Sequence record: SRR20825006_1472
Strand: one strand, 5' to 3'
DNA: 55,902 nucleotides
The first letter of the stretch is position 1. The number at the start of each line of letters is the position of its first letter. The notes below the pieces were generated by a model. It worked only from the letters and a program-made list of their open reading frames with translations. It had not been told where the DNA came from and did not search any database. The position numbers and the translations under genes are program-made. This document shows positions 1 through 55,902 of the stretch, piece by piece.

Positions 1-26
1 TCAAAAAAGAACTGATACGGTTGATC

Positions 27-47
27 CCAATAGCGGACATTGGAACC
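27..47 (+). repeat. Copy A of a 21-bp direct repeat bracketing the polyol module
   Basis: CCAATAGCGGACATTGGAACC matches 9333-9353 at 18/21 positions. Confidence 0.55.
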
Positions 48-279
48 TGAGTTTTTTCCGAGGTTGCAACATTGCAAAAAGCGCGACAATTAAAAGTGGG
101 TGAAACCGTTAATGCAACACAAAAACCAGTAATTTGGGCGACAGAAAATAATTTCTGCAAATGAGTTTGTTCATCATTTTCTTGAACCCTCTAAGAAATG
201 GATACATTCTACGATTATGTCGTGGTGAGTTCGCTATGGTTGTTAGAAAAGGCCTCAGCCTTCGATTACTGGGACAGCC

Positions 280-1248
280 TCACCGGACATGATCTGGTTC
301 AGAAGTTTTTCTCGCAACCGAATTTAGCTCATCGTCCCATGGCGGATTGGCACCAGAGCGCGAAACCGTTTTGCCCGCAACTATCGTGCCATAGCAAAGC
401 GCCTGTTTAACAATTTGCGGCGTGAGCGAGCGGAGATAATTTTTGTTCAACACCTCAAACTCCGACAATTTGGCAAGCACCCCTGCGTTAAACGTATCGC
501 CGGCGCCAATGGTATCGACTACGTCGACTTTGTTGATTGGAACTTTTACATTTTCGCCAGACGAGAGGAAACCTGTCGCACCCTTTTCACCTTCAGTAAG
601 GATAACTAGCGAAACACCCTTGCTCAGTAGGCCGAGTGCTTTATCGTGAAGCGAACGCCGAGTCTCGTCAATCCAGCTCAAATCATCATCCGAAACCTTG
701 ACGATATCGGCAATCCTAAAGATGCGTTCCAATCGCCTCCTATAGTTTGCAGCATCCTCGATGAAATCCGGACGAATATTTGGGTCAAGGAAGACTGGCC
801 GTCCCTTACCTTCACGTTCCAGCAACCGGGTGTAAGCTTCACCGCTTGGCTCGCTGGCGAGGCTGATGCCACCGCAGTAAAGCACTGAAATGTCAGATGA
901 TATTGGGGGCATGTCGTGAGGAAGCAACATGCGCCCCGCTGAATTCTCGTCATAGAAAAAGTAATTTGCTTGACCTTTGTTCAGTTCAACAAAGGCCAAA
1001 GTTGTCGGGCGGTCGGTAAAGATCACATGAGAGGAGTTTACATTTGACATGCTGAGCCTCTCGCAAAGCATTTGACCAAATAAATCGGTAGACAACGCTG
1101 TGAGCATGCCGGTCTCCACACCAAGCCGTCCCAACGCTATTGCTGCATTAAAAACCGCCCCGCCAGCGCGAGGCGCGAAGGCTTGCTCACTAGATATCGT
1201 CGACAGCGGTATCATGTCGATTAATGCTTCTCCGCAACATAATATCAT
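280..1248 (-). CDS. PfkB-family carbohydrate kinase (probable fructokinase)
   Basis: N-terminal GEALID, GGAVFN, and C-terminal DTIGAGDTF PfkB signature; last gene of the polyol cluster, whose dehydrogenases yield fructose. Confidence 0.9.
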   Translation of the reverse strand: MILCCGEALIDMIPLSTISSEQAFAPRAGGAVFNAAIALGRLGVETGMLTALSTDLFGQMLCERLSMSNVNSSHVIFTDRPTTLAFVELNKGQANYFFYDENSAGRMLLPHDMPPISSDISVLYCGGISLASEPSGEAYTRLLEREGKGRPVFLDPNIRPDFIEDAANYRRRLERIFRIADIVKVSDDDLSWIDETRRSLHDKALGLLSKGVSLVILTEGEKGATGFLSSGENVKVPINKVDVVDTIGAGDTFNAGVLAKLSEFEVLNKNYLRSLTPQIVKQALCYGTIVAGKTVSRSGANPPWDDELNSVARKTSEPDHVR

Positions 1249-1455
1249 CTACTTATATCTCCATTGAACTTGCGATGGTTGGTGTTGAACTGCTCATTGC
1301 ATAAACCCAATCTTTGAGTAGACGAATATGAAATCATCGTATGCAATCTGCTATTCAGCCACCAACGCGCGCCGCGCTCTTCCTGATGTTGCATACCGAA
1401 TTTGCCCCGCTTAGGCACCCGAGGTGCAACTGTATGTCTCTAGAGAGGCCTTAGT

Positions 1456-2952
1456 TTAACCGCCAAGATAGGTGTTGATGGCGACGCCCAGCCCTTTGTC
1501 CCAAATTATGCCTAGCCAGCGGTCAAAGGCATCGGAGAATTCAGTGACGCCTCCCAAATTACCGTAATATTGCCGCTGGGCGAGCCACGCGGTAGGGTCG
1601 TTCTTGCTGCGAATTGCCGAAACCTGAAGGCTTTCCCAGTTTGGATCATTTGGCTCGATCACGCTGCCATCTTCCCTAGTGCCTTCACACATACGTGCCC
1701 ATGCGGCTTCAACCAACGCCAATCCCTCAAATGGGGTACCTTTTGCAATCGCATCACGAAGTGACGGCATTATAAACCCTGGATGTCGTGATGATCCGTC
1801 GAAAGCAACTCGCCGCGTCGTGTCTTCGATCCGAGGGTTGCTAAAACGATATATGAGCTGCTCGACATATTCAGCTGGGCTTTTTCCAGGAACTGGCTGG
1901 ACATGCGGTGCGATTTCTTCATTTGCTACCTTGCCAAACAGTAATGCGATTTTTTCGTGCGCCATACAGTCGGAGATGGTCTCGATTCCGAGCAGCTCAC
2001 CGACATTTGCGATGATCTGGTGACCACCGTTTAGCAGGCGAATTTTCATTACCTCGTAGTCGTGAACATCTTTTGTGATTGTAGCTCCAACTTTTTCCCA
2101 TGCAGGCCGACCCGCGCAGAAATCATCCTCAATCACCCATTGGCGGAACTCTTCATGGGTAACTGGAACCGCATCGTCGACGCCTATTTCTTGCGCCAGA
2201 CGCAGTTCTTTCGGGCCAGTGGCTGGCACAATGCAATCGACCATCGAATTGGGGAAACTGCAATTCGCATCAATCCAATCAGCCAAATCGGGATCAGAAA
2301 GCCGTGCTAGCGACACCACAGTTTGACGCAAAATTTCACCATTTCCCTGCAAATTGTCACAGGACATGCCGGTAAACGGACCTGTTTCTTGTTTGCGGCG
2401 TGCCTTGAGTGCAGCGACCATGGCGCCAAATGCGGTCATTGGCCGGTCAGGATTGGCCACATCATGGAGAATATCGGGGTGACTGGCGTCAAACCCCTTT
2501 GTCGCTGGGTCAATGTAATATCCGCCCTCGGTCACGGTGAGCGACACAATCCTAATGTCAGGTTGACTCATCCGCTCGATCAGACCGGCATTATGCGTCT
2601 CGATAGGCACGTAGTCGATCATTGAACCGATCACCTCGGCCGAATTGCCAGACGGAACCAGCTCGATCAACGTTGTTAGGTAGTCCTGAGTCTCCATTTT
2701 CTTGCGTTGGTTTTCATCAAATGGACGAATACCGGCACCGACAATTGCCCAATCGAGGGCATCACCTCCCTGCATCAGCCTGTGCAAGTACCATGCCTGA
2801 TGCGCGCGGTGAAAGTTGCCTACGCCAATATGTAAAATGCCAGCACTTAGCTCGACACGATCATAATGAGGTCGCAGGACAGTCTTGGGTATATTGGGCA
2901 GCGTTACGTTATTAAGCTTCACCATTAGGGATTCCGACAAACGTTTCTCCAT
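1456..2952 (-). CDS. mtlK: Mannitol 2-dehydrogenase (long-chain MDH family)
   Basis: HIGVGNFHRAHQA, SLTVTEGGY, SCDN, FPNSMVDCIVP and K-RLLNGGH motifs; start uncertain (ATG 2952 overlapping the upstream stop, or ATG 2925). Confidence 0.9.
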   Translation of the reverse strand: MEKRLSESLMVKLNNVTLPNIPKTVLRPHYDRVELSAGILHIGVGNFHRAHQAWYLHRLMQGGDALDWAIVGAGIRPFDENQRKKMETQDYLTTLIELVPSGNSAEVIGSMIDYVPIETHNAGLIERMSQPDIRIVSLTVTEGGYYIDPATKGFDASHPDILHDVANPDRPMTAFGAMVAALKARRKQETGPFTGMSCDNLQGNGEILRQTVVSLARLSDPDLADWIDANCSFPNSMVDCIVPATGPKELRLAQEIGVDDAVPVTHEEFRQWVIEDDFCAGRPAWEKVGATITKDVHDYEVMKIRLLNGGHQIIANVGELLGIETISDCMAHEKIALLFGKVANEEIAPHVQPVPGKSPAEYVEQLIYRFSNPRIEDTTRRVAFDGSSRHPGFIMPSLRDAIAKGTPFEGLALVEAAWARMCEGTREDGSVIEPNDPNWESLQVSAIRSKNDPTAWLAQRQYYGNLGGVTEFSDAFDRWLGIIWDKGLGVAINTYLGG

Positions 2953-3725
2953 CAGCTCAACCATTGTCCGCCGTCTACATTGTAGGTTTGTGCGACGATG
3001 TAGTTGCTTTCGCTACTTGCGAGGAAAACCGCCATGCCTGTCAGGTCATCGGCCACGCCCATGCGACCAAAGGGAACTGCTTCGCCGACCTCTTTTTTCT
3101 TTTGCCCCGGGCGCTTGCCCTCATGTTTTGCAAAAAAAGCGTCCACGCCGTCCCAATGTTCGCCGTCGACCACGCCGGGGGCGATGGCGTTCACATTGAT
3201 CCCATGTGCAACTAAATTGAGACCCGCCGATTGCGTCAGGCTAATCACTGCCGCCTTGGACGCACAATAGACGGCGACAAGCGGTTCGCCACGCCGACCC
3301 GCCTGGCTGGCCATATTGATGATCTTTCCGCCCTGCCCGCGTTCGATCATGTGGCGCGCCACGGCCTGCATGGTGAATAGGGTGCCTGCGACATTGATGT
3401 CAAAGATAGTGTCGAAATCCGCGCGCGTGATATCAACAATTGGAGCGGCGGTAAACAAAGCCGCATTGTTAACTAGAATATCTATCTGCCCTAATTTTTC
3501 GACAGTTTCCGCCACAGCGGCGTTGATACTTTCCTGCTGGCTCACATCCATTTCGACTGCAATTGCTGTCTTTCCAATCTGGGCCACTGTCTTTTGGGCG
3601 CGGTCCATATCAATATCGGCGATTGCAACGCTCGCACCTTCGCGCGCATAAGCCTGAGCAAATGCACACCCGATACCTCGTGCGGCGCCAGTGATCAGAG
3701 CTGTTTTTCCCTTTAATCGCATCAT
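2952..3725 (-). CDS. smoS: Sorbitol (L-iditol) dehydrogenase, SDR family
   Basis: [17 protein letters not shown] catalytic motif, ASQAGRRGE, and C-terminal QTYNVDGG typical of SmoS/PolS. Confidence 0.9.
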
Positions 3726-4726
3726 TTGATCGCTTGTCCGTTTTGATCAAACCGATGCAATTTCTTCATATCGGGCGTCAGAAATACCGTGGCGCCGTAT
3801 GCGAGTTCAAGGTCACCGTCAGCACGCACCGTAAGCGGCTCATCCGATCCATCGAAATGCACATGCACAAACGTATCTGACCCAAGATGTTCGGAGACGC
3901 CAACAACCCCCTCCCATTCACCACCAGCTGCCGAAATTGACAAATGCTCAGGGCGGATGCCGATGGTATGCGCTTCATAATTTGCAGCAATTGTGCCGGA
4001 GAGAAGGTTCATCTTAGGCGAACCAATAAAGCCCGCAACGAAGGTATTGCATGGGTTATTGTAAAGCTCGAGTGGGCTCCCAACCTGTTCAATTACGCCT
4101 GACTGTAATACGACGATTTTGTCCGCCATGGTCATGGCTTCGACTTGGTCGTGTGTGACGTAAATCATCGTAGTGCCCATTTGCTTATGCATTTCGCTGA
4201 TTTCCAACCGCATGCCAACACGAAGTGCTGCATCCAAGTTCGAAAGCGGTTCGTCAAACAGGAAGGCCGAAGGATCTCGAACAATCGCCCGTCCAATCGC
4301 TACCCTTTGACGTTGCCCCCCCGAAAGTTGCCCTGGTTTCCGGTCTAGATAGTCGTTTAGGTTCAGTGAGGTTGAAGCAGCGTCGACACGCTTGTCGATT
4401 TCCGCCTGATCCATCCCTGACATCCGTAGGGGGAAAGCAATGTTCTTGCGTACCGACATATGGGGGTAAAGCGCATAGGTTTGAAACACCATTGCGAGGC
4501 CGCGTTTAGAAGGCGTGACTTCGGTGACGTCTTCACCATCAATAATCACTTTGCCAGACGTCGTGTTTTCCAGGCCAGCAATCAAACGCAGCAAGGTTGA
4601 CTTCCCGCAACCGGAGGGGCCAACGAAAACGACGAACTCACCATCCTCGATGGATAAGTTAAGAGGTGGAATGACTTCAGTATCGCCAAATGATTTGGTG
4701 ACATTTTCAAGTTTGATGCTTCCCAT
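3722..4726 (-). CDS. smoK: Polyol/sugar ABC transporter ATP-binding subunit
   Basis: GPSGCGKST Walker A, LSGGQRQR signature, [13 protein letters not shown]-terminal TOBE-like region. Confidence 0.9.
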
Positions 4727-4735
4727 TTCAATATC

Positions 4736-5572
4736 CTATTTCACAGCGCCAAAGGTCAGACCCCGGACCAATTGTTTTTGACAGAACCAGCCGAGCACCA
4801 CGATGGGTCCAATTGCGGCGGTAGAAACAGCGGAAAGACGACCAAAAAACAGCCCCTCCGGCGCGCGGTTGCCCTCGATTAGACTAGAAAGCGTAGCCGC
4901 GTCCGTTGTGGTCAACCTCACGGTCCAATAGGCCTCGTTCCAACAAAAAATAAATGTCAGTAGTGCGGTTGACGCGATGCCGCCCCATGCTAGCGGGATC
5001 AAAATCTCCTTGATTTCACCCCACATGTTCACCCCATCCATCTTACTGGCCTCGATGATTTCTTTCGGGATTTCCTTGAAATAGGAGAACAGCATCCAAA
5101 TAACAATCGGTAAGTTGACCAACATCAGCACAACAATTACGAGGAATTTTGTGTCATAGATTCCGAGAAAATTCTTGGTCAGGAACGTCATGGGGTAGAG
5201 AACTGCCGCCGCGGGCAACATCTTTGTGGACAGCATCCACATCAACACATCCTTGGTGGCGCGGCTCGGGTCGAACGCCATGGCATAGGCACAAGGTATG
5301 CCGACGACCAGCGCAAAGATTGTAGCGAACACCGAGGTGATGATCGAGTTGCCCGCAAAGCGCCAATAACTATAGTTATCGACCATATTTGCGTAATTCT
5401 CGAGCGTGGGGGTGAAGGTAAAGAGGAATTCCGGTTTCACTGCATCCGCGTCTGTCTTGAAGCTGGTGAAAACCAGCCAAAAAATCGGGAAGAACACGAT
5501 GATCGCCGTAACCCAGGCCATTATAGGCCAGAATATGCGGGAGAATCTGGATTGCTCTGCTACGATTGCCAT
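4736..5572 (-). CDS. smoG: Carbohydrate ABC transporter permease
   Basis: Multiple TM helices, EIIEASKMDG (EAA loop), C-terminal QKQLVRGLTFGAVK. Confidence 0.85.
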   Translation of the reverse strand: MAIVAEQSRFSRIFWPIMAWVTAIIVFFPIFWLVFTSFKTDADAVKPEFLFTFTPTLENYANMVDNYSYWRFAGNSIITSVFATIFALVVGIPCAYAMAFDPSRATKDVLMWMLSTKMLPAAAVLYPMTFLTKNFLGIYDTKFLVIVVLMLVNLPIVIWMLFSYFKEIPKEIIEASKMDGVNMWGEIKEILIPLAWGGIASTALLTFIFCWNEAYWTVRLTTTDAATLSSLIEGNRAPEGLFFGRLSAVSTAAIGPIVVLGWFCQKQLVRGLTFGAVK

Positions 5573-5577
5573 TTTCC

Positions 5578-6516
5578 CTACTCCATCAATGACTTGCTGA
5601 TCATTCTTAGAAGGAAGATCGCAAGGATATTGGCCAAAATAACCGCAAAGATGCCTGTCGCACTTGCAGCACCGATATTGTTAGTTGCCATTTCGCCGAT
5701 GAGATAAGGCAGGTTTTTGTTCCCGTTCCCGCGACTAACGATTTCGATTTCGGCATAAAGCGAGAGATGGAAAATCGCTTGAATCATCACCACAATCGAC
5801 ATTGGGCGCGCTAAATGTGGCAAGGTGAGAAAGCGGAACATTGACCATTTTCCTGCACCATCAAGGATCGCAGCTTCTTTCTGCTGCTGATCCTCTGATT
5901 GGAGCGATGTCATAAAAATAAGCACAGCAAAGGGCGTCCATTGCCAAGTCACCATCATGATCACCGCAATGGCAGACGTCTGCGAAGCGCGAAATGAAAT
6001 AGGTTCAAGTTTTGGCCAGAGTGAAAAGAACCATCCCACAAGCGGGGCATCTTGCATGCTGGCAACCATCTCATTAAGTCCACTTACAGCGATACCTTGC
6101 AAGCCGAGGACGGGATCAAGGATCATATTGATCCACAACACCGCATTCACCGCCGGCATAACAAAGAATGGCGAAATCAGCATAACCCTAACGATGCCCC
6201 TGCCCGGAAACGCCCTATTGACCAGCATTGCGATTGCCAAGCCAAAGACTACTGTTAAGGCGATAATCGATGTGACGATAAAAACTGAATTGTAAATTGC
6301 CAGCCAGAACCCGTCATTGTTCCAGACAAACACATAGTTTCCAAATCCACGCCAGTTCTCTATGCTGGGGCTAGTCCACTCTGGACGGTTTAAGCTCGCC
6401 AGAACATAGCGGATGAATGAAAAGAACAATGTCATACTAAGCGGCACAAGCATCCAAACTAAAAGCAGGATCACCGCCGGCGCCTGCAATAGACGCGAAA
6501 GCTTTCTGTCAGCCAT
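5578..6516 (-). CDS. smoF: Carbohydrate ABC transporter permease
   Basis: TM helices, WQWTPF, EAAILDGA loop; start placed at MADRK. Confidence 0.85.
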   Translation of the reverse strand: MADRKLSRLLQAPAVILLLVWMLVPLSMTLFFSFIRYVLASLNRPEWTSPSIENWRGFGNYVFVWNNDGFWLAIYNSVFIVTSIIALTVVFGLAIAMLVNRAFPGRGIVRVMLISPFFVMPAVNAVLWINMILDPVLGLQGIAVSGLNEMVASMQDAPLVGWFFSLWPKLEPISFRASQTSAIAVIMMVTWQWTPFAVLIFMTSLQSEDQQQKEAAILDGAGKWSMFRFLTLPHLARPMSIVVMIQAIFHLSLYAEIEIVSRGNGNKNLPYLIGEMATNNIGAASATGIFAVILANILAIFLLRMISKSLME

Positions 6517-6634
6517 TGGCTTACCCTTCACAATTCAGTGTTCTTTTAAGTTCATTTTCACTGCGTCGCTTGTCAAGCAGCCTTGGCTTGCGCCAAGGTC
6601 GCTGGAGAGACAATGCGTCGTGTTTTGCGGACGA

Positions 6635-6657
6635 AGGGCCCAGAAGAATTGGGCCCC
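6635..6657 (-). terminator. Stem-loop just downstream of the binding-protein gene (partial terminator or mRNA stabiliser)
   Basis: GGGCCCA-N7-TGGGCCC inverted repeat in the smoE-smoF spacer. Confidence 0.45.
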
Positions 6658-6679
6658 TCTTTCAAGTGGTGGGCACCAC

Positions 6680-7963
6680 TTACTCGTAGTAGCCTGCTTC
6701 TTTCATGATTGCGTCTGCTGCTGACTGCGCGTCAGCCAAAGCTTGATCTACAGATTTGGCACCGGTCAGAGCGGCAGCCATTTCTTGAGCCACAGCAGAT
6801 CCAACCTGCGGGAATTCGGGGATTGCCGCAAATTGCACACCAACATATGGTTTTAGATCAGTTGCCTCGGGCGCTGCGGATTTCAGTGCCGCCATTTCAG
6901 CTTCAGCAAAGTCCGCTGCTGCCAAGAAGTTTTGGTTGGCATATGTCGAAACACGGGTACCGGTTGGCACCGAACCCCAGCCGAATTCTGGGTGATTTCC
7001 CACAGCTTCAATGTAATCTTTGGAAGTTGCCCATTCGATAAACTTTTTGGCCTCATCAGCGTTCGGCGAACCTGCGGGCACAGCCATCGCCCACGCCCAC
7101 AACCAATTTGCACCAACAGGGTTGCCAGCATTGGGTGATTGCGCATATGCAACACCGTCAACTTCGAGGAACGAAGCCGCGATGGTGGCATCAATCCACA
7201 TCCCGCACTTGCCTTCATTGTAAAGCGCGAGAATCTCGTTGAATGAATTGCCTTCTGAACCTGGAGGGCCATATGTGCCGAGCAGATCAACATAGAAATT
7301 GATTGCGGCTTTCCATTTGTCTGAATCAATGGTTGGACGCATGTCTTTGTCAAACCACGCACCACCAAATGAATTCACGACGGTAGTAATGAACGCCATA
7401 TTGTCGCCCCAACCAGGCTTGCCACGCAAGCAAACACCATAAATCCCTTTGTCTTCATCATGAATGGCTGCCGCGACGGCTTTGATGTTATCCCAACTAT
7501 CATTGTCGGAAATAGTAACACCCGCTGCGTCGGTTAAGTCCTTGCGGTACATTACCATTGAAGATTCGCCATAAAACGGCGCAGCATAAAGAGTACCATC
7601 GTGTGACAAGCCGTTTCGGATCGGCTTCAACATGTCATCAATGTCATATGAGTCACTGAATTCAAGTGGTTCGATCCAGCCTGCACGCCCCCAAATTGGA
7701 GCTTCTTGCATGCCGATATTGATGATGTCGTACTGACCACCACCAGTTGCAGTGTCAGAAGTTACCTGCTCGCGCAGTACGCCCTCCTCCAATGAAACCC
7801 AATTCAATTCAACACCGGTTTCTTTGGTGTAGGCTTGAGCAACGGTTTGCATGTTGATCATATGCCCGTTGTTCACGATGGCAATGGTGAGTTCTTGAGC
7901 TTGCGCCGCAGATGCGACCAAGCCAATAGCGGTTGCAGCGCAAAGCGCTTTTCTAAAATTCAT
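6680..7963 (-). CDS. smoE: Polyol ABC transporter periplasmic binding protein
   Basis: Signal peptide MNFRKALCAAT..AQA after a GGAGG RBS; LTIAIVNNGHM, LRGKPGWGDNMA and WLWAW motifs. Confidence 0.9.
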   Translation of the reverse strand: MNFRKALCAATAIGLVASAAQAQELTIAIVNNGHMINMQTVAQAYTKETGVELNWVSLEEGVLREQVTSDTATGGGQYDIINIGMQEAPIWGRAGWIEPLEFSDSYDIDDMLKPIRNGLSHDGTLYAAPFYGESSMVMYRKDLTDAAGVTISDNDSWDNIKAVAAAIHDEDKGIYGVCLRGKPGWGDNMAFITTVVNSFGGAWFDKDMRPTIDSDKWKAAINFYVDLLGTYGPPGSEGNSFNEILALYNEGKCGMWIDATIAASFLEVDGVAYAQSPNAGNPVGANWLWAWAMAVPAGSPNADEAKKFIEWATSKDYIEAVGNHPEFGWGSVPTGTRVSTYANQNFLAAADFAEAEMAALKSAAPEATDLKPYVGVQFAAIPEFPQVGSAVAQEMAAALTGAKSVDQALADAQSAADAIMKEAGYYE

Positions 7964-8048
7964 ATTTTCCTCCCGTGAAATTGTCACTTCAATAGCGACA
8001 ACACAGGAGAAAGCGTAGACATAAACACTACGGCTGTCAATATAATAT

Positions 8049-8062
8049 TTTACGCGCGTAAA
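8049..8062. promoter_or_regulatory. Probable LacI-family operator of the polyol operon
   Basis: Perfect palindrome TTTACGCGCGTAAA with central CG upstream of smoE; degenerate copy TTATCGCGCGGAAA at 9168-9181 upstream of the regulator gene. Confidence 0.65.
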
Positions 8063-8093
8063 TTATTTAGCGAAAAGCTTTAAGTTCAGAAGG

Positions 8094-9125
8094 TTATGCG
8101 GATGCACGCATGATCAATTGACCATCAAACAGTACAGTCTTTCCAGTGCTGCCAAGCTCCTGCCCTTCGATCAGCTCAAGTAGAATTTCGACACTACGGG
8201 TGGTTATGCCGGTATAATCTTGGGATATGGTCGTGAGCGTGGGACACGTAAAGCTCGAAAATGGATGATTGTCGTGCCCAGCCACACGTAATGCACAGTC
8301 GTCACTGAGTCCGACGCGTAACCCAAGCTCATAAGCTGCAGCTAAAAACCCAATCGCCAAACGATCATTCGAACAAAAGATCGTATTGGTCGCAAAAGCC
8401 TTATCAATCAGTGCTTGTCGACCTTCGCGAAAACCTATTTCTTCGAGCCGCCACCCTTCACCGTTCGCTTGAACGATATGCGGCGTGTGACCCATTTTTT
8501 CCATGATTTCAATATAAGCCTTTCGGCGTTTATTTGCGTTTGGATTCGGTGGACTTCGCATTTCAAAAAATACCGGAGGCTCGCCACTTCTCACCAGATA
8601 CTCCAACATTACCTCCGTAGCCTGAGCATTGTCGTGCCCTACAAAGGCATCCCCTGCACCTTCAAAATTTGCATCAAAACTTACGGTGGGTACATCAGCA
8701 CAAAAAGCCTCGATCACCGCGCGGTCAGAAGCCCGCCCTAGCGGCGCGAGCAGAACGCCAGCAGGCTTGATCGATCTAAGTGAAGCCAAGTTATCTTTTT
8801 CCAATTCTGGCTGACCATGCGAGCTAAGCAGAATTGGCTGGAAGCCAGCGGCAATAACCAAAGTTTCGATCCTGCGAGCCATCTCAGCGAAGAATGGGTC
8901 CGCCAAATAAGGCACGACAATGCCAACATTCTTTGTCAGTTTTCGGTTTTGATTGATCGCAAAAATATTCGGCCGATAATCACACCGCGCGAGCGACCTT
9001 TCGATTTTGTCACGGGTTTTAGGGCGAACACTCTCGGGATCGTTGAAATATTTTGATATTGTGGGCCTTGATACTCCACTGAAATCCGCAAACTCTTCCA
9101 TATTCTGGATTTTAGGTTTACCCAT
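8094..9125 (-). CDS. LacI-family transcriptional regulator
   Basis: N-terminal HTH (MEEFADFSGVSRPTISKYFN..V...TR), YRPN hinge, periplasmic-binding-protein-like effector domain. Confidence 0.9.
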   Translation of the reverse strand: MGKPKIQNMEEFADFSGVSRPTISKYFNDPESVRPKTRDKIERSLARCDYRPNIFAINQNRKLTKNVGIVVPYLADPFFAEMARRIETLVIAAGFQPILLSSHGQPELEKDNLASLRSIKPAGVLLAPLGRASDRAVIEAFCADVPTVSFDANFEGAGDAFVGHDNAQATEVMLEYLVRSGEPPVFFEMRSPPNPNANKRRKAYIEIMEKMGHTPHIVQANGEGWRLEEIGFREGRQALIDKAFATNTIFCSNDRLAIGFLAAAYELGLRVGLSDDCALRVAGHDNHPFSSFTCPTLTTISQDYTGITTRSVEILLELIEGQELGSTGKTVLFDGQLIMRASA

Positions 9126-9332
9126 TGCGCAACGCCTCTTCAAAGTTTACCTAATTTTTACATTTTCTTATCGCGCGGAAAAGATCAACGATTATTTGCC
9201 CCTGAATTGTTGTCATTACTTGGAAACGGCGACAGAGCAACAGCTCCACTCTACGTTGTATGAAACCTAAACCAATATGCGGAATTCAACCCTAATTCCT
9301 CAGTAGAGGCTTGGTTGCATTTCAAAAAAATT

Positions 9333-9353
9333 CCAAAAGCTGACATTGGAGCC
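9333..9353 (+). repeat. Copy B of the 21-bp direct repeat
   Basis: CCAAAAGCTGACATTGGAGCC; a weaker copy CTCAAAGCAGACCTTCG follows at 9369-9385. Confidence 0.55.
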
Positions 9354-9493
9354 GTTTGATTTGAGTTCCTCAAAGCAGACCTTCGTCGGGCGCGTTGCCA
9401 GGTTTAGATTAAGGATAGCCCAAGGAAATCTAAACTCATCCCGAAATGGCGGTGGCTAGGCTATGCTTTGAGAGTCTTGACGATACGTACCAA

Positions 9494-10075
9494 CTACGAC
9501 ATCAAGTCCAATATGGCTTGTTCAAGCCGCCTATTTTTACCGTGAAAACTAGTAATCATTGCCTGCATGAAAATGTCAGGAACAATTTGGTCTTCGTTCA
9601 TGGTGAAGCCTGAATTGTTTAGAAGAATATCGAGCAGCGTAAGCTGGCAGCGCCCATTGCCTTCTCTGAAGGGGTGAATGGCGTTGACTTCAGCAATGTA
9701 GTACGCAGCACGCTCCGCAAAATGTGTTGGATCAGAAAGCCCGGCTAGGTGTTCTTCATTGTTGAGCTGTCTAAAAATATTAGTCATTTCGCCATCAATA
9801 TACTCGGGAAAGCAAAACCAGTTTCCACCTTTTCCAGTTCTGATTTGGCGGGATTGACCAGCCCAATCATATACATCCTGGAAAAAATGATGATGAATGC
9901 GCTTGTAATGCTCATAGTCGAAGTTACCGGTGGGTAGCGGTTCTTCCGCCCGCGTCAAATACATTAGTTGCTCAAATTGATCGAGCTCATCCTGATCGCG
10001 AAGGCCGGCCTTGTTTTTAAGAACTTGTGTACCCGGATAGCAAAGAGGATCTTCAGTTGCGCTATAGCGACTCAT
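9494..10075 (-). CDS. Class I Fic-domain toxin (FicT/VbhT-like)
   Basis: CYPGTQVLKN N-terminus, HPFREGNGR Fic motif; start overlaps the stop of a small upstream gene. Confidence 0.88.
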   Translation of the reverse strand: MSRYSATEDPLCYPGTQVLKNKAGLRDQDELDQFEQLMYLTRAEEPLPTGNFDYEHYKRIHHHFFQDVYDWAGQSRQIRTGKGGNWFCFPEYIDGEMTNIFRQLNNEEHLAGLSDPTHFAERAAYYIAEVNAIHPFREGNGRCQLTLLDILLNNSGFTMNEDQIVPDIFMQAMITSFHGKNRRLEQAILDLMS

Positions 10076-10290
10076 TAGCCCTGCTTGGTGGCAAACGAAC
10101 TAATGATTTCTTTGCGCAACGCATCACCTTTAAGCCCGCGGCGCTCCAGCCGCGAGATCAGGTCGCGAGAATCTGAATTCAAAGACATACCTTCGACCAA
10201 GGCGAATTTTGAAGCTTTCGCTTTGCCGAGGTTGGTTTGGATAAACCGCCCTGTAGATGCTTCGCGTTGTGTTTTTACGATCTTGCTCAT
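10075..10290 (-). CDS. Small protein, probable Fic antitoxin
   Basis: 71 aa, AGT-TCTCCT context upstream, translationally coupled (TAATG) to the Fic gene, contains ALVEG resembling the (S/T)xxxE(G/N) inhibitory motif. Confidence 0.6.
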   Translation of the reverse strand: MSKIVKTQREASTGRFIQTNLGKAKASKFALVEGMSLNSDSRDLISRLERRGLKGDALRKEIISSFATKQG

Positions 10291-10438
10291 AGGAGAACTT
10301 TACCACAATTTCGCAATTAAACGCAAAGGGATTAGCTGCACCCTGTCCCCAATTTGCCAATTGCATCATCACAGTGAGATAATAGGTTGCTAAATTTCGG
10401 AGTGCTGTGGTTGGAGGGTATGGTGAAAAGGACCTGTC

Positions 10439-11074
10439 ATGTCTGCTTCAACAAACCTACCAATGGTCATTCCATCCAATCGGGCCTGGAATCGTGGACG
10501 TATCATCGGCCAAAAAAGACCGCTTCAGCCCAAACATGTCTGGGCAATCCGCGTGCGTCTGGAAATTGCAAATGCGGTGAGAGACCTCGCACTGTTTAAC
10601 ACCGCAATCGACAGCAAGCTACGTGGGTGCGATCTCGTCAGATTGAAGGTTTCTGATGTTTATAGCGCCGGCGCCATCAAAGAACGTGCTTCGGTCCTAC
10701 AACGCAAAACCAAGTCACCAGTCAGATTTGAATTGACCGAAGGCACCAGAGCATCGCTCAAAGAGTGGATCGATGATCCCATAATAAGCGGCCACGGATT
10801 TCTTTGGCCTGGACGATTTCATGATCGACCCCATATTTCAACCCGACAATATGCCCGGATGCTCAAAGGCTGGGTTCAATCAATTGGTTTGGAACCAAGT
10901 GCCTATGGGACGCACTCAATGAGGCGAACTAAGGTCGCTCAAATCTGCAAGAAAACTGGAAACCTAAGAGCCGTGCAGTTGCTTCTAGGTCATACAAAGA
11001 TGGACAGCACTGTGCGTTATCTAGGAGTAGACCTCGAAGACGCTCTGTCGATATCCGAAAGTGTCGAGATTTAA
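10439..11074 (+). CDS. Small tyrosine recombinase (catalytic domain only, 211 aa)
   Basis: R (KLRGCDL), HSMRR, LLGH and RYL catalytic residues all present; AWNRGRIIGQKRPL N-terminus. Confidence 0.92.
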   Translation: MSASTNLPMVIPSNRAWNRGRIIGQKRPLQPKHVWAIRVRLEIANAVRDLALFNTAIDSKLRGCDLVRLKVSDVYSAGAIKERASVLQRKTKSPVRFELTEGTRASLKEWIDDPIISGHGFLWPGRFHDRPHISTRQYARMLKGWVQSIGLEPSAYGTHSMRRTKVAQICKKTGNLRAVQLLLGHTKMDSTVRYLGVDLEDALSISESVEI

Positions 11075-11194
11075 GCTTTGAACAAGGCCGACCCCGACAG
11101 TCGCCCCTCTTGGCTTTACGATCCATTTAGTTAGCAACCCAAAATAAGAGAACTACCGCAGAGGTTCAGCAACATCCAATTGCAGACTAGACTG

Positions 11195-11854
11195 CTACAG
11201 GTTCTTCTGCATCCCTGCGAGCCTCTGTTTTGTCATATGGAACCCGCCAAACTCAGCACGCGCGGTTAAGAACCTTACGCCTTCTTTTGTGGACAAATCA
11301 TTTTGCAAGCAATTCAAATTGGCGCTTTCATACCTTGCACCCAAAATGACCTCTTTGAGAACTGTAACTCTATTAAATGGTGCAAAATAATTCCCGCATT
11401 CAACAATGCAGTTTTCCAATTTGCGATGAAGCCTAACTTCGTCTTCGTATTGCCATTCTGCATGCTTAGAGCGCAGCATTCTTTCTACAAGGTCTTTTCT
11501 CTTGTCTGGAAACTGATCCACATCAAAGGGGGGCCGAATCCGATTTTCGATGTACACCATCGCCAGCATTAAGTGGTCGGGGACATCAAATCCAAGTGCA
11601 ATGCCTCTATGAGAATCCGCATAGTGCGCCCATAAAAGAGGTTGTTTCCAGTTTCTCGAGAACGAAATAATTCCCGACCCGTCAGATGCTATTTTGCGGA
11701 AATTGGTTGCCCAAGCTCGAACTCTTCTCTCACTCACGTCGAGCGACAAATATTCAAAAGGGTCATTCAGCTCATCAATAGGTGAAACTTTTATTCGCCG
11801 CTTGATAAGAGCTTCATGAGCCCAATGCGCCGGGTAGAATTTATATACTCTCAT
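11195..11854 (-). CDS. DUF2971-like protein
   Basis: LNDPFE, LLWAHYADSHRGIALGF, K..EWQYEDEVR and EVILGA motifs; start placed at MRVYKFY. Confidence 0.8.
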   Translation of the reverse strand: MRVYKFYPAHWAHEALIKRRIKVSPIDELNDPFEYLSLDVSERRVRAWATNFRKIASDGSGIISFSRNWKQPLLWAHYADSHRGIALGFDVPDHLMLAMVYIENRIRPPFDVDQFPDKRKDLVERMLRSKHAEWQYEDEVRLHRKLENCIVECGNYFAPFNRVTVLKEVILGARYESANLNCLQNDLSTKEGVRFLTARAEFGGFHMTKQRLAGMQKNL

Positions 11855-12071
11855 AACACATTCATAGCTTTGGCATAACTGCCGGGCAATCGACACAATC
11901 AAATGGCCACAGATTAATGCGGCAATAGTCCTCAGTGATAATTGACGGTAATCAACATAGCATTCCGGTAAACCATCATGCGACTCTCTTTGGAAGAGTT
12001 TAGCTTGTAGGTCAGTAAATAAACCAGCGTCGATCTATCCAATATTTAGAAAATGCGGAATCGTCGTTCGT

Positions 12072-12087
12072 GAACATAACGCAAACA
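12072..12087 (+). promoter_or_regulatory. Possible alphaproteobacterial LexA (SOS) box upstream of CBASS
   Basis: GAACA-TAACGC-AAACA, one mismatch to GAAC-N7-GAAC, about 60 nt before capV. Confidence 0.35.
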
Positions 12088-12148
12088 GATTTGAAGTTCA
12101 CTTCGCCTTGTAGTAGCCTTGAACTAGAATCAAAGAGAGATTTTTAAT

Positions 12149-13219
12149 TTGAAAACTTATCGGGTTTTGAGCATTGATGGCGGCGGCATGCGTGGCTACT
12201 ATAGCGCCGTGTATTTAAGCGCGCTCTCCAAGCGTTATGCAAAAGTAAGAGAAGTAGCCGAGCTGGATATCGGCAAGTCAGTGAATCTGATTGCCGGAAC
12301 GAGCACAGGCGCCATTCTAGCTTGCGCCCTTGCCAAAGGTGTTTCACTAGAGAAAGTAGCAAAGCTCTACAGGTGTAACGGTTCTAAGATTTTTCCGCAG
12401 AAAGTTCCTGACGGTATTAATTTTGACCTTGCTGTTCAATTGTGTCGACGACCTTCAATTATTGCGACTGGTGCTTCTGAGCTTGAGAGAGCTCTAACAG
12501 ATGAGTTGAAAGAGACTACCGTTGGTGACGTATGGCGTGATCGTGGTATCGCCCTAGCTATCCCCGCGGTCGAGATGTCAACCCACAAATCTTGGGTATT
12601 CAAGACACGGCATCTCCCGAACAGCAAAGATCGAGATGGAGGGTACAGACTAGTTGACGTCTGCATGGCATCGACTGCGGCGCCAGTTTATCGCTCGCTG
12701 GCCGCGATCGACAACCCGGATGACGACGACGGACACCTTGTGTTTGCCGATGGCGGCCTCTGGGCAAACAGTCCAGTGCTCGTCGGATTAATTGATGCGC
12801 TTGAGATGACGACAGCGGGCGACACTATCGAAATCTACTGCCTTGGAACTTGCCCACGGCCGGAGGGAACATCGCTTGCGAAGACCGATGTCAACATGGG
12901 GCTCGCCGATTGGAAGTTTGGCGCCAAAGTGCCAACAGTTGCAAACAGCGCTCAAGAATACGCATACTACAACATGGCGAGAATGATCGCGAGACATGTC
13001 GACCGCACTGTGAAGATTGTTCAGTTTCCGCGTGGGAGCATTTCGCAAAATCTCATGCCGTACCTAGATTTGGACGAAACCTCTCCAAGTGGGCTTGATG
13101 CGCTTCACAAGCAAGCAACAACGGATGCGTCCGTCGCGCTAAGTCAGTTTGGAGACGACAACAATGCTGAAGGGGCGGTCATGGATGCCTTCTTTAGGCA
13201 GGCGGCTGCAATTAATTAG
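12149..13219 (+). CDS. capV: CBASS patatin-like phospholipase effector
   Basis: DGGGMRG, GTSTG and DGG patatin motifs; directly upstream of a CD-NTase; TTG start. Confidence 0.9.
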   Translation: MKTYRVLSIDGGGMRGYYSAVYLSALSKRYAKVREVAELDIGKSVNLIAGTSTGAILACALAKGVSLEKVAKLYRCNGSKIFPQKVPDGINFDLAVQLCRRPSIIATGASELERALTDELKETTVGDVWRDRGIALAIPAVEMSTHKSWVFKTRHLPNSKDRDGGYRLVDVCMASTAAPVYRSLAAIDNPDDDDGHLVFADGGLWANSPVLVGLIDALEMTTAGDTIEIYCLGTCPRPEGTSLAKTDVNMGLADWKFGAKVPTVANSAQEYAYYNMARMIARHVDRTVKIVQFPRGSISQNLMPYLDLDETSPSGLDALHKQATTDASVALSQFGDDNNAEGAVMDAFFRQAAAIN

Positions 13220-13224
13220 AGGAT

Positions 13225-14268
13225 GTGAGAATGGAAGATTGCCACAAGGACTTCAACGCTTTCTATAGGGATGAAGTCGCCCTCGGCGAGGCTCAGCGGA
13301 CAGAAATGCGCCAACGTCGCGACACCAATCGCTCGAGCCTTAGGTCCGGTTTAGAACGCGATGAAGAGCCGGAGTCGATTGGCAGTGCATCTCAAGGCTC
13401 ATATGCGATGCGGACCATGATCCAAGACTCGGAAAACTGCTACGACATCGATGATGGGGTGTACTTTTCGAAAGCATCGCTAGTCGGCCCGAAAGGGGGA
13501 AACAAAACTCCTACTGAAGCGAAAGAGATGGTTAGGAAAGCATTGCATTCTAGTGCGTTCAACACGCCAGTAGCTGTCCATAAGAATTGCGTTAGAGTGC
13601 AGTACAACCAAGGGTACCATGTTGATGTGCCTGTATACCGCAAGATCGACGTGGACGAATACGGAAATTCGATAACACCGTACTATGAACTTGCTAGCAC
13701 GGTATGGAAGCGCTCCGATCCTCTCGCTGTAACGGAGTGGTTCAAAGAAGCATGTAAAGGAAGCGTCGACCTTTCTAACGGAACACAGCTGCGTCGTGTT
13801 GTACGGTTCCTCAAAAAATTCGCACAAAGCCGATCTAGCTGGAAAGGCTCCATTGCGCCCGGTTTTGCAATTAGCAAACTGGCTGTCGATAACTATCGCG
13901 GTGTTCAAGATCGTGATGACATTTGTTTACGTGAAACAATGACTGCCATTCGGGATGCGCTTTTTATAAATGAGAATATTGACCACCCAGTACTTGCAGG
14001 AGAAAAGATCATCGATGGCAGTACAGATGCAAGGTCGCGATTCTTACGTAGCAAGCTCACTTGGGCCCTTGAAAAGCTCGAAGGCCTCGACAAGAGAGAC
14101 TGTAAGCGCGCCGATGCCCTCGCTATCTGGGATCAAGTGTTCAACACTCAGTATTTTGGGAGCCGTGACGACAATACTCGTAAGAGCGTATCCTCTGCCG
14201 CTATCCTTAAAAGCGGCGAGGCACCTGACAAAGCGGTAAGTCTAGGTGGTGATCGGCGATACGGCTAA
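13225..14268 (+). CDS. dncV: CBASS cGAS/DncV-like nucleotidyltransferase (CD-NTase)
   Basis: SQGSYAMRT, YDIDDG and HVDVP catalytic motifs; C-terminal Gly (GGDRRYG); true start may be ATG 13231. Confidence 0.9.
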   Translation: MRMEDCHKDFNAFYRDEVALGEAQRTEMRQRRDTNRSSLRSGLERDEEPESIGSASQGSYAMRTMIQDSENCYDIDDGVYFSKASLVGPKGGNKTPTEAKEMVRKALHSSAFNTPVAVHKNCVRVQYNQGYHVDVPVYRKIDVDEYGNSITPYYELASTVWKRSDPLAVTEWFKEACKGSVDLSNGTQLRRVVRFLKKFAQSRSSWKGSIAPGFAISKLAVDNYRGVQDRDDICLRETMTAIRDALFINENIDHPVLAGEKIIDGSTDARSRFLRSKLTWALEKLEGLDKRDCKRADALAIWDQVFNTQYFGSRDDNTRKSVSSAAILKSGEAPDKAVSLGGDRRYG

Positions 14269-14270
14269 CA

Positions 14271-16115
14271 TTGAACAAGGGCTTACCACTCACTGCTCTG
14301 AATGAGCTCGAAAAATACATTATCTCTGATCTGAACGGATCCCCGCTAAGAGCTGACGTGGTTGGCTCATACAGAAATGGTGATCGGTTCAAACACGGGT
14401 GGGAAATTTGCATCGACTTTGAAGATGGCAGCAGTCAGTTGCTCCGAATTCTTGTTGCCGAGAGCTTTCCATTTTCACCTCCAGTGTTGGCGTTTCCCGA
14501 TGCAAGTCGATTTTTGGTTTGGCCACACGTGGAAGAAGACGGGCGATTGTGTCTGTTTACTCAAGCCACATCGATAAGTGCGAGTAATCCAGTCGGGGTG
14601 CTAGAGTGTCAGTTAAAGCACTTCGTTCGATATTATCAGGCTGCAAAATCTGGAAAGTTGCGAGACGATTTTATAGATGAATTTCTCTCTTATTGGGCAT
14701 GGGGAGTTGCGCAAAGTGAACTTGAAATCGTGTCTTTGCTGGATGTACAAGAGCCGAGTAGGAAGATCTTTGCGCATGTTGATGCCGCTAGGATCGTTTG
14801 TGCTGACACGAAGGACCATATTGTCGGTTGGTGCTTGCGTTACCAAAATAAAAGAATTGATCCAAGTAAGCTCGTTGTAGGTGTCCTGTTAGAGGTCAAT
14901 ACCCCCCCAACTCCGCCATATCCTAGATCGACGGGGGAGTTCTGGAACTACATAAGAGATGCTTCGCCGGCCGCCATTCAGCTTCTCAAGACCGTTGCTG
15001 AAGAGGATTGGCGAATTTTTCCGATCGTATTGAAATTCACCACACAATCAGGCGTTGGACTTGTTGGGATTCAGCTGCTGCAACGCCTGAAAAGCAACAC
15101 TTATAACCGTCGGGATCAAAGAGCCATCCCGGGATTTCGTCCTGGAAAGGCACCCGCCAGCATAATTGTCGAGAGACTATTAGCACCTTCACATGTTGTC
15201 GAACCCCTTAGGGTAATCCGTGCAGACCATGGATGGATTCATGGACGGGATCAAGATTCCGTGGCACGCGGATTATCAAACGCACGTGTAGCACTTGTTG
15301 GTTGCGGATCACTTGGGTCGGGTGTGGCTCGGTTGCTTGCCAAAAGTGGACTAGGGCACATGCTATTAGTTGACGACGACCTATTGGATTGGCCGAATAT
15401 CAGCCGACACGAGTTGGGAGCTAGGGGAATAAGAAAGTCAAAGTCTGAGTTTCTCTCACAAGAGATTCAAGAAAACTATCCACATCTTGAAGGCGTCAGT
15501 TACCACAAAAGCAAACTAATCCATCCGAGTTCTGAAATCGTGAAATCCATTTTAGGTTGTGATCTAATCGTAAATGCATCGGCTGATTGGCAGTGCGATC
15601 AATTTCTGGCACATCTCCAGAGCACGGTTGAAGGCTTTCCACCAGTCATTTACTCGTGGCTTGAGCCCGAAGCGCTTGCCGCACATGCGGTCCTTATCAA
15701 GTCTCGGTTCGACTCAATACTTGATGGGTTTGATCCCGTTGGACGGATGCATATTCCGATTTTAAACGATCAAAGCAATGGAGAAAAAGAACTACCTGGC
15801 TGTGCAGGAACTTTTTCATCATACGGATCAGTCGCACTTGGCCGGGCACAAAGCATGGTAGCAGAGGCTGCTATCATGGCCCTGCATGATCAATTCAGAA
15901 AATCGCTACATTTGGTTTCATTAGAGCGAATGAAGAATTTGAAAGAGCGGCGTGCTTCACCTAATCCCGAGTGGGTTGAACGGCATGGCCAGTATCCAGA
16001 GGCAGGTGGCATTTTAGAGCTGGATTGGAGAAAATCCCATAGGAGACCACCTAATGATCAGTGTCTGGATTGCCAATCGACGTCAACGCCTCACGTTCGA
16101 ACCAGGAGTACTTGA
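14271..16115 (+). CDS. cap2: CBASS Cap2 (E2-like plus E1/ThiF ligase)
   Basis: N-terminal FPFSPP..WPHVEEDGRLC (E2 Cys), C-terminal GCGSLGS, VDDD, NISRH and PGCAG (E1 Cys). Confidence 0.9.
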   Translation: MNKGLPLTALNELEKYIISDLNGSPLRADVVGSYRNGDRFKHGWEICIDFEDGSSQLLRILVAESFPFSPPVLAFPDASRFLVWPHVEEDGRLCLFTQATSISASNPVGVLECQLKHFVRYYQAAKSGKLRDDFIDEFLSYWAWGVAQSELEIVSLLDVQEPSRKIFAHVDAARIVCADTKDHIVGWCLRYQNKRIDPSKLVVGVLLEVNTPPTPPYPRSTGEFWNYIRDASPAAIQLLKTVAEEDWRIFPIVLKFTTQSGVGLVGIQLLQRLKSNTYNRRDQRAIPGFRPGKAPASIIVERLLAPSHVVEPLRVIRADHGWIHGRDQDSVARGLSNARVALVGCGSLGSGVARLLAKSGLGHMLLVDDDLLDWPNISRHELGARGIRKSKSEFLSQEIQENYPHLEGVSYHKSKLIHPSSEIVKSILGCDLIVNASADWQCDQFLAHLQSTVEGFPPVIYSWLEPEALAAHAVLIKSRFDSILDGFDPVGRMHIPILNDQSNGEKELPGCAGTFSSYGSVALGRAQSMVAEAAIMALHDQFRKSLHLVSLERMKNLKERRASPNPEWVERHGQYPEAGGILELDWRKSHRRPPNDQCLDCQSTSTPHVRTRST

Positions 16116-16533
16116 GCATTTTAAAGCAAATCGCCAGCTTGCTGTTTCCGCTACTGAAGCTGGTGGTCAGCTATTTGCGGCAATTGAGGGCAACGAAATC
16201 AAAGTCCGTGCAGCAACTGGACCATCGGCGTTAGATAATCGCTCACGCTATTCATTCGTGCCAAGTAATCTCGCCGCTCACATCTCCATCGCTACGATGT
16301 TTATAAAAGGACTTCACTACGTTGGTGACTGGCATACACACCCAGAGGACTGTCCGAGCCCATCCAACGACGACCGACGTAGTATTGCGGATACATATTT
16401 GAAATCAAAACACCAACTCGCGGGCATCATAATGGTGATTGTCGGACGATTGGATGTCCAACATGGGCTATACGTCGCAATTCAAGATGAAAATGGATTG
16501 CATGAAATCCGACTTCCCGACCAACAGATATGA
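16054..16533 (+). CDS. cap3: CBASS Cap3 JAB/Mov34 peptidase
   Basis: EAGGQLF and GDWHTHP..PSPSNDD JAMM motif; last gene of the operon. Confidence 0.9.
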   Translation: MISVWIANRRQRLTFEPGVLEHFKANRQLAVSATEAGGQLFAAIEGNEIKVRAATGPSALDNRSRYSFVPSNLAAHISIATMFIKGLHYVGDWHTHPEDCPSPSNDDRRSIADTYLKSKHQLAGIIMVIVGRLDVQHGLYVAIQDENGLHEIRLPDQQI

Positions 16534-16597
16534 ATGCGAAAAATGTGTCGATACGTCTGCAAACTACATTGAAATACACGGCTATGTGACACTGCTG

Positions 16598-16627
16598 AAC
16601 GTCCGCTTTCCGCCCATTGTAGTCATC
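16598..16627. repeat. Imperfect palindromic site at the right end of CBASS
   Basis: AACGTCCGCTTT-CCGCCC-ATTGTAGTCATC; the reverse complement of the left arm (AAAGCGGACGTT) matches the core of the 27/9333 repeats. Confidence 0.45.
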
Positions 16628-17113
16628 TGGCACAAAAGCGAAATAAAACTAACGTCTGTTAAAACTGGGGCATATTCCAAAAATATCACTTTATGGAAAA
16701 TGTTTACATTTTTCATAATTGTTGTATTATCTTCATATATCAATTGTATTTGGAGATTTAATATTTAGATTTATTTAGAATTAGCAGATATTATATTTCG
16801 ATGTTAAATATATACTGTTATTAAATAGTTAGCTCTATCGATATTGCAACAAATGTGTGAATCAAATTTTTCTCGACACTTTCGCCAAAAATGTGGCATA
16901 TTTTTTCCTGAAGCAGATTAAAATCGACTTTTTTACTCTCAATTTTGTCAGAAAAAGAGCCTGTATTGTGCGGTTTTCTGGTAAATCCAGCCCCTCCCCT
17001 TTTTGCAACGCCAGTTGCGTAGCGTGTGCATCTTAATGAGGAACGAAGTTCCGAATTTCATAAAAAAACTTACTCTGCGCCGACGATACAAAATCTCAAG
17101 GCTCGCCGTTTTA

Positions 17114-17933
17114 ATGCGCAGCAATCTTCTTGCTGCTCCACTTTGGGGCCGGTCAGCATCCCCCTCACCCATCGAAAACAAATGCACGGCTTTTGTTGGG
17201 CTGGCCGGGCTCAATCCATCTCAAATCTTGAATATCAATTTTGCTGCCACAGCCGCCCTAATGATTAGTCTTACGAGTGTGGCTGAAGTTAAAGCAAATG
17301 ATTGGTCTACTTCAGGTGATTTCAAACTGTCTGTCCGAAAGCCTTTGCAGATTGAATGGGGGCTTCCTACTGAACAATGGAAAAAACAGCACTTCTTCGA
17401 AAAGTCAGTCCGTGGCTATGAGTTCAAACTAGTAAAGCTGCATTCACGATATGAGGGCAAGACAAAGCGAAATCAGCTTCTCGCTGATCGCCTCAGTCGA
17501 AGCCCCTCACCGGCAATATGATGCAGTTCACTACAAGGCCAAGGTAAAGCCCCCTGCACTGCCCTCAACATTGACCATAGGCCAGATATTGCGATGGATC
17601 GAATATACTCCAGGGCAATATCACGCCATAGGCCGGTATCAGATCATTCCTGATACCTTGGCCTATTTGATCGAAGCTGAATCAATCTCTCATGGGGCTG
17701 TGTTTGATCAGAGGCTTCAAGATCAGCTCGCCATTCGCCTCTTGATGGATGCAGGACTTGGAAAGTTTGAGGCTGGAGCGCTCTCCATAGAACAGTTCAT
17801 GGACCGCGTTGCTGGCGTATGGGCTGGATTGCCACTTCAAAATAACAAGTCTGCCTATGACGGGATTGCGGGCAATCGTGCCATCATCAACCGCGATCAA
17901 TATAAAGCCGCTATGAGCGCGATTTATGGCTAG
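17114..17933 (+). pseudogene. Frameshifted secreted lysozyme-like (muramidase-fold) protein
   Basis: Downstream frame has IASVEA..YDA, AIGRYQII and FD..LQDQLA..L motifs; the upstream frame supplies a hydrophobic N-terminus; frames join near 17477-17482; start uncertain. Confidence 0.55.
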
Positions 17934-18070
17934 AAGCTATCACTTCACCAAAAAGATGAAAAAACGTCTGTATGACCGAAAAAACGGCCATATCAGCGAA
18001 ATTTTCACGCTCTGAACCACCGCATTTCCAGAAATTGACAGAACAGGCCACCAAATGGGGAGACAAATTA

Positions 18071-18150
18071 CAAAAAAGCAAAAGTGAAAATTAGCAATCA
18101 TACAAAAACGCAAAACAGCAAAACAGCAAAAGTACAAAAAGGCAAGCATG
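18071..18150 (+). repeat. Tandem array of ten degenerate 8-mers (consensus CAAAANNR)
   Basis: caaaaaag caaaagtg aaaattag caatcata caaaaacg caaaacag caaaacag caaaagta caaaaagg caagcatg. Confidence 0.7.
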
Positions 18151-18368
18151 ATAAATATACCTTTGGTGGCACGGTTACGCGTTCGGCCTCATGCCAATTA
18201 ACTCAGAAATGAGTCGGCATCCGAAGGCCAAACGAGGGCACCAAATTTGCCAACCTTCCCCACTGTAGGCGAATGCGGAGCCAAGCTTAAATTCATAATC
18301 AATCACAGTTGTTTCAAAGCTTCGCCAATCTCACTCTAATCTTTGTGACACAGCTTTTGGCTGGTAGC

Positions 18369-19913
18369 CTAACCTTCAAAAATTTCCGCATAAATCCCCT
18401 CAAATGCAACCACCTCGTCATCGGTTAAAGCTGAGAATTCTTTTTGACGGGCTCGGTTGGAGAATTTGCCTTGGTTCTGGCGAAGGAAATTGAACAGCAG
18501 ATCGATTGTTGAAGCTGACATTTCTGTGTGGGCTTCGATGCGGGATTTGAACTGATCATATTTTGTCAGAAATTCAGCCTCTTGCGGCAAGTCTTGCTCA
18601 ATCGTGCGCTCAACACACTCAAACAGAAATTCTGCATGAGGTGTCGCATCGAAATAGCGATAGAAATCGACCGTTTCATTGGTCACGTCTACATTCATGC
18701 TCGGCGTGGTGCGCCACTCAATCAGCGGTAATATGCGCGCCGAATGGCTTTCCAACACCTGTCGATAATCTTCAATCCGATCCAAAATCGCGGCTGAAAT
18801 GGGAAACACCATGCCTGGGGGGTTGAACCCGCGCGCGCTCAAAATATGATGAATAAGGTAACGGTGCAGCCGTCCATTTCCGTCCTCAAATGGATGAATA
18901 TAGACAAAGCCAAAGGCGAGCATGGCCGCGGCGATTACTGGATCAAGTTCGTCAGAAATTCCCTGATCAAACTGGATGAGGCTGGAAATCAACTCAGGCA
19001 GATCTTTTGGCTTGGCGCTGATATGTTCGGGCAATGGCAGGCGTGTATCAAGCTCATGTTCGCCCACAAAGCCACCCTCTTGCCGCCACCCCAACTGGAT
19101 AAAGCGTGTGTCTTTGCCGATCACCAAACGTTGCAGGCGTAAAAACTCTTCTTCATCCAGCGGGTGGCGTCCTGCCTCGCCAATGGCTTTGCCCCAACGT
19201 TGAATACGGTCATGGGGCGGCGTTTCGCCCTCAATGGCGTAGCTGGATTTAGAATCTTTCAACAACAAGAAGGCCGCTGTGCGCGAGAGAATGGATTGCG
19301 AAATCCTGCCCACGATCGCCCGTGCTTCCTGATCAAATTGTCGTGCAACAAATTGCTCTAACCGCGATGTACGCCGTACCAACGGGCAAAAGTCTGGCGT
19401 GCCGGGCAGATTATTATGCACCCGATGTCGGGTGGAGGTGCTGCCCTTTACCGCCCATTGTAATTTTGGGTCCACCACATGGGCATAGGTGCCGGTTTTT
19501 GCGTTTGGCAGCTCGAGCTGTGTGCCCAATAGCCATTCATATAAAAACCAGATACGGCGCAAATAGGCGCTATTGGGTTTTTGCTGGATTAGTCCTGCAA
19601 GCTCTGCGCCATCGATTGTATCAAACAGTTTTTTGAGCACGCACAAATCCACCCCCTCATATTTGAGGGCAAAGGTGAGATGCCCTTCAAGGGTGGCAGC
19701 CGGAGCATGTCGCGGCGTATAAAGTCGCCAATTTTGCGTTTCGATAATCTGATGCTTTCGACCTATGGCGCAAAGAATAAGCGGCAGCGGCACGGCCAGA
19801 TCATATGCATCGATCAGCGCGGCGTAGCCAACCGGTTGGGCTTGCTCTGGCAAGCGAAGTTCCTGAAAAACGCTTACTGGGCCCGAAAATTGATGATTTT
19901 GCTGCCTCGCCAT
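18369..19913 (-). CDS. Large Fic-family protein (class II, intramolecular inhibitory motif)
   Basis: Canonical HPFEDGNGRLHR and upstream SYAIEG (S/T)xxxE(G/N) motif. Confidence 0.9.
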   Translation of the reverse strand: MARQQNHQFSGPVSVFQELRLPEQAQPVGYAALIDAYDLAVPLPLILCAIGRKHQIIETQNWRLYTPRHAPAATLEGHLTFALKYEGVDLCVLKKLFDTIDGAELAGLIQQKPNSAYLRRIWFLYEWLLGTQLELPNAKTGTYAHVVDPKLQWAVKGSTSTRHRVHNNLPGTPDFCPLVRRTSRLEQFVARQFDQEARAIVGRISQSILSRTAAFLLLKDSKSSYAIEGETPPHDRIQRWGKAIGEAGRHPLDEEEFLRLQRLVIGKDTRFIQLGWRQEGGFVGEHELDTRLPLPEHISAKPKDLPELISSLIQFDQGISDELDPVIAAAMLAFGFVYIHPFEDGNGRLHRYLIHHILSARGFNPPGMVFPISAAILDRIEDYRQVLESHSARILPLIEWRTTPSMNVDVTNETVDFYRYFDATPHAEFLFECVERTIEQDLPQEAEFLTKYDQFKSRIEAHTEMSASTIDLLFNFLRQNQGKFSNRARQKEFSALTDDEVVAFEGIYAEIFEG

Positions 19914-20025
19914 GAAAATCGCTTACATATTGTGAAATTTAATTACTAAATCATAATATCATGAAAAACGCTTACAAAATAGCTAAAGCTGTGATTTTTA
20001 TGCAGAGCACGTGAAAAGGGCTTAC
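19864..20025 (+). repeat. Four 14-bp direct repeats TGAAAANNGCTTAC at 49-50 bp period
   Basis: Copies start at 19864, 19913, 19962 and 20012; a weaker copy starts at 19933. Confidence 0.7.
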
Positions 20026-20079
20026 AAATTCTGTCATTCGCCCTATTCTGCTGCTTTCATTTTTCAGTTTCTTTCCGCC

Positions 20080-21627
20080 ATGTACAAGATTTACCAGCAA
20101 ATTATTGATCAGGTCGCGCAAAAGATCGATGCGCCAAAGCAGGTTCAAGATGAGCAGATCAAAGCTGCTTTGCTGGATGATCTGGTGCATCGTTTGGAAG
20201 ATATTGAAGAAGGGGATGAACCCGCCCTGTTGCTGATGGATCGGCGTGGCTTGGTCAATTCGGCCAATGGCCGGGCGCTACGCATTTTGCCCATTGAAGT
20301 GGGGCAGCATGTGCATCCCAGCGAATTTGAGCCCAACCTGCCCGATGCAGGGCATCAAGATCAAAACGCCCCCACTTTGCTGCGCTTTCACGGATGTGAA
20401 GATCAAAAACTAATCTTTGCGGGTCAATGGCTGGGCAGTGGCCAACGGCTGTTGCTCACCGAAATTCGAGCTGGTCTTTCGCCGCTATTGGCGCAACCGT
20501 TGGAAGATATTTATGGGCTCACCCCCACTGAGCAACATATTTTGAACGATCTGGTGAAGGGCATGGATGCGCAAGCCATTGCCGACCAATCCGAGCGGAA
20601 AACCAGCACGGTGCGGCAGCACATAAAATCCATTCTGAACAAAACCAACGCCCGTTCTCAGGCACAATTGGTGGCGATGGTCGCCTCGGCGGGCACCATG
20701 CTCGACCAAATTGCGCTGCGGCAAGATTTGACTGAAGGCACACCGATTACCCTCAATCACGATCATTTAGATGGCGATTGGGTGCCTTATCGGCGGTTTG
20801 GCCTTGCGGGCGGTTGCCCGGTTTTGTTTTTCCACGGCGCCTTTTTCGGCATTATGCCGCAAGATATTGGCCGCACCGCGGCTCATATTTTGGGGTTAGA
20901 TGTGATCGCGATTGAGCGCCCCGGCTATGGGGCCAATCCCTTGGAAAAAGACATGGACCCTGTGGACCGAGCGATGCGCCAGGCCAAACGCGCTATGGAT
21001 CATGCGGGTTGGAAAAAGGCGGTGATTATGGGGCAAGATATTGGCACCCATTTCGCCTTTGCCTTCGCCCGCACATTCCCGCAGCACAGCATGGCGCTGA
21101 TTTGCGGGGCCACCACCCCGCCCATGGGCGGCATGGACGACACCCAACATATGCCAAAGCTGCACCGGGTGAATGCCTGGGCGGCGCAAAAAATGCCTGC
21201 CTTTATGCACTGGATCGTCAATGTCGGCATTGGCCAAATTCAGAAAAAGGGCGTGGACATCATCCCGCAATTATTATTCGCCGATGCGGAATTTGACCGG
21301 GACCGCTTAAGCCAAGCCAAATATCTTGCGGCGCTTGAAACAAGCTTTGCGTTGGTCACCGCCCAACAAGGTTTGGGCTTCACTGACGATATGCGCCTGA
21401 CCAATTTGGACTGGTGGGATTGGCTGGATGGTATGGATCTGCCCGTGCATTTATTCCACGGACAACAAAGCCAAACCGTTGCGCAATCGGCAGTTGAAAA
21501 AATGGTGCAAAGATTACCACAAGCCCAATTGCATCTGGTTGAAGATGCGGGTCATTCAATGCCGTTCACCCACGCCAATCTGCTTTTGCGACAGGCACTG
21601 CGCGCGGGTATTTTAAGCGGGTTCTGA
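20080..21627 (+). CDS. LuxR-type HTH plus C-terminal alpha/beta-hydrolase fusion regulator
   Basis: PAS-like N-terminus, YGLTPTE..TVRQHIKSILNKT..SQAQLV HTH, FFHG, ERPGYG, GQDIG and AGH hydrolase motifs; start placed at MYKIY. Confidence 0.85.
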   Translation: MYKIYQQIIDQVAQKIDAPKQVQDEQIKAALLDDLVHRLEDIEEGDEPALLLMDRRGLVNSANGRALRILPIEVGQHVHPSEFEPNLPDAGHQDQNAPTLLRFHGCEDQKLIFAGQWLGSGQRLLLTEIRAGLSPLLAQPLEDIYGLTPTEQHILNDLVKGMDAQAIADQSERKTSTVRQHIKSILNKTNARSQAQLVAMVASAGTMLDQIALRQDLTEGTPITLNHDHLDGDWVPYRRFGLAGGCPVLFFHGAFFGIMPQDIGRTAAHILGLDVIAIERPGYGANPLEKDMDPVDRAMRQAKRAMDHAGWKKAVIMGQDIGTHFAFAFARTFPQHSMALICGATTPPMGGMDDTQHMPKLHRVNAWAAQKMPAFMHWIVNVGIGQIQKKGVDIIPQLLFADAEFDRDRLSQAKYLAALETSFALVTAQQGLGFTDDMRLTNLDWWDWLDGMDLPVHLFHGQQSQTVAQSAVEKMVQRLPQAQLHLVEDAGHSMPFTHANLLLRQALRAGILSGF

Positions 21628-21643
21628 CCCCATTTTTTATAAT

Positions 21644-21661
21644 CTATACCAAATGGTAGTG
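21644..21661 (+). promoter_or_regulatory. Putative activator box 1
   Basis: CTATACCAAATGGTAGTG; TAGCGC hexamer 23 nt downstream; precedes the 21709 operon. Confidence 0.65.
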
Positions 21662-21708
21662 TTGGAAAAAATTATTGTCTGCTAGCGCAAGGCAAAAGGA
21701 GAGATTTG

Positions 21709-22692
21709 ATGTGGGATTTTAGTTTTTCAAAGTCGATGGGGTTGATGCGGCAAACCGCACCCTTCTTGCTGTTTCGGATGGCGGTCTACTTCATTGTCGC
21801 CGTTTCTATCGTGCTGATCACCGGTACCGGGGCGGGCATTGGCTATGGCGTCGGCTTTATGGGTGATGCCGATTTTCAAGGCACCACCACTTTTTGGGGC
21901 GGCGGCATCGGCTTAGCGCTCACCTTGGGCATCATCTTCTTCCTGCGCGAATATACGCTCTATATGGTCAAAGCTGGCCATATCGCGGTGATGATCGAAG
22001 CATTGGACGGGCGCGAATTGCCCCAAAATCAGGTGGCCTATGCGCAAACCATTGTGAAAAACCATTTTGGCAAAGCCTCAATTTTGTTTGGCATCGACCA
22101 ATTGGTGAAAGGCGTGATCAATGCCATCACCGGGCTGTTGCAGGGCCTGATGTCTTTGTTGCCTATTCCGGGGTTAGACCGGATTATGGGCGTAGTGCGC
22201 GCTTATCTTAAAGTGGCCGTTGGTCTGCTCGACGAAGTGGTATTGGCGCATATCTTGCGCACAAATGCAGAAAACCCATGGCATGGCGCGCGCGAAGCAT
22301 TGGTGCTTTATGGGCAAAATGCAAAGCCAATGATGATCAACGCTGCATGGGTCACCCTGTTTGTATATCTGCTGTCCTTCCTCGTGTTTCTGGTGATGTT
22401 GGCCCCTGCCGGTTTGGTGGTTTATTTGATGCCGGGCGCATGGTCTGCTGGTGGCATTGTGTTTGCCATTCTGTTCGCGTGGGCAGTTAAGGCCGCCTTG
22501 ATCGAACCATTCGCCATTGCATGTTTGCTGCAAGCCTTTTTCAAAGTCACCGATGGGCAAGTACCGAACCCGGAATGGGAAGAGCGTTTGGAAGGCGCAT
22601 CCAAGAAATTCAAAGAATTGGGCAATAAAGCCGCAGGCTGGGCTGGCATGGGTCCGAAAGACCCGCAACCAGAACCAACCAAGCCCGCCTAG
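21709..22692 (+). CDS. Conserved hypothetical integral membrane protein
   Basis: AAGGAG RBS, several TM segments, first gene of a three-gene operon. Confidence 0.75.
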   Translation: MWDFSFSKSMGLMRQTAPFLLFRMAVYFIVAVSIVLITGTGAGIGYGVGFMGDADFQGTTTFWGGGIGLALTLGIIFFLREYTLYMVKAGHIAVMIEALDGRELPQNQVAYAQTIVKNHFGKASILFGIDQLVKGVINAITGLLQGLMSLLPIPGLDRIMGVVRAYLKVAVGLLDEVVLAHILRTNAENPWHGAREALVLYGQNAKPMMINAAWVTLFVYLLSFLVFLVMLAPAGLVVYLMPGAWSAGGIVFAILFAWAVKAALIEPFAIACLLQAFFKVTDGQVPNPEWEERLEGASKKFKELGNKAAGWAGMGPKDPQPEPTKPA

Positions 22693-22701
22693 GGAGGAAA
22701 A

Positions 22702-24228
22702 ATGAAAAAACTTGCCATGATCACCATTGCCAGCTTGGCAATGGGCGCTACCGCTGTGTCTGCACAAGAGGCGGGCCGCACCATTATTGTGATGGACGGT
22801 TCTGGCTCCATGTGGGGGCAAATTGAGGGCGTACCAAAACTGCAAATTGCACGCGAAGCTGTGGCCGATCTATTACCGCAATTGGATGCAGACCAAGCAA
22901 TAGGCCTCGTCGCCTACGGCCACCGCCGCCGGGGCGATTGCAGCGACATTGAGGTGTTGGTGCAACCTGCCATGGGCCAATCTGAAGCGATTATTGATGC
23001 CGTCAATGAAATGCGGTTCCAAGGTAAAACACCGCTTTCCGCCGCGGTGCGACAAGCCGCTGACGCGCTGCGCTTTACTGAAGAACCAGCAACCGTAGTG
23101 CTGGTGACCGATGGGTTGGAAACCTGCGCAGCGGACCCCTGCGCCCTCGGCATCGAGCTGGAAAAAGCAGGCATTGATTTTACCGCGCACGTAATCGGCT
23201 TTGGATTGAGCCAGGCAGAAGGCGCGCAAGTCGCCTGTTTGGCGCAAAATACGGGTGGTCAATATGTGTCCGCGAAGGACGCCGATGGCCTGACCACCGC
23301 ACTTAATCAAACCGTTGGGCAAACAGCAGAAGTCAAATCAACTGAGCTGGCTGAGCCCGAGCCAATTGATCTGCCTACAGCGAAGCTGATGGTAGATAAG
23401 CAAAGCACGCCGATCACCACAGCCATTGAAGTAAGTTGGGACGGGCCGAACGCTGAAGATGACTTCATCGACATTGTTTCTGCCAAAACGCCTGAACAGG
23501 CAGGCCTCGACTTTATTTATACGGCCAACGGCAGTCCGCAATTGTTCAAAATGCCCGCCACGCCCGGCGACTATATTTTGCGCTATCGTTGGACAGGTCG
23601 CACTGGCTGGGACACAATTGCCACCCTCCCCATCACCGTAACGGAAGCAGAGTTTGTGCTCGACGCGCCGCAATCCGCCGAACAGGGGGAGATGGTCGAG
23701 GTGACATGGAAAGGGCCAAACAATGCGGATGATTATATCGACACCATAGAGCGCGGGGCCACCCGCACCGATGGTGAAGTGACCTATGCTTGGGCACGCG
23801 ATGGCAATCCGGCGCAATTGCAAATGCCTATTACACCGGGCGAATATCATCTGCGCTATATGGTGCAAGGCGAGCAAGATCGCTCTGTTGGCTTAATCGT
23901 GCCTCTCACTGTTTTGCCAACAACTGCAAATTTGGTGGCGCCTGAGCAGGTGAAGCCCGGCGCTGAATTTGAAGTGCAGTTCAACGCGCCCAACACCTCT
24001 GGCGATTGGGTAGATATTGTGACCCCCGGCTATGAAGAATTTAGCGGCGAGATCACATATTTCTATACGGAACACGCCCAAAATGGCGTGGGCCGCCTCA
24101 CCGCCCCGGCAGAAGAAGGCACCTTCGAATTGCGCTATGTGCTTGAAGGACGCGATGGCCGTATCGTGCTTGTGCGCAAGCCACTCATCGTCACCGCAAG
24201 TGCCGAATACACCATAATTTCAGAATAG
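22702..24228 (+). CDS. Secreted vWA-domain protein with three Ig-like repeats
   Basis: Signal peptide, DGSGS MIDAS, GKTPL and VTDG; three repeats of V.W.GPN..D.ID...P..PG.Y.LRY. Confidence 0.85.
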   Translation: MKKLAMITIASLAMGATAVSAQEAGRTIIVMDGSGSMWGQIEGVPKLQIAREAVADLLPQLDADQAIGLVAYGHRRRGDCSDIEVLVQPAMGQSEAIIDAVNEMRFQGKTPLSAAVRQAADALRFTEEPATVVLVTDGLETCAADPCALGIELEKAGIDFTAHVIGFGLSQAEGAQVACLAQNTGGQYVSAKDADGLTTALNQTVGQTAEVKSTELAEPEPIDLPTAKLMVDKQSTPITTAIEVSWDGPNAEDDFIDIVSAKTPEQAGLDFIYTANGSPQLFKMPATPGDYILRYRWTGRTGWDTIATLPITVTEAEFVLDAPQSAEQGEMVEVTWKGPNNADDYIDTIERGATRTDGEVTYAWARDGNPAQLQMPITPGEYHLRYMVQGEQDRSVGLIVPLTVLPTTANLVAPEQVKPGAEFEVQFNAPNTSGDWVDIVTPGYEEFSGEITYFYTEHAQNGVGRLTAPAEEGTFELRYVLEGRDGRIVLVRKPLIVTASAEYTIISE

Positions 24229-24236
24229 GAACCAAG

Positions 24237-24767
24237 ATGATGAATATGAAAATTGCAGCCCTATCCTCGTTCATTCTGCTCACCAGCGCCGCCGCCATAG
24301 ACGCGGCGCCGATTGTGCCGCAAGACGGATTATGGCGCGGCGATGCCACAGGTGGCAGTGTAGAAGATTGCAATCCCATGATGGAAAATATGTTGCAAAA
24401 TAATGGCGCTTTTACCCAAAAGGGCGAAACACGACGCATCGAATGGGGCGGTAAATTTGACCCGAATTCAATGAACATTTTCAATGAAGAAGGCGCCCCC
24501 ATGGCATGGGAAAGCACAGGCGAGAACAGCTATAAGGGCAAGATTTTTGACGGCTCAAGCTGCGCCAATGATGACACCAGCAGCTGCACCCGCGTCGGCG
24601 CAACCGTCACCATGCAATTGATCTCCCCCACCAAAATTGAAGGCACCACCTTGGTGGAGCTGGGGACGTTGATGGGCGACACCGAAGCAATGGCAGCGCT
24701 CAAGCAAATGGGCATGGCCGATTGCAAAGTGAATGTCACCTATGACGTGCAACGCATCGGCGACTAA
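24237..24767 (+). CDS. Hypothetical secreted protein
   Basis: Signal peptide, PQDGLW, four Cys; follows the vWA gene with an AGGA RBS. Confidence 0.7.
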   Translation: MMNMKIAALSSFILLTSAAAIDAAPIVPQDGLWRGDATGGSVEDCNPMMENMLQNNGAFTQKGETRRIEWGGKFDPNSMNIFNEEGAPMAWESTGENSYKGKIFDGSSCANDDTSSCTRVGATVTMQLISPTKIEGTTLVELGTLMGDTEAMAALKQMGMADCKVNVTYDVQRIGD

Positions 24768-24770
24768 AGC

Positions 24771-24795
24771 AAAGGCGGCCCAAGGCCGCCTTTTT
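24771..24795. terminator. Bidirectional rho-independent terminator
   Basis: AAAGGCGGCC-CAA-GGCCGCCTTTTT between convergent genes. Confidence 0.8.
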
Positions 24796-24796
24796 A

Positions 24797-26587
24797 CTAT
24801 ATTGGCTGTGTGGTGCGCTTAAGATAATCAAGCGCATCCGCGCTGACTTGATCTTTCAAAAGCTCAAAACACTTTTGATGATAGGCGTTTAGCCAGTCGC
24901 GCTCGGTCTCGGTCAAACGTTCTGGCAGCACGGCGCTGGTTTCGATGGGCATATAGCTCAGGGTTTCAAAGCCGTAGAAGCCGTCACCTAAGTCAACGAT
25001 CTCAAACAGGTTTTCGATGCGGATGCCGTATTTTCCGGCGACGTAGTAGCCAGGTTCGATGCTCAGCACCATGCCGGGCATCAATTCCACATCGTTGAAG
25101 GCGCGGCCGATGCGTTGGGGTTGTTCGTGGACGGAAAGATTGTGCCCCACCCCATGACCAGTGCCGTGATCATAGTCTTTTTTGATTGACCAGAGCGGCG
25201 CGCGGGCGATGGCGTCGATGTGATGGCCGAATGTTTTTTGCGGAAATTTGAGTGTGGCCAACGCCAAAAATCCACGTAAAACTCCAGTATAATTTTCGCA
25301 AAATTCAGGCGAAGTTTTACTAAAATTATAGGTGCGGGTGCTGTCGGTTGTGCCGTCAGCAAATTGACCGCCGGAATCGTGCAAATAAATCTCATTTGGA
25401 TCGAGCGCACGGTTGGATTGTTTGGTGACTTTATAGTGGCACATGGCGCCATTCGGCCCAGCCCCGGAAATCACATCAAAGCTGAGTTGTTCAAAGCCGG
25501 GCAGTTGCGCACGCAGCTGTTCGATCTTTTGCGTCACCTCCAGTTCGGTGACGGGATCCCCCGCTGCAAAGCGTTCAGCGACATTTGCGTGTAGCCATGC
25601 GCCCAACTCGGTCCAGGCAATGCCATCGCGCTTGTGACAATCGCGCATCCCGCCCAGCTCAGTGGCGTTTTTGATCGCCTTGGTCAGGGTGATGGCGCTG
25701 CGGCCATGTTTGATCTGGCTGCTCTCCCCCGCTGCGAATTGCGCAGCAACTGGGGTGAACAAGGGGTCAAAACCTAAGACTTTGTCGCTGTCCGCATAGT
25801 TCGCAATGGCCGGCAGAAACCGCTCTGGCGCGCAAATTTCAACGCCATCCAGTTCGAAGCCAGTCAAGTCCTGTGGCACCTTTTGCGGATCGACAAACCA
25901 TTGCACGGCTCCCTCCCGATCCAAGGTCAGGAACGAATTGATAAAGGGATTATAGGCAATGTCATTGCCGCGAATGTTCAAGAGCCAGGCAATATTGTCC
26001 GGCTGGTTTTCCACCAGCACATCAATGTCTTGCGCCACCAGATGCGCCGCAATGCGTTGCCGCTTGATGGCAGCATGTTCGCCGCTCATTTCTTCGCCAA
26101 ACGGGCGTGCTTTGTCAGCGACGGGGGCGGGACGATCGGTCCAGAGTTGATCGATAATATTGTCTTCCGTGGCGATCAGATGATTGTGCGACTGGGCTGC
26201 CGCGGCGCTGAGCTCCTTATGCCAGCTGGCGGGGATATGCATGGGGTCAAAGCCAATGCGCAGCCCGCGCTGCTGCGTGGTTTTGAGCCAATCGGCCAAC
26301 GGTTGGTCATGCAAATGTCGATAGGAGAACAAGCCCTCGGGACATTGCTCGCGCACCTGCACCGTGTAGCGCCCATCCACAAACAAGATCGCCTGATCCT
26401 GCGTGATCAGCGCCAACCCTGCGGAGCCGGAAAAGCCCGTGGCCCACATAAGGCGCTTGTCGCAATCGGCAACATATTCCGCCATATGGGCATCAAAGCG
26501 CGGCACGATCAGCGCATCCAAATCTTGGCGTTTCAGTGCGTCGCGAATATCGCTCAGGCGCTTCGCTTGGGGGGAGCTATTCAACAT
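24797..26587 (-). CDS. Aminopeptidase P family (M24B, Xaa-Pro peptidase)
   Basis: TGFSGSAG, DGRY, DSGGQF.DGTTD, HGTGHGVG...VHE, EPGYY and GIRIEN metal-binding motifs. Confidence 0.92.
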   Translation of the reverse strand: MLNSSPQAKRLSDIRDALKRQDLDALIVPRFDAHMAEYVADCDKRLMWATGFSGSAGLALITQDQAILFVDGRYTVQVREQCPEGLFSYRHLHDQPLADWLKTTQQRGLRIGFDPMHIPASWHKELSAAAAQSHNHLIATEDNIIDQLWTDRPAPVADKARPFGEEMSGEHAAIKRQRIAAHLVAQDIDVLVENQPDNIAWLLNIRGNDIAYNPFINSFLTLDREGAVQWFVDPQKVPQDLTGFELDGVEICAPERFLPAIANYADSDKVLGFDPLFTPVAAQFAAGESSQIKHGRSAITLTKAIKNATELGGMRDCHKRDGIAWTELGAWLHANVAERFAAGDPVTELEVTQKIEQLRAQLPGFEQLSFDVISGAGPNGAMCHYKVTKQSNRALDPNEIYLHDSGGQFADGTTDSTRTYNFSKTSPEFCENYTGVLRGFLALATLKFPQKTFGHHIDAIARAPLWSIKKDYDHGTGHGVGHNLSVHEQPQRIGRAFNDVELMPGMVLSIEPGYYVAGKYGIRIENLFEIVDLGDGFYGFETLSYMPIETSAVLPERLTETERDWLNAYHQKCFELLKDQVSADALDYLKRTTQPI

Positions 26588-26597
26588 GGGAAGACTT

Positions 26598-27599
26598 TCA
26601 TTCAATCGGATCACGATGGTGACAGGCCACTTGACCCTTTGCCGGGTCGCCCTTCAATAGCGGCAGTGTGGTTTTGCACACATCTGTTGCAAGGGGGCAG
26701 CGCCCATGAAAGGCGCACCCGGTGGGAATGTTGAGTGGGCTGGGCAATTCGCCTTTGAGGGGAATGGCATTGCCCTTATCGTCTGGGTCGAGCGAAGGGG
26801 CCGCACTCAACAAAGCTTCAGAATAAGGATGGCGCGGCGCAGCAAACAATTCTTTCGCCGGGCCAATCTCCACAACGGACCCGAGATAAATCACCGCCAC
26901 CCGATGCGACACATGCCGCACCAAGCGCAAATCATGCGCCACAAACAAAACGGTCAGCCCAAGTTCGTCCTGCAACCCGAGCAGCAAGTTCACCACTTGC
27001 GCCTGCACCGACACATCGAGGGCGGAAACCAGTTCGTCGGCGATCAGCACTTCCGGCTCAACGCTCAGCGCGCGGGCGATGGCGATACGCTGGCGCTGGC
27101 CACCGGAAAATTCATGCGGAAATTTGTCTGCTGCGTCTTGCGGCAGACGCACCAGTTCCAGCAATTCGGCAATGCGGGCGGGGATGTCACGCTCGGCGCG
27201 CATTTTGTGGACACTCAGCGCCTCGCGCAACATGTCCCCCACCCGCATCCGGGGGTTTAACGAAGAATAGGGATCTTGAAAGATCATCTGCACCCGGCGG
27301 TTATAGTCGCGCTGGGCCTTGCCTTTGGCATTGAGAATGGTCTCGCCATAAAACTCAATCTCGCCCTGCTGTGGCTGATAGAGGCCAGCAAGCACCCGCG
27401 CCAAGGTGGATTTGCCACATCCGCTTTCGCCCACAATGCCGAGGGTCTCGCCTTTTTCCAGCCTTAGCGACACGCCATTGAGCGCCTTCACCTTTTGCTG
27501 CGGTCGCCGCATCACCCAATCTGCAAGAGAGCGATTTTTGGCAAAGTGCAGCACAATATTTTCAGTTTTAAGAACTGGTTTGGATAGCGTTTGGGTCAT
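26598..27599 (-). CDS. Peptide ABC transporter ATP-binding subunit (DppF/OppF-like)
   Basis: GESGCGKST, FSGGQRQR, HPYS, C-terminal GC.FH.RCP. Confidence 0.9.
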   Translation of the reverse strand: MTQTLSKPVLKTENIVLHFAKNRSLADWVMRRPQQKVKALNGVSLRLEKGETLGIVGESGCGKSTLARVLAGLYQPQQGEIEFYGETILNAKGKAQRDYNRRVQMIFQDPYSSLNPRMRVGDMLREALSVHKMRAERDIPARIAELLELVRLPQDAADKFPHEFSGGQRQRIAIARALSVEPEVLIADELVSALDVSVQAQVVNLLLGLQDELGLTVLFVAHDLRLVRHVSHRVAVIYLGSVVEIGPAKELFAAPRHPYSEALLSAAPSLDPDDKGNAIPLKGELPSPLNIPTGCAFHGRCPLATDVCKTTLPLLKGDPAKGQVACHHRDPIE

Positions 27600-28591
27600 G
27601 ATTGCCCCCCTGCCCCATCGGGCGCTTGGGTGGGATTGAAACAGGCGACTTGGTGCTGGGTACCTTCAAGCGGCGGCTTTGTTGTTGCACAGGCGTCCAC
27701 AGCATGGGCGCAGCGCGGGGCAAAGGCGCAGCCTTTTGGCAAGTTCATCAAGCTGGGCGGCGTGCCCGGCAACGAAAAGAGCGGGGTGCGCGGCTCGACA
27801 TTTTCGGGCACCGATTGCAATAGGCCCATGGTGTAACGATGTAGCGGGTTGCGCAGCACATCGCGGGTGCTGCCCTTTTCCACCAGCTTGCCGCCATACA
27901 TTACCGCCAACCGATCACAGGTTTGCGCGGCGACGCCCAGATCATGAGTCACCAAAATTACCGACATACCCAACTCTTGCGACAGGTCCAAAATCAGTTT
28001 CAGAATTTGATTTTGAATGGTCACATCAAGCGCGGTGGTAGGTTCATCCGCCAACAGCAATTTTGGCGAGGAGGCCAAGGCAATGGCGATCATCACCCGC
28101 TGGCGCATCCCGCCAGAAAATTGATGCGGATAATCATTCAAGCGTCGCGAGGCATCAGGTATGCCCACCAGCTCCAACAATTCAATAGCGCGATGGTGCC
28201 GTGCTTTTTTGTCCAGCTCGGTGTGGGCCACCAGATTTTCTTTGATCTGAACGCCCACCGTCAGCAACGGATTGAGCGAAGACATGGGTTCTTGGAAAAT
28301 CATGGCAATGTCTTTGCCGCGGATTTTACGCATTTGCGCTTCAGGCTTAGTGACCAGATTTTCGCCTTGCCACACCACTTCACCAGTCACTTCGCCATAT
28401 CGTCGCGCCAACCCCATGATAGAGCGCAAGGTTATGGATTTGCCCGAGCCACTTTCGCCCACAATGCCCAGCACTTCGCCTGCCGCGAGATCAAAACTTA
28501 CCTCATCAACCGCACGGAGCTTTTGACCGCCCACATGGAAGGACGTGCTAAGATTTTTGACCGATAGAAGGGGTGAATTTGATTGTGTCAT
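27596..28591 (-). CDS. Peptide ABC transporter ATP-binding subunit (DppD/OppD-like)
   Basis: [26 protein letters not shown] and DEPTTALD. Confidence 0.9.
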
Positions 28592-28600
28592 ATCTGTCCC

Positions 28601-29452
28601 CTATCCCCGTGGTCGCATCAGATCGGTGATGCCGTCGCCCACCAGTGAGAAGCCCAACCCCGTCAACACGATGGCAATGCCCGGCATCAGGCTGAGCCAC
28701 CATGCGGTGGTGATGAAATTGCGCCCTTCAGCAATCAACACGCCCCACTCTGCCTGCGGCGGTTGCGCGCCCAAACCGAGATAGCCAAGGGACGAGCCGA
28801 GCAAAATGGCCAGCGCCATATCGGTCATCCAATACACAATCACCGGGGTGATGGCGTTGGGCAGCAAATGGCGGAAAATGATGCGGCGATCGGAATAGCC
28901 CATCACCTTACCCGCCGCTGCATAATCATTGGCCATCTGGCCCATAATTTCAGCCCGCATCAGCCGCGCATAATAGACCCAGCCCACAAGGGTGATCGCA
29001 ATGTACATATTGGTGAGCCCCGGCCCCAACACGGCGACCACCGCAATCACCAGCACCAAAAAGGGAAAGGTGATGATCGCATCGACGCAGCGGCCAAAAA
29101 TCATATCGGCCACGCCGCCATAATAGCCCACCAGCGCCCCAACAAAGATGCCGATGGCCAAGCAAAAGATGGTGGCGAACAGTGCCATTTGCATATTGAC
29201 CGAATAGGCCCAGATCACCCGAGAAAAAGTGTCTCGCCCCAAATTGTCGGTGCCGAACCAATGCAGCGCTGAAGGCGGTTGCTTGATCGCTGTGTAATCA
29301 AACACATTCGGATCGTAAGGCGCGAACAGATCTGGAAACAGCGCCAGCGAAATCGAACTGAGCAAGATAAAAAGGCCGAGCAAAAAGCTGGGGCGCTGAA
29401 GCGCCACCAATTGCGATTTACGCGGCAAGCGGAAAAGAAGTTTTTTGACCAT
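28601..29452 (-). CDS. Peptide ABC transporter permease (DppC-like)
   Basis: HWFGTDNLGRD, RHLLPN and GLGAQPPQAEWG. Confidence 0.9.
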   Translation of the reverse strand: MVKKLLFRLPRKSQLVALQRPSFLLGLFILLSSISLALFPDLFAPYDPNVFDYTAIKQPPSALHWFGTDNLGRDTFSRVIWAYSVNMQMALFATIFCLAIGIFVGALVGYYGGVADMIFGRCVDAIITFPFLVLVIAVVAVLGPGLTNMYIAITLVGWVYYARLMRAEIMGQMANDYAAAGKVMGYSDRRIIFRHLLPNAITPVIVYWMTDMALAILLGSSLGYLGLGAQPPQAEWGVLIAEGRNFITTAWWLSLMPGIAIVLTGLGFSLVGDGITDLMRPRG

Positions 29453-30394
29453 TTACGCCACCCGCAATCTGGGATCGAGCCAAGCCTGGATCATATCCGT
29501 GAGCAAAAAGATGATGGAGACGAGCACCGCGAAGGTGAGCGTAAGGCCCTGAATAAGCGGATAGTCGCGGGCAAAGATTGCATCGAGCATCAAACGACCA
29601 ACGCCCGGCACCGCAAACACAGTTTCGGTGACCAAGGTGCCGCTCATCAAATTGCCGATCGACAGGCCCAGCAGGGTCACTGTGGAGATCAGTGCATTGC
29701 GCAGCACATGGCGACCCAGAATAATCCGCTCCGGCAAGCCTTTAGCGCGGGCGAACTGCACATATTCGGCGTCTACCACTTCAATCACCGAAGAACGCAA
29801 ATTACGCATGATGATTGCCGAAGTGTAAAGCGCCACAGTGAGCGCGGGTAAAAGCAGATGATACATATGTTCAAGGAAAGTCGTGCCATATCCGCCCACT
29901 GGAAACCACCGCATGCGCGCCGCCAAAAAGGTGAGCAACAGCAAGCCGATATAAAAAACCGGGGTGGATAGCCCCACCTGAAAGATGGAGCGAATGCTGG
30001 TATCGACCCATGTGTTGCGGTTCAACGCAGCAACAAAGGCCAACGGCCCGGCGATCAACAAAGAGAACAGCACCGCATAAAGCGTAAGAAACCCCGATGC
30101 GGGCAAGCGCTCAATAATCACTTGGGTAACCGGCGCTTTCAGCAAGATGGAGTCGCCCAAATTGCCGGTGAAGACATTTTTGACAAAGATGCCAAATTGC
30201 ACCCAAAGCGGTTGGTCTAGCCCCAAACGCTGGCGGATTTGTTCGAGCTGTTCGGCGGTGGCTTTTGCATCGGCCATAGCAATAGCCGGGTCGCCCGGCA
30301 AGGCGCGCACCAGCAAAAAGATGATCACCATCACGATCAAAAAGGTCGGGATGATTTGCAGCAACCGCGAAAAGAAATAGGAAATGGTCGACAT
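29453..30394 (-). CDS. Peptide ABC transporter permease (DppB-like)
   Basis: LPGDPA, GLDQPL, YVQFARAKGL, ETVF..PG.GR and RDYP; start placed at MSTIS. Confidence 0.9.
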   Translation of the reverse strand: MSTISYFFSRLLQIIPTFLIVMVIIFLLVRALPGDPAIAMADAKATAEQLEQIRQRLGLDQPLWVQFGIFVKNVFTGNLGDSILLKAPVTQVIIERLPASGFLTLYAVLFSLLIAGPLAFVAALNRNTWVDTSIRSIFQVGLSTPVFYIGLLLLTFLAARMRWFPVGGYGTTFLEHMYHLLLPALTVALYTSAIIMRNLRSSVIEVVDAEYVQFARAKGLPERIILGRHVLRNALISTVTLLGLSIGNLMSGTLVTETVFAVPGVGRLMLDAIFARDYPLIQGLTLTFAVLVSIIFLLTDMIQAWLDPRLRVA

Positions 30395-30479
30395 AGCTGT
30401 TCTCAAAGAACATGTGAGCGCCGAAGCGCCCACATGCCAAGGTTAGGGTCAGGTGGATAAAGACCCATGGGAGGAGGCC

Positions 30480-32060
30480 TTAACGTTCGATCCAGGTGGA
30501 TGCGAACTCATTATTGCCCAATGGGGTTTGCACATAGCCCTGCACATCTGAAGACAAGGCAACCGCAAACGGTGTTTCATACATAAAGAGCAATGGCGCG
30601 GCTTCATTGTAGATTTCCTGCATCCGCGCATATTGCTCGGCGCGTTTTGCCGGATCCATCTCCACATTGGAGGCTTCATATAGGCTGTTGAACTCTTCAT
30701 TGTTCCAGCCTGTGCCCACAGCTTTTGCCGTTGGGTAATAGCCCAACCAACCTGCTACCTGCGCCGGATCGTTCACATCATTCACCCAGCCATAGGTGTG
30801 AATATCGAACTCGCCCGAGCGGTTTTTGGCGCCGCGGGTGGGCCCATCAACCTGCTCCACATTCAGATCAATGCCGATCTGCGACCACATTTGCTGCAAG
30901 GCGCTCAAAATGATCGCATCGTCAGCTGAGCCCGCCAGGATGGTCAGCGTCAATTCGGTGCCGTCCGGCACGCCCGCCTCGGCAATCAGCGCTTTCGCTT
31001 TGTCCAGATCATATTGATAGATCGGACCATTATCAGTGGCCAATTGGGTGGTGGAGGCCATCAAGCCAGATGAAACCGGCTTGCCCGCCCCTTGCAGCAC
31101 CAATTGCACCAAAGCGTCCTTATTGGTGGCATAGTTCAGCGCTTGGCGCAGCTTTATATCTGCCAGCGGATTGGCAGAACCATCGGCGCGAGTTTCGCGG
31201 GTATTGATCGGCGAATAGATAATGCGAGTGGATGGGAACAGCTCCATATTGATGTTCTCATCTGCTTCCAATTCACCGACACGCGCAAATGGAATAAATT
31301 CAGCCGCATCTACTTCCCCCGCCTGCAGCTTCAAAATGCGGGTCGCATCATCGGGGATCACAAGGAAGTTGATGCCATCCATATAAGGCAAGGGCTGTCC
31401 GTCTTCACCCTCGCGCCAATAATGCGGGTTTGCGCCAAATTGCATCAAGGTGCCACGCTGATGGGATTTCATCATGAAGGGACCGGAGCCCACAAAACCA
31501 TCAATCGCGATGCTTTGGGCTTTTTCCTGATCCGTTTCGCCGCTCGCGGCTTCAAACGCATCAGCGGAAACAATGGCGGTGTTGAACGTGGCCAACATCA
31601 ACACAATGGTTGGATCTGGCTGGTTCAGACTGATGGTAATCTGGTTGCCATCAGCGGTCACCTCTTCAATGGAGCTAAGCAACCCGGCCCATGGGCTGAG
31701 GTCTGCATCCGATGCACGTGTGAGCGAGAAGACAACATCTTTGCCCTCAATCGGCGTGCCATCAGAGAACATGATGCCATCACGAAGGGTCAGCGTCACA
31801 CTTTGCCCGTCTTCGGCCACATCATAGCTTTCGGCCAAGCCAGAGGTCACGGTTTTGCCGTCCGCCTCGGTGCGCAACAAGGTGTCGTACAGGTTGGTGA
31901 CCATCCAAATATCTGGATTGCGGTCAGCGTAAATCGGGTCGATCAGCGTGGAATCATCATAGCGCGCAAAGGTCAAAGACCCGCCGCGTTCAATGGCCAT
32001 GCTGGGCACTGCTGAAAACATTGCGGCGGCAGCTACAGTCGCCATCAATAGTTTTTTCAT
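30480..32060 (-). CDS. Peptide ABC transporter substrate-binding protein (family 5)
   Basis: Signal peptide MKKLLMATV after GGAGG; LRDGIMFSDGTP, GSGPF and LRQALNYA. Confidence 0.9.
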   Translation of the reverse strand: MKKLLMATVAAAAMFSAVPSMAIERGGSLTFARYDDSTLIDPIYADRNPDIWMVTNLYDTLLRTEADGKTVTSGLAESYDVAEDGQSVTLTLRDGIMFSDGTPIEGKDVVFSLTRASDADLSPWAGLLSSIEEVTADGNQITISLNQPDPTIVLMLATFNTAIVSADAFEAASGETDQEKAQSIAIDGFVGSGPFMMKSHQRGTLMQFGANPHYWREGEDGQPLPYMDGINFLVIPDDATRILKLQAGEVDAAEFIPFARVGELEADENINMELFPSTRIIYSPINTRETRADGSANPLADIKLRQALNYATNKDALVQLVLQGAGKPVSSGLMASTTQLATDNGPIYQYDLDKAKALIAEAGVPDGTELTLTILAGSADDAIILSALQQMWSQIGIDLNVEQVDGPTRGAKNRSGEFDIHTYGWVNDVNDPAQVAGWLGYYPTAKAVGTGWNNEEFNSLYEASNVEMDPAKRAEQYARMQEIYNEAAPLLFMYETPFAVALSSDVQGYVQTPLGNNEFASTWIER

Positions 32061-32135
32061 CCTAGTTTCCTCCCTCAGAGATGAATTTTGCACTATTGCA
32101 GATTGTATCCAATCCAAACTGCTATCTGATTTTAA

Positions 32136-32171
32136 TTTAGTCAAGCTAAAATTTATTTTAGTAAAACTTAA
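32136..32171. promoter_or_regulatory. Tandem palindromic operators between dppA and the XRE regulator
   Basis: TTTAG-TCAAG-CTAAA (32136-32150) and TTTAG-TAAAA-CTTAA (32157-32171), 21 bp apart. Confidence 0.5.
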
Positions 32172-32247
32172 GGGGTTGTGTTTGCGCGCGCAGCCATGCA
32201 CATTGGCGCATCGATTTATTTACGCCGATGTTTGAAAGGCCTGTCCC

Positions 32248-32820
32248 GTGCAAGATGCCCGCCCTGAACCCAGCAATGAAGAAATTGGCTTTGCCATCAG
32301 GCGGCGGCGCAAGGCGCTGGGCAAAACACTGGTGGAAGTGGCCGAGGCAACCGAGCTGACGGTTGGTTTTATCTCACAAGTGGAGCGCGGCATCAGCGCG
32401 CCCTCCCTCTCCTCATTCATGCGGATTGCGCGGGTGCTCAACACCTCAATTGAGCAATTGCTAAATGTGAGCGAGCCGTTTGAACCGCTTACCAAAGCCG
32501 AGCACCGCCAAAGCTACAGCTTGGGCGAAAATGGACGCTGGTATGAAAAACTGGGGCCGGGCTTTTCCGGCGCGTTGTTTTACCCCTGCATCATTCACCG
32601 CCCGCCCGGGCATGTGGCGGAGATGATGCAACATAAAGGCGAAGTGTTTTGCTATTTGATTTCCGGCGAGCTGGAATATCATCTGGGCGACAAGGTTTTT
32701 GAAATGAAACCCGGCGACACGATCCATCACGACACCAGTGAGAAGCACTTTTCTAAAGTCGTGAGTGATGAGGAAAGTGTCGAACTTTGGGTGAGTTCTC
32801 ACCCCATGACCAGCCATTAA
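32248..32820 (+). CDS. XRE-family HTH plus cupin regulator
   Basis: IRRRRK..TL.EVA..GFISQVERG..PS HTH; C-terminal H.GE..G.L..PGD cupin. Confidence 0.88.
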   Translation: MQDARPEPSNEEIGFAIRRRRKALGKTLVEVAEATELTVGFISQVERGISAPSLSSFMRIARVLNTSIEQLLNVSEPFEPLTKAEHRQSYSLGENGRWYEKLGPGFSGALFYPCIIHRPPGHVAEMMQHKGEVFCYLISGELEYHLGDKVFEMKPGDTIHHDTSEKHFSKVVSDEESVELWVSSHPMTSH

Positions 32821-32850
32821 GTCTTGAAATCAAAACACCCACAAAACAGA

Positions 32851-32887
32851 TTGACCGATCCAAATATATCAATTATTCATGATATAT
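32851..32887 (+). promoter_or_regulatory. ars promoter with ArsR operator
   Basis: TTGACC-17-TATTCA; inverted repeat ATATATCA-N8-TGATATAT at 32864-32887. Confidence 0.6.
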
Positions 32888-33236
32888 GGATATGTCACAA
32901 TCAACCCAGGCATTCGCCGCCCTCAGCCAAGCCACACGGCTTGAAGTGTTCCGCCTGCTGGTGAAAGCCGGCGCGGATGGTCTTATGGCCGGGGAAATCG
33001 GCGAAAAACTGCAAGTCAAACAAAACACCATGTCGGCTAACCTTTCCGTGTTGCTGAATGCGGGCTTGGTGAAAAACAAGCGCGAGGGCCGCACCATTCG
33101 CTATTATGCGGATATGGACGGGGTCACCGCCATGCTTTCCTTTTTGCTGGAAGATTGTTGCGGCGGCCAGCCGCAATTGTGCCAGCCATTTATTCAACAA
33201 ATCACCTGTTCAACGGAAAATTGTAATGACGCGTAA
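32886..33236 (+). CDS. arsR: ArsR-family repressor
   Basis: ALSQATRLEVFRLL, REGRTIRY and C-terminal CCGGQPQLC As(III)-binding cysteines. Confidence 0.92.
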   Translation: MDMSQSTQAFAALSQATRLEVFRLLVKAGADGLMAGEIGEKLQVKQNTMSANLSVLLNAGLVKNKREGRTIRYYADMDGVTAMLSFLLEDCCGGQPQLCQPFIQQITCSTENCNDA

Positions 33237-33732
33237 AGCTGCTCACATTCTCATTCTGTGCACGGGCAATTCTGCCCGTTCTATTTTGGCCGAGGGGCTG
33301 ATCAACCATCTTGGCGCGCCAGATTTTGTTGCCTATTCTGCCGGGTCACAGCCCAAAGGCGAGCCACACCCACAGGCGTTGAAAACGCTGGAAAAGCATA
33401 AGATCGACACTGGCTTTGCCCGATCTAAAAGCTGGGACGAGTTTGCCGGAGCCGATGCGCCAGCGCTCGATTATATCATCACGGTTTGCGACAATTCGGC
33501 GGGCGAAACCTGCCCTATTTGGCCCGGCAAACCAACCACAGCTCATTGGGGCATTCCGGATCCCGCCGACGTCACCGCGCCGCAGGCGGCGGTGGAAGCT
33601 GCATTTGATCTGGCCTATGCCCAATTGCACGCGCGCATTTCGCGCTTCTTGGCACTACCATTCGATCAGCTCGACCCTACTGCCTTAAAACAAGAAATGA
33701 TGGCCATCGGTCAAATGGAAGAGGTGGCCTAA
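33226..33732 (+). CDS. arsC: Arsenate reductase, LMW-PTP fold
   Basis: LCTGNSARS, TVCD, CP.WPG and HWG.PDP; start placed at MTRK. Confidence 0.9.
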   Translation: MTRKAAHILILCTGNSARSILAEGLINHLGAPDFVAYSAGSQPKGEPHPQALKTLEKHKIDTGFARSKSWDEFAGADAPALDYIITVCDNSAGETCPIWPGKPTTAHWGIPDPADVTAPQAAVEAAFDLAYAQLHARISRFLALPFDQLDPTALKQEMMAIGQMEEVA

Positions 33733-34794
33733 ATGTCTACACAAGAGCAAAACACCGCTGCCCCGGGCGGCATCGGAACATTTGAAAAATATCTCTCCAT
33801 CTGGGTGGCCCTCGCCATCATTGTCGGCATTGGCCTTGGGCAAGTGATGCCCGGATTGGTGCAATTTTTGGCACAGCTGGAAGTCGCGAAGGTTAATCTG
33901 CCAGTCGCAATTTTGATTTGGGCGATGGTCTATCCGATGATGGTATCGGTCGATTTCAGCTCCATCAAAGATGTGGCGAAAGAACCGAAAGGCTTAGCGA
34001 TCACGTTGGTGGTAAACTGGCTGATCAAGCCCTTCACCATGGCGATTTTGGGCGTTGCCTTTTTCAAATATATTTTTGCCGCCTTCATCACCCCTGCCGA
34101 AGCCGACAGCTATATAGCCGGGCTGATTTTGTTGGGCGCCGCCCCCTGCACCGCCATGGTGTTTGTCTGGTCGCACCTCACCAAAGGCGATGCGAATTAC
34201 ACGCTGGTGCAAGTCAGCGTCAATGACCTCATCATGATCTTCGCCTATGCCCCCATCGTGGCAGTGCTGTTGGGCGTCACCAACATTCCCGTGCCGTGGG
34301 ACACGCTGGTGTTGAGCGTGGTGCTTTATGTGCTGGTGCCGCTTGTGGCGGGTTATCTCACCCGCAAAGCGCTGATCGCCCGCGCCCACAATGTCGCCGC
34401 CGTCGATGAGTTCACCGCCAAACTTAAGCCCGCTTCCATCGCTGGGCTGTTGGCCACCGTGGTGCTGTTGTTCGGTTTTCAAGGCGAAATCATCCTCGCC
34501 AATCCGCTGCTGATCTTGTTGATCGCCATTCCGTTGTTGCTGCAATCCTATGGCATTTTTGCGGTGGCCTATTTGGCCGCGTGGAAAATGAAAGTGCCGT
34601 TCCGCATCGCCGCCCCTTGCGCCCTAATCGGCACCTCCAACTTTTTTGAGTTGGCAGTCGCGGTTGCCATCGGCCTGTTTGGCCTCAATTCCGGCGCAGC
34701 GCTGGCAACGGTGGTCGGCGTGTTGGTGGAAGTGCCTGTGATGTTATCGCTGGTGGCCCTGGCCAACCGCACCAAGCAACATTTCCCCGGATAG
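33733..34794 (+). CDS. acr3: Arsenite efflux pump, ACR3 family
   Basis: [29 protein letters not shown] and VEVPVML. Confidence 0.93.
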
Positions 34795-34801
34795 CAAAAC
34801 C

Positions 34802-35524
34802 ATGACGGACCAAAAATCTGATATGCCCAATCTGGTCGCCGACCAGTTGCACCCGATTGACCACAGCCAATTGTTCGCGGCGCAACCCGCCCATCCCGTG
34901 CGCGTGTTGATGCTCTATGGCTCTTTGCGCAAACGGTCCTTCTCACGGCTTTTGACCGAAGAAGCCGCGCGAATTTTGGAAGCTTTGGGCGCTGAGGTGA
35001 AACTCTTCAACCCAAAGGGCCTGCCCTTAGTGGATGAAGACAATGTCGAGGACGAAAAAGTGCAAGAACTGCGCGAGCTGTCGCTCTGGTCAGAAGCGCA
35101 AGTCTGGTGTTCGCCGGAACGGCACGGCAATATGACCGGGCTGATGAAAACCCAGATCGACTGGCTGCCCCTCGCCCCCATCGGCGGCGTGCGCCCCACT
35201 CAAGGCCGCACCTTGGCTTTAATGCAAGTTTGCGGCGGCTCACAAAGCTTCAACACCGTCAATCAAATGCGAGTGCTGGGCCGATGGATGCGCATGATCA
35301 CCATCCCTAACCAGTCCTCGGTCCCCAAAGCCTTCAACGAATTTGACGAGGCGGGCCGCATGTTCCCCTCCCCTTATTACAATCGGGTCGTGGACGTGAT
35401 GGAAGAATTGATGAAGTTCACCCTCCTCACCCGCGGCACTGCCGACTATCTGGTGGACCGTTATTCCGAGCGCGTGGAAAGTCGCGAGGAGCTTTCTAAG
35501 CGAGTGAATATGAAAGCAATATAG
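34802..35524 (+). CDS. arsH: Organoarsenical oxidase ArsH
   Basis: [28 protein letters not shown] and YLVDRYSER. Confidence 0.94.
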
Positions 35525-35525
35525 C

Positions 35526-36497
35526 CTACTGCCCCGCCTGCGGCCAAGCCGACAGATCGGGTTGGATTGCATCCAGCTTTTTCATTTCGGCAAATATCTG
35601 CTCGCGGACCCAGCGGTGGGCGGGGTTGTTGGTGGAGCGTTTGTGCCAGACGCCGACAATTTTGACGACGGGGATATGCATGGGCGGCACGAAGATGTCG
35701 AGCTGCATCTGATCGGCCCATTTTTGGCCCAGCTGCCAGGGGATTAGTGCGACCATATCGCTTTCGCTGACCACGCGACACACGCCGGAGAATACCTGCA
35801 AGGTCATGCCCACTTTTCGCGTGCGGCCAAGTTTTGCTAAAGCGGCATCGCCCATGGCGGACGAGTTGCCTTCTGGGGAAAACAGCGCATGGCGCAGGCC
35901 GCAGAATAAATCCAGCGGCATCATTTCGCCTGCTTTGATGTTGGCTTTTTGAAGCGCAGGGTGATTTCGTCTTGCGATCACGGCAAAAGCTGAGTGAAAC
36001 AGAAACTCTTTCTCCGCCCAATTGCCCACGGGCTCATCCGGGATTAATGCCAAATCGGAACTGCCCTGCTCCACCGTTTGAATATAGCGATGGGGCACCA
36101 AATCGATCAGTTTGGGCTGGATGTTTGGTGCAGCGCTTGCCATGTCGTTGGCGAGGATTGGCATCAAAAGTTCTGCGAAAAAATCAGATGCGGCGATGCG
36201 GAAGTCCATATGCTCTGCCGCCGGGTCAAATGATTTTGGCTGTGCGAACAGGGTTTCAAGCCGATCCATTTCCTCCCGCAAGGGTAACGCAATTTTTTGC
36301 GCATAGTCGGTGGGCACCAAACGGTTGCCCCGGCGAATAAACAATTGATCATCAAGCGTGTGGCGCAAGCGCGAAAGCGCACTGGACACTGCGGATTGCG
36401 ACAAGTTCAGTTTTTGTGCCGCCTTCACCGTTGATTGCTCGCGCAACAACGCGTCCAACACCCGCATCAAGTTCAGATCAAAAGTAGCGAAATTCAT
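35526..36497 (-). CDS. LysR-family regulator
   Basis: FDLNLMRVLDALL..AA..LSQSAVS.AL.RLR HTH; divergent from the 36602-37803 genes. Confidence 0.9.
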   Translation of the reverse strand: MNFATFDLNLMRVLDALLREQSTVKAAQKLNLSQSAVSSALSRLRHTLDDQLFIRRGNRLVPTDYAQKIALPLREEMDRLETLFAQPKSFDPAAEHMDFRIAASDFFAELLMPILANDMASAAPNIQPKLIDLVPHRYIQTVEQGSSDLALIPDEPVGNWAEKEFLFHSAFAVIARRNHPALQKANIKAGEMMPLDLFCGLRHALFSPEGNSSAMGDAALAKLGRTRKVGMTLQVFSGVCRVVSESDMVALIPWQLGQKWADQMQLDIFVPPMHIPVVKIVGVWHKRSTNNPAHRWVREQIFAEMKKLDAIQPDLSAWPQAGQ

Positions 36498-36601
36498 CTG
36501 ATCAATAACCCAAATAAGCAAAATCAATTTGGCTTATTTTAGCGCCAGTTTTATCAATTGAGCAATGGGAGAGCTCTGGTTCAGAAAATGGAGGAGGAAG
36601 A

Positions 36602-36979
36602 ATGAGAGATTTATCAAAATGGTTTTTTGCCGCAGGCGCGCTTTGTGCGTTGGCGGGCATGGCGTGGGGCATTCAAATGTCTGCCACCCACGATCACACT
36701 TTGTCGCCTGCCCATGGGCATTTGAACTTAATCGGTTTCGTCACGCTGACAATTTACGGCATTTATTACGCCCTTACGCCTGACGCCGCCCAATCGAAAC
36801 TTGCGCCAATCCATTTGGGCATCAGCCTATTGGCCGTGATCATTTTGGTGCCCGGCATCGCCATGGCCATCAGTGGCGCGGGGGAAACATTGGCCAAGGT
36901 GGGGTCAATTGTCACCATTGCCACAATGGGCCTATTCATCTTTATGATCCTGCGCCATGGTGTGGGCGTAAAGCAATAA
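36602..36979 (+). CDS. Small four-TM membrane protein
   Basis: GGAGGA RBS, AHGHLNLIGF motif, hydrophobic helices. Confidence 0.7.
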   Translation: MRDLSKWFFAAGALCALAGMAWGIQMSATHDHTLSPAHGHLNLIGFVTLTIYGIYYALTPDAAQSKLAPIHLGISLLAVIILVPGIAMAISGAGETLAKVGSIVTIATMGLFIFMILRHGVGVKQ

Positions 36980-37002
36980 ACCAACTGAAAAGGACAAACA
37001 TT

Positions 37003-37803
37003 ATGAGCCAAAAAATTAAAGTGTATCACATCCCCGTTTGTCCTTTTTCACAACGGCTTGAAATCTTGCTGGCGCTTAAAGGTCAGCAAGATGCCGTTGA
37101 GTTCCATGTGGTGGACATCACCAAACCGCGTGACCCGGAATTGCTGGCCAAAACCCGCGGCACCACCTCCCTCCCCGTTTTGGAAACGGCGGATGGGGAC
37201 ATTTTGAAAGAAAGCCTCGTCATCCTGCGTTATCTGGACGAGGTGATTGGGGACAAGCCGGTTCGCCAGCAAGACCCAATGCGCCATGCGGTTGAAAATA
37301 TGCTGATTGCCTTTGAAGGGCCGCTGACCATGAGCGGCTATATGATGGTGATGAACCAAAAGCCTGACGAGCGGCAATCCTATGTCGATAAAATGCTCAA
37401 CCATTATCGCACGTTGAACGATTTTCTGGCGCATCACAGCCCCAACAACACCTTCCTATTCGAAGAGTTTGGGTTGGCAGAAGCGGTCTACACGCCGCTC
37501 TTTATGCGGTTTTGGTTCTTGGATTATTATGAAGATTTCGACATTCCGCAAACCGAAGAATTTGCGCGGCTGTTGAAATGGCGCAATGCCTGCCTGGCGC
37601 ATGATGCGGCACAACAGGTCAGCCGCGAAGAGATCGTCAAACTTTATTATGATTACGCCTTGGGTGCCGGCAATGGGGCACTGCTTGAGGGCCGCGCAAA
37701 ATCAAGCTTTGTATTTAGCCCGGATTGGCGCGAACGTCCGTGGCCACCAAAAGATAAATACAACCAGACCGCAAGCGATCAGGAACTGGGCTTAGCCAGT
37801 TAG
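37003..37803 (+). CDS. Glutathione S-transferase family protein
   Basis: CPFSQR, LPVLE and ESLVILRYL GST N-domain motifs. Confidence 0.85.
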   Translation: MSQKIKVYHIPVCPFSQRLEILLALKGQQDAVEFHVVDITKPRDPELLAKTRGTTSLPVLETADGDILKESLVILRYLDEVIGDKPVRQQDPMRHAVENMLIAFEGPLTMSGYMMVMNQKPDERQSYVDKMLNHYRTLNDFLAHHSPNNTFLFEEFGLAEAVYTPLFMRFWFLDYYEDFDIPQTEEFARLLKWRNACLAHDAAQQVSREEIVKLYYDYALGAGNGALLEGRAKSSFVFSPDWRERPWPPKDKYNQTASDQELGLAS

Positions 37804-37804
37804 G

Positions 37805-38713
37805 CTATTGCTTTAACAATTTAGCCGCTTCATCTGATAAAAGTTGCGCCAGCACAGTGCCTTTCTGGCTAGCGGCGCTGCGGTGTGGCTCAACCAGCGC
37901 AATGTTGCGGAAGGCGCGATCTACTTTAATCCGGCGCAATTGCACGTCGGTTCCCCGCTGCGCCTCCGTCTTGGTGTAAATTTCGGGCAAAATGGCCACC
38001 CCAACCCCGGCGGCGGCCATAGCGCGGATCGCGTCCAAACTGGTGCCCTCATATTCATCGGATAGATATCCGCCCACTTGCCCGGCCAACCCAGCCACGA
38101 TGTGAGACAAGCGGTGCTGCGGACCCAAAGTCAAAAAGGTGCGGTTCGCCAGTTTTGATAATTCAATGGGCTTGTTGCTACGGGCCAACGGATCGTCCTG
38201 TGCCAAAGCCGCCCATAAATGCTCTTTAAAAAGATGGGTGGCCATGCCCGAAGCGTGATCTTCCGGCGTTGAGATAATCATATCCAACCGGCCCGACCGC
38301 AAGCCTTCATCCAGATCGCGCGTGCTTTCTTCGCGCACCACCAACCGCAAATCTTGATAATCTGAGTGCAAGCGCTTCACCACATTGGGCAACAGATAGG
38401 GGCTGATTGAGGGCAAAACGCCAAGGCGCAACCGCCCTTGGAACGCACTCACCCCGCTTGCTGCCGCACGTAAATCCGCCATGTCCCGCAAAATCAATCG
38501 CGCCCGCCGCACAATTTCGCGCCCCTCATTTGTGGGTGTTGCGCCCCGCCGATCCCGGTGAAAAAGCGCAACGCCCAAATCCGCTTCAACCTCCGCCAAT
38601 TGGGCTGAAAGGCTGGGTTGGCTTACGTTCAACTTGGCCGCCGCCGCGCCGATGCGACCAATATCAGCCACGGTCACAATATATTCCAACTGACGGATAG
38701 TTGGTCTAATCAT
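37805..38713 (-). CDS. LysR-family regulator (OxyR/CynR-like branch)
   Basis: TIRQLEY..AA..LNVSQPSLS.Q..E..LG HTH, LRLGVLPSI.PYLLP; lacks the OxyR redox cysteines. Confidence 0.88.
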   Translation of the reverse strand: MIRPTIRQLEYIVTVADIGRIGAAAAKLNVSQPSLSAQLAEVEADLGVALFHRDRRGATPTNEGREIVRRARLILRDMADLRAAASGVSAFQGRLRLGVLPSISPYLLPNVVKRLHSDYQDLRLVVREESTRDLDEGLRSGRLDMIISTPEDHASGMATHLFKEHLWAALAQDDPLARSNKPIELSKLANRTFLTLGPQHRLSHIVAGLAGQVGGYLSDEYEGTSLDAIRAMAAAGVGVAILPEIYTKTEAQRGTDVQLRRIKVDRAFRNIALVEPHRSAASQKGTVLAQLLSDEAAKLLKQ

Positions 38714-38818
38714 AGTCTGATCCTATGTTTATTAGCGATTATATATATTTGAAATTATATCGAGAGTCCGTCAAGAGCTGTGCCGATTTAGTTCGGCACG
38801 GTCTTGAAAGGAGTTTCG

Positions 38819-39784
38819 ATGTCCATATCCCTCGATATGTTGGCCAGCAATCTAATGGCCCCCACCATTTTGTTTTTCGCGCTTGGTCTGGTCGCCGCCT
38901 TTGCCCGCAGCGATTTGTCCATCCCCGAAGGCGCAGCCAAGGTGATGTCGATCTACTTGCTGCTGTCCATTGGCTTTAAAGGCGGGGTCAGCGTAGCTGA
39001 AAGCGGCATCTCAGGCCAATTGTTGGCCAGCCTTGCTGCCGGCGCATTGCTCTCGTTGCTCTTGCCAATTTTAGCCTATGCGCTATTGCGCGCCATCACC
39101 AAACTGGACCGCATGAATGCTGCCGCAGTGGCCGGGCATTATGGTTCGATCTCCATTGTCACCTTTGTCACCGCCGCCAGTTTACTGGAAACAAGTGGCA
39201 TCGATAGTGAAGGCTATTTGGTGGCCGTGGCGGCCATTATGGAAGCACCAGCCATCGTTTCGGCCCTATGGCTCGCCGCACGCGACAAAAGCCAAACCAA
39301 AGTGGATGCCAATCTGGCACGCCATATTTTGGCCAACGGCTCAATCGTGTTGCTGGTCGGCGCGTTTCTGATCGGGGCGATCACAGGCAAACCGGGTTTG
39401 GCGCAAATCGAGCCCTTTATCGTGCTGCCCTTTACGGGCGTATTGTGCCTATTTTTGCTGGATATGGGCCTCACCGCCGGGCGCAGCTTGCTGTCAAACC
39501 GCGGTGACCTCTCCTTAGGCCTTTTTGTCTTTGGTGTGCTGATGCCTCTGATCGGCGCATTGATCGGCTGGGTGGTTGCCAAGCCGATCGGGCTATCTGC
39601 TGGCGGGACATTCTTGTTTATGGTGCTCAACGCATCCGCGTCTTACATCGCCGTACCTGCCGCCATGCGGCTGGCCCTGCCTCAATCAAAGTCCGGCATT
39701 TATTTGTCGCTGTCTTTGGGTGTAACCTTCCCGTTCAATCTCACCATCGGTCTACCCATCTATTTGGCCTTGGCCATGATGTAA
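38819..39784 (+). CDS. SbtA-family sodium-dependent bicarbonate permease
   Basis: YLLLSIGFKGG, HYGSISIVTF, FLLDMG, SASYIAVPAAMR and TFPFN. Confidence 0.88.
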   Translation: MSISLDMLASNLMAPTILFFALGLVAAFARSDLSIPEGAAKVMSIYLLLSIGFKGGVSVAESGISGQLLASLAAGALLSLLLPILAYALLRAITKLDRMNAAAVAGHYGSISIVTFVTAASLLETSGIDSEGYLVAVAAIMEAPAIVSALWLAARDKSQTKVDANLARHILANGSIVLLVGAFLIGAITGKPGLAQIEPFIVLPFTGVLCLFLLDMGLTAGRSLLSNRGDLSLGLFVFGVLMPLIGALIGWVVAKPIGLSAGGTFLFMVLNASASYIAVPAAMRLALPQSKSGIYLSLSLGVTFPFNLTIGLPIYLALAMM

Positions 39785-39790
39785 CCTTAA

Positions 39791-39816
39791 AGCAGGCACC
39801 AGCAATGGCGCCTGCT
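39791..39816. terminator. Stem-loop downstream of the sbtA-like gene
   Basis: AGCAGGCACCA-GCAA-TGGCGCCTGCT between convergent genes. Confidence 0.45.
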
Positions 39817-39925
39817 CTGTTTGATTGGGCCCAAAAATGTTAGCCTAAACACGGAATCGGCGCGGAAACGCAAAAATTTCGATCTGCTTTGTTCCAAAGC
39901 AACTCGCGGCCGAAGGCCGCGAAAA

Positions 39926-41236
39926 TTAGGTTTTGCCCGAAGCAAAAGATTTTTTGGCGCTGCGCGCATATACCCCAATGCCCACCACCAACCCTGCCAC
40001 CACAAAGCCCACAAAGGCGGCGAGATTTACGTCGACCATGGTGAACAGAAATGTGGACACAACGCCTAAACAGAGTGAGGCGATGATTGTGCGGGGCATT
40101 TTGTGGGGCACAAAGAACGTGGCCCACACAGCGGGCAAGAAAGCAACTAGCGCACTGAAGGCGGCGATAACACTTTGCAGCATATCGCCCAACAGCCACG
40201 CCAGAAGGCCGATAAACACAAAAAGCGCTGCCACCAGCAGGCGCAATTGCGGTACTTGCAATTGGCTGCGTTGGGCGCCGCTCATTAGGGGCATGATGAA
40301 GGTGTCGATGGTGGACATGATCACCGCGATCAGCAAAATATCGGCCAACCAAGGTGCGCTTTCCGGCATCAACGCACGCAAGGTACCACTCATATCGCCG
40401 ATGAGTGTGGAGTTCACGCCCAGCCAATAAATGATCAAATAGCAGATGCCGCAAAGCGGCGCGCCGATCAAAAAGCCCCAGCTGGCCACATTCAAATCTT
40501 TCGCCACCACCATGCGCTGCCAATTGTCCACGGCCAACACGGCGCTGACAGGGATAAACAACCACACGCCCACCAGAAGTGGCCAGCGATAGGGCCCCAA
40601 ATCCCAAAAGGGTGCTTGTGGTGTGGTTAAGGTGCCAAAATTGGTCAGAAACAAAGCGACCATGCCGCCAACGATCAATAGGGCTTGGAAAATATCTGTG
40701 CGGGTGGCCGCGCGATAACCGCCAAAGGCGGTGTATCCACCAGTCACCAAAGTGGAGAGCAGGATCGCCTGCCCCGTGCTCAGGTTTAAAATCGAGCTGA
40801 GCAAGGCGGCCAGTGCCAACAGCTGCACAGCGGCCCGCAACAAAAACACCGAAGCAATCGGCAACCACACGCCAAAGGGATGTTTGATATTGTGCGCCAG
40901 CACAATCAAATCCACCAAGCCCGATGCTCCATATTGCTGGGCAACACGCTGCACAAAGGGCGCCAAGAAAGCGCAGAGGAATAGGCCCAACATATAGGCA
41001 AGCGCAAGCGACAAGCCAATAACCGGGCTGGCTTGCGAAAACAACATGATCGCCACAAAAGTGCCCACACCCATATTGCCGCAAATCACGCCTGCAAGGG
41101 TGGCGGCAAAGCCGCTTTGACCATCATTAAAAATATAGGCATTGCGGCTGATGTCCCGTGCGCTCAGCAAGGCATAAGCCAATGGCCCAATCAACGCCGC
41201 GGCCAAAATCAGCCCAAACCAAAATTGACTATTCAT
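39926..41236 (-). CDS. Sodium:solute symporter-like membrane protein
   Basis: Many TM helices, YTAFGGYRA..RTDIFQ, WQR and MSTID motifs. Confidence 0.75.
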   Translation of the reverse strand: MNSQFWFGLILAAALIGPLAYALLSARDISRNAYIFNDGQSGFAATLAGVICGNMGVGTFVAIMLFSQASPVIGLSLALAYMLGLFLCAFLAPFVQRVAQQYGASGLVDLIVLAHNIKHPFGVWLPIASVFLLRAAVQLLALAALLSSILNLSTGQAILLSTLVTGGYTAFGGYRAATRTDIFQALLIVGGMVALFLTNFGTLTTPQAPFWDLGPYRWPLLVGVWLFIPVSAVLAVDNWQRMVVAKDLNVASWGFLIGAPLCGICYLIIYWLGVNSTLIGDMSGTLRALMPESAPWLADILLIAVIMSTIDTFIMPLMSGAQRSQLQVPQLRLLVAALFVFIGLLAWLLGDMLQSVIAAFSALVAFLPAVWATFFVPHKMPRTIIASLCLGVVSTFLFTMVDVNLAAFVGFVVAGLVVGIGVYARSAKKSFASGKT

Positions 41237-41350
41237 TCAAACCTGCCCCCATCGGCGCCACCTTATGCGCAAACAGGATCATGCGTCTAGCCAACCCAAG
41301 GCTTCAGGCCGACAGAATTTGGGCCCATTGGTGCCAATAAACTTGTTTGT

Positions 41351-41368
41351 CCACCCCATTTGGGGGAG
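41351..41368 (+). promoter_or_regulatory. Putative activator box 2
   Basis: CCACCCCATTTGGGGGAG upstream of lemA; CATGGA 23 nt downstream. Confidence 0.55.
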
Positions 41369-41429
41369 GCCAAGGCCCCTCACCTGCGGCATGGAGGAAG
41401 CGCGGGGGGCTTTTGCTCAGAGGGAATTT

Positions 41430-42005
41430 ATGTTCAATCTCATCATTGGTGTTGTGATTTTAATCGGCGGCTATGTCTATTTGCAAAATCGGCTTGCTGC
41501 CGCCAAAAACGCCGTTTCAAACGCCTATGCAGGCATTCAGGTGCAATTGAAGCGGCGGCATGATTTGGTGCCTGCCTTGGTGGATGCAGTGCGCAGCGCC
41601 ATCAAGCATGAAGAAAAATTATTCGACCAAATCTTGGCGGTGCGCCAAGAGGCAGTGACTGCGCTCGATCAAGAAATTGAAAAGGTCGAAGTGGCAGAAG
41701 CAAGTCTAACCCAAGGCTTGCGCGACTTTTTCGCCTATGCGGAAGATCATCCCGAAATCACAGCCACGCAAAACATTTCTGAACTGCAAAAGCAATTGGA
41801 AGAAACAGAAGATCAAATCGCTGCATCGCGACGGCTCTATAATGGCAATGTGGAGCGGTTTAACACGCAATTGGATGCGATCCCGTCCAATTGGGTGGCG
41901 CAAACAATGCGGTTGGAAAAAGCGCCCTTCTTCGGCCTGAGCGCCAGTGAAGCAAAGTCCGCTTCGCATATGCCAAAGATTGATCTGCCTGGTGCCCAAT
42001 CATGA
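41430..42005 (+). CDS. lemA: LemA family protein
   Basis: N-terminal TM, IQVQLKRRHDLVP.LV and LEETEDQIAASRRLYN; start placed at MFNLII. Confidence 0.9.
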   Translation: MFNLIIGVVILIGGYVYLQNRLAAAKNAVSNAYAGIQVQLKRRHDLVPALVDAVRSAIKHEEKLFDQILAVRQEAVTALDQEIEKVEVAEASLTQGLRDFFAYAEDHPEITATQNISELQKQLEETEDQIAASRRLYNGNVERFNTQLDAIPSNWVAQTMRLEKAPFFGLSASEAKSASHMPKIDLPGAQS

Positions 42006-43033
42006 GCAAAGCGCGTACCCATTGGGATCCGATTGAGGGTCAAATCAGCATTAAAACGCCTGACCTTTCCACGATCAAGCAAGGCATTGCTTTGCCCATG
42101 TGGTTGAAGCGGATTCTACCGCTCGCCGCGGCACTGAGCTTTGTGGGCGTCATCATTGAAGGCATGGTGGTTGGCAGTTTCCCCATTTACAGCACGGTGG
42201 CGGCCACCGTTTTTATGGGCGCATTTCTGCTGGCCGATCATTTTGAAAATGAACATGGCCGCAAAACCATCAGGCGGGTGAAACTGGCGCATAGCCAAAA
42301 TTGGAGCTACACCCCCGATTTGATGGAGCGGCAATTGAACTATGTGGCGTCGAGCACCAGCGACGGCATTGAACGCCGCGCCACATCTGTCAAATCTGAA
42401 CGGGCCGAAAAGATTGAGGCCGAAGTACCCGAGCTCACCAAAGTGCAAGTGGGCGCCTATGTTGGGGCTTATTTTGACGGGGAATTTTGGGGCGAAAGCC
42501 GCGAAGACAGTTTGCCTTTTTGGCTCGCCCTTGGCTCCATGCAAATGGAAGCTGGGCTAGCGGCCGACCCCAATTTACGCCGCGATAATTTTGGCGGCCA
42601 AGGGGGCTATGGCCAGTTTTTCAGCCTACTTGGTGCCTATAAAATTGACCGAAAAACCGGCGTGCGCGTGGTGATCCAGCCAGAAAACATTCTGCATAAA
42701 GGCCCGTTGGACCGCGACATCAAAACCGAAAGCATGGACTTCAATGATCGGTTTAACATCGCGGGGCGCTATTTGGATAAAGGCCAATCCCAGCACACAC
42801 CCGACTTGGAAGTGATGCGCATTTTAACCCCGGCAACGCAAGATGCCATGTTGGCGCTGCACCATCGCTATCACAAGGTGGGCTTTGTGCTGGATGATGA
42901 TGTGCTGTATTTCATGGCGCAGGACAAGTTGGTAGGCAAAAATGCCATGCCTGATCGCATTGATGAATTGCTGTGCGAGCTATCACGCGAATTTGAAAGC
43001 GCCAAATTGGGCATCAAACCCTATATCGAATAG
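42002..43033 (+). CDS. Hypothetical two-TM membrane protein (LemA partner, possibly DUF3137-like)
   Basis: ATGA overlap with lemA; ESMDFNDRF and RILTPA motifs. Confidence 0.6.
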   Translation: MSKARTHWDPIEGQISIKTPDLSTIKQGIALPMWLKRILPLAAALSFVGVIIEGMVVGSFPIYSTVAATVFMGAFLLADHFENEHGRKTIRRVKLAHSQNWSYTPDLMERQLNYVASSTSDGIERRATSVKSERAEKIEAEVPELTKVQVGAYVGAYFDGEFWGESREDSLPFWLALGSMQMEAGLAADPNLRRDNFGGQGGYGQFFSLLGAYKIDRKTGVRVVIQPENILHKGPLDRDIKTESMDFNDRFNIAGRYLDKGQSQHTPDLEVMRILTPATQDAMLALHHRYHKVGFVLDDDVLYFMAQDKLVGKNAMPDRIDELLCELSREFESAKLGIKPYIE

Positions 43034-43142
43034 GCTTCATCACAGATTTACGCGCGGTTGCAAATGTGAATTTTGCAACTAATTTCGCGCGCCCTCTTCA
43101 AACCAAAGGTCACTCGTGCCAAATTGGCGCCGGAGGACATGT

Positions 43143-44933
43143 ATGGATTATCGTCTTTTGCCCCAAAAGTCGGGGCCAACCCTTTTATTTCGTCAGTGGA
43201 AACCTTCCACAAGCAGCGCGGAACGCGCCGTTTTTTTGGGCCATTCCCAACCCACCCATTCGGGCATGTTGGGACCGTTGGCTGAAGGTTTTCAACGCCA
43301 AGGCTGGCATGTTTTTTCCGGCGATGTGCGCGGCCATGGCCGCAGCACCGACGATGCGCATATTTTGGGCCATTTGCCTGCCAAAAGCGGATGGCAAGAC
43401 GCGGTGGCGGACATGCGCCACTTTTTGGAAAAAAGCTTCGAGCATATTGCATGGGAAAACCGCATGGTGGTGGTGCCCAACATCACCGCCCTGCTGACCC
43501 TTGAAGTGATGAAAGACTGGCCAGACCTCGCCAAACATATCGTGTTGATCTCACCGCCGCCAAACCAGAAAACCCTTGCCCTTTTCGGCAAAGCGTTCGC
43601 TTTGGCGCGCATGCGGATGAGAAAACCCGATGCGCCGGACGAACAGCCGCTTCATCACCTCTATGCCTTTTTGGGCAGTCATTTGAAAGACCGCAACCAC
43701 CCGGCAGATGTGATGAGTTCGGACCGTGCATTGATCCAAAAAGTGGTGAACGACCCTTATGGCTGGCCGATCCCAACGCCCGCCTATTGGTCGAATATTT
43801 TTGAAGGCATGCTTTCGGCCTGGCGCTGGCCGAAAGACGCCCAGATGAAACCAGGCACGCGGTGCCTAATGATGTTTGGCGGCGAGGACGCCATGTTGCG
43901 CGATGGCGGTTTTCTCGCCCCGATCGAACGGTTTCTGCATCAGATCGGCATTGATGATGTGGCTTCAGAACGGGTGAATGGCGCGCGTTCCGCTTTGTTT
44001 TTGGAAGAAAATAAATATCAGATCAGCAAGCGGGTGTTGGATTGGGCCGAAGGTACCCATCGGCCGCAGGCGGACCATGAAGAAATGGCTGTTGCCGATT
44101 TGGCCAGCAGCATGATTACCCATATGGGCACGGCGCAAAATACAGAGCTTGGGGCCAGCGAACTGGTAGAGCTTTGCTACAACGCCATTGACGATGAAAG
44201 CCGCTGGACCGAGGTGATCTATCGCATGATCTATGATGCAGAGCTTGAAGGCGATGTGTCAGAAGAAGATATGCAAGCGCGGATCAGCCAATTAATGCCC
44301 CATTGGGAACGGGCCTTTACCCTCAACCAGCAGGTGATGATGAACGCCACTTTGGGCATTTTGCTGCAAACCGTGGTGGAGAAACTGCAAATCGGCGTCG
44401 CGATCTTAGACCGTGATGGAGAACTGCTGCACGCAAACGAAACCTATCGTTCGCTGCTCAATCATCTCTTCCCAGATATAGCGGCTCAAGGCAATCAGGA
44501 TGGCTATGACCATCGGGCCACACGGCTTTTATTGGCCTCTGCCAATGATGACGAAGCGGGCAAGGACCGCGTGATCATTTTTCAGGAAAAGCCTGTCGGC
44601 TTTCAGTTTTACCCCCCTGCCCTGCACCAAACCGGGTTGCAGCGCAAAAAGCCTGCTTCCATTTTGATCGCACGCAGTGGCGCAGAATCTGGCGAGATCA
44701 GCAGCGATAAAAAAGTGTTGGCAGAATTGGCCTATGGCCTAACGGGCAAGGAAGCCGAGATCGCATTGGGCGTGGCAGCGGGCCAAAGCTTGGATGAAAT
44801 CGCCGAACAGTTAGGCATTTATGTCAGCACCGTGCGCGGCCACTTAAAAAAGAGCTTTCAAAAAGTTGGGGTGCACAGCCAGGCGGAGCTTTCCGCCCGG
44901 CTTATGTCCGGCCCCATTGGCTGGCTCAAATAA
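43143..44933 (+). CDS. Alpha/beta-hydrolase-fold (degenerate) plus PAS-like plus C-terminal LuxR HTH regulator
   Basis: GGAGG RBS, DVRGHGRS lysophospholipase-like N-terminus, YGLTGKEAE..TVRGHLKKSFQKVGVHSQAEL HTH. Confidence 0.85.
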   Translation: MDYRLLPQKSGPTLLFRQWKPSTSSAERAVFLGHSQPTHSGMLGPLAEGFQRQGWHVFSGDVRGHGRSTDDAHILGHLPAKSGWQDAVADMRHFLEKSFEHIAWENRMVVVPNITALLTLEVMKDWPDLAKHIVLISPPPNQKTLALFGKAFALARMRMRKPDAPDEQPLHHLYAFLGSHLKDRNHPADVMSSDRALIQKVVNDPYGWPIPTPAYWSNIFEGMLSAWRWPKDAQMKPGTRCLMMFGGEDAMLRDGGFLAPIERFLHQIGIDDVASERVNGARSALFLEENKYQISKRVLDWAEGTHRPQADHEEMAVADLASSMITHMGTAQNTELGASELVELCYNAIDDESRWTEVIYRMIYDAELEGDVSEEDMQARISQLMPHWERAFTLNQQVMMNATLGILLQTVVEKLQIGVAILDRDGELLHANETYRSLLNHLFPDIAAQGNQDGYDHRATRLLLASANDDEAGKDRVIIFQEKPVGFQFYPPALHQTGLQRKKPASILIARSGAESGEISSDKKVLAELAYGLTGKEAEIALGVAAGQSLDEIAEQLGIYVSTVRGHLKKSFQKVGVHSQAELSARLMSGPIGWLK

Positions 44934-45350
44934 TTATCGATTGTTGCAATGTAGGTCTGATTTCAGATCATAAACCCGGTGCATTTTGCCCTGCGCCACA
45001 TTGATCACGCGGTTGCCAACATAGCGGTTTGTTGTTGGGTTTCTGCATGTCAGTTTGATCCGCACTTTGCGCTTCACGCTGCACCCCACAATTTTATAGG
45101 TGATGGTGCCACTCACTTGCTCGCCCGCCTTGATCGTGTCGAAACGCCCGCCATAGGTGATTGGCGCTTTGATGCCGCCTGAATACCATGTAGCGTTCGC
45201 GCGGGTGCGCGATTCAATTTTAAACCGAATATCAGTGTCCGTGACGTTTTTAAACACATAGTTTTTAACGCAATCTGCCGCCACCGATGGTGCCGCAAAC
45301 CCCAGAATTGAAAATGCTGTAAAGGCCGCGCCCAGTGTCAATTTTTTCAT
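44934..45350 (-). CDS. Small basic secreted protein
   Basis: GGAG RBS, signal peptide MKKLTLG..VAA, K/R-rich mature part with four Cys. Confidence 0.7.
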   Translation of the reverse strand: MKKLTLGAAFTAFSILGFAAPSVAADCVKNYVFKNVTDTDIRFKIESRTRANATWYSGGIKAPITYGGRFDTIKAGEQVSGTITYKIVGCSVKRKVRIKLTCRNPTTNRYVGNRVINVAQGKMHRVYDLKSDLHCNNR

Positions 45351-45416
45351 TTGTCTCTCCTCTAACCGCCCCCGGTCTGAACTGAGACCAACCTATTGGC
45401 GACAAAGGCATTTGGC

Positions 45417-45434
45417 CTCTCCCAAATGGGTGAG
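45417..45434 (-). promoter_or_regulatory. Putative activator box 3
   Basis: CTCACCCATTTGGGAGAG on the minus strand; TAGGTT 23 nt downstream. Confidence 0.65.
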
Positions 45435-45435
45435 A

Positions 45436-46128
45436 TTATCGACAAACAATGTAAGAAAATGCCGTGCATTGGCCCTGGCATACAGCGGCGATGTTCACAG
45501 CGCGGGATGTTGTGGTCAGGCCAAAACATGCGGCCTTAGATTTGCGCTGAATAACGCAAATGGGATTGGCGGCAGGCAACCCACAATTTTCCGACGAAAA
45601 GCCCTTTTGGTCTAGGCAAACGCTGACGCCAGCTGCCTGTGCGTGCGGAAATTTAGGGTTTTTAATCAACCAACCTGCGCAAGGCTTTTCGCTATAGCCT
45701 TCGAGATTGGTGAATTCGACGGGATGATCACCCGATGCGGCAGTTTGGTCAGGTTCAAATAAATCAATTTCCTTCTGGTCCGTTTCCGAACCGTCAAACA
45801 AATCGATCTCCTTGGTGGGTGCCTCATCACCGTCGAAAAGCTGGATGGCGCTATCCTCGCCATCCTTGTCAAGTTGGGCCGGGTTTTCCGGTTCGCCAGG
45901 TTCGGGAAATGCATCGTCAAAATAACGATCAGGATATTTCTGAATGTAAAGGTCGGTTGCCTGATCTTGCGTTTCCACCCCCAACAACACCAAGGCGTCG
46001 TCGGCATCTACTCCCAAACCTTGGCAGCCAAATCCCGCCGCGCATCGCAAATGGTCGGCACTTTGGGCAAGAGCTATTTGGCCCATGCCAAGCAACGCGA
46101 TGAACAACGGCGGGATCAGCCGGGTCAT
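45436..46128 (-). CDS. Secreted acidic protein with Cys-rich C-terminal domain
   Basis: Signal peptide, three 13-aa repeats (I.LFD/E), CG..AA..C..C..C Cys cluster; ATGA overlap with the upstream gene. Confidence 0.7.
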   Translation of the reverse strand: MTRLIPPLFIALLGMGQIALAQSADHLRCAAGFGCQGLGVDADDALVLLGVETQDQATDLYIQKYPDRYFDDAFPEPGEPENPAQLDKDGEDSAIQLFDGDEAPTKEIDLFDGSETDQKEIDLFEPDQTAASGDHPVEFTNLEGYSEKPCAGWLIKNPKFPHAQAAGVSVCLDQKGFSSENCGLPAANPICVIQRKSKAACFGLTTTSRAVNIAAVCQGQCTAFSYIVCR

Positions 46129-48059
46129 TGCAATTGCTCAATCGCAAATTGATCGACGAAATAGTGGCTTTCGCCCGGCGCACCGCCATTCCATTGACCA
46201 AGGAAGAAGCTTGGCTGGCCAGAAAGGCGCAAGCTGGTGATTTCTTCGCTCTCCACCGTCACACTTTGGGCCGGATTGTCGCCCATGGCGGGCACATTCA
46301 GCGTAACCGATGCCGTCAGCTTCCGCCCGCGTCGCTTGAGGGTTAGCTTCGCCCCCTCATCCGCCAGCATCTGCAAAATTTTGTCCGCATCCGCGCGCGG
46401 CCCGGCACTGCAAATATTATCGATCACTGGCCCATCAAACAGCACAGATTTGAACTGCGTTTTCTCCGGCTTTTCACCTTCAGCACCTGCCACCTTGATC
46501 AAAGAGAGATTGATGCTCGGGCCGCAGCCTTTCCATTCAGCCCATAGCAGTGCGCCAATTTGATTGGCCGCATTGTCATAGAGCGATAGCCAAGCATGTT
46601 CGCTCCCCGTTTGAATGGGGAACCGCACCTGCATCGTCAGGTCAAAATCACCGTCCGGCAAAGGCTTATCCAAAATATAGCGGTTTTGTGCCTCTGCATG
46701 ATCGTAGAAATTGTTGCGCCCAAAGGCGGAGACGAAAATCTCCCCTGCCCCATTCAAGGCTTTGGCATCTGCCAATTCCTGCTCTATTGACCACGCCGCA
46801 TCAAGTGCTGGACCATCAAAATTTTCTTCGAAATATTTGCTGGCCACCGGCTCTGGTTCTGGCGCGGGCGCTGGTTCTGCTGGTGCCTCTGTGTCCGCAA
46901 CGGCTTGCTCCACCGCGTCCACAAACTCATCGGCATTGGCCGCAGCATAATAATTGCCATTGCCATTATCCGCGATACATTGCAGCGCCTGTGCTTCTTC
47001 ATCGCTCAGGTCAAAGCCAACCACATGCACCCGCGTATCCACGCCCTGCGCCGCCAATTCAGCCGCCGCCGCACATGGATCGCCGCCACATGTTTCCAAA
47101 CCATCTGAGATCAGCAAGATATTTGCCCGGCGATCTGCGCTCGGGAAAGCGCCGGCCGCTTCCGCCAACGCACCTGCAATTGGCGTTTTGCCACGCGGGC
47201 TTACGCCATCAATAGCAGGGCCCATTTGGCCTGAAGCATGGTCCGCAACAGGCATCAAAATTTCTGTGTCAGCACAATCACCTTCGCGCCGATGGCCATA
47301 AGCCATCAAGCCCACGCGTGTGGTCGACGGCAAATCGCCAACAAGGCCCTTAAGCGCCTGTTTGGCGGTGGTGATTTTCGCCACCCCGTCAATCTGCCCC
47401 CACATGGACCCGGAGCCATCGAGAATAAAGAGCAAATCGCTCCCCTCCCCCGGTTGCCCATTGCCCGGCAGGTCCCCTTGCTCCATGCCAACCTGCTCAT
47501 CAGGATCGTCCATCTCGGCATCCGCCATGTTCAAAGTGGTCTCAGTCCCATCATTTGGCGCATATGAAATGCCCATTTCGCGCATCGCCTGCACAAGGGA
47601 CCAATCGTCCGTCTCGCAATAAATATCGCTAATCTGCCATTCTTCCCCTGGTTTCCACTGCACCAAGGTGTAAAGGGTCGATGTGGGGCGGCCAAAATTG
47701 GTGAAGTTCACCCGCACTTGCGCCGCACCGCGCAACATTGGCAATTCGGGGTCTGGCATGATCTGCAAATCTGCAATTTCAGCATCCTGCCCGCAAAATA
47801 CCGGATCAGCGCCCAATTGGCCCTGCAGCCCATCAATGGCCAAATCATCGACCATATATTTTTCCGCCGCCTTGGCCTCATTGAGCAATGGCTCATCGCC
47901 CGCGATAAAGCGCGTGGAGTGATCAGCGAAAAAGAGCCGCACCATCTGCACAGCACTGTCCATTTCCGCCTCTTGCGCCTGTGCCACACCGCCCAAACCG
48001 AGGCTCAACGCACTGATGGCCAAGAATGATGATGTTTTGTGAATCAAATCTTTTATCAT
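46125..48059 (-). CDS. Secreted multidomain vWA protein
   Basis: Signal peptide, DUF3828-like N-domain (ADP...QD..WQISDI), DGSGS MIDAS vWA, PA/PE linker, C-terminal beta-sandwich-like domain. Confidence 0.82.
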   Translation of the reverse strand: MIKDLIHKTSSFLAISALSLGLGGVAQAQEAEMDSAVQMVRLFFADHSTRFIAGDEPLLNEAKAAEKYMVDDLAIDGLQGQLGADPVFCGQDAEIADLQIMPDPELPMLRGAAQVRVNFTNFGRPTSTLYTLVQWKPGEEWQISDIYCETDDWSLVQAMREMGISYAPNDGTETTLNMADAEMDDPDEQVGMEQGDLPGNGQPGEGSDLLFILDGSGSMWGQIDGVAKITTAKQALKGLVGDLPSTTRVGLMAYGHRREGDCADTEILMPVADHASGQMGPAIDGVSPRGKTPIAGALAEAAGAFPSADRRANILLISDGLETCGGDPCAAAAELAAQGVDTRVHVVGFDLSDEEAQALQCIADNGNGNYYAAANADEFVDAVEQAVADTEAPAEPAPAPEPEPVASKYFEENFDGPALDAAWSIEQELADAKALNGAGEIFVSAFGRNNFYDHAEAQNRYILDKPLPDGDFDLTMQVRFPIQTGSEHAWLSLYDNAANQIGALLWAEWKGCGPSINLSLIKVAGAEGEKPEKTQFKSVLFDGPVIDNICSAGPRADADKILQMLADEGAKLTLKRRGRKLTASVTLNVPAMGDNPAQSVTVESEEITSLRLSGQPSFFLGQWNGGAPGESHYFVDQFAIEQLQ

Positions 48060-48928
48060 TGGCCCGCCTCAATACGCATTTCTTGGAAAAGTGCCGTGCT
48101 TTCGCCCGACCCGGCTTTTTTGAACTGTCCCAACATGAAAAAGGGTTGCCCGAAATTTTCCGTCCGCGCCAAGCGGCGCGTGGCAAACTCGTAAGCACCA
48201 GCTGGCTGGTCGCCTAAAGCGGGCATATTGAGGGTTACCCCGGCATGATATTGAAAGCCCGTGCGGGTGAGCCGAAGATCAAACCCTTTCTCAAAAAGCG
48301 CTACCAATGCCTCGTCGGCAATGGCGCGCGGTGCATCGCTGCAAATATTGTCGAGCAAAGGCCCATCAAACAGATTGCTGGTGAACTGAGTAACCGTTGG
48401 CTTTTCCCCTTCAACCAAAATTCGCGAACTTTCCACATGCAGATAAAGCGCAGTGCCGCAGCCCTTTGTGTGGGCATATAATTGCGCCGCAATGTAATTA
48501 TCCTCATCTTCGCGCAAACCGATCCAAACACTTTCTTCGCCGGTTTTGGTTTCCAACTTGGCGGAAATCTGCATGGTGAAATCACCCTCAGGCAATCCGC
48601 CATCAAGGGTGAAAATATTGTCTGCCTCTGCATTGTCCGGCGTGGCCGTGCCGCCATTTTCAAGCATAAAAATCTCGCCGGCCTCCAGCACATATTTGTC
48701 CAAATTCTCATTTTGAACCGCCCAAGATGCCGACAAAGCATTCCCGTCAAACGGATCAACAAAGGGAAGCGCCAATGTTTGCGCTACTGCTGCTCCATTG
48801 TCCGCCGCTGCTAACCGCGCCTGTTCCTCCGCTGACATCTCCTCCTGCGCCCCTGCCAAAGGCACAAGTCCGGACAACATCACCACCACCGCAAGGCTCA
48901 ACCGGGTGGATTTTGCCGTAAATCGCAT
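48056..48928 (-). CDS. Secreted protein paralogous to the C-terminal domain of the downstream vWA protein
   Basis: Signal peptide; shares FDG.AL...W, LP.GDF, KGCG, LFDGP..DNICS..PRA.AD and GES motifs. Confidence 0.75.
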   Translation of the reverse strand: MRFTAKSTRLSLAVVVMLSGLVPLAGAQEEMSAEEQARLAAADNGAAVAQTLALPFVDPFDGNALSASWAVQNENLDKYVLEAGEIFMLENGGTATPDNAEADNIFTLDGGLPEGDFTMQISAKLETKTGEESVWIGLREDEDNYIAAQLYAHTKGCGTALYLHVESSRILVEGEKPTVTQFTSNLFDGPLLDNICSDAPRAIADEALVALFEKGFDLRLTRTGFQYHAGVTLNMPALGDQPAGAYEFATRRLARTENFGQPFFMLGQFKKAGSGESTALFQEMRIEAGQ

Positions 48929-48985
48929 ATTTCAAACTCCAACTGACCAATTGGCCCACCGTTAGCAAGCCAAATGCATTGCCGC

Positions 48986-49003
48986 CTCTACCAAATGGTA
49001 TAG
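48986..49003 (-). promoter_or_regulatory. Putative activator box 4
   Basis: CTATACCATTTGGTAGAG on the minus strand (15/18 identical to box 1); TAACGG 23 nt downstream. Confidence 0.65.
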
Positions 49004-49221
49004 AGTTTGGTGATGAGGTGCGCTCTGTTGTTCACTTTAGTTAAACTCAGATATTCCGAAATCTGGGCTGTTGTAATTTTTTATCTGACCAGCAACTCGA
49101 TTTTTGTGTCACCTCAGCAACATTACTTGACGTACGTTTGCCCTAACTAGCATTCGCTATTGACACTAAGCTGGTTAGACCGCACACCCCAATTTATGTC
49201 TCTAGTTTTGGAATTCTTGCC

Positions 49222-50499
49222 ATGAACCGCTTTTCACTACGCTCATTGAAGCGTTCGTGGACAGTTAATATTTTATTTGTCTTAACTGCTGTGATTTCAT
49301 CCATTTGCAGCATCATACTTGCCCAGTTTATTTTCTTTGGACACTTGGTCCTTCCCACTCAGCAACCTATTCTTATCAGCTGCGGCGCGGCTCTTTCGTT
49401 ATTGTTAGTCACTCATTTGAGCTATTTGGCGACAGATCGAATTCCAGGGTCTGCGCCGCAATTTTTGGCAATTCCCATACTCGCCTTCTATTTCTTGTTG
49501 CTTTCAACAGCACTTTATTTTCTGAGAATCGACTATAGTCGCGTTGTCTTAGGAGCGGCGTTCGTCGGTTTGGTAATTTGGTACATAGTTGGGACTGTGC
49601 TTCTACGACGCTATGAGACAGGTAAAATCGGCATCGTACCGCCAGCCACTCTCGCCAAAGTGGAAATTTTACCAAAAATCGAATGGATGGAACTCGTAGA
49701 TCCAAGCCATCTGCCGGATTCACTTGACGCGCTTATTATTGCGCCGAATGAAAACATTTCCTCAGAGTGGCAAAGGTATGTCACCCGTGCGCGGTTGGAC
49801 AATTTACCTGTTTACACCGCAGATGCGATAAAAGAAGCTATCACGGGAAAGGTGGACTTAGACAAAATCTCTGCCAATGATAAATCATTACTTACATGGG
49901 GTAAGAGCTACCTGCTCATTCGAAAATATTTTGACTGGCTGCTAGCGCTGCTTTCACTTCCTCTTATTCTGCCAATCCTCACCATAATCGCAATTTTGAT
50001 TAAATTGGACGATGGTGGCCCTGTATTTTTCATTCAGGAGCGAACAGGATTTAAAGGTAGGACTTTCTGGATGTATAAAATCCGCACTATGACACATCGT
50101 AAAGTGGAGGCCAGGTCGCTGGAAGCGGCTAAGACTAAAGACGAGGACAAGCGTATAACACGCGTCGGTAAGCTTCTCCGTAAAACACGTCTCGACGAAC
50201 TACCACAAATCTTTAATATCCTACTTGGCCAGATGGCATGGATTGGTCCGCGACCGAATGCTGTTAAGCTGTCCGAATGGTATAGATCAGAATTTTCCCA
50301 GTATGATTTGAGATATATGGTGCCCCCTGGCATAACAGGCTGGGCGCAAGTTAATTTTGGACACGTTGCTTCGGTTGAGGGTGAACGCGAGAAAGTCGCC
50401 TTCGATTTATATTACGCAAAAAACGTTTCTCTTAGCATTGATCTGCTTATTGCTTTGCGAACGATAAAGGTGATGTTCACTGGCTATGGCGCAAAATAG
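49222..50499 (+). CDS. Polyprenyl-phosphate sugar transferase (priming glycosyltransferase)
   Basis: N-terminal TMs; F.QER.G, KIRTM, DKRITRVG..LRKTRLDELPQ, GPRP and PGITGWAQV. Confidence 0.9.
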   Translation: MNRFSLRSLKRSWTVNILFVLTAVISSICSIILAQFIFFGHLVLPTQQPILISCGAALSLLLVTHLSYLATDRIPGSAPQFLAIPILAFYFLLLSTALYFLRIDYSRVVLGAAFVGLVIWYIVGTVLLRRYETGKIGIVPPATLAKVEILPKIEWMELVDPSHLPDSLDALIIAPNENISSEWQRYVTRARLDNLPVYTADAIKEAITGKVDLDKISANDKSLLTWGKSYLLIRKYFDWLLALLSLPLILPILTIIAILIKLDDGGPVFFIQERTGFKGRTFWMYKIRTMTHRKVEARSLEAAKTKDEDKRITRVGKLLRKTRLDELPQIFNILLGQMAWIGPRPNAVKLSEWYRSEFSQYDLRYMVPPGITGWAQVNFGHVASVEGEREKVAFDLYYAKNVSLSIDLLIALRTIKVMFTGYGAK

Positions 50500-50523
50500 C
50501 GAAAATTGACGTTCAATATACGC

Positions 50524-50539
50524 TTAACCAAGCGTTAAC
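50524..50539. promoter_or_regulatory. CtrA-type box upstream of repA
   Basis: TTAA-CCAAGCG-TTAAC fits TTAA-N7-TTAAC; GAATC (GANTC) sites at 50556 and 50563. Confidence 0.6.
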
Positions 50540-50626
50540 CTTAAATTTCTGGACGGAATCGCGAATCTGTGGCAACTTTCTGACGCAAAAAAGCCGTCAA
50601 AGTGATTTTTTACGTCAGAGCAGAAA

Positions 50627-51847
50627 ATGGCAACAGAAGATTTGATTAGCGTCAACCCAGACGAAGAAGATTCCGTCGACAAGATTTTGCGGCATGCTGA
50701 GATGCTGTCAAATCAGTTGCAAAATTTGCGCGAGCGGATGTATCCGCCGCAGGCGCAAAAATCGCTACGCCGCTTTATGACACCAGAGGTGGCCAAGCTC
50801 ACCTCTATCTCAGAATCCAGCTTGCGTACGCTATCCATTGAGGGCAAAGGCCCCACGCCCGAACGGCTGGAAAACAACCACCGCGCCTATACGCTCGAGC
50901 AAATTAACGAGCTGCGGCAGTATTTTGCTGAAAAGAACCCAAATGACGCGCTCACTTATTTGCCGCATCGGCGCGAGGGCGAACATTTGCAAGTTTTGGC
51001 CATCGCCAACTTTAAAGGCGGCAGCGCGAAGACCACGTCAAGCGTGCATCTCGCTCATTATTTGGCGCTGCAGGGCTATCGCGTTTTGGCCATTGATTTG
51101 GACCCGCAGGCCTCTATGTCGGCTATGTTCGGCACCCAGCCTGAATTTGACGTAGCTAGCAATGAAACCATTTATGCGGCCCTGCGCTATGATGATCAGC
51201 AGCGGCCCATCCGCGACGTGATCCGCAAAACCTATTTCCCCGGCTTGGATCTGATTCCCGGCAATATCGAGGTGATGGAGTTTGAATATGACACCCCGCG
51301 GGTGCTGGCACTAAACGAAAACAATCACGGTTCGATCTTTTTTGAACGGCTGGACCAGGCACTGAAGCAAGTCGAGGATGATTACGACATCGTTATCTTG
51401 GACACGCCCCCTTCCCTCGGCTATTTGACCTTGGCGTCGCTTTACGCCGCCACCGGACTTTTGATCACCGTGCACCCGGCCATGATGGACGTGGCTTCCA
51501 TGAACCAATTTTTGTTGATGATGGGCGACCTTGTGGGCGTGATCCGCAATGCCGGCGCCACCATGCAAAAAGACTTTATGCGCTATCTGGTGACCCGCCA
51601 TGATCCCAACGATCAGGCCCAAGCCCAAATTGTTGGCCTGTTGCGTCACCTGTTCGCCACCGATGTGCTGTTGCCTACCGCTCTTGAAAGCACGGCTGTC
51701 GAAGCCGCCGGATTGGGCAAACGCTCCATCTATGAAGTGGAAGCGGGCGAAGTGCAGCGCAACACACTGAAGCGTGCCCGTGAAGCTATGGATTTGGTGA
51801 ATGGTGCGCTGGTCGATTTGATCCATGAAGCCTGGGGGCGGAAATGA
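50627..51847 (+). CDS. repA: Plasmid partitioning ATPase RepA
   Basis: N-terminal HTH, NFKGGSAKTT deviant Walker A, IDLDPQAS and DTPPSLG. Confidence 0.95.
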   Translation: MATEDLISVNPDEEDSVDKILRHAEMLSNQLQNLRERMYPPQAQKSLRRFMTPEVAKLTSISESSLRTLSIEGKGPTPERLENNHRAYTLEQINELRQYFAEKNPNDALTYLPHRREGEHLQVLAIANFKGGSAKTTSSVHLAHYLALQGYRVLAIDLDPQASMSAMFGTQPEFDVASNETIYAALRYDDQQRPIRDVIRKTYFPGLDLIPGNIEVMEFEYDTPRVLALNENNHGSIFFERLDQALKQVEDDYDIVILDTPPSLGYLTLASLYAATGLLITVHPAMMDVASMNQFLLMMGDLVGVIRNAGATMQKDFMRYLVTRHDPNDQAQAQIVGLLRHLFATDVLLPTALESTAVEAAGLGKRSIYEVEAGEVQRNTLKRAREAMDLVNGALVDLIHEAWGRK

Positions 51848-52848
51848 GCAAGCGCAAATCTATTGTTTCAAGCTTTGGCGACCTGACTGGCGACAGCACA
51901 AAACCAAAAGCCGCGGAGCCAAGTTCTGAAGACAAACAAAAGCCCCCAAGCCGGGTGGCCGCAGGCATTATTGGCACCACTCAACGCACGCTTTCTCAGC
52001 TGCGTGAGGAACGAGATCAATTGCTGGCGCAAGCGCAAAGCGCTGATAAGATTTTGAAACTGGATCCCGAGAAGATTGACCCCTCGCCTTTTCAAGATCG
52101 TTTGCCGGATGATGATCCAACCGCTTTTGAACAGTTCAAACAAAGCATGCGCGATGAGGGGCAGCAGGTTCCCATCACCGTGCGTCTGCATCCGCAACAT
52201 AGTGATCGCCATCAGATTGTTTATGGCCATCGCCGCTGGCGAGCGCTTAAAGAATTAGGTCTCCCTGTTAAAGCTATTCTCGTTGATTATTCTGATCGTG
52301 ACCTTGTGGTCGCGCAAGGCATCGAGAACGCCAACAGACAGGATTTGAGCTGGATTGAACGCGCCCTTTTTGCCGATGAAATGCATCGCGCGGGCCTCAA
52401 GCCCAAAGACATCAAAGCTGCGCTAAATGTGGACGATGCTCAACTTTCAAAATTCCGTTATGTGAACAAACAGGTTGGTGCTCACCTCATCCAATTGGTG
52501 GGGCGCGCGCCTGGCATTGGCCGACCGAGATGGATCGAGCTTGCTGATCGCTTGAAAGAAGGCGTGGATGAAGATCAGCTTTTGGACACCTTGTCAGATG
52601 ACAAGGTTCAAAAAAACTTATCTCCGGATGACCGGTTCAGCCTTATACTAAAGCTCGCTAAACCCGAAAAGCCCAGCAAGTCTCGGGAGCCGTCCTTATC
52701 ACTAGGTGAGGTGGGCACCATGCAGAAGGGTAAAAACGAAGTTCGGATTAAGCTCAAAAAGCAACATCAGGTTGAATTTGTCGAATTTCTTGAGAGCGAA
52801 ATGGACGCGCTTCTCGAAAAATATAACCGCCTTCGCGGAAAATCATAA
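51844..52848 (+). CDS. repB: Plasmid partitioning protein RepB (ParB family)
   Basis: GQQVPI, YGHRR, EN..R.DLSWIE and APGIGRPRW. Confidence 0.95.
   Translation: MSKRKSIVSSFGDLTGDSTKPKAAEPSSEDKQKPPSRVAAGIIGTTQRTLSQLREERDQLLAQAQSADKILKLDPEKIDPSPFQDRLPDDDPTAFEQFKQSMRDEGQQVPITVRLHPQHSDRHQIVYGHRRWRALKELGLPVKAILVDYSDRDLVVAQGIENANRQDLSWIERALFADEMHRAGLKPKDIKAALNVDDAQLSKFRYVNKQVGAHLIQLVGRAPGIGRPRWIELADRLKEGVDEDQLLDTLSDDKVQKNLSPDDRFSLILKLAKPEKPSKSREPSLSLGEVGTMQKGKNEVRIKLKKQHQVEFVEFLESEMDALLEKYNRLRGKS
52588..52607. promoter_or_regulatory. parS-like palindrome within repB
   Basis: ACCTTGTCAGATGACAAGGT. Confidence 0.75.
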
Positions 52849-52851
52849 CTC

Positions 52852-52871
52852 ACCTTGTCAACTGACAAGGT
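52852..52871. promoter_or_regulatory. parS-like palindrome just after repB
   Basis: ACCTTGTCAACTGACAAGGT, identical arms to the 52588 copy. Confidence 0.8.
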
Positions 52872-52906
52872 TTTAAACACAACGAACCAGGAAAGGAAAT
52901 TTAAGC

Positions 52907-52965
52907 AAAGAAAAAGGCCTCCAAACCCGACAGTCTGAAAGCCTTCCTCGATAACTTAAGCACCT
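52907..52965 (-). ncRNA. repABC counter-transcribed antisense RNA (ctRNA)
   Basis: In the repB-repC spacer: minus-strand 13-bp stem (with G-U pairs) AAGGCTTTCAGAC/GTTTGGAGGCCTT followed by a U-tract; TTGACA at 52997-52992; 5' end approximate. Confidence 0.7.
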
Positions 52966-53046
52966 ATCAAGGAATCACTTTAGACCAAAAATGTCAAGCA
53001 TTCATGTTTGGCAAGCTGTATTTCTTTGTCTGAATTTTGAAAAATT

Positions 53047-54240
53047 ATGCAAAATCTAGGTTGGCGCAAGCCGACGCCGGGTCTTGTTGCAGCAGAAATG
53101 CATGCGCAAGTCGGTGAGGGGCTTTCTGTACCCAAATCAAAGGCGATCATCGCTGTTAAAAAAGTGGCCACTCATATCGGCATGAAGCCCGCACAATTGA
53201 TGCTGCTCGACATCCTTTTTGCCTTCTCCAAAGCCCAAGACTGGGAGCAGGGGCAACGCCCTGTCGTTTGGCCTTCCAATCAATATTTGATGGATCAAAC
53301 AGGCTTTAGCTTGCCCGCACTCAAGCGCCATCTACGCCGCCTAGGCGAACTAGGCCTGATCAGCTTTCACGACAGCCCAAACGGCAAACGCTATGGCCAT
53401 CGGGACGGGCAGGGGAACATTGTCGAAGCATACGGCTTTGATCTCAGCCCCTTAGCCGCGCGGGCAGGGGAGTTTAAAGCCCTTCACCAAAAGATTATGG
53501 CTGAACGGGCCCAACAGCAGCAATTGCGTAAAGAGCTCACCCGTACACGCCGCTCTATCCGCGCACGCCTTGTAGAGGCCATTGAAGGCGGCCTAGCAGG
53601 TCATTGGAAACAGTTGGAGCGCGAGTTCAATGAAATGCTATCCAATTTGCCAAATTCAAAAAAAGAGCAGGGGGCAATGAAAGTCATTTTAGAAAAGCTC
53701 ACCAATCTCTATCACATCATCGAAGAACTGTTCGCTAGCGCTTTGGATTTGCCCTTAAAACAAAAAGCATCATCCGAAAAAATCACTTCAAATACGAACT
53801 CCAGCCAGCTCAAAATTGAACCTCATATACAAAATACAAATCACTCTCATCCAAACTGTAAAACTAAGCCAGCCGTGCCCAATAATGTACCACAGGAGCG
53901 TGGATTCACGTTTGAAACATTCAATCAGGCATGCCCCAACTACTTCAAGCTAGCTACAGAACTATGTGGCCCGCTCAGAGGTTGGGAAGATCTAAAAAAT
54001 GCGTCACAGCAAATGGGATTGATGATTGGCATCGCACCAGATCATTGGAACCGACTAACCACACAGCTCGGCCCTCATCCTTCCTCAGTGGCAATCGGCT
54101 TAACTTATGAAAAGCACATTGCCGGTGAAGTCCAGAACCCCGCCGGATATTTGTCCGGCATGGCGAAAAAGGCACAAATTGGCAAACTTCACCTCAGTCG
54201 CAGTATCTTCGGCCGCTTATCCAGAGACAAAAATCTGTAG
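53047..54240 (+). CDS. repC: Replication initiator RepC
   Basis: VWPSN..L, DSPNGKRY, AYGFDLSPL and NPAGYL.GM. Confidence 0.95.
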   Translation: MQNLGWRKPTPGLVAAEMHAQVGEGLSVPKSKAIIAVKKVATHIGMKPAQLMLLDILFAFSKAQDWEQGQRPVVWPSNQYLMDQTGFSLPALKRHLRRLGELGLISFHDSPNGKRYGHRDGQGNIVEAYGFDLSPLAARAGEFKALHQKIMAERAQQQQLRKELTRTRRSIRARLVEAIEGGLAGHWKQLEREFNEMLSNLPNSKKEQGAMKVILEKLTNLYHIIEELFASALDLPLKQKASSEKITSNTNSSQLKIEPHIQNTNHSHPNCKTKPAVPNNVPQERGFTFETFNQACPNYFKLATELCGPLRGWEDLKNASQQMGLMIGIAPDHWNRLTTQLGPHPSSVAIGLTYEKHIAGEVQNPAGYLSGMAKKAQIGKLHLSRSIFGRLSRDKNL

Positions 54241-54371
54241 TTTAGAACAGCCCCGACATCCCAACTCAGTGAGCAAGGTGGATTTCTACTATCAATATGA
54301 AAATAAAAAGCAATATTCAATGATACCTAACATTATCATCACCTAGCTCGATCGGATTCTTTGGCAAAATC

Positions 54372-55652
54372 CTACGCCCCATCTTCAGTGTCTGATCCTT
54401 TCGTTTGCTCTGTTAGACCCCAGATAATTGCAAAGGAAAAGGCATAGAACATAGTTGGATAGTCGTACCCCATCACCATATCAGTCAGGCCTAACACAAG
54501 ATATAAAATAGGCATCGTCACAGCCCAATAGAGACGTAACCGGAAGTAAGGATGATCTTTTGGCGTGTCCCAGTAGAGAAGCGGTGCAAACAAAAGTAAA
54601 AAATAAAGCAAAAGGCCTAAAATGCCGCCAGCGACAGCGAAATTAGCAATGTCGGAATGGAAGTTGAAGTATTGTCCTTTAGCCGCGTAGCTCTCCAAGA
54701 TGGTTCCTTCCGTTGCGGCAATAAAACTGTGCCAACCTGTGCCGATAACCGGATGTTCAAGAAAAGACTGAAATGCCACCTGCCACATCTGGTAGCGAAG
54801 CTCTGTAGAACGATCCATCCCTTCGCCGATTGTAACCGACTGCAGACGATTAAGCATGCTTGTGACGAGCCCGTGAGGATTCCACCAATAAATGAAAGAG
54901 ACAACACATGCACCAAATATGAACACCGCAAACCAAACAGGGACAGATTTAAGTAATTTCGTTGGCAGCGCGAACAGGATTGGGAACACAAGTAACAGAG
55001 GAGAGGCCATGAGTGCGCCCCTGGAGCCCGAATATACTACTATGAGCATTGCGGCACTGAACGCAAAAATATAGGTCAGCAGTTTGATCCATCTATTCAC
55101 GTCAAGTATTAGCAACGTCATGGAAATGATAGCCAGTAATATAGATATACGTGACACCAAATTTGGGCCGCCACCCAACAGAGTAGAAACTCTTCTAACC
55201 CCAACAGAATTGTGCTGATAGAATGCCCAACCAGCACCTATAAACAACCCGATAAGAGCGACAAAAAATATCCAATGGAACCTAGGGTTGCCTGCCATTC
55301 GTCTGAATTGCATAAAAACCGACGTTGCAAGGATAAAAACGAAGGTATTAAAACCAAACTTTATAGCCTCCCAACTCAGCCCAGTGATTGCGAAAAGAAT
55401 AAAAAAAACAGAAGCTGTTGCAACCCAGATTGTTAGAAATTTGGATAGGTATTGATTGCTGCTAAGTTGAAACAAATAACCAAGCTGCCAAATTAGTGAA
55501 ATGACAATCGCAAGTGCACCTGCAGCAGATCCAAGTATGCCTGGCAAAGCCAAAAGCCCAATTGTAAATATGGCGGTTGTCGAAAATTGATAGAGCTTAA
55601 ACATTACTAAAGATTTCTGTTTGGTTCTAAGATTTAGTTTTGCTAATCGCAT
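54372..55652 (-). CDS. O-antigen ligase/polymerase-like (Wzy_C) membrane protein
   Basis: Many TMs, SGSRGA, R..MW..A...F.EHP..G.G and HSD; AT-rich; start uncertain. Confidence 0.8.
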   Translation of the reverse strand: MRLAKLNLRTKQKSLVMFKLYQFSTTAIFTIGLLALPGILGSAAGALAIVISLIWQLGYLFQLSSNQYLSKFLTIWVATASVFFILFAITGLSWEAIKFGFNTFVFILATSVFMQFRRMAGNPRFHWIFFVALIGLFIGAGWAFYQHNSVGVRRVSTLLGGGPNLVSRISILLAIISMTLLILDVNRWIKLLTYIFAFSAAMLIVVYSGSRGALMASPLLLVFPILFALPTKLLKSVPVWFAVFIFGACVVSFIYWWNPHGLVTSMLNRLQSVTIGEGMDRSTELRYQMWQVAFQSFLEHPVIGTGWHSFIAATEGTILESYAAKGQYFNFHSDIANFAVAGGILGLLLYFLLLFAPLLYWDTPKDHPYFRLRLYWAVTMPILYLVLGLTDMVMGYDYPTMFYAFSFAIIWGLTEQTKGSDTEDGA

Positions 55653-55902
55653 AAACCATGACGTATCAAAATTCTAGTTGAGTGTGATTTACTTTTTTGA
55701 CCACAGTTGCATTTTGCGTTTCAAGAAAATATTGAACACAAGAAATTTATGCAAAATTAGTGATACTTAGTACTACTAATGAGATTTCTGGATTTTGTTT
55801 ATTTGCACGAAAAGCCATACCTAGTTGAAATAGCGACAGTTATGGAATGAAAACTACCCAAGAAATGTATAGCCACCATGAGCACTTCGGACGTGAACCT
55901 AG

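Follow-up and report, generated by a model that had tools for sequence, protein, structure and literature searches.

Short motifs tied to a catalytic-domain-only tyrosine recombinase mark the blocks of a polyol and defence island

In the stretch of DNA analysed here (55,902 nucleotides of sequence record SRR20825006_1472; hereafter the window) a gene for a small tyrosine recombinase stands among blocks of unrelated function, and related short sequences lie at the junctions. The locus raises the question of whether these sequences are sites of that recombinase and whether, as an earlier note had proposed, they form an integron-like cassette system. The genes concerned are as follows.

280..9143, minus strand: polyol-utilisation block (Pfam: PfkB kinase, mannitol dehydrogenase, short-chain dehydrogenase, ABC ATPase, two permeases, solute-binding protein and LacI-type regulator)
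9494..10075, minus strand: Fic-domain toxin, 193 aa (Pfam Fic, 67.4 bits; PADLOC PDC-S04, E 8.7e-69)
10075..10290, minus strand: 71-aa open reading frame overlapping the start codon of the Fic gene by 1 nt; its position makes it the presumed antitoxin
10439..11074, plus strand: tyrosine recombinase, 211 aa, catalytic domain alone (Pfam PF00589)
11195..11902, minus strand: DUF2971 protein, candidate single-gene defence system PDC-S31 (Pfam; PADLOC E 7.3e-27)
12149..16533, plus strand: type II CBASS with patatin phospholipase, CD-NTase, E1-E2 (Cap2) and JAB (Cap3) genes (Pfam; PADLOC E 1.7e-90, 9.9e-128, 3.7e-151 and 5.7e-56)

The recombinase was placed in the tyrosine recombinase superfamily by its match to PF00589 over residues 44-197 (59.3 bits, cut-off 27.1). 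Its catalytic residues are intact, as had been claimed: R62, K90, H159, R162, H185 and Y194 are all present. In an alignment of 18 sequences five of these are invariant, H159 is kept in at least 90% and the mean column identity is 85%. It was also correct that the enzyme has no arm-binding domain; indeed no N-terminal DNA-binding domain of any kind was found, and 61 residues precede the first catalytic arginine. PMC8138268 describes ‘simple’ tyrosine recombinases as a core-binding domain (~100 aa, N-terminal) followed by a catalytic domain, and for want of such a core-binding domain the present enzyme falls outside that class. A profile search of the PDB gave matches to the catalytic domains of Xer proteins alone (residues 47-199 of the query correspond to 132-283 of XerD), and a phmmer search of the PDB with the recombinase gave none. 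The structure model, built from 18 close sequences, had a mean pLDDT of 41.9 and was unusable, so that the fold of the N-terminus could not be read from it. Scores against the integron-integrase model TIGR02249 (18.9 bits, cut-off 265), the XerC model (45.4 bits, cut-off 335) and the XerD model (27.3 bits, cut-off 330) were all below cut-off. Relatives are numerous, with at least 8,000 sequence clusters in a protein search and 368 plasmid records, including plasmids of Escherichia, Klebsiella, Vibrio and Pantoea. No published description of this family was found in the literature searched.

Comparison of related loci tied a motif of the GCGGAC type to this family. It lies 85-140 nt (~100 bp) upstream of the recombinase start codon in 51 of 80 loci, and at most loci a hairpin and then a related arm follow 3' of the stop codon. 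The enrichment near the recombinase family that the earlier note had predicted was observed: about 500 sites per Mb within 200 bp of the gene, 17-60 at 1-10 kb and 1.2-5.4 genome-wide, the last measured in five whole genomes of relatives. The motif is not an abundant repeat of these genomes, strict matches numbering only 4-21 per genome against 1-13 for a reversed control. When open reading frames within 5 kb were clustered for the 80 loci, no neighbour gene common to them emerged, the largest cluster covering nine loci. The motif and the recombinase family are linked. The recombinase presumably cuts at these sites, and the position of the crossover is likewise presumptive.

Within the window, the sequences in question are these.

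24..47, plus strand: A-type site; centre ATCCCA at 24-29, 9-nt arm at 30-38 ending in GAC, then ATTGG; 14.0 bits; match to the strict pattern
9330..9353, plus strand: A-type site, left end of the recombinase unit; centre ATTCCA, arm at 9336-9344; 12.7 bits
9366..9385, plus strand: B-type site; centre TTCCTC, arm at 9372-9380, then CTTCG; 14.9 bits, the best in the window
11165..11187, plus strand: weak A-like sequence, unconfirmed as a site; below 3 bits
16597..16624, minus strand: inverted site; arm on the cargo side, then centre CCGCCC; 11.4 bits

All five positions first claimed are intergenic, and the sequences at 27-47 and 9333-9353 do match at 18 of 21 positions in direct orientation. 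The pair is there, but its likeness taken by itself is at chance level, as nine direct 21-mer pairs with at least 18 matches occur in the first 20 kb of the window. That the sites are real is shown by independent evidence, a 13-nt matrix trained solely on other genomes, from the motif that precedes the recombinase there by ~100 bp. This matrix ranked 9373 first in the window, 31 second, 9337 fourth and 16596 on the minus strand joint fifth. The strict pattern AGCNGACMTTSG has three matches in the window (32, 9338 and 9374, all on the plus strand) where 0.11 are expected, a count reached in none of 100 shuffles. Matrix matches of at least 12 bits are less exceptional (four against 1.5 expected; 6.5% of shuffles reach four), and two of the six best, at 40349 and 41952, lie inside core open reading frames and are probably due to chance.

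The proposed site at 11165-11187 was not borne out by the matrix and is backed solely by eye and position, its position corresponding to that of a double site in relatives (G013/L085), ~95 nt after the stop codon. Nor did the supposed shape of two arms and a short spacer survive: comparison gives instead a 6-nt centre and one 9-nt arm ending in GAC. Each window site has one clear arm. A mirror-image arm is present at some sites alone (GTC at the mirror position in 13 of 44), and mirror symmetry over full sites is weak, with a mean of 3.1 of 9 positions matching against 2.3 for the control. The centre hexamers differ among the window sites (ATCCCA, ATTCCA, TTCCTC and CCGCCC), so exchange between them would be hindered under classical homology rules. 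The first A site, which bounds the polyol block on its outer side, is separated from the contig end by 23 nt; window positions 1-45 recur, with two differences, at the end of a second contig in run X11. The B site, 36 nt after the second A site, is conserved in three further loci (L085, L086 and L087). The promoter region that separates lacI from the Fic pair includes positions 9333-9385. Rfam at its gathering thresholds gave no matches in the window.

The recombinase gene itself proved to be part of a discrete unit. In three genomes of two genera, copies of ~765 bp are 98.8-99.6% identical in unrelated flanks; their left border coincides exactly with the start of the centre hexamer and their right border with the 3' foot of the hairpin, directly after which the flank supplies the next arm. 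Units of 68-69 bp, in which the left end is followed directly by the right end, were also seen. The unit borders are well defined. The corresponding features of the window are given below.

9328..11093, plus strand: recombinase unit with cargo, comprising double site, Fic toxin, antitoxin, recombinase and the start of the hairpin
11086..11106, plus strand: hairpin, right end of the unit, directly 3' of the recombinase stop codon

The hairpin has seven predicted pairs, five of them with compensatory changes among 47 sequences; no hairpins were seen beside the A sites of the window. The greater length of the unit here, 1,766 bp rather than ~765 bp, is due to the Fic toxin-antitoxin pair, which it carries between its left-hand double site and the promoter of the recombinase. 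The toxin scored below cut-off with the NCBIfam models VbhT (134.9, cut-off 800) and PRK10347 (116.9, cut-off 181), and no family match is on record for the 71-aa presumed antitoxin, the scans having covered an 80-aa open reading frame in another frame. The whole unit recurs at 93% in G013:C2 and at 92% in G009:C3 and G006:C8, and G001 matches at 85% over 1.6 kb from 9492 on. Likeness to G013 starts at 9328, and that of an X6 contig to the window ends at 9333. In each of five relatives the unit is single-copy, with different surroundings in every genome. It is more conserved than core genes, at 92% against 78-89% in G006 and 85% against 71-73% in G001.

These borders bear on the reading that the motifs serve something else, such as operators for regulators or landing sites for IS110-type elements, and stand near the recombinase gene by accident. 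At three contig ends of G009 an IS110-family element does occupy an identical position within A sites, and the promoter location of 9333-9385 would suit an operator. Nevertheless, 51 of 80 loci, from several orders and with no conserved neighbour gene in common, have the motif at a fixed distance from the start of the recombinase, and near-identical units have their borders exactly at this motif; we regard another function as very improbable.

The sites also recur in series and at breakpoints. Upstream of the unit, the window, G013 and G006 each have A sites in one shared orientation, and a contig of another genome (G037:C26) carries seven sites within 19 kb, all on the plus strand. Site arrays exist. 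As had been anticipated, synteny breakpoints coincide with sites: among 15 endpoints, defined as internal ends of shared segments other than the recombinase, nine have a site within 40 bp, against ~10% expected. A 1.26-kb module adjoins A-type sites in both G006 and G009, in unrelated flanks. Between a shared GGDEF gene and the unit, G013 and G006 have unrelated content; the left border in G006 has no clean site, and the comparison is suggestive only. No recombination product and no joint linking any two sites was found on comparison of contigs, which drop rare forms, so that missing joints say nothing about excision. The contig joints listed all fall among the polyol genes, within 507-4737, the majority of them at 4039-4737 in the conserved gene for the ABC ATPase. 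An X1 contig runs from the 3' end of the recombinase into the DUF2971 gene at ~95%; this junction is retained there and the border is thus not always a breakpoint.

The unit lies within a strain-specific island of at least 18.4 kb, whose left border is beyond the contig end and whose right border, at 18369, has no site. That siteless border would fit a reading in which the unit, once mobile, is now fixed in the genus, its sites are decaying scars and the island is the work of other processes such as insertion sequences, homologous recombination or phage-related insertion. One copy per genome in five relatives, the half-sites with differing centres in the window, and an IS110-family element and rve-type transposase in the corresponding regions of relatives all fit such a relic. 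Its gene is intact, though, with the strong catalytic conservation and column identity given above, and the unit outdoes core genes in conservation against G006 and G001 while its context changes from genome to genome. A relic is accordingly judged improbable.

To the right of the recombinase the cargo varies at a fixed relative position. The window has the CBASS, assigned to type II on Pfam and PADLOC matches to CD-NTase, effector, Cap2 and Cap3, together with PDC-S31 on the opposite strand; G013 has PDC-M30/M41 and a dGTPase, and L008 has PDC-S06 and a type II restriction-modification pair. Each is closed by the same inverted site, with an 18-nt pattern that the window site at 16597-16624 has in common with sites of three of 97 loci; the distance from the recombinase to this site is 5.0 kb in G013 and 6.7 kb in L008. 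Different cargo thus occupies the same place in the three loci. In two pairs of relatives shared segments are inverted and lie on the other side of the recombinase, at 5.5 kb against 0.7 kb from it.

Opposed sites around a defence block recall FimB and FimE, tyrosine recombinases of ~200 aa, about the size of the present enzyme, which lack the usual N-terminal domains and invert one promoter element. An analogous switch would flip the segment between a plus-strand site (9330-9385 or 11165-11187) and the inverted site at 16597-16624 and so toggle defence expression. The similar enzyme size, the bracketing of defence cargo in the window, G013 and L008 and the inverted segments in two pairs of relatives agree with this. 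The opposed sites differ in their centres, however; what they bracket is no promoter element but 5-7 kb of cargo (5.5 kb in the window) that has genes of its own; a simple flip leaves the change in distance unexplained; and the inverted form is absent from the contigs. Such a switch has very little likelihood. The missing N-terminal domains and the short repeats near the enzymes’ own genes are points of likeness to FimB/FimE, whereas in the present family whole units are mobile, direct repeats surround the gene and the site arrays are dispersed.

There remains the integron-like system itself. Integron cassettes are mostly promoterless, single-gene and in one orientation behind a common promoter, and attC sites consist of paired inverse-core and core motifs in a bulged hairpin. 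The locus shares with integrons a tyrosine recombinase beside an array of short, co-oriented sites that divide modules unrelated to one another, as well as precise unit borders and a 3'-terminal element of the unit that forms a hairpin. A true platform of this kind, with a resident recombinase adding cassettes serially at a fixed primary site by its gene to give an ordered array, is supported by the A sites that precede the gene in one orientation in the window and in two relatives, the seven co-oriented sites of G037:C26, the 3' hairpin, defence cargo that varies at a fixed relative position and the 68-69-bp units, which resemble empty cassettes. It is opposed by the recombinase gene being itself site-bounded and moving, by an enzyme that is not IntI (18.9 bits against 265) and has no N-terminal DNA-binding domains, and by sites built as centre then arm, unlike attC; no common promoter or primary site was found, and the window’s A sites have no visible hairpins. 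The modules, moreover, are multi-gene, on both strands and self-regulated, unlike single-gene cassettes in one orientation. The polyol block comprises eight genes with their own LacI regulator, and orthologues of 1464-9188 (75-79%) occur elsewhere in the genomes of G008 and G001, with no sites beside those operons; it need not therefore be a cassette. Of the earlier proposal, then, the sites tied to the recombinase, enriched near it and placed at breakpoints stand, as do the site-marked edges of the modules; the fixed platform does not, and cassettes in the strict sense are put in doubt by the regulators, the strands and the siteless polyol orthologues. An integron-like platform appears unlikely.

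It is rather probable, in our view, that GCGGAC-type motifs are recombination sites of minimal tyrosine recombinases, that the island was built at such sites and that the flanking blocks can be moved in trans. The motifs would be the sites of a very large family of catalytic-domain-only recombinases, with neither core-binding nor arm-binding domain, and the recombinase gene with its sites would make a compact, self-mobile unit whose retention the Fic toxin and presumed antitoxin would favour. The polyol block at its outer end (24-47) and the DUF2971 and CBASS block at its own (16597-16624) are marked by further sites of the family. Repeated site-specific insertion or exchange at these sites is the most likely means of assembly; the flanking blocks would be non-autonomous, site-bounded modules that the recombinase could move in trans, and the polyol and CBASS blocks may still be moving.

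Other module-moving systems offer partial parallels. In the pdif modules of Acinetobacter plasmids, dif-like 11-6-11 sites used by the host XerC/XerD flank resistance and toxin-antitoxin modules. Short recombinase sites likewise bracket discrete modules here, toxin-antitoxin pairs included, in varied contexts, but the enzyme is a dedicated one of 211 aa that moves together with sites of its own. Streptococcal ICEs and cis-mobilisable elements form tandem modules by repeated insertion at one att site, modules without an integrase being moved in trans; their integrases are large, with arm-binding domains, and their targets are tRNA genes or gene ends. Tandem, site-separated modules and mobilisation in trans are the likeness, and an autonomous element the size of an insertion sequence is the difference. 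The IS1111-attC group of IS110-family elements targets integron attC sites, much as the G009 element occupies one fixed position inside A sites, although that is a secondary element using the sites and not the recombinase system itself.

More tentatively, and with some doubt, this may be a distinct system apart from integrons and Xer: an IS-sized element with centre-arm sites and a hairpin at one end, which inserts itself, shuffles modules in trans and builds defence and metabolic islands. Its modules would then range from an empty unit of ~70 bp to a 5-kb defence system or a 9-kb metabolic operon, and it might be a main island builder in marine Alphaproteobacteria and, by way of related enzymes, in many bacteria besides these. 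As the sites are short and well defined, the role of the recombinase is directly testable. If the enzyme acts on them, this would be, to our knowledge, the smallest self-contained site-specific mobile unit, and a minimal recombinase with a ~24-bp target could serve as a tool. If true, it would give bacteria a simple route for swapping defence systems, toxin-antitoxin pairs and catabolic operons without integron or phage machinery.

Collinearity with contig C4 of G013, the closest genome compared, runs from 18369 to about 54.8 kb of the window at 93–95% identity, and G013 carries other genes to the left of the 18369 junction. On this comparison positions 1–18368 form an island relative to that genome. 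The island and its surroundings are laid out as follows, A and B being two types of putative recombinase site in which a 6-nt centre hexamer is followed by a 9-nt arm ending in GAC.

24–47: A-type site
280–9143 (−): polyol-utilisation block, eight genes (PfkB kinase, mannitol dehydrogenase, short-chain dehydrogenase, ABC ATPase, two permeases, solute-binding protein, LacI-type regulator)
9330–9353 and 9366–9385: double site, A and B respectively
9494–10075 (−): Fic toxin
10075–10290 (−): 71-aa ORF overlapping the Fic start codon
10439–11074: tyrosine recombinase, 211 aa
11086–11106: hairpin
11195–11902 (−): DUF2971 protein (PADLOC candidate PDC-S31)
12149–16533: type II CBASS operon
16597–16624: inverted site
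16630–17000: AT-rich stretch without family matches (41% GC in the 16–17 kb bin; no ORF matches)
17016–18131: Maritalea-plasmid-like segment (92.5% like part of the plasmid; 89% like G013:C4:73938-75039)

The last segment is annotated in the Maritalea plasmid as a glycoside hydrolase family 104 protein; no Pfam match was obtained for the window ORFs in 16630–17000 and 17016–18131. A second, larger Fic-domain protein (18369–19913, −, 514 aa; PADLOC candidate PDC-S24, E 2.8e-199) sits exactly at the start of the G013 collinearity. In sequencing run X11 the contig holding the window likewise begins at window position 1, and a second contig of 21.5 kb ends in a copy of window 1–45 with 2 differences, so the A site at 24–47 is at the edge of sequence present at least twice in that genome.

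The sites were first noticed as two 21-mers, 27–47 and 9333–9353, in direct orientation. The pair is present and 18/21 identical, but this figure proves nothing alone, since nine direct 21-mer pairs at ≥18/21 occur in the first 20 kb. Related recombinase loci were therefore compared, namely the best 80 of more than 553 relatives in a species-representative genome collection (72–90% identical, from several orders of Alphaproteobacteria). No neighbour gene was conserved across the 80 loci, the biggest neighbour cluster comprising 9. In 51 of them a motif containing GGCTC, with an arm ending in GAC after it, was found 85–140 nt ahead of the recombinase start codon, and a 13-nt matrix was trained on the arm part of these 51 instances, all from other genomes, with the window excluded. 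In the window this matrix ranked 9373 first, 31 second, 9337 fourth and 16596(−) tied fifth; the remaining two of the six best matches, 41952(−) and 40349(−), fall within collinear-core ORFs and probably arose by chance. The strict pattern AGCNGACMTTSG has three window matches (0.11 expected), all within the sites first noted. The matrix count is weak on its own, as four matches of ≥12 bits were found vs 1.5 expected and four were reached by 6.5% of shuffles; the weight rests on the identity of the top matches. A further site proposed at 11165–11187 scored below 3 bits. On this evidence the sites are real.

Enrichment of the sites near this recombinase family, which the earlier note had predicted, was borne out. 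The 80 loci (1.28 Mb) gave 201 matrix matches of ≥12 bits vs 33 in a shuffle. Strict-pattern density was about 500/Mb within 200 bp of the gene, 0 upstream and 17/Mb downstream at 200–1000 bp, and 17–60/Mb at 1–10 kb, and the reversed strict pattern came to 2 matches in total. In five whole genomes the strict pattern matched 4, 21, 19, 19 and 8 times, or 1.2–5.4/Mb (reversed control 1, 4, 13, 8 and 8), far below the density around the gene, and the possibility that the sites are an abundant genome-wide repeat was thus rejected. The A-site pattern gave 9–20 matches per genome vs 5–11 for its control. Close to each recombinase the three nearest sites are tightly grouped. The sites are thus tied to the recombinase and clustered around its gene.

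In most loci a GC-rich hairpin lies 3′ of the stop codon and is followed immediately by another arm. Seven pairs are predicted, five with compensatory changes, in a set of 47 sequences picked by eye and not blind, namely the window plus 46 loci out of 80 (L061–L080 and 14 others being omitted). The gene, its bounding sites and the hairpin make up a unit of about 765 bp that recurs almost unchanged: loci L042, L058 and L051 are 98.8–99.6% identical across 765 bp, and L046 and L072 99.2% across 764 bp. Between copies in different genera the identity extends from the centre hexamer of the upstream site, exactly at the left, to the 3′ foot of the hairpin, and these near-identical copies define the borders; their left flanks differ, as does the arm 3′ of the hairpin. 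Sorted by the hexamer that precedes the arm, 1,438 matrix matches of ≥9 bits included 70 of left-end type, 99 of hairpin-foot type and 53 of a third type, the chance expectation for each being about 0.5–0.9%. A mirror-image left arm is only partly present: 13 of 44 sites have GTC at the mirrored position. On these comparisons the recombinase unit is a mobile element.

Measured from each left end to the right end that follows, unit lengths concentrate at 753–762 bp (11 cases, the recombinase unit), and shorter units of 68–69 bp (3 cases, L063), 140 bp and 419 bp look like gene-less miniatures. In the three L063 cases (8092–8160, 15998–16067 and 18395–18464) a left-end site directly abuts a hairpin-foot site with no gene, and these resemble the recombinase unit reduced to a non-autonomous miniature. 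A second small hairpin is seen 30–50 nt upstream of the recombinase start in L023, L027, L029, L043 and others, directly before a purine-rich ribosome-binding stretch; by eye, both its sides co-vary between loci, and it may have a role in expression control. In the window (10390–10438) this hairpin is less distinct. For many family members the metagenome contig is only some 1 kb long, which is what a repeat unit that interrupts assembly would produce. A second recombinase copy, 65% identical and with an in-frame TAG, is present in one genome (G004:C1:107050-107667).

Synteny breakpoints were also found to coincide with the sites, as had been proposed. Segments clear of the recombinase that loci share at ≥85% identity have 15 internal endpoints, and for 9 of these one or both partners had a matrix match of ≥10 bits no more than 40 bp away, where about 10% was expected; one locus-end endpoint was omitted from this count, two endpoints are common to pairs and one of the pairs represents a recombinase copy that is truncated. 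Examples are L038 vs L078 and L042 vs L064, the latter being two strains that part directly after a site matching window 16597–624 in type.

In the window the unit measures 1,766 bp (9328–11093). All of it is present in G013:C2 (93%), and 9342–11074 is found in G009:C3 (92%), 9356–11074 in G006:C8 (92%) and 9492–11091 in G001 (85%), with both flanks unrelated in every case. The unit is closer than the collinear core genes in G006 (92% vs 78–89%) and G001 (85% vs 71–73%), and the recombinase gene is single-copy in each of the five relatives searched. The G008 copy is without the Fic pair, and the likeness of a contig from run X6 to the window ends at 9333. From this recurrence, the G008 copy and the X6 end point, the window unit has acquired the Fic pair, which lies after the left double site and ahead of the recombinase.

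Pfam assigns recombinase residues 44–197 to the catalytic domain, with R62, K90, H159, R162, H185 and Y194 conserved. Scores with the NCBIfam Xer and integron models were far below their cut-offs, and a family profile run against the PDB matched only Xer catalytic domains (E 5e-5 to 5e-4; query 47–199 vs XerD 132–283). The enzyme thus lacks the N-terminal domain of the 'simple' tyrosine recombinases described in PMC8138268. Public sources name the recombinase only generically, and no published description of the family was found in full-text literature searches.

The sites also occur in arrays. In the window these are 24, 9330 and 9366 plus the inverted site at 16597; G013 has A sites in the same orientation at L094 4710, 6101 and 8738 (with a B site at 8738), a weaker double site 3′ of the hairpin and an inverted site at 15510, and G006 has A sites in the same orientation at L096 1560, 2962 and 10174. 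The cargo between recombinase and inverted site differs: DUF2971 (PDC-S31) and CBASS in the window, PDC-M30/M41 and a dGTPase in G013, and PDC-S06 with a type II methylase–nuclease pair in L008, where the core gene hemY is next. G006 and G009:C5 share a 1.26-kb module at 82% identity, made up of a small ORF and a DNA-alkylation-repair-like gene. Two A sites enclose it in G006; in G009:C5 it adjoins two tandem A sites and a partial one, and the flanks are otherwise unrelated.

Three contig ends (L097 1–1362 in G009:C3, L098 1–1363, L099 1–1363) carry copies, 100% identical, of a 1,362-bp repeat that encodes an IS110-family transposase (DEDD and Transposase_20 domains). The repeat occupies one fixed position within A sites; split A-site halves flank the C3 copy, and the C2 and C8 copies diverge directly after the half-site. 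It looks like an IS targeting A sites. IS1111-attC elements target integron sites; the G009 element would seemingly do the same with A sites.

Several observations tell against mobility of the polyol and CBASS blocks. Polyol orthologues in G008 and G001 (75–79%, window 1464–9188, without pfkB) are at other locations, with no sites within 1.5 kb. Among the matches listed for G013, G006 and G009, none was to the polyol operon except ABC-ATPase paralogues, so the operon is accessory in the genus, which is compatible with its gain as well as its loss. G012 has a site of the inverted-site type next to a contig end (L089 1–140, G012:C67), and a polyol-type transporter operon begins 460 bp downstream of it; the G012 recombinase copy is likewise near a contig start (G012:C65:107-789). 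No site was found at the island's right border, its left border is beyond the contig end, and the centres of the window sites differ from one another. The earlier proposal of a cassette array stands in part: the sites are real and the recombinase unit is mobile, and the enzyme may act at the sites and move the modules. Judged on sequence, the cassette-array idea is plausible and partly supported.

Follow-up and report, generated by a model that had tools for sequence, protein, structure and literature searches.

Two hydrolase-fused LuxR-type regulators and their separate predicted operators upstream of envelope-protein operons of a marine bacterial plasmid

The 55,902-nt stretch of DNA analyzed here (the window) is marine bacterial plasmid DNA, and both gene clusters described below are carried by its repABC replicon. 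Four 18-bp palindromes in these clusters (boxes A–D) are very probably docking sites for two regulators, Reg1 and Reg2, that switch on envelope proteins, and a disabled lipase fold is likely to be the sensor of one of them. The switch logic, an HTH dimer at −42.5, is conventional. The explanation that we favor as a whole, with two distinct one-component activators, two operator types and envelope targets, is in our judgment a reasonably good bet. An earlier note on this DNA had located the four 18-mers, described the gene layout and placed the clusters about 17 kb apart. Each 18-mer was found at the position and on the strand given there and occurs once, the layout matched, and the separation measured 16.6 kb.

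Box A (CTATACCAAATGGTAGTG, 21644..21661, + strand) is of the Reg1 type, with a predicted −10 hexamer at 21683-21688 and a predicted start (+1) near 21695. Boxes B (CCACCCCATTTGGGGGAG, 41351..41368, + strand; predicted −10 at 41390-41395, +1 near 41402) and C (CTCACCCATTTGGGAGAG, 45417..45434, − strand; predicted −10 at 45395-45390, +1 near 45383) are of the Reg2 type. Box D (CTATACCATTTGGTAGAG, 48986..49003, − strand; predicted −10 at 48964-48959, +1 near 48952) is a hybrid, which combines Reg1-type inner arms with a Reg2-type outer right arm (A17). The hexamers TAGCGC, CATGGA, TAGGTT and TAACGG stand 23 nt past TGGKRG, or 21 nt past the 18-mer, as had been claimed, and by geometry alone the dyad center falls at −42.5 if the hexamer is taken as −12 to −7. 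In runs X1 and X2, assembled contigs show the even coverage of genes and spacers typical of DNA. Among the contigs of X3, which is RNA by guess, the loose-ended start of one (41405) falls 3 nt away from the +1 predicted for box B, and the end of another (45394) lies 11 nt past that predicted for box C; because contigs cannot show starts or levels, these ends were kept out of the evidence.

Reg2 (43143..44933, + strand, 596 aa) consists of a monoglyceride-lipase fold, a helical linker, a PAS domain and a C-terminal LuxR/GerE HTH with the recognition helix STVRGHLKK. The HTH matched PF00196 above the cut-off (E 7.4e-9) and resembles, weakly, the PDB entries 6ide, 6kju and 6ugl (VqmA). The PAS domain directly before it matched PAS_8 just below the cut-off (E 0.0011) and has a PAS-like topology in the model. 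The hydrolase domain matched PF12146 (Hydrolase_4, E 4.9e-16), and its best Foldseek matches are monoglyceride lipases (target TM up to 0.82). In the alignment with these, GHSMG stands opposite VPNIT and the catalytic His opposite Ser. Asn113 replaces the catalytic Ser in 29/29 sequences and Asp249 is kept in 29/29, while position 283 is His in none of the 29 and is Ser, Thr, Ala or Gln instead (Ser283 in the window). Judged from the aligned residues, Reg2 lacks the Ser-Asp-His triad of an active monoglyceride lipase. The C-terminal half lacks ~90 residues that stand-alone relatives have between the same two helices, a loss consistent with a sensor swap. The deleted domain may be a GAF domain, a label that a Pfam search of four stand-alone relatives did not confirm.

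Reg1 (20080..21627, + strand, 515 aa) has N-terminal helices, a PAS-like region, a LuxR/GerE HTH (PF00196, E 1.5e-9, above the cut-off; recognition helix STVRQHIK) and a C-terminal alpha/beta hydrolase. The predicted PAS-like alpha/beta region spans residues ~46-130 of the model and gave no Pfam match. The hydrolase fold resembles haloalkane dehalogenases and epoxide hydrolases. Asp320, which sits at the elbow, and His492 are both invariant in 17/17 sequences. No conserved acid was seen behind the two strands that usually precede it, and Ser464 is invariant there. The two LuxR-HTH/hydrolase fusions of the earlier note are thus both present and tied to boxes, but they differ from each other in domain order and hydrolase family.

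The hydrolase fold may serve as the sensor, which we consider somewhat favored. Hydrolase folds are used in signal perception by plant GID1 and D14/KAI2 and by Bacillus RsbQ-RsbP; GID1 lacks the catalytic His, and RsbQ acts with a PAS domain. These are separate proteins working through partners, whereas Reg1 and Reg2 carry the fold and the DNA-binding domain in one polypeptide. The alternative that survives best, although we think it improbable, is that the regulators do activate without the hydrolase fold being a small-molecule pocket. The fold would then act as an autoinhibitory lid or as a scaffold that contacts proteins or the membrane, any signal would enter via PAS, and Reg1 would perhaps be an active enzyme. 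PAS is the sensor in VqmA and in Streptomyces PAS-LuxR proteins, so that the PAS domain kept in Reg2 could be one too, and the invariant Asp320 and His492 of Reg1, in a fold shared with dehalogenases and epoxide hydrolases, would suit an enzyme. However, PAS is the least conserved domain of Reg2 (38%, against 52% for the hydrolase and 58% for the HTH), the ancestral middle domain was deleted, and the invariance of Asn113 at the buried elbow suggests that a pocket has been maintained. What speaks against the hydrolase as sensor is that it is second to the HTH in conservation and holds 21 of the 23 amino-acid-changing Reg2 codons counted against locus L006.

The four boxes had been presented as a single motif of a single regulon, a claim that did not hold: by their letters they are not one motif, A being Reg1-type, B and C Reg2-type and D a hybrid. 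Positions 5 and 14 are A and T in 8/8 sites from Reg1 loci, and C and G in 31/31 sites from Reg2 loci. On the Reg1 and Reg2 class PWMs, which were trained on the same loci that they describe, site A scored 20.8 vs 7.9, site B −5.9 vs 20.8, and site D nearly equally (15.2 vs 14.0). The classes go with the recognition helices: TxRQxxK pairs with TACCA-NN-TGGTA, TxRGHLKK with CTCHCYCA-WW-TGRGDGAG and, in 15 of 17 distant loci, TxRTHLKR with a GTCAYYCA-type box. Each of the three box classes corresponds to one regulator group, so the pairing follows from common descent and amounts to three lineages, not dozens of independent events; support for the Reg2 groups was only 93/73 and 94/90 in a 75-column tree. 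That one regulon exists after all, with either regulator or only one of them binding all four boxes, appears unlikely. The CA-WW-TG core and spacing common to all four, the intermediate character of box D and the single replicon bearing both clusters speak for it, but the split at positions 5 and 14 and the class scores of A and B speak against it, as does the lack of an exact Reg1-type box in three genomes without a close Reg1 orthologue.

The counts at positions 5 and 14 and the spacing were taken from a sample that left out both Maritalea loci and the near-duplicates L013, L016, L019, L033, L043 and L044; for the spacing, the four window sites were left out as well. A 'TA' exactly 21 nt past the box was present in 21 of 38 non-Maritalea sites, compared with 2/38 on the mirror side (Fisher p 2.5e-6) and at most 2/38 at other spacings; it was absent in the remaining 17/38. 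T at −7 was found in 15/38 sites, in line with the 30–43% given for alphaproteobacterial promoters in excerpts of PMC7703639. The spacing fits class II activation from a dyad centered at −42.5, and we regard transcriptional activation by the two regulators as probable. The 18-mer extends from −51 to −34 relative to the predicted start, touching the −35 hexamer. Class II activation is an established mode, in which activator contact requires rigid spacing. It is quite unlikely that the boxes are instead repressor operators, at which the regulator would occlude the −35 region until displaced by a ligand: their overlap with the −35 hexamer would allow this, but no conserved −35 hexamer was found beside the box, and a repressor has no need of the rigid 21-nt spacing.

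Two close Maritalea genomes (Reg2 98% and 96% identical) were used as stand-ins for the whole genome behind the window. A PWM was built from the four sites and relatives were scanned with it, as the earlier note had proposed. The window scan ranked the four sites first. In leave-one-out scans B, C and D outranked every non-site position, while three non-site positions outranked A, because A belongs to another box class. In the relatives, the window PWM (threshold at least 13) gave 68 matches in 25 of 37 Reg2 loci (Markov expectation 4.7) and 8 matches in 8 of 9 Reg1 loci (1.0), compared with 9 matches in 5 of 71 plain-hydrolase control loci (4.0). Most of the 12 Reg2 loci without a match hold the third class, and two are short contigs; in one Reg2 locus, L037, no box was seen. 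The boxes also proved conserved before orthologous operons of other alphaproteobacteria, as judged by synteny: the D operon box is present in 16/16 close non-Maritalea Reg2 loci, and the Reg1-adjacent box in 9/9 loci, one scoring only 12.3.

A post-hoc union pattern of the four sites matched 4 times in the window; 200 second-order Markov resamplings averaged 0.005 matches, with at most 1. On its own, the short core MCCAWWTGGK was less distinctive, with 7 matches vs a mean of 2.0 and a maximum of 6, and 3 of the 7 (18050, 22097, 44119) lie outside promoter position. In 5/5 whole genomes, all Reg2-type matches lie within ~12 kb of reg2 (controls 0); as these boxes occur only beside reg2 in the five genomes, the predicted regulon is local. 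The genome-wide rarity of the Reg1 type is weakly shown, since each Maritalea genome has 2 distinct sites of the exact pattern vs 0–2 control matches, and with one mismatch it was at chance level in five genomes. That the palindromes are not regulator sites but chance, a mobile repeat, an RNA hairpin or an alternative-sigma element is very improbable: the motif was derived post hoc from the four sites and its short core is found inside genes too, but its position is kept across several families while the flanks diverge, the boxes are confined to the regulator's neighborhood, and changes of class track the HTH. Comparative sequence evidence thus makes it highly probable that the boxes are the operators of Reg1 and Reg2.

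Several further candidates were set aside. A fifth core match (18046-18063) was rejected because it scored negative on all three class PWMs and has no gene behind it, and the in-gene PWM matches at 1722 (16.7) and 49408 (17.3) were taken as chance; the latter is of the third class, of which the window holds no regulator. Upstream of reg1 and reg2 in the window, no box scoring at least 10 on the class PWMs was among the matches listed (top four), so direct autoregulation is not supported. No clear box was found within 1.5 kb of seven other vWA loci from Maritalea genomes, or at the distant HTH-hydrolase relatives in Ruegeria TM1040 and Aliiroseovarius (L003, L004). The distant relative in L003 likewise adjoins a vWA operon. 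In loci L029 and L030, a Reg1-type box lies upstream of reg2.

The predicted targets, which include vWA, lectin-like and LemA proteins, belong to the periplasm or the inner membrane. The earlier note had called several of them secreted; an N-terminal signal-like segment is indeed present, but this alone makes them periplasmic by default. Behind box A lie A1 (21709..22692, + strand), a 327-aa membrane protein with ~5 hydrophobic segments, A2 (22702..24228, + strand), a 508-aa vWA protein with a signal-like N-terminus and a DxSxS MIDAS motif, and A3 (24237..24767, + strand), a 176-aa predicted exported protein. A1 follows the Reg1 box in L042, L045 and L046; it has a weak DUF6159 lead (0.82) and no family in Pfam, NCBIfam or PADLOC. 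Box B precedes a LemA family protein (41430..42005, + strand) with one N-terminal membrane segment, whose true start lies inside ORF 41265-42005, and a DUF3137 protein with two membrane segments (42002..43033, + strand). Box C precedes C1 (44934..45350, − strand), a basic predicted exported protein of 138 aa (24 K+R, 8 D+E, 4 Cys). Box D precedes three predicted exported proteins on the − strand: D1 (48056..48928, 290 aa), the vWA protein D2 (46125..48059, 644 aa, DxSxS) and the Cys-rich D3 (45436..46128, 230 aa, 10 Cys). The C-terminal domain of D2 is ~42% identical to D1, and the Atlas look-alikes of D1, a lead only, are the concanavalin-A-like domains GH43_C2 and PelX_N. No family was found for A3, C1, D1 or D3 in Pfam or NCBIfam. 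Divergent from lemA is a sodium:solute symporter (39926..41236, − strand, ~13 hydrophobic segments), a candidate signal importer, whose homologue was found in 19/37 Reg2 loci and not seen in 18/37. The earlier note did not include it in its gene list.

We propose that Reg1 and Reg2 are LuxR/FixJ-NarL HTH one-component activators, each with its own operators. A dimer at −42.5 would overlap the −35 region and recruit sigma70 RNA polymerase to otherwise weak promoters, in a class II mode suggested by the geometry. Reg2 would act on lemA-DUF3137 via box B and on C1 via box C, and Reg1 on A1-A2-A3 via box A. The D operon has a Reg2-type box in other genera, and since the Maritalea box has shifted toward Reg1 specificity, this operon is probably under the control of Reg1 or of both regulators. 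The hydrolase folds are most likely ligand pockets and not catabolic enzymes: the dead lipase fold of Reg2 would probably release the PAS-HTH half on binding a small molecule of lipid-like or acylated nature, which the linked symporter may import, and the Asp-His pocket of Reg1 would probably sense a different compound. The output would be a local periplasmic and inner-membrane set (vWA/MIDAS, lectin-like, LemA-DUF3137), most likely for remodeling or equipping the envelope, although we hold envelope remodeling as such only tentatively. LemA proteins of P. aeruginosa drive membrane remodeling and vesicle formation, according to part of the text of bioRxiv 10.64898/2026.10.21.759321. A more elaborate version, speculative and doubtful, is a mobile two-tier chemosensory cassette. 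Here the dead lipase-HTH protein would be a receptor for a host, predator or damaged-membrane lipid entering through the symporter, on the principle of the hydrolase-derived hormone receptors of plants, and would trigger vesiculation by LemA, with vWA and lectin-like proteins as periplasmic cargo. Reg1, with an Asp-His pair and no visible acid, would capture a different compound covalently and feed the same programme through hybrid box D here and, in L029 and L030, through the Reg1-type box that precedes reg2.

Two unstudied families of hydrolase-fused LuxR-type regulators thereby gain predicted operators, start sites and target lists, precise enough to make both testable at once, and LemA-DUF3137 and several family-less vWA and lectin-like proteins gain a regulatory context. 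A pseudo-lipase as the sensor of a transcription factor, if true, would be an unusual signal-input design in bacteria and would hint that marine alphaproteobacteria respond to an as yet unknown lipid-like signal. The three naturally orthogonal box/helix pairs and the hybrid box offer a small model for operator-specificity change and regulon rewiring. A literature search, with subscription journals and regulon databases outside its scope, found no paper on these fusions or boxes.

The likeness to a lux box, which the earlier note had stressed, lies in position. LuxR of Vibrio fischeri and TraR-type proteins share with Reg1 and Reg2 a GerE/LuxR HTH and an inverted repeat, centered at −42.5 for the lux box in excerpts of PMC3376562 and PMC4471428 and predicted there here. 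However, the lux box has 20 bp and not 18, and Reg1 and Reg2 have hydrolase-fold sensor candidates and envelope-protein targets. Neither regulator has an autoinducer-binding domain (PF03472, detected on the control LuxR solos from L011 and L035), and no AHL synthase was found among the 50 window proteins scanned. The Streptomyces regulators PimM and FscRI likewise combine PAS with a LuxR HTH, and the palindrome of their cluster-local targets lies at the −35 region and has WW at its center (PMC9774167), but they lack the extra hydrolase fold and act on biosynthetic genes. Their consensus, as excerpted from that source, is the 16-bp CTVGGGAWWTCCCBAG, with the G-run on the left arm, whereas the 18-bp boxes here have a C-run on the left and a G-run on the right. 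VqmA of Vibrio cholerae and phage VP882 is also a one-component activator of the PAS-LuxR-HTH type; it binds a stretch of 18 bp, has very few targets and recognizes GG-N6-CC as its key palindrome (excerpts of PMC8284805). It differs in sensing DPO, in having no hydrolase domain and in targeting a small RNA. Boxes A–D fit neither of these two consensus sequences. GtaR and CerM of Rhodobacteraceae are LuxR-family regulators of related hosts with palindromic sites, but they are AHL-type proteins with an unrelated 22-bp motif, RACMTGTCYWWWWRGACAKGTY, in the available portion of PMC11655674.

Each of the four 18-mer palindromes described in the earlier note occurs once in the window, at the exact position given there (boxes A, 21644, +; B, 41351, +; C, 45434, -; D, 49003, -), and its spacing also held, with 21 nt following each 18-mer and then the quoted hexamer. 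A start codon lies 47-66 nt past each box. A PWM built from the four sites placed the same four at the top ranks in the window; in leave-one-out tests B, C and D outranked all other window positions, and for A three non-sites scored higher. The 18-base union pattern, defined post hoc, gave 4 matches in the window (0.005 expected), and the 10-base core alone gave 7 (2.0 expected), 3 of which lie outside promoter positions. A box-like core at 18046-18063, within a stretch without genes (17933-18369) and followed by A-rich short repeats at ~18070-18140, was rejected as a further site because it fails all PWMs of the box classes described below.

Conservation was examined in 37 loci around relatives of the LuxR-HTH/hydrolase fusion regulator Reg2 (43143..44933, +; 36 loci plus L002) and 9 loci around full-length relatives of the second such fusion, Reg1 (20080..21627, +; L001 and L041-L048), with 71 plain-hydrolase loci as controls; the short fragment L049 was excluded. 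At a window PWM score of at least 13, Reg2 loci contained 68 matches in 25/37 loci (Markov expectation 4.7) and Reg1 loci 8 matches in 8/9 (1.0), versus 9 matches in 5/71 control loci (4.0). The motif is conserved before orthologous operons, a check that the earlier note had proposed: among 16 close non-Maritalea loci (records named Hoeflea, Nitratireductor, Stappia, Mesorhizobium, Pelagibacterium, Pseudooceanicola, Roseovarius and others), a box lies 5' of the D operon in all 16, directly before lemA or the DUF3137 gene in 11 and before the C-position gene in 8. A box adjoins the regulator in 9/9 Reg1 loci. Neighbours in the 37 Reg2 loci include a vWA homologue (31), lemA (22) and the symporter gene (19). 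These comparative sequence data support the box/regulator finding well as a real one.

For flank analysis, 50 sites were oriented by their downstream homologue. Information outside the box was confined to T at -12 (36/50), A at -11 (41/50) and weak G at -14 and -33; no conserved -35 consensus was found beside these sites. After removal of Maritalea and six near-duplicate loci, TA occurred at a 21-nt spacer in 21/38 sites versus 2/38 on the mirror side, and at other spacers (17-20, 22-26) in at most 2/38. T at -7 (15/38) agrees with the 30-43% given for alphaproteobacterial promoters in PMC7703639. The 21-nt spacer predicts a dyad centre at -42.5, the position stated for lux boxes in PMC3376562 and PMC4471428. 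The geometry of the boxes, relative to predicted start sites, is that of class II activation.

At six loci one palindromic box lies between divergent envelope-protein genes (L002:18435, L018:7579, L026:7394, L027:7338, L033:7581, L039:4976), in several flanked on each side by a -10-like hexamer. This suggests that a single box can drive two promoters. Box B may be another such case, facing the symporter gene. In the gap between the DUF3137 gene and reg2 (43033-43143) an inverted repeat without a T-run was seen by eye; read-through across this gap would place reg2 under its own box B.

The single shared motif of the earlier note did not survive, since the sites split into separate Reg1 and Reg2 classes. 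Reg1 sites carry T4-A5, T14-A15 and T17 (each 8/8), and Reg2 sites carry C5 and G14 (31/31) and A17 (30/31). Scored with class PWMs trained without Maritalea, box A is Reg1-type (20.8 with the Reg1 PWM versus 7.9 with the Reg2 PWM), and B (20.8 with the Reg2 PWM versus -5.9 with the Reg1 PWM) and C (26.7 versus 0.0, likewise) are Reg2-type. Box D is intermediate (15.2 and 14.0 on the two PWMs): it has its left arm in common with A and carries A5/T14, seen in no other Reg2-cluster site, but keeps A17. It is the same in Maritalea sp. S77 though the upstream flank has diverged. In three genomes that lack a close Reg1 orthologue, no exact Reg1 box is present and D is Reg2-type. These data are read most simply as a shift of the D promoter toward Reg1 control in the window's lineage.

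A third, GTCAYYCA-type class was found de novo in 15/17 distant Reg2 loci. The recognition helices of the classes read TxRQxxK, TxRGHLKK and TxRTHLKR, and the box classes follow the helix. This pairing supports a cognate assignment of regulators to boxes but, with only three lineages involved, does not test co-evolution statistically. In L029 and L030 a Reg1-type regulator adjoins a distant Reg2, and the likely start of reg2 lies 69 and 104 nt downstream of a Reg1-type box, which hints at a regulatory connection between the two elsewhere as well. Related palindromes were seen by eye next to 7/20 more distant HTH-hydrolase loci (L040:9907, L150:3635, L167:3100, L170:792, L171:2715, L173:3652, L174:3417); several are of the type ATACCCCA-NN-TGGGGTAT, which suggests a fourth specificity class in the wider family.

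In scans of five whole genomes (3.5-4.6 Mb), all Reg2-type matches lay within ~12 kb of reg2, and control matches were zero. In the two Maritalea genomes the exact Reg1 pattern occurred at A and D only, a third match being a contig-end duplicate; control matches were 0-2 per genome, and allowing one mismatch brought the pattern to chance level. The predicted regulon is a local cassette.

Reg2 is ordered hydrolase, helical linker, PAS, HTH (model mean pLDDT 86), and its hydrolase has a fold like monoglyceride lipases. A Bacillus homologue whose triad is intact has GHSMG at the elbow where Reg2 has VPNIT; in Reg2 the acid is retained and the His is substituted; among relatives, Asn113 and Asp249 are present in 29/29 and His at 283 in none. 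Mean identity is 58% for the HTH, 52% for the hydrolase and 38% for the PAS domain. Against L006, the hydrolase shows 71 silent and 21 amino-acid-changing codons, indicating purifying selection, less strict than in the other domains. The C-terminal half aligns with three stand-alone HTH regulators (357-388 aa), but a segment of ~90 residues that these carry between two conserved helices is absent from Reg2; this gap suggests that an old sensor was lost and a pseudo-lipase stands in its place.

Reg1 has the reverse order (PAS-like, HTH, hydrolase), and the fold of its hydrolase resembles those of haloalkane dehalogenases and epoxide hydrolases. All 17 sequences compared have Asp320 and His492, with no conserved catalytic acid seen at the usual places; the domain may act slowly as an enzyme or trap a compound covalently. 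On Tistrella mobilis pTM3, a duplicate of the Reg1 N-terminal half with identical HTH and no hydrolase domain (L001:4009-4875) lies ~5 kb upstream of the full gene, with an inserted DNA-methylase-like ORF between.

The autoinducer-binding domain is absent from both Reg1 and Reg2, which are not members of the AHL-LuxR group; we propose that they work like LuxR, VqmA and PimM-type activators. The published sites of PimM, VqmA and GtaR, as given in the accessible sources, differ from the window's boxes. In a literature search that most subscription papers fell outside, no paper describing these fusions or boxes was found. Separate LuxR proteins lie beside several cassettes (L011:7900-8631, L035:9026-9799; similar ORFs in L163, L164 and L169). 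Both scanned ones, in L011 and L035, carry an autoinducer-binding domain, so quorum signals may feed in at such cassettes.

Among the proteins encoded behind the boxes, A2, A3, C1 and D1-D3 have signal-peptide-like N-terminal segments (by eye and hydropathy), and A1, LemA and DUF3137 are membrane proteins. DxSxS is kept in both vWA domains, and D1 and the D2 C-terminus resemble concanavalin-A-like domains (Atlas; a lead only). The 41 box-associated proteins of other loci include 11 with vWA, 25 without a Pfam family and single cases of SH3, DUF3137, SLT-SPOR, FG-GAP and OmpA-PAN domains. According to the accessible part of a 2026 preprint, membrane remodelling and vesicle formation are driven by LemA proteins, and envelope stress induces one of them; that part mentions neither DUF3137, LuxR nor vWA (10.64898/2026.10.21.759321). 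Envelope remodelling is therefore our best guess for the output, a tentative one.

The repA-repB-repC operon (50627-54240) marks the window as belonging to a plasmid or chromid of the repABC type. The nearest named relatives of the window are Maritalea mobilis (Reg2 98%) and Maritalea sp. S77 (96%). A D2 orthologue was present in 2/9 Maritalea genomes searched, which makes the cassette patchy in distribution and probably a mobile one. The window also encodes a Fic protein (9494-10075), a phage-type integrase (10439-11074), a DUF2971 protein matching PADLOC candidate PDC-S31 (11195-11902), a four-gene CBASS-type defence operon (patatin phospholipase, oligonucleotide cyclase, E1-E2, JAB; 12149-16533) with a GC content of 49%, lower than the 54% of the box clusters, and a second Fic protein divergent from reg1 (18369-19913). 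Between the two box clusters lie genes that we interpret as arsenic-resistance-type (LMW phosphatase/ArsC-like, Acr3-like SBF transporter, ArsH-like FMN reductase; 33106-35524). Contigs of sequencing run X3 at 40528, 40977, 41063, 41405 and 43514 end in untemplated A-rich or T-rich tails, as from tailed RNA.
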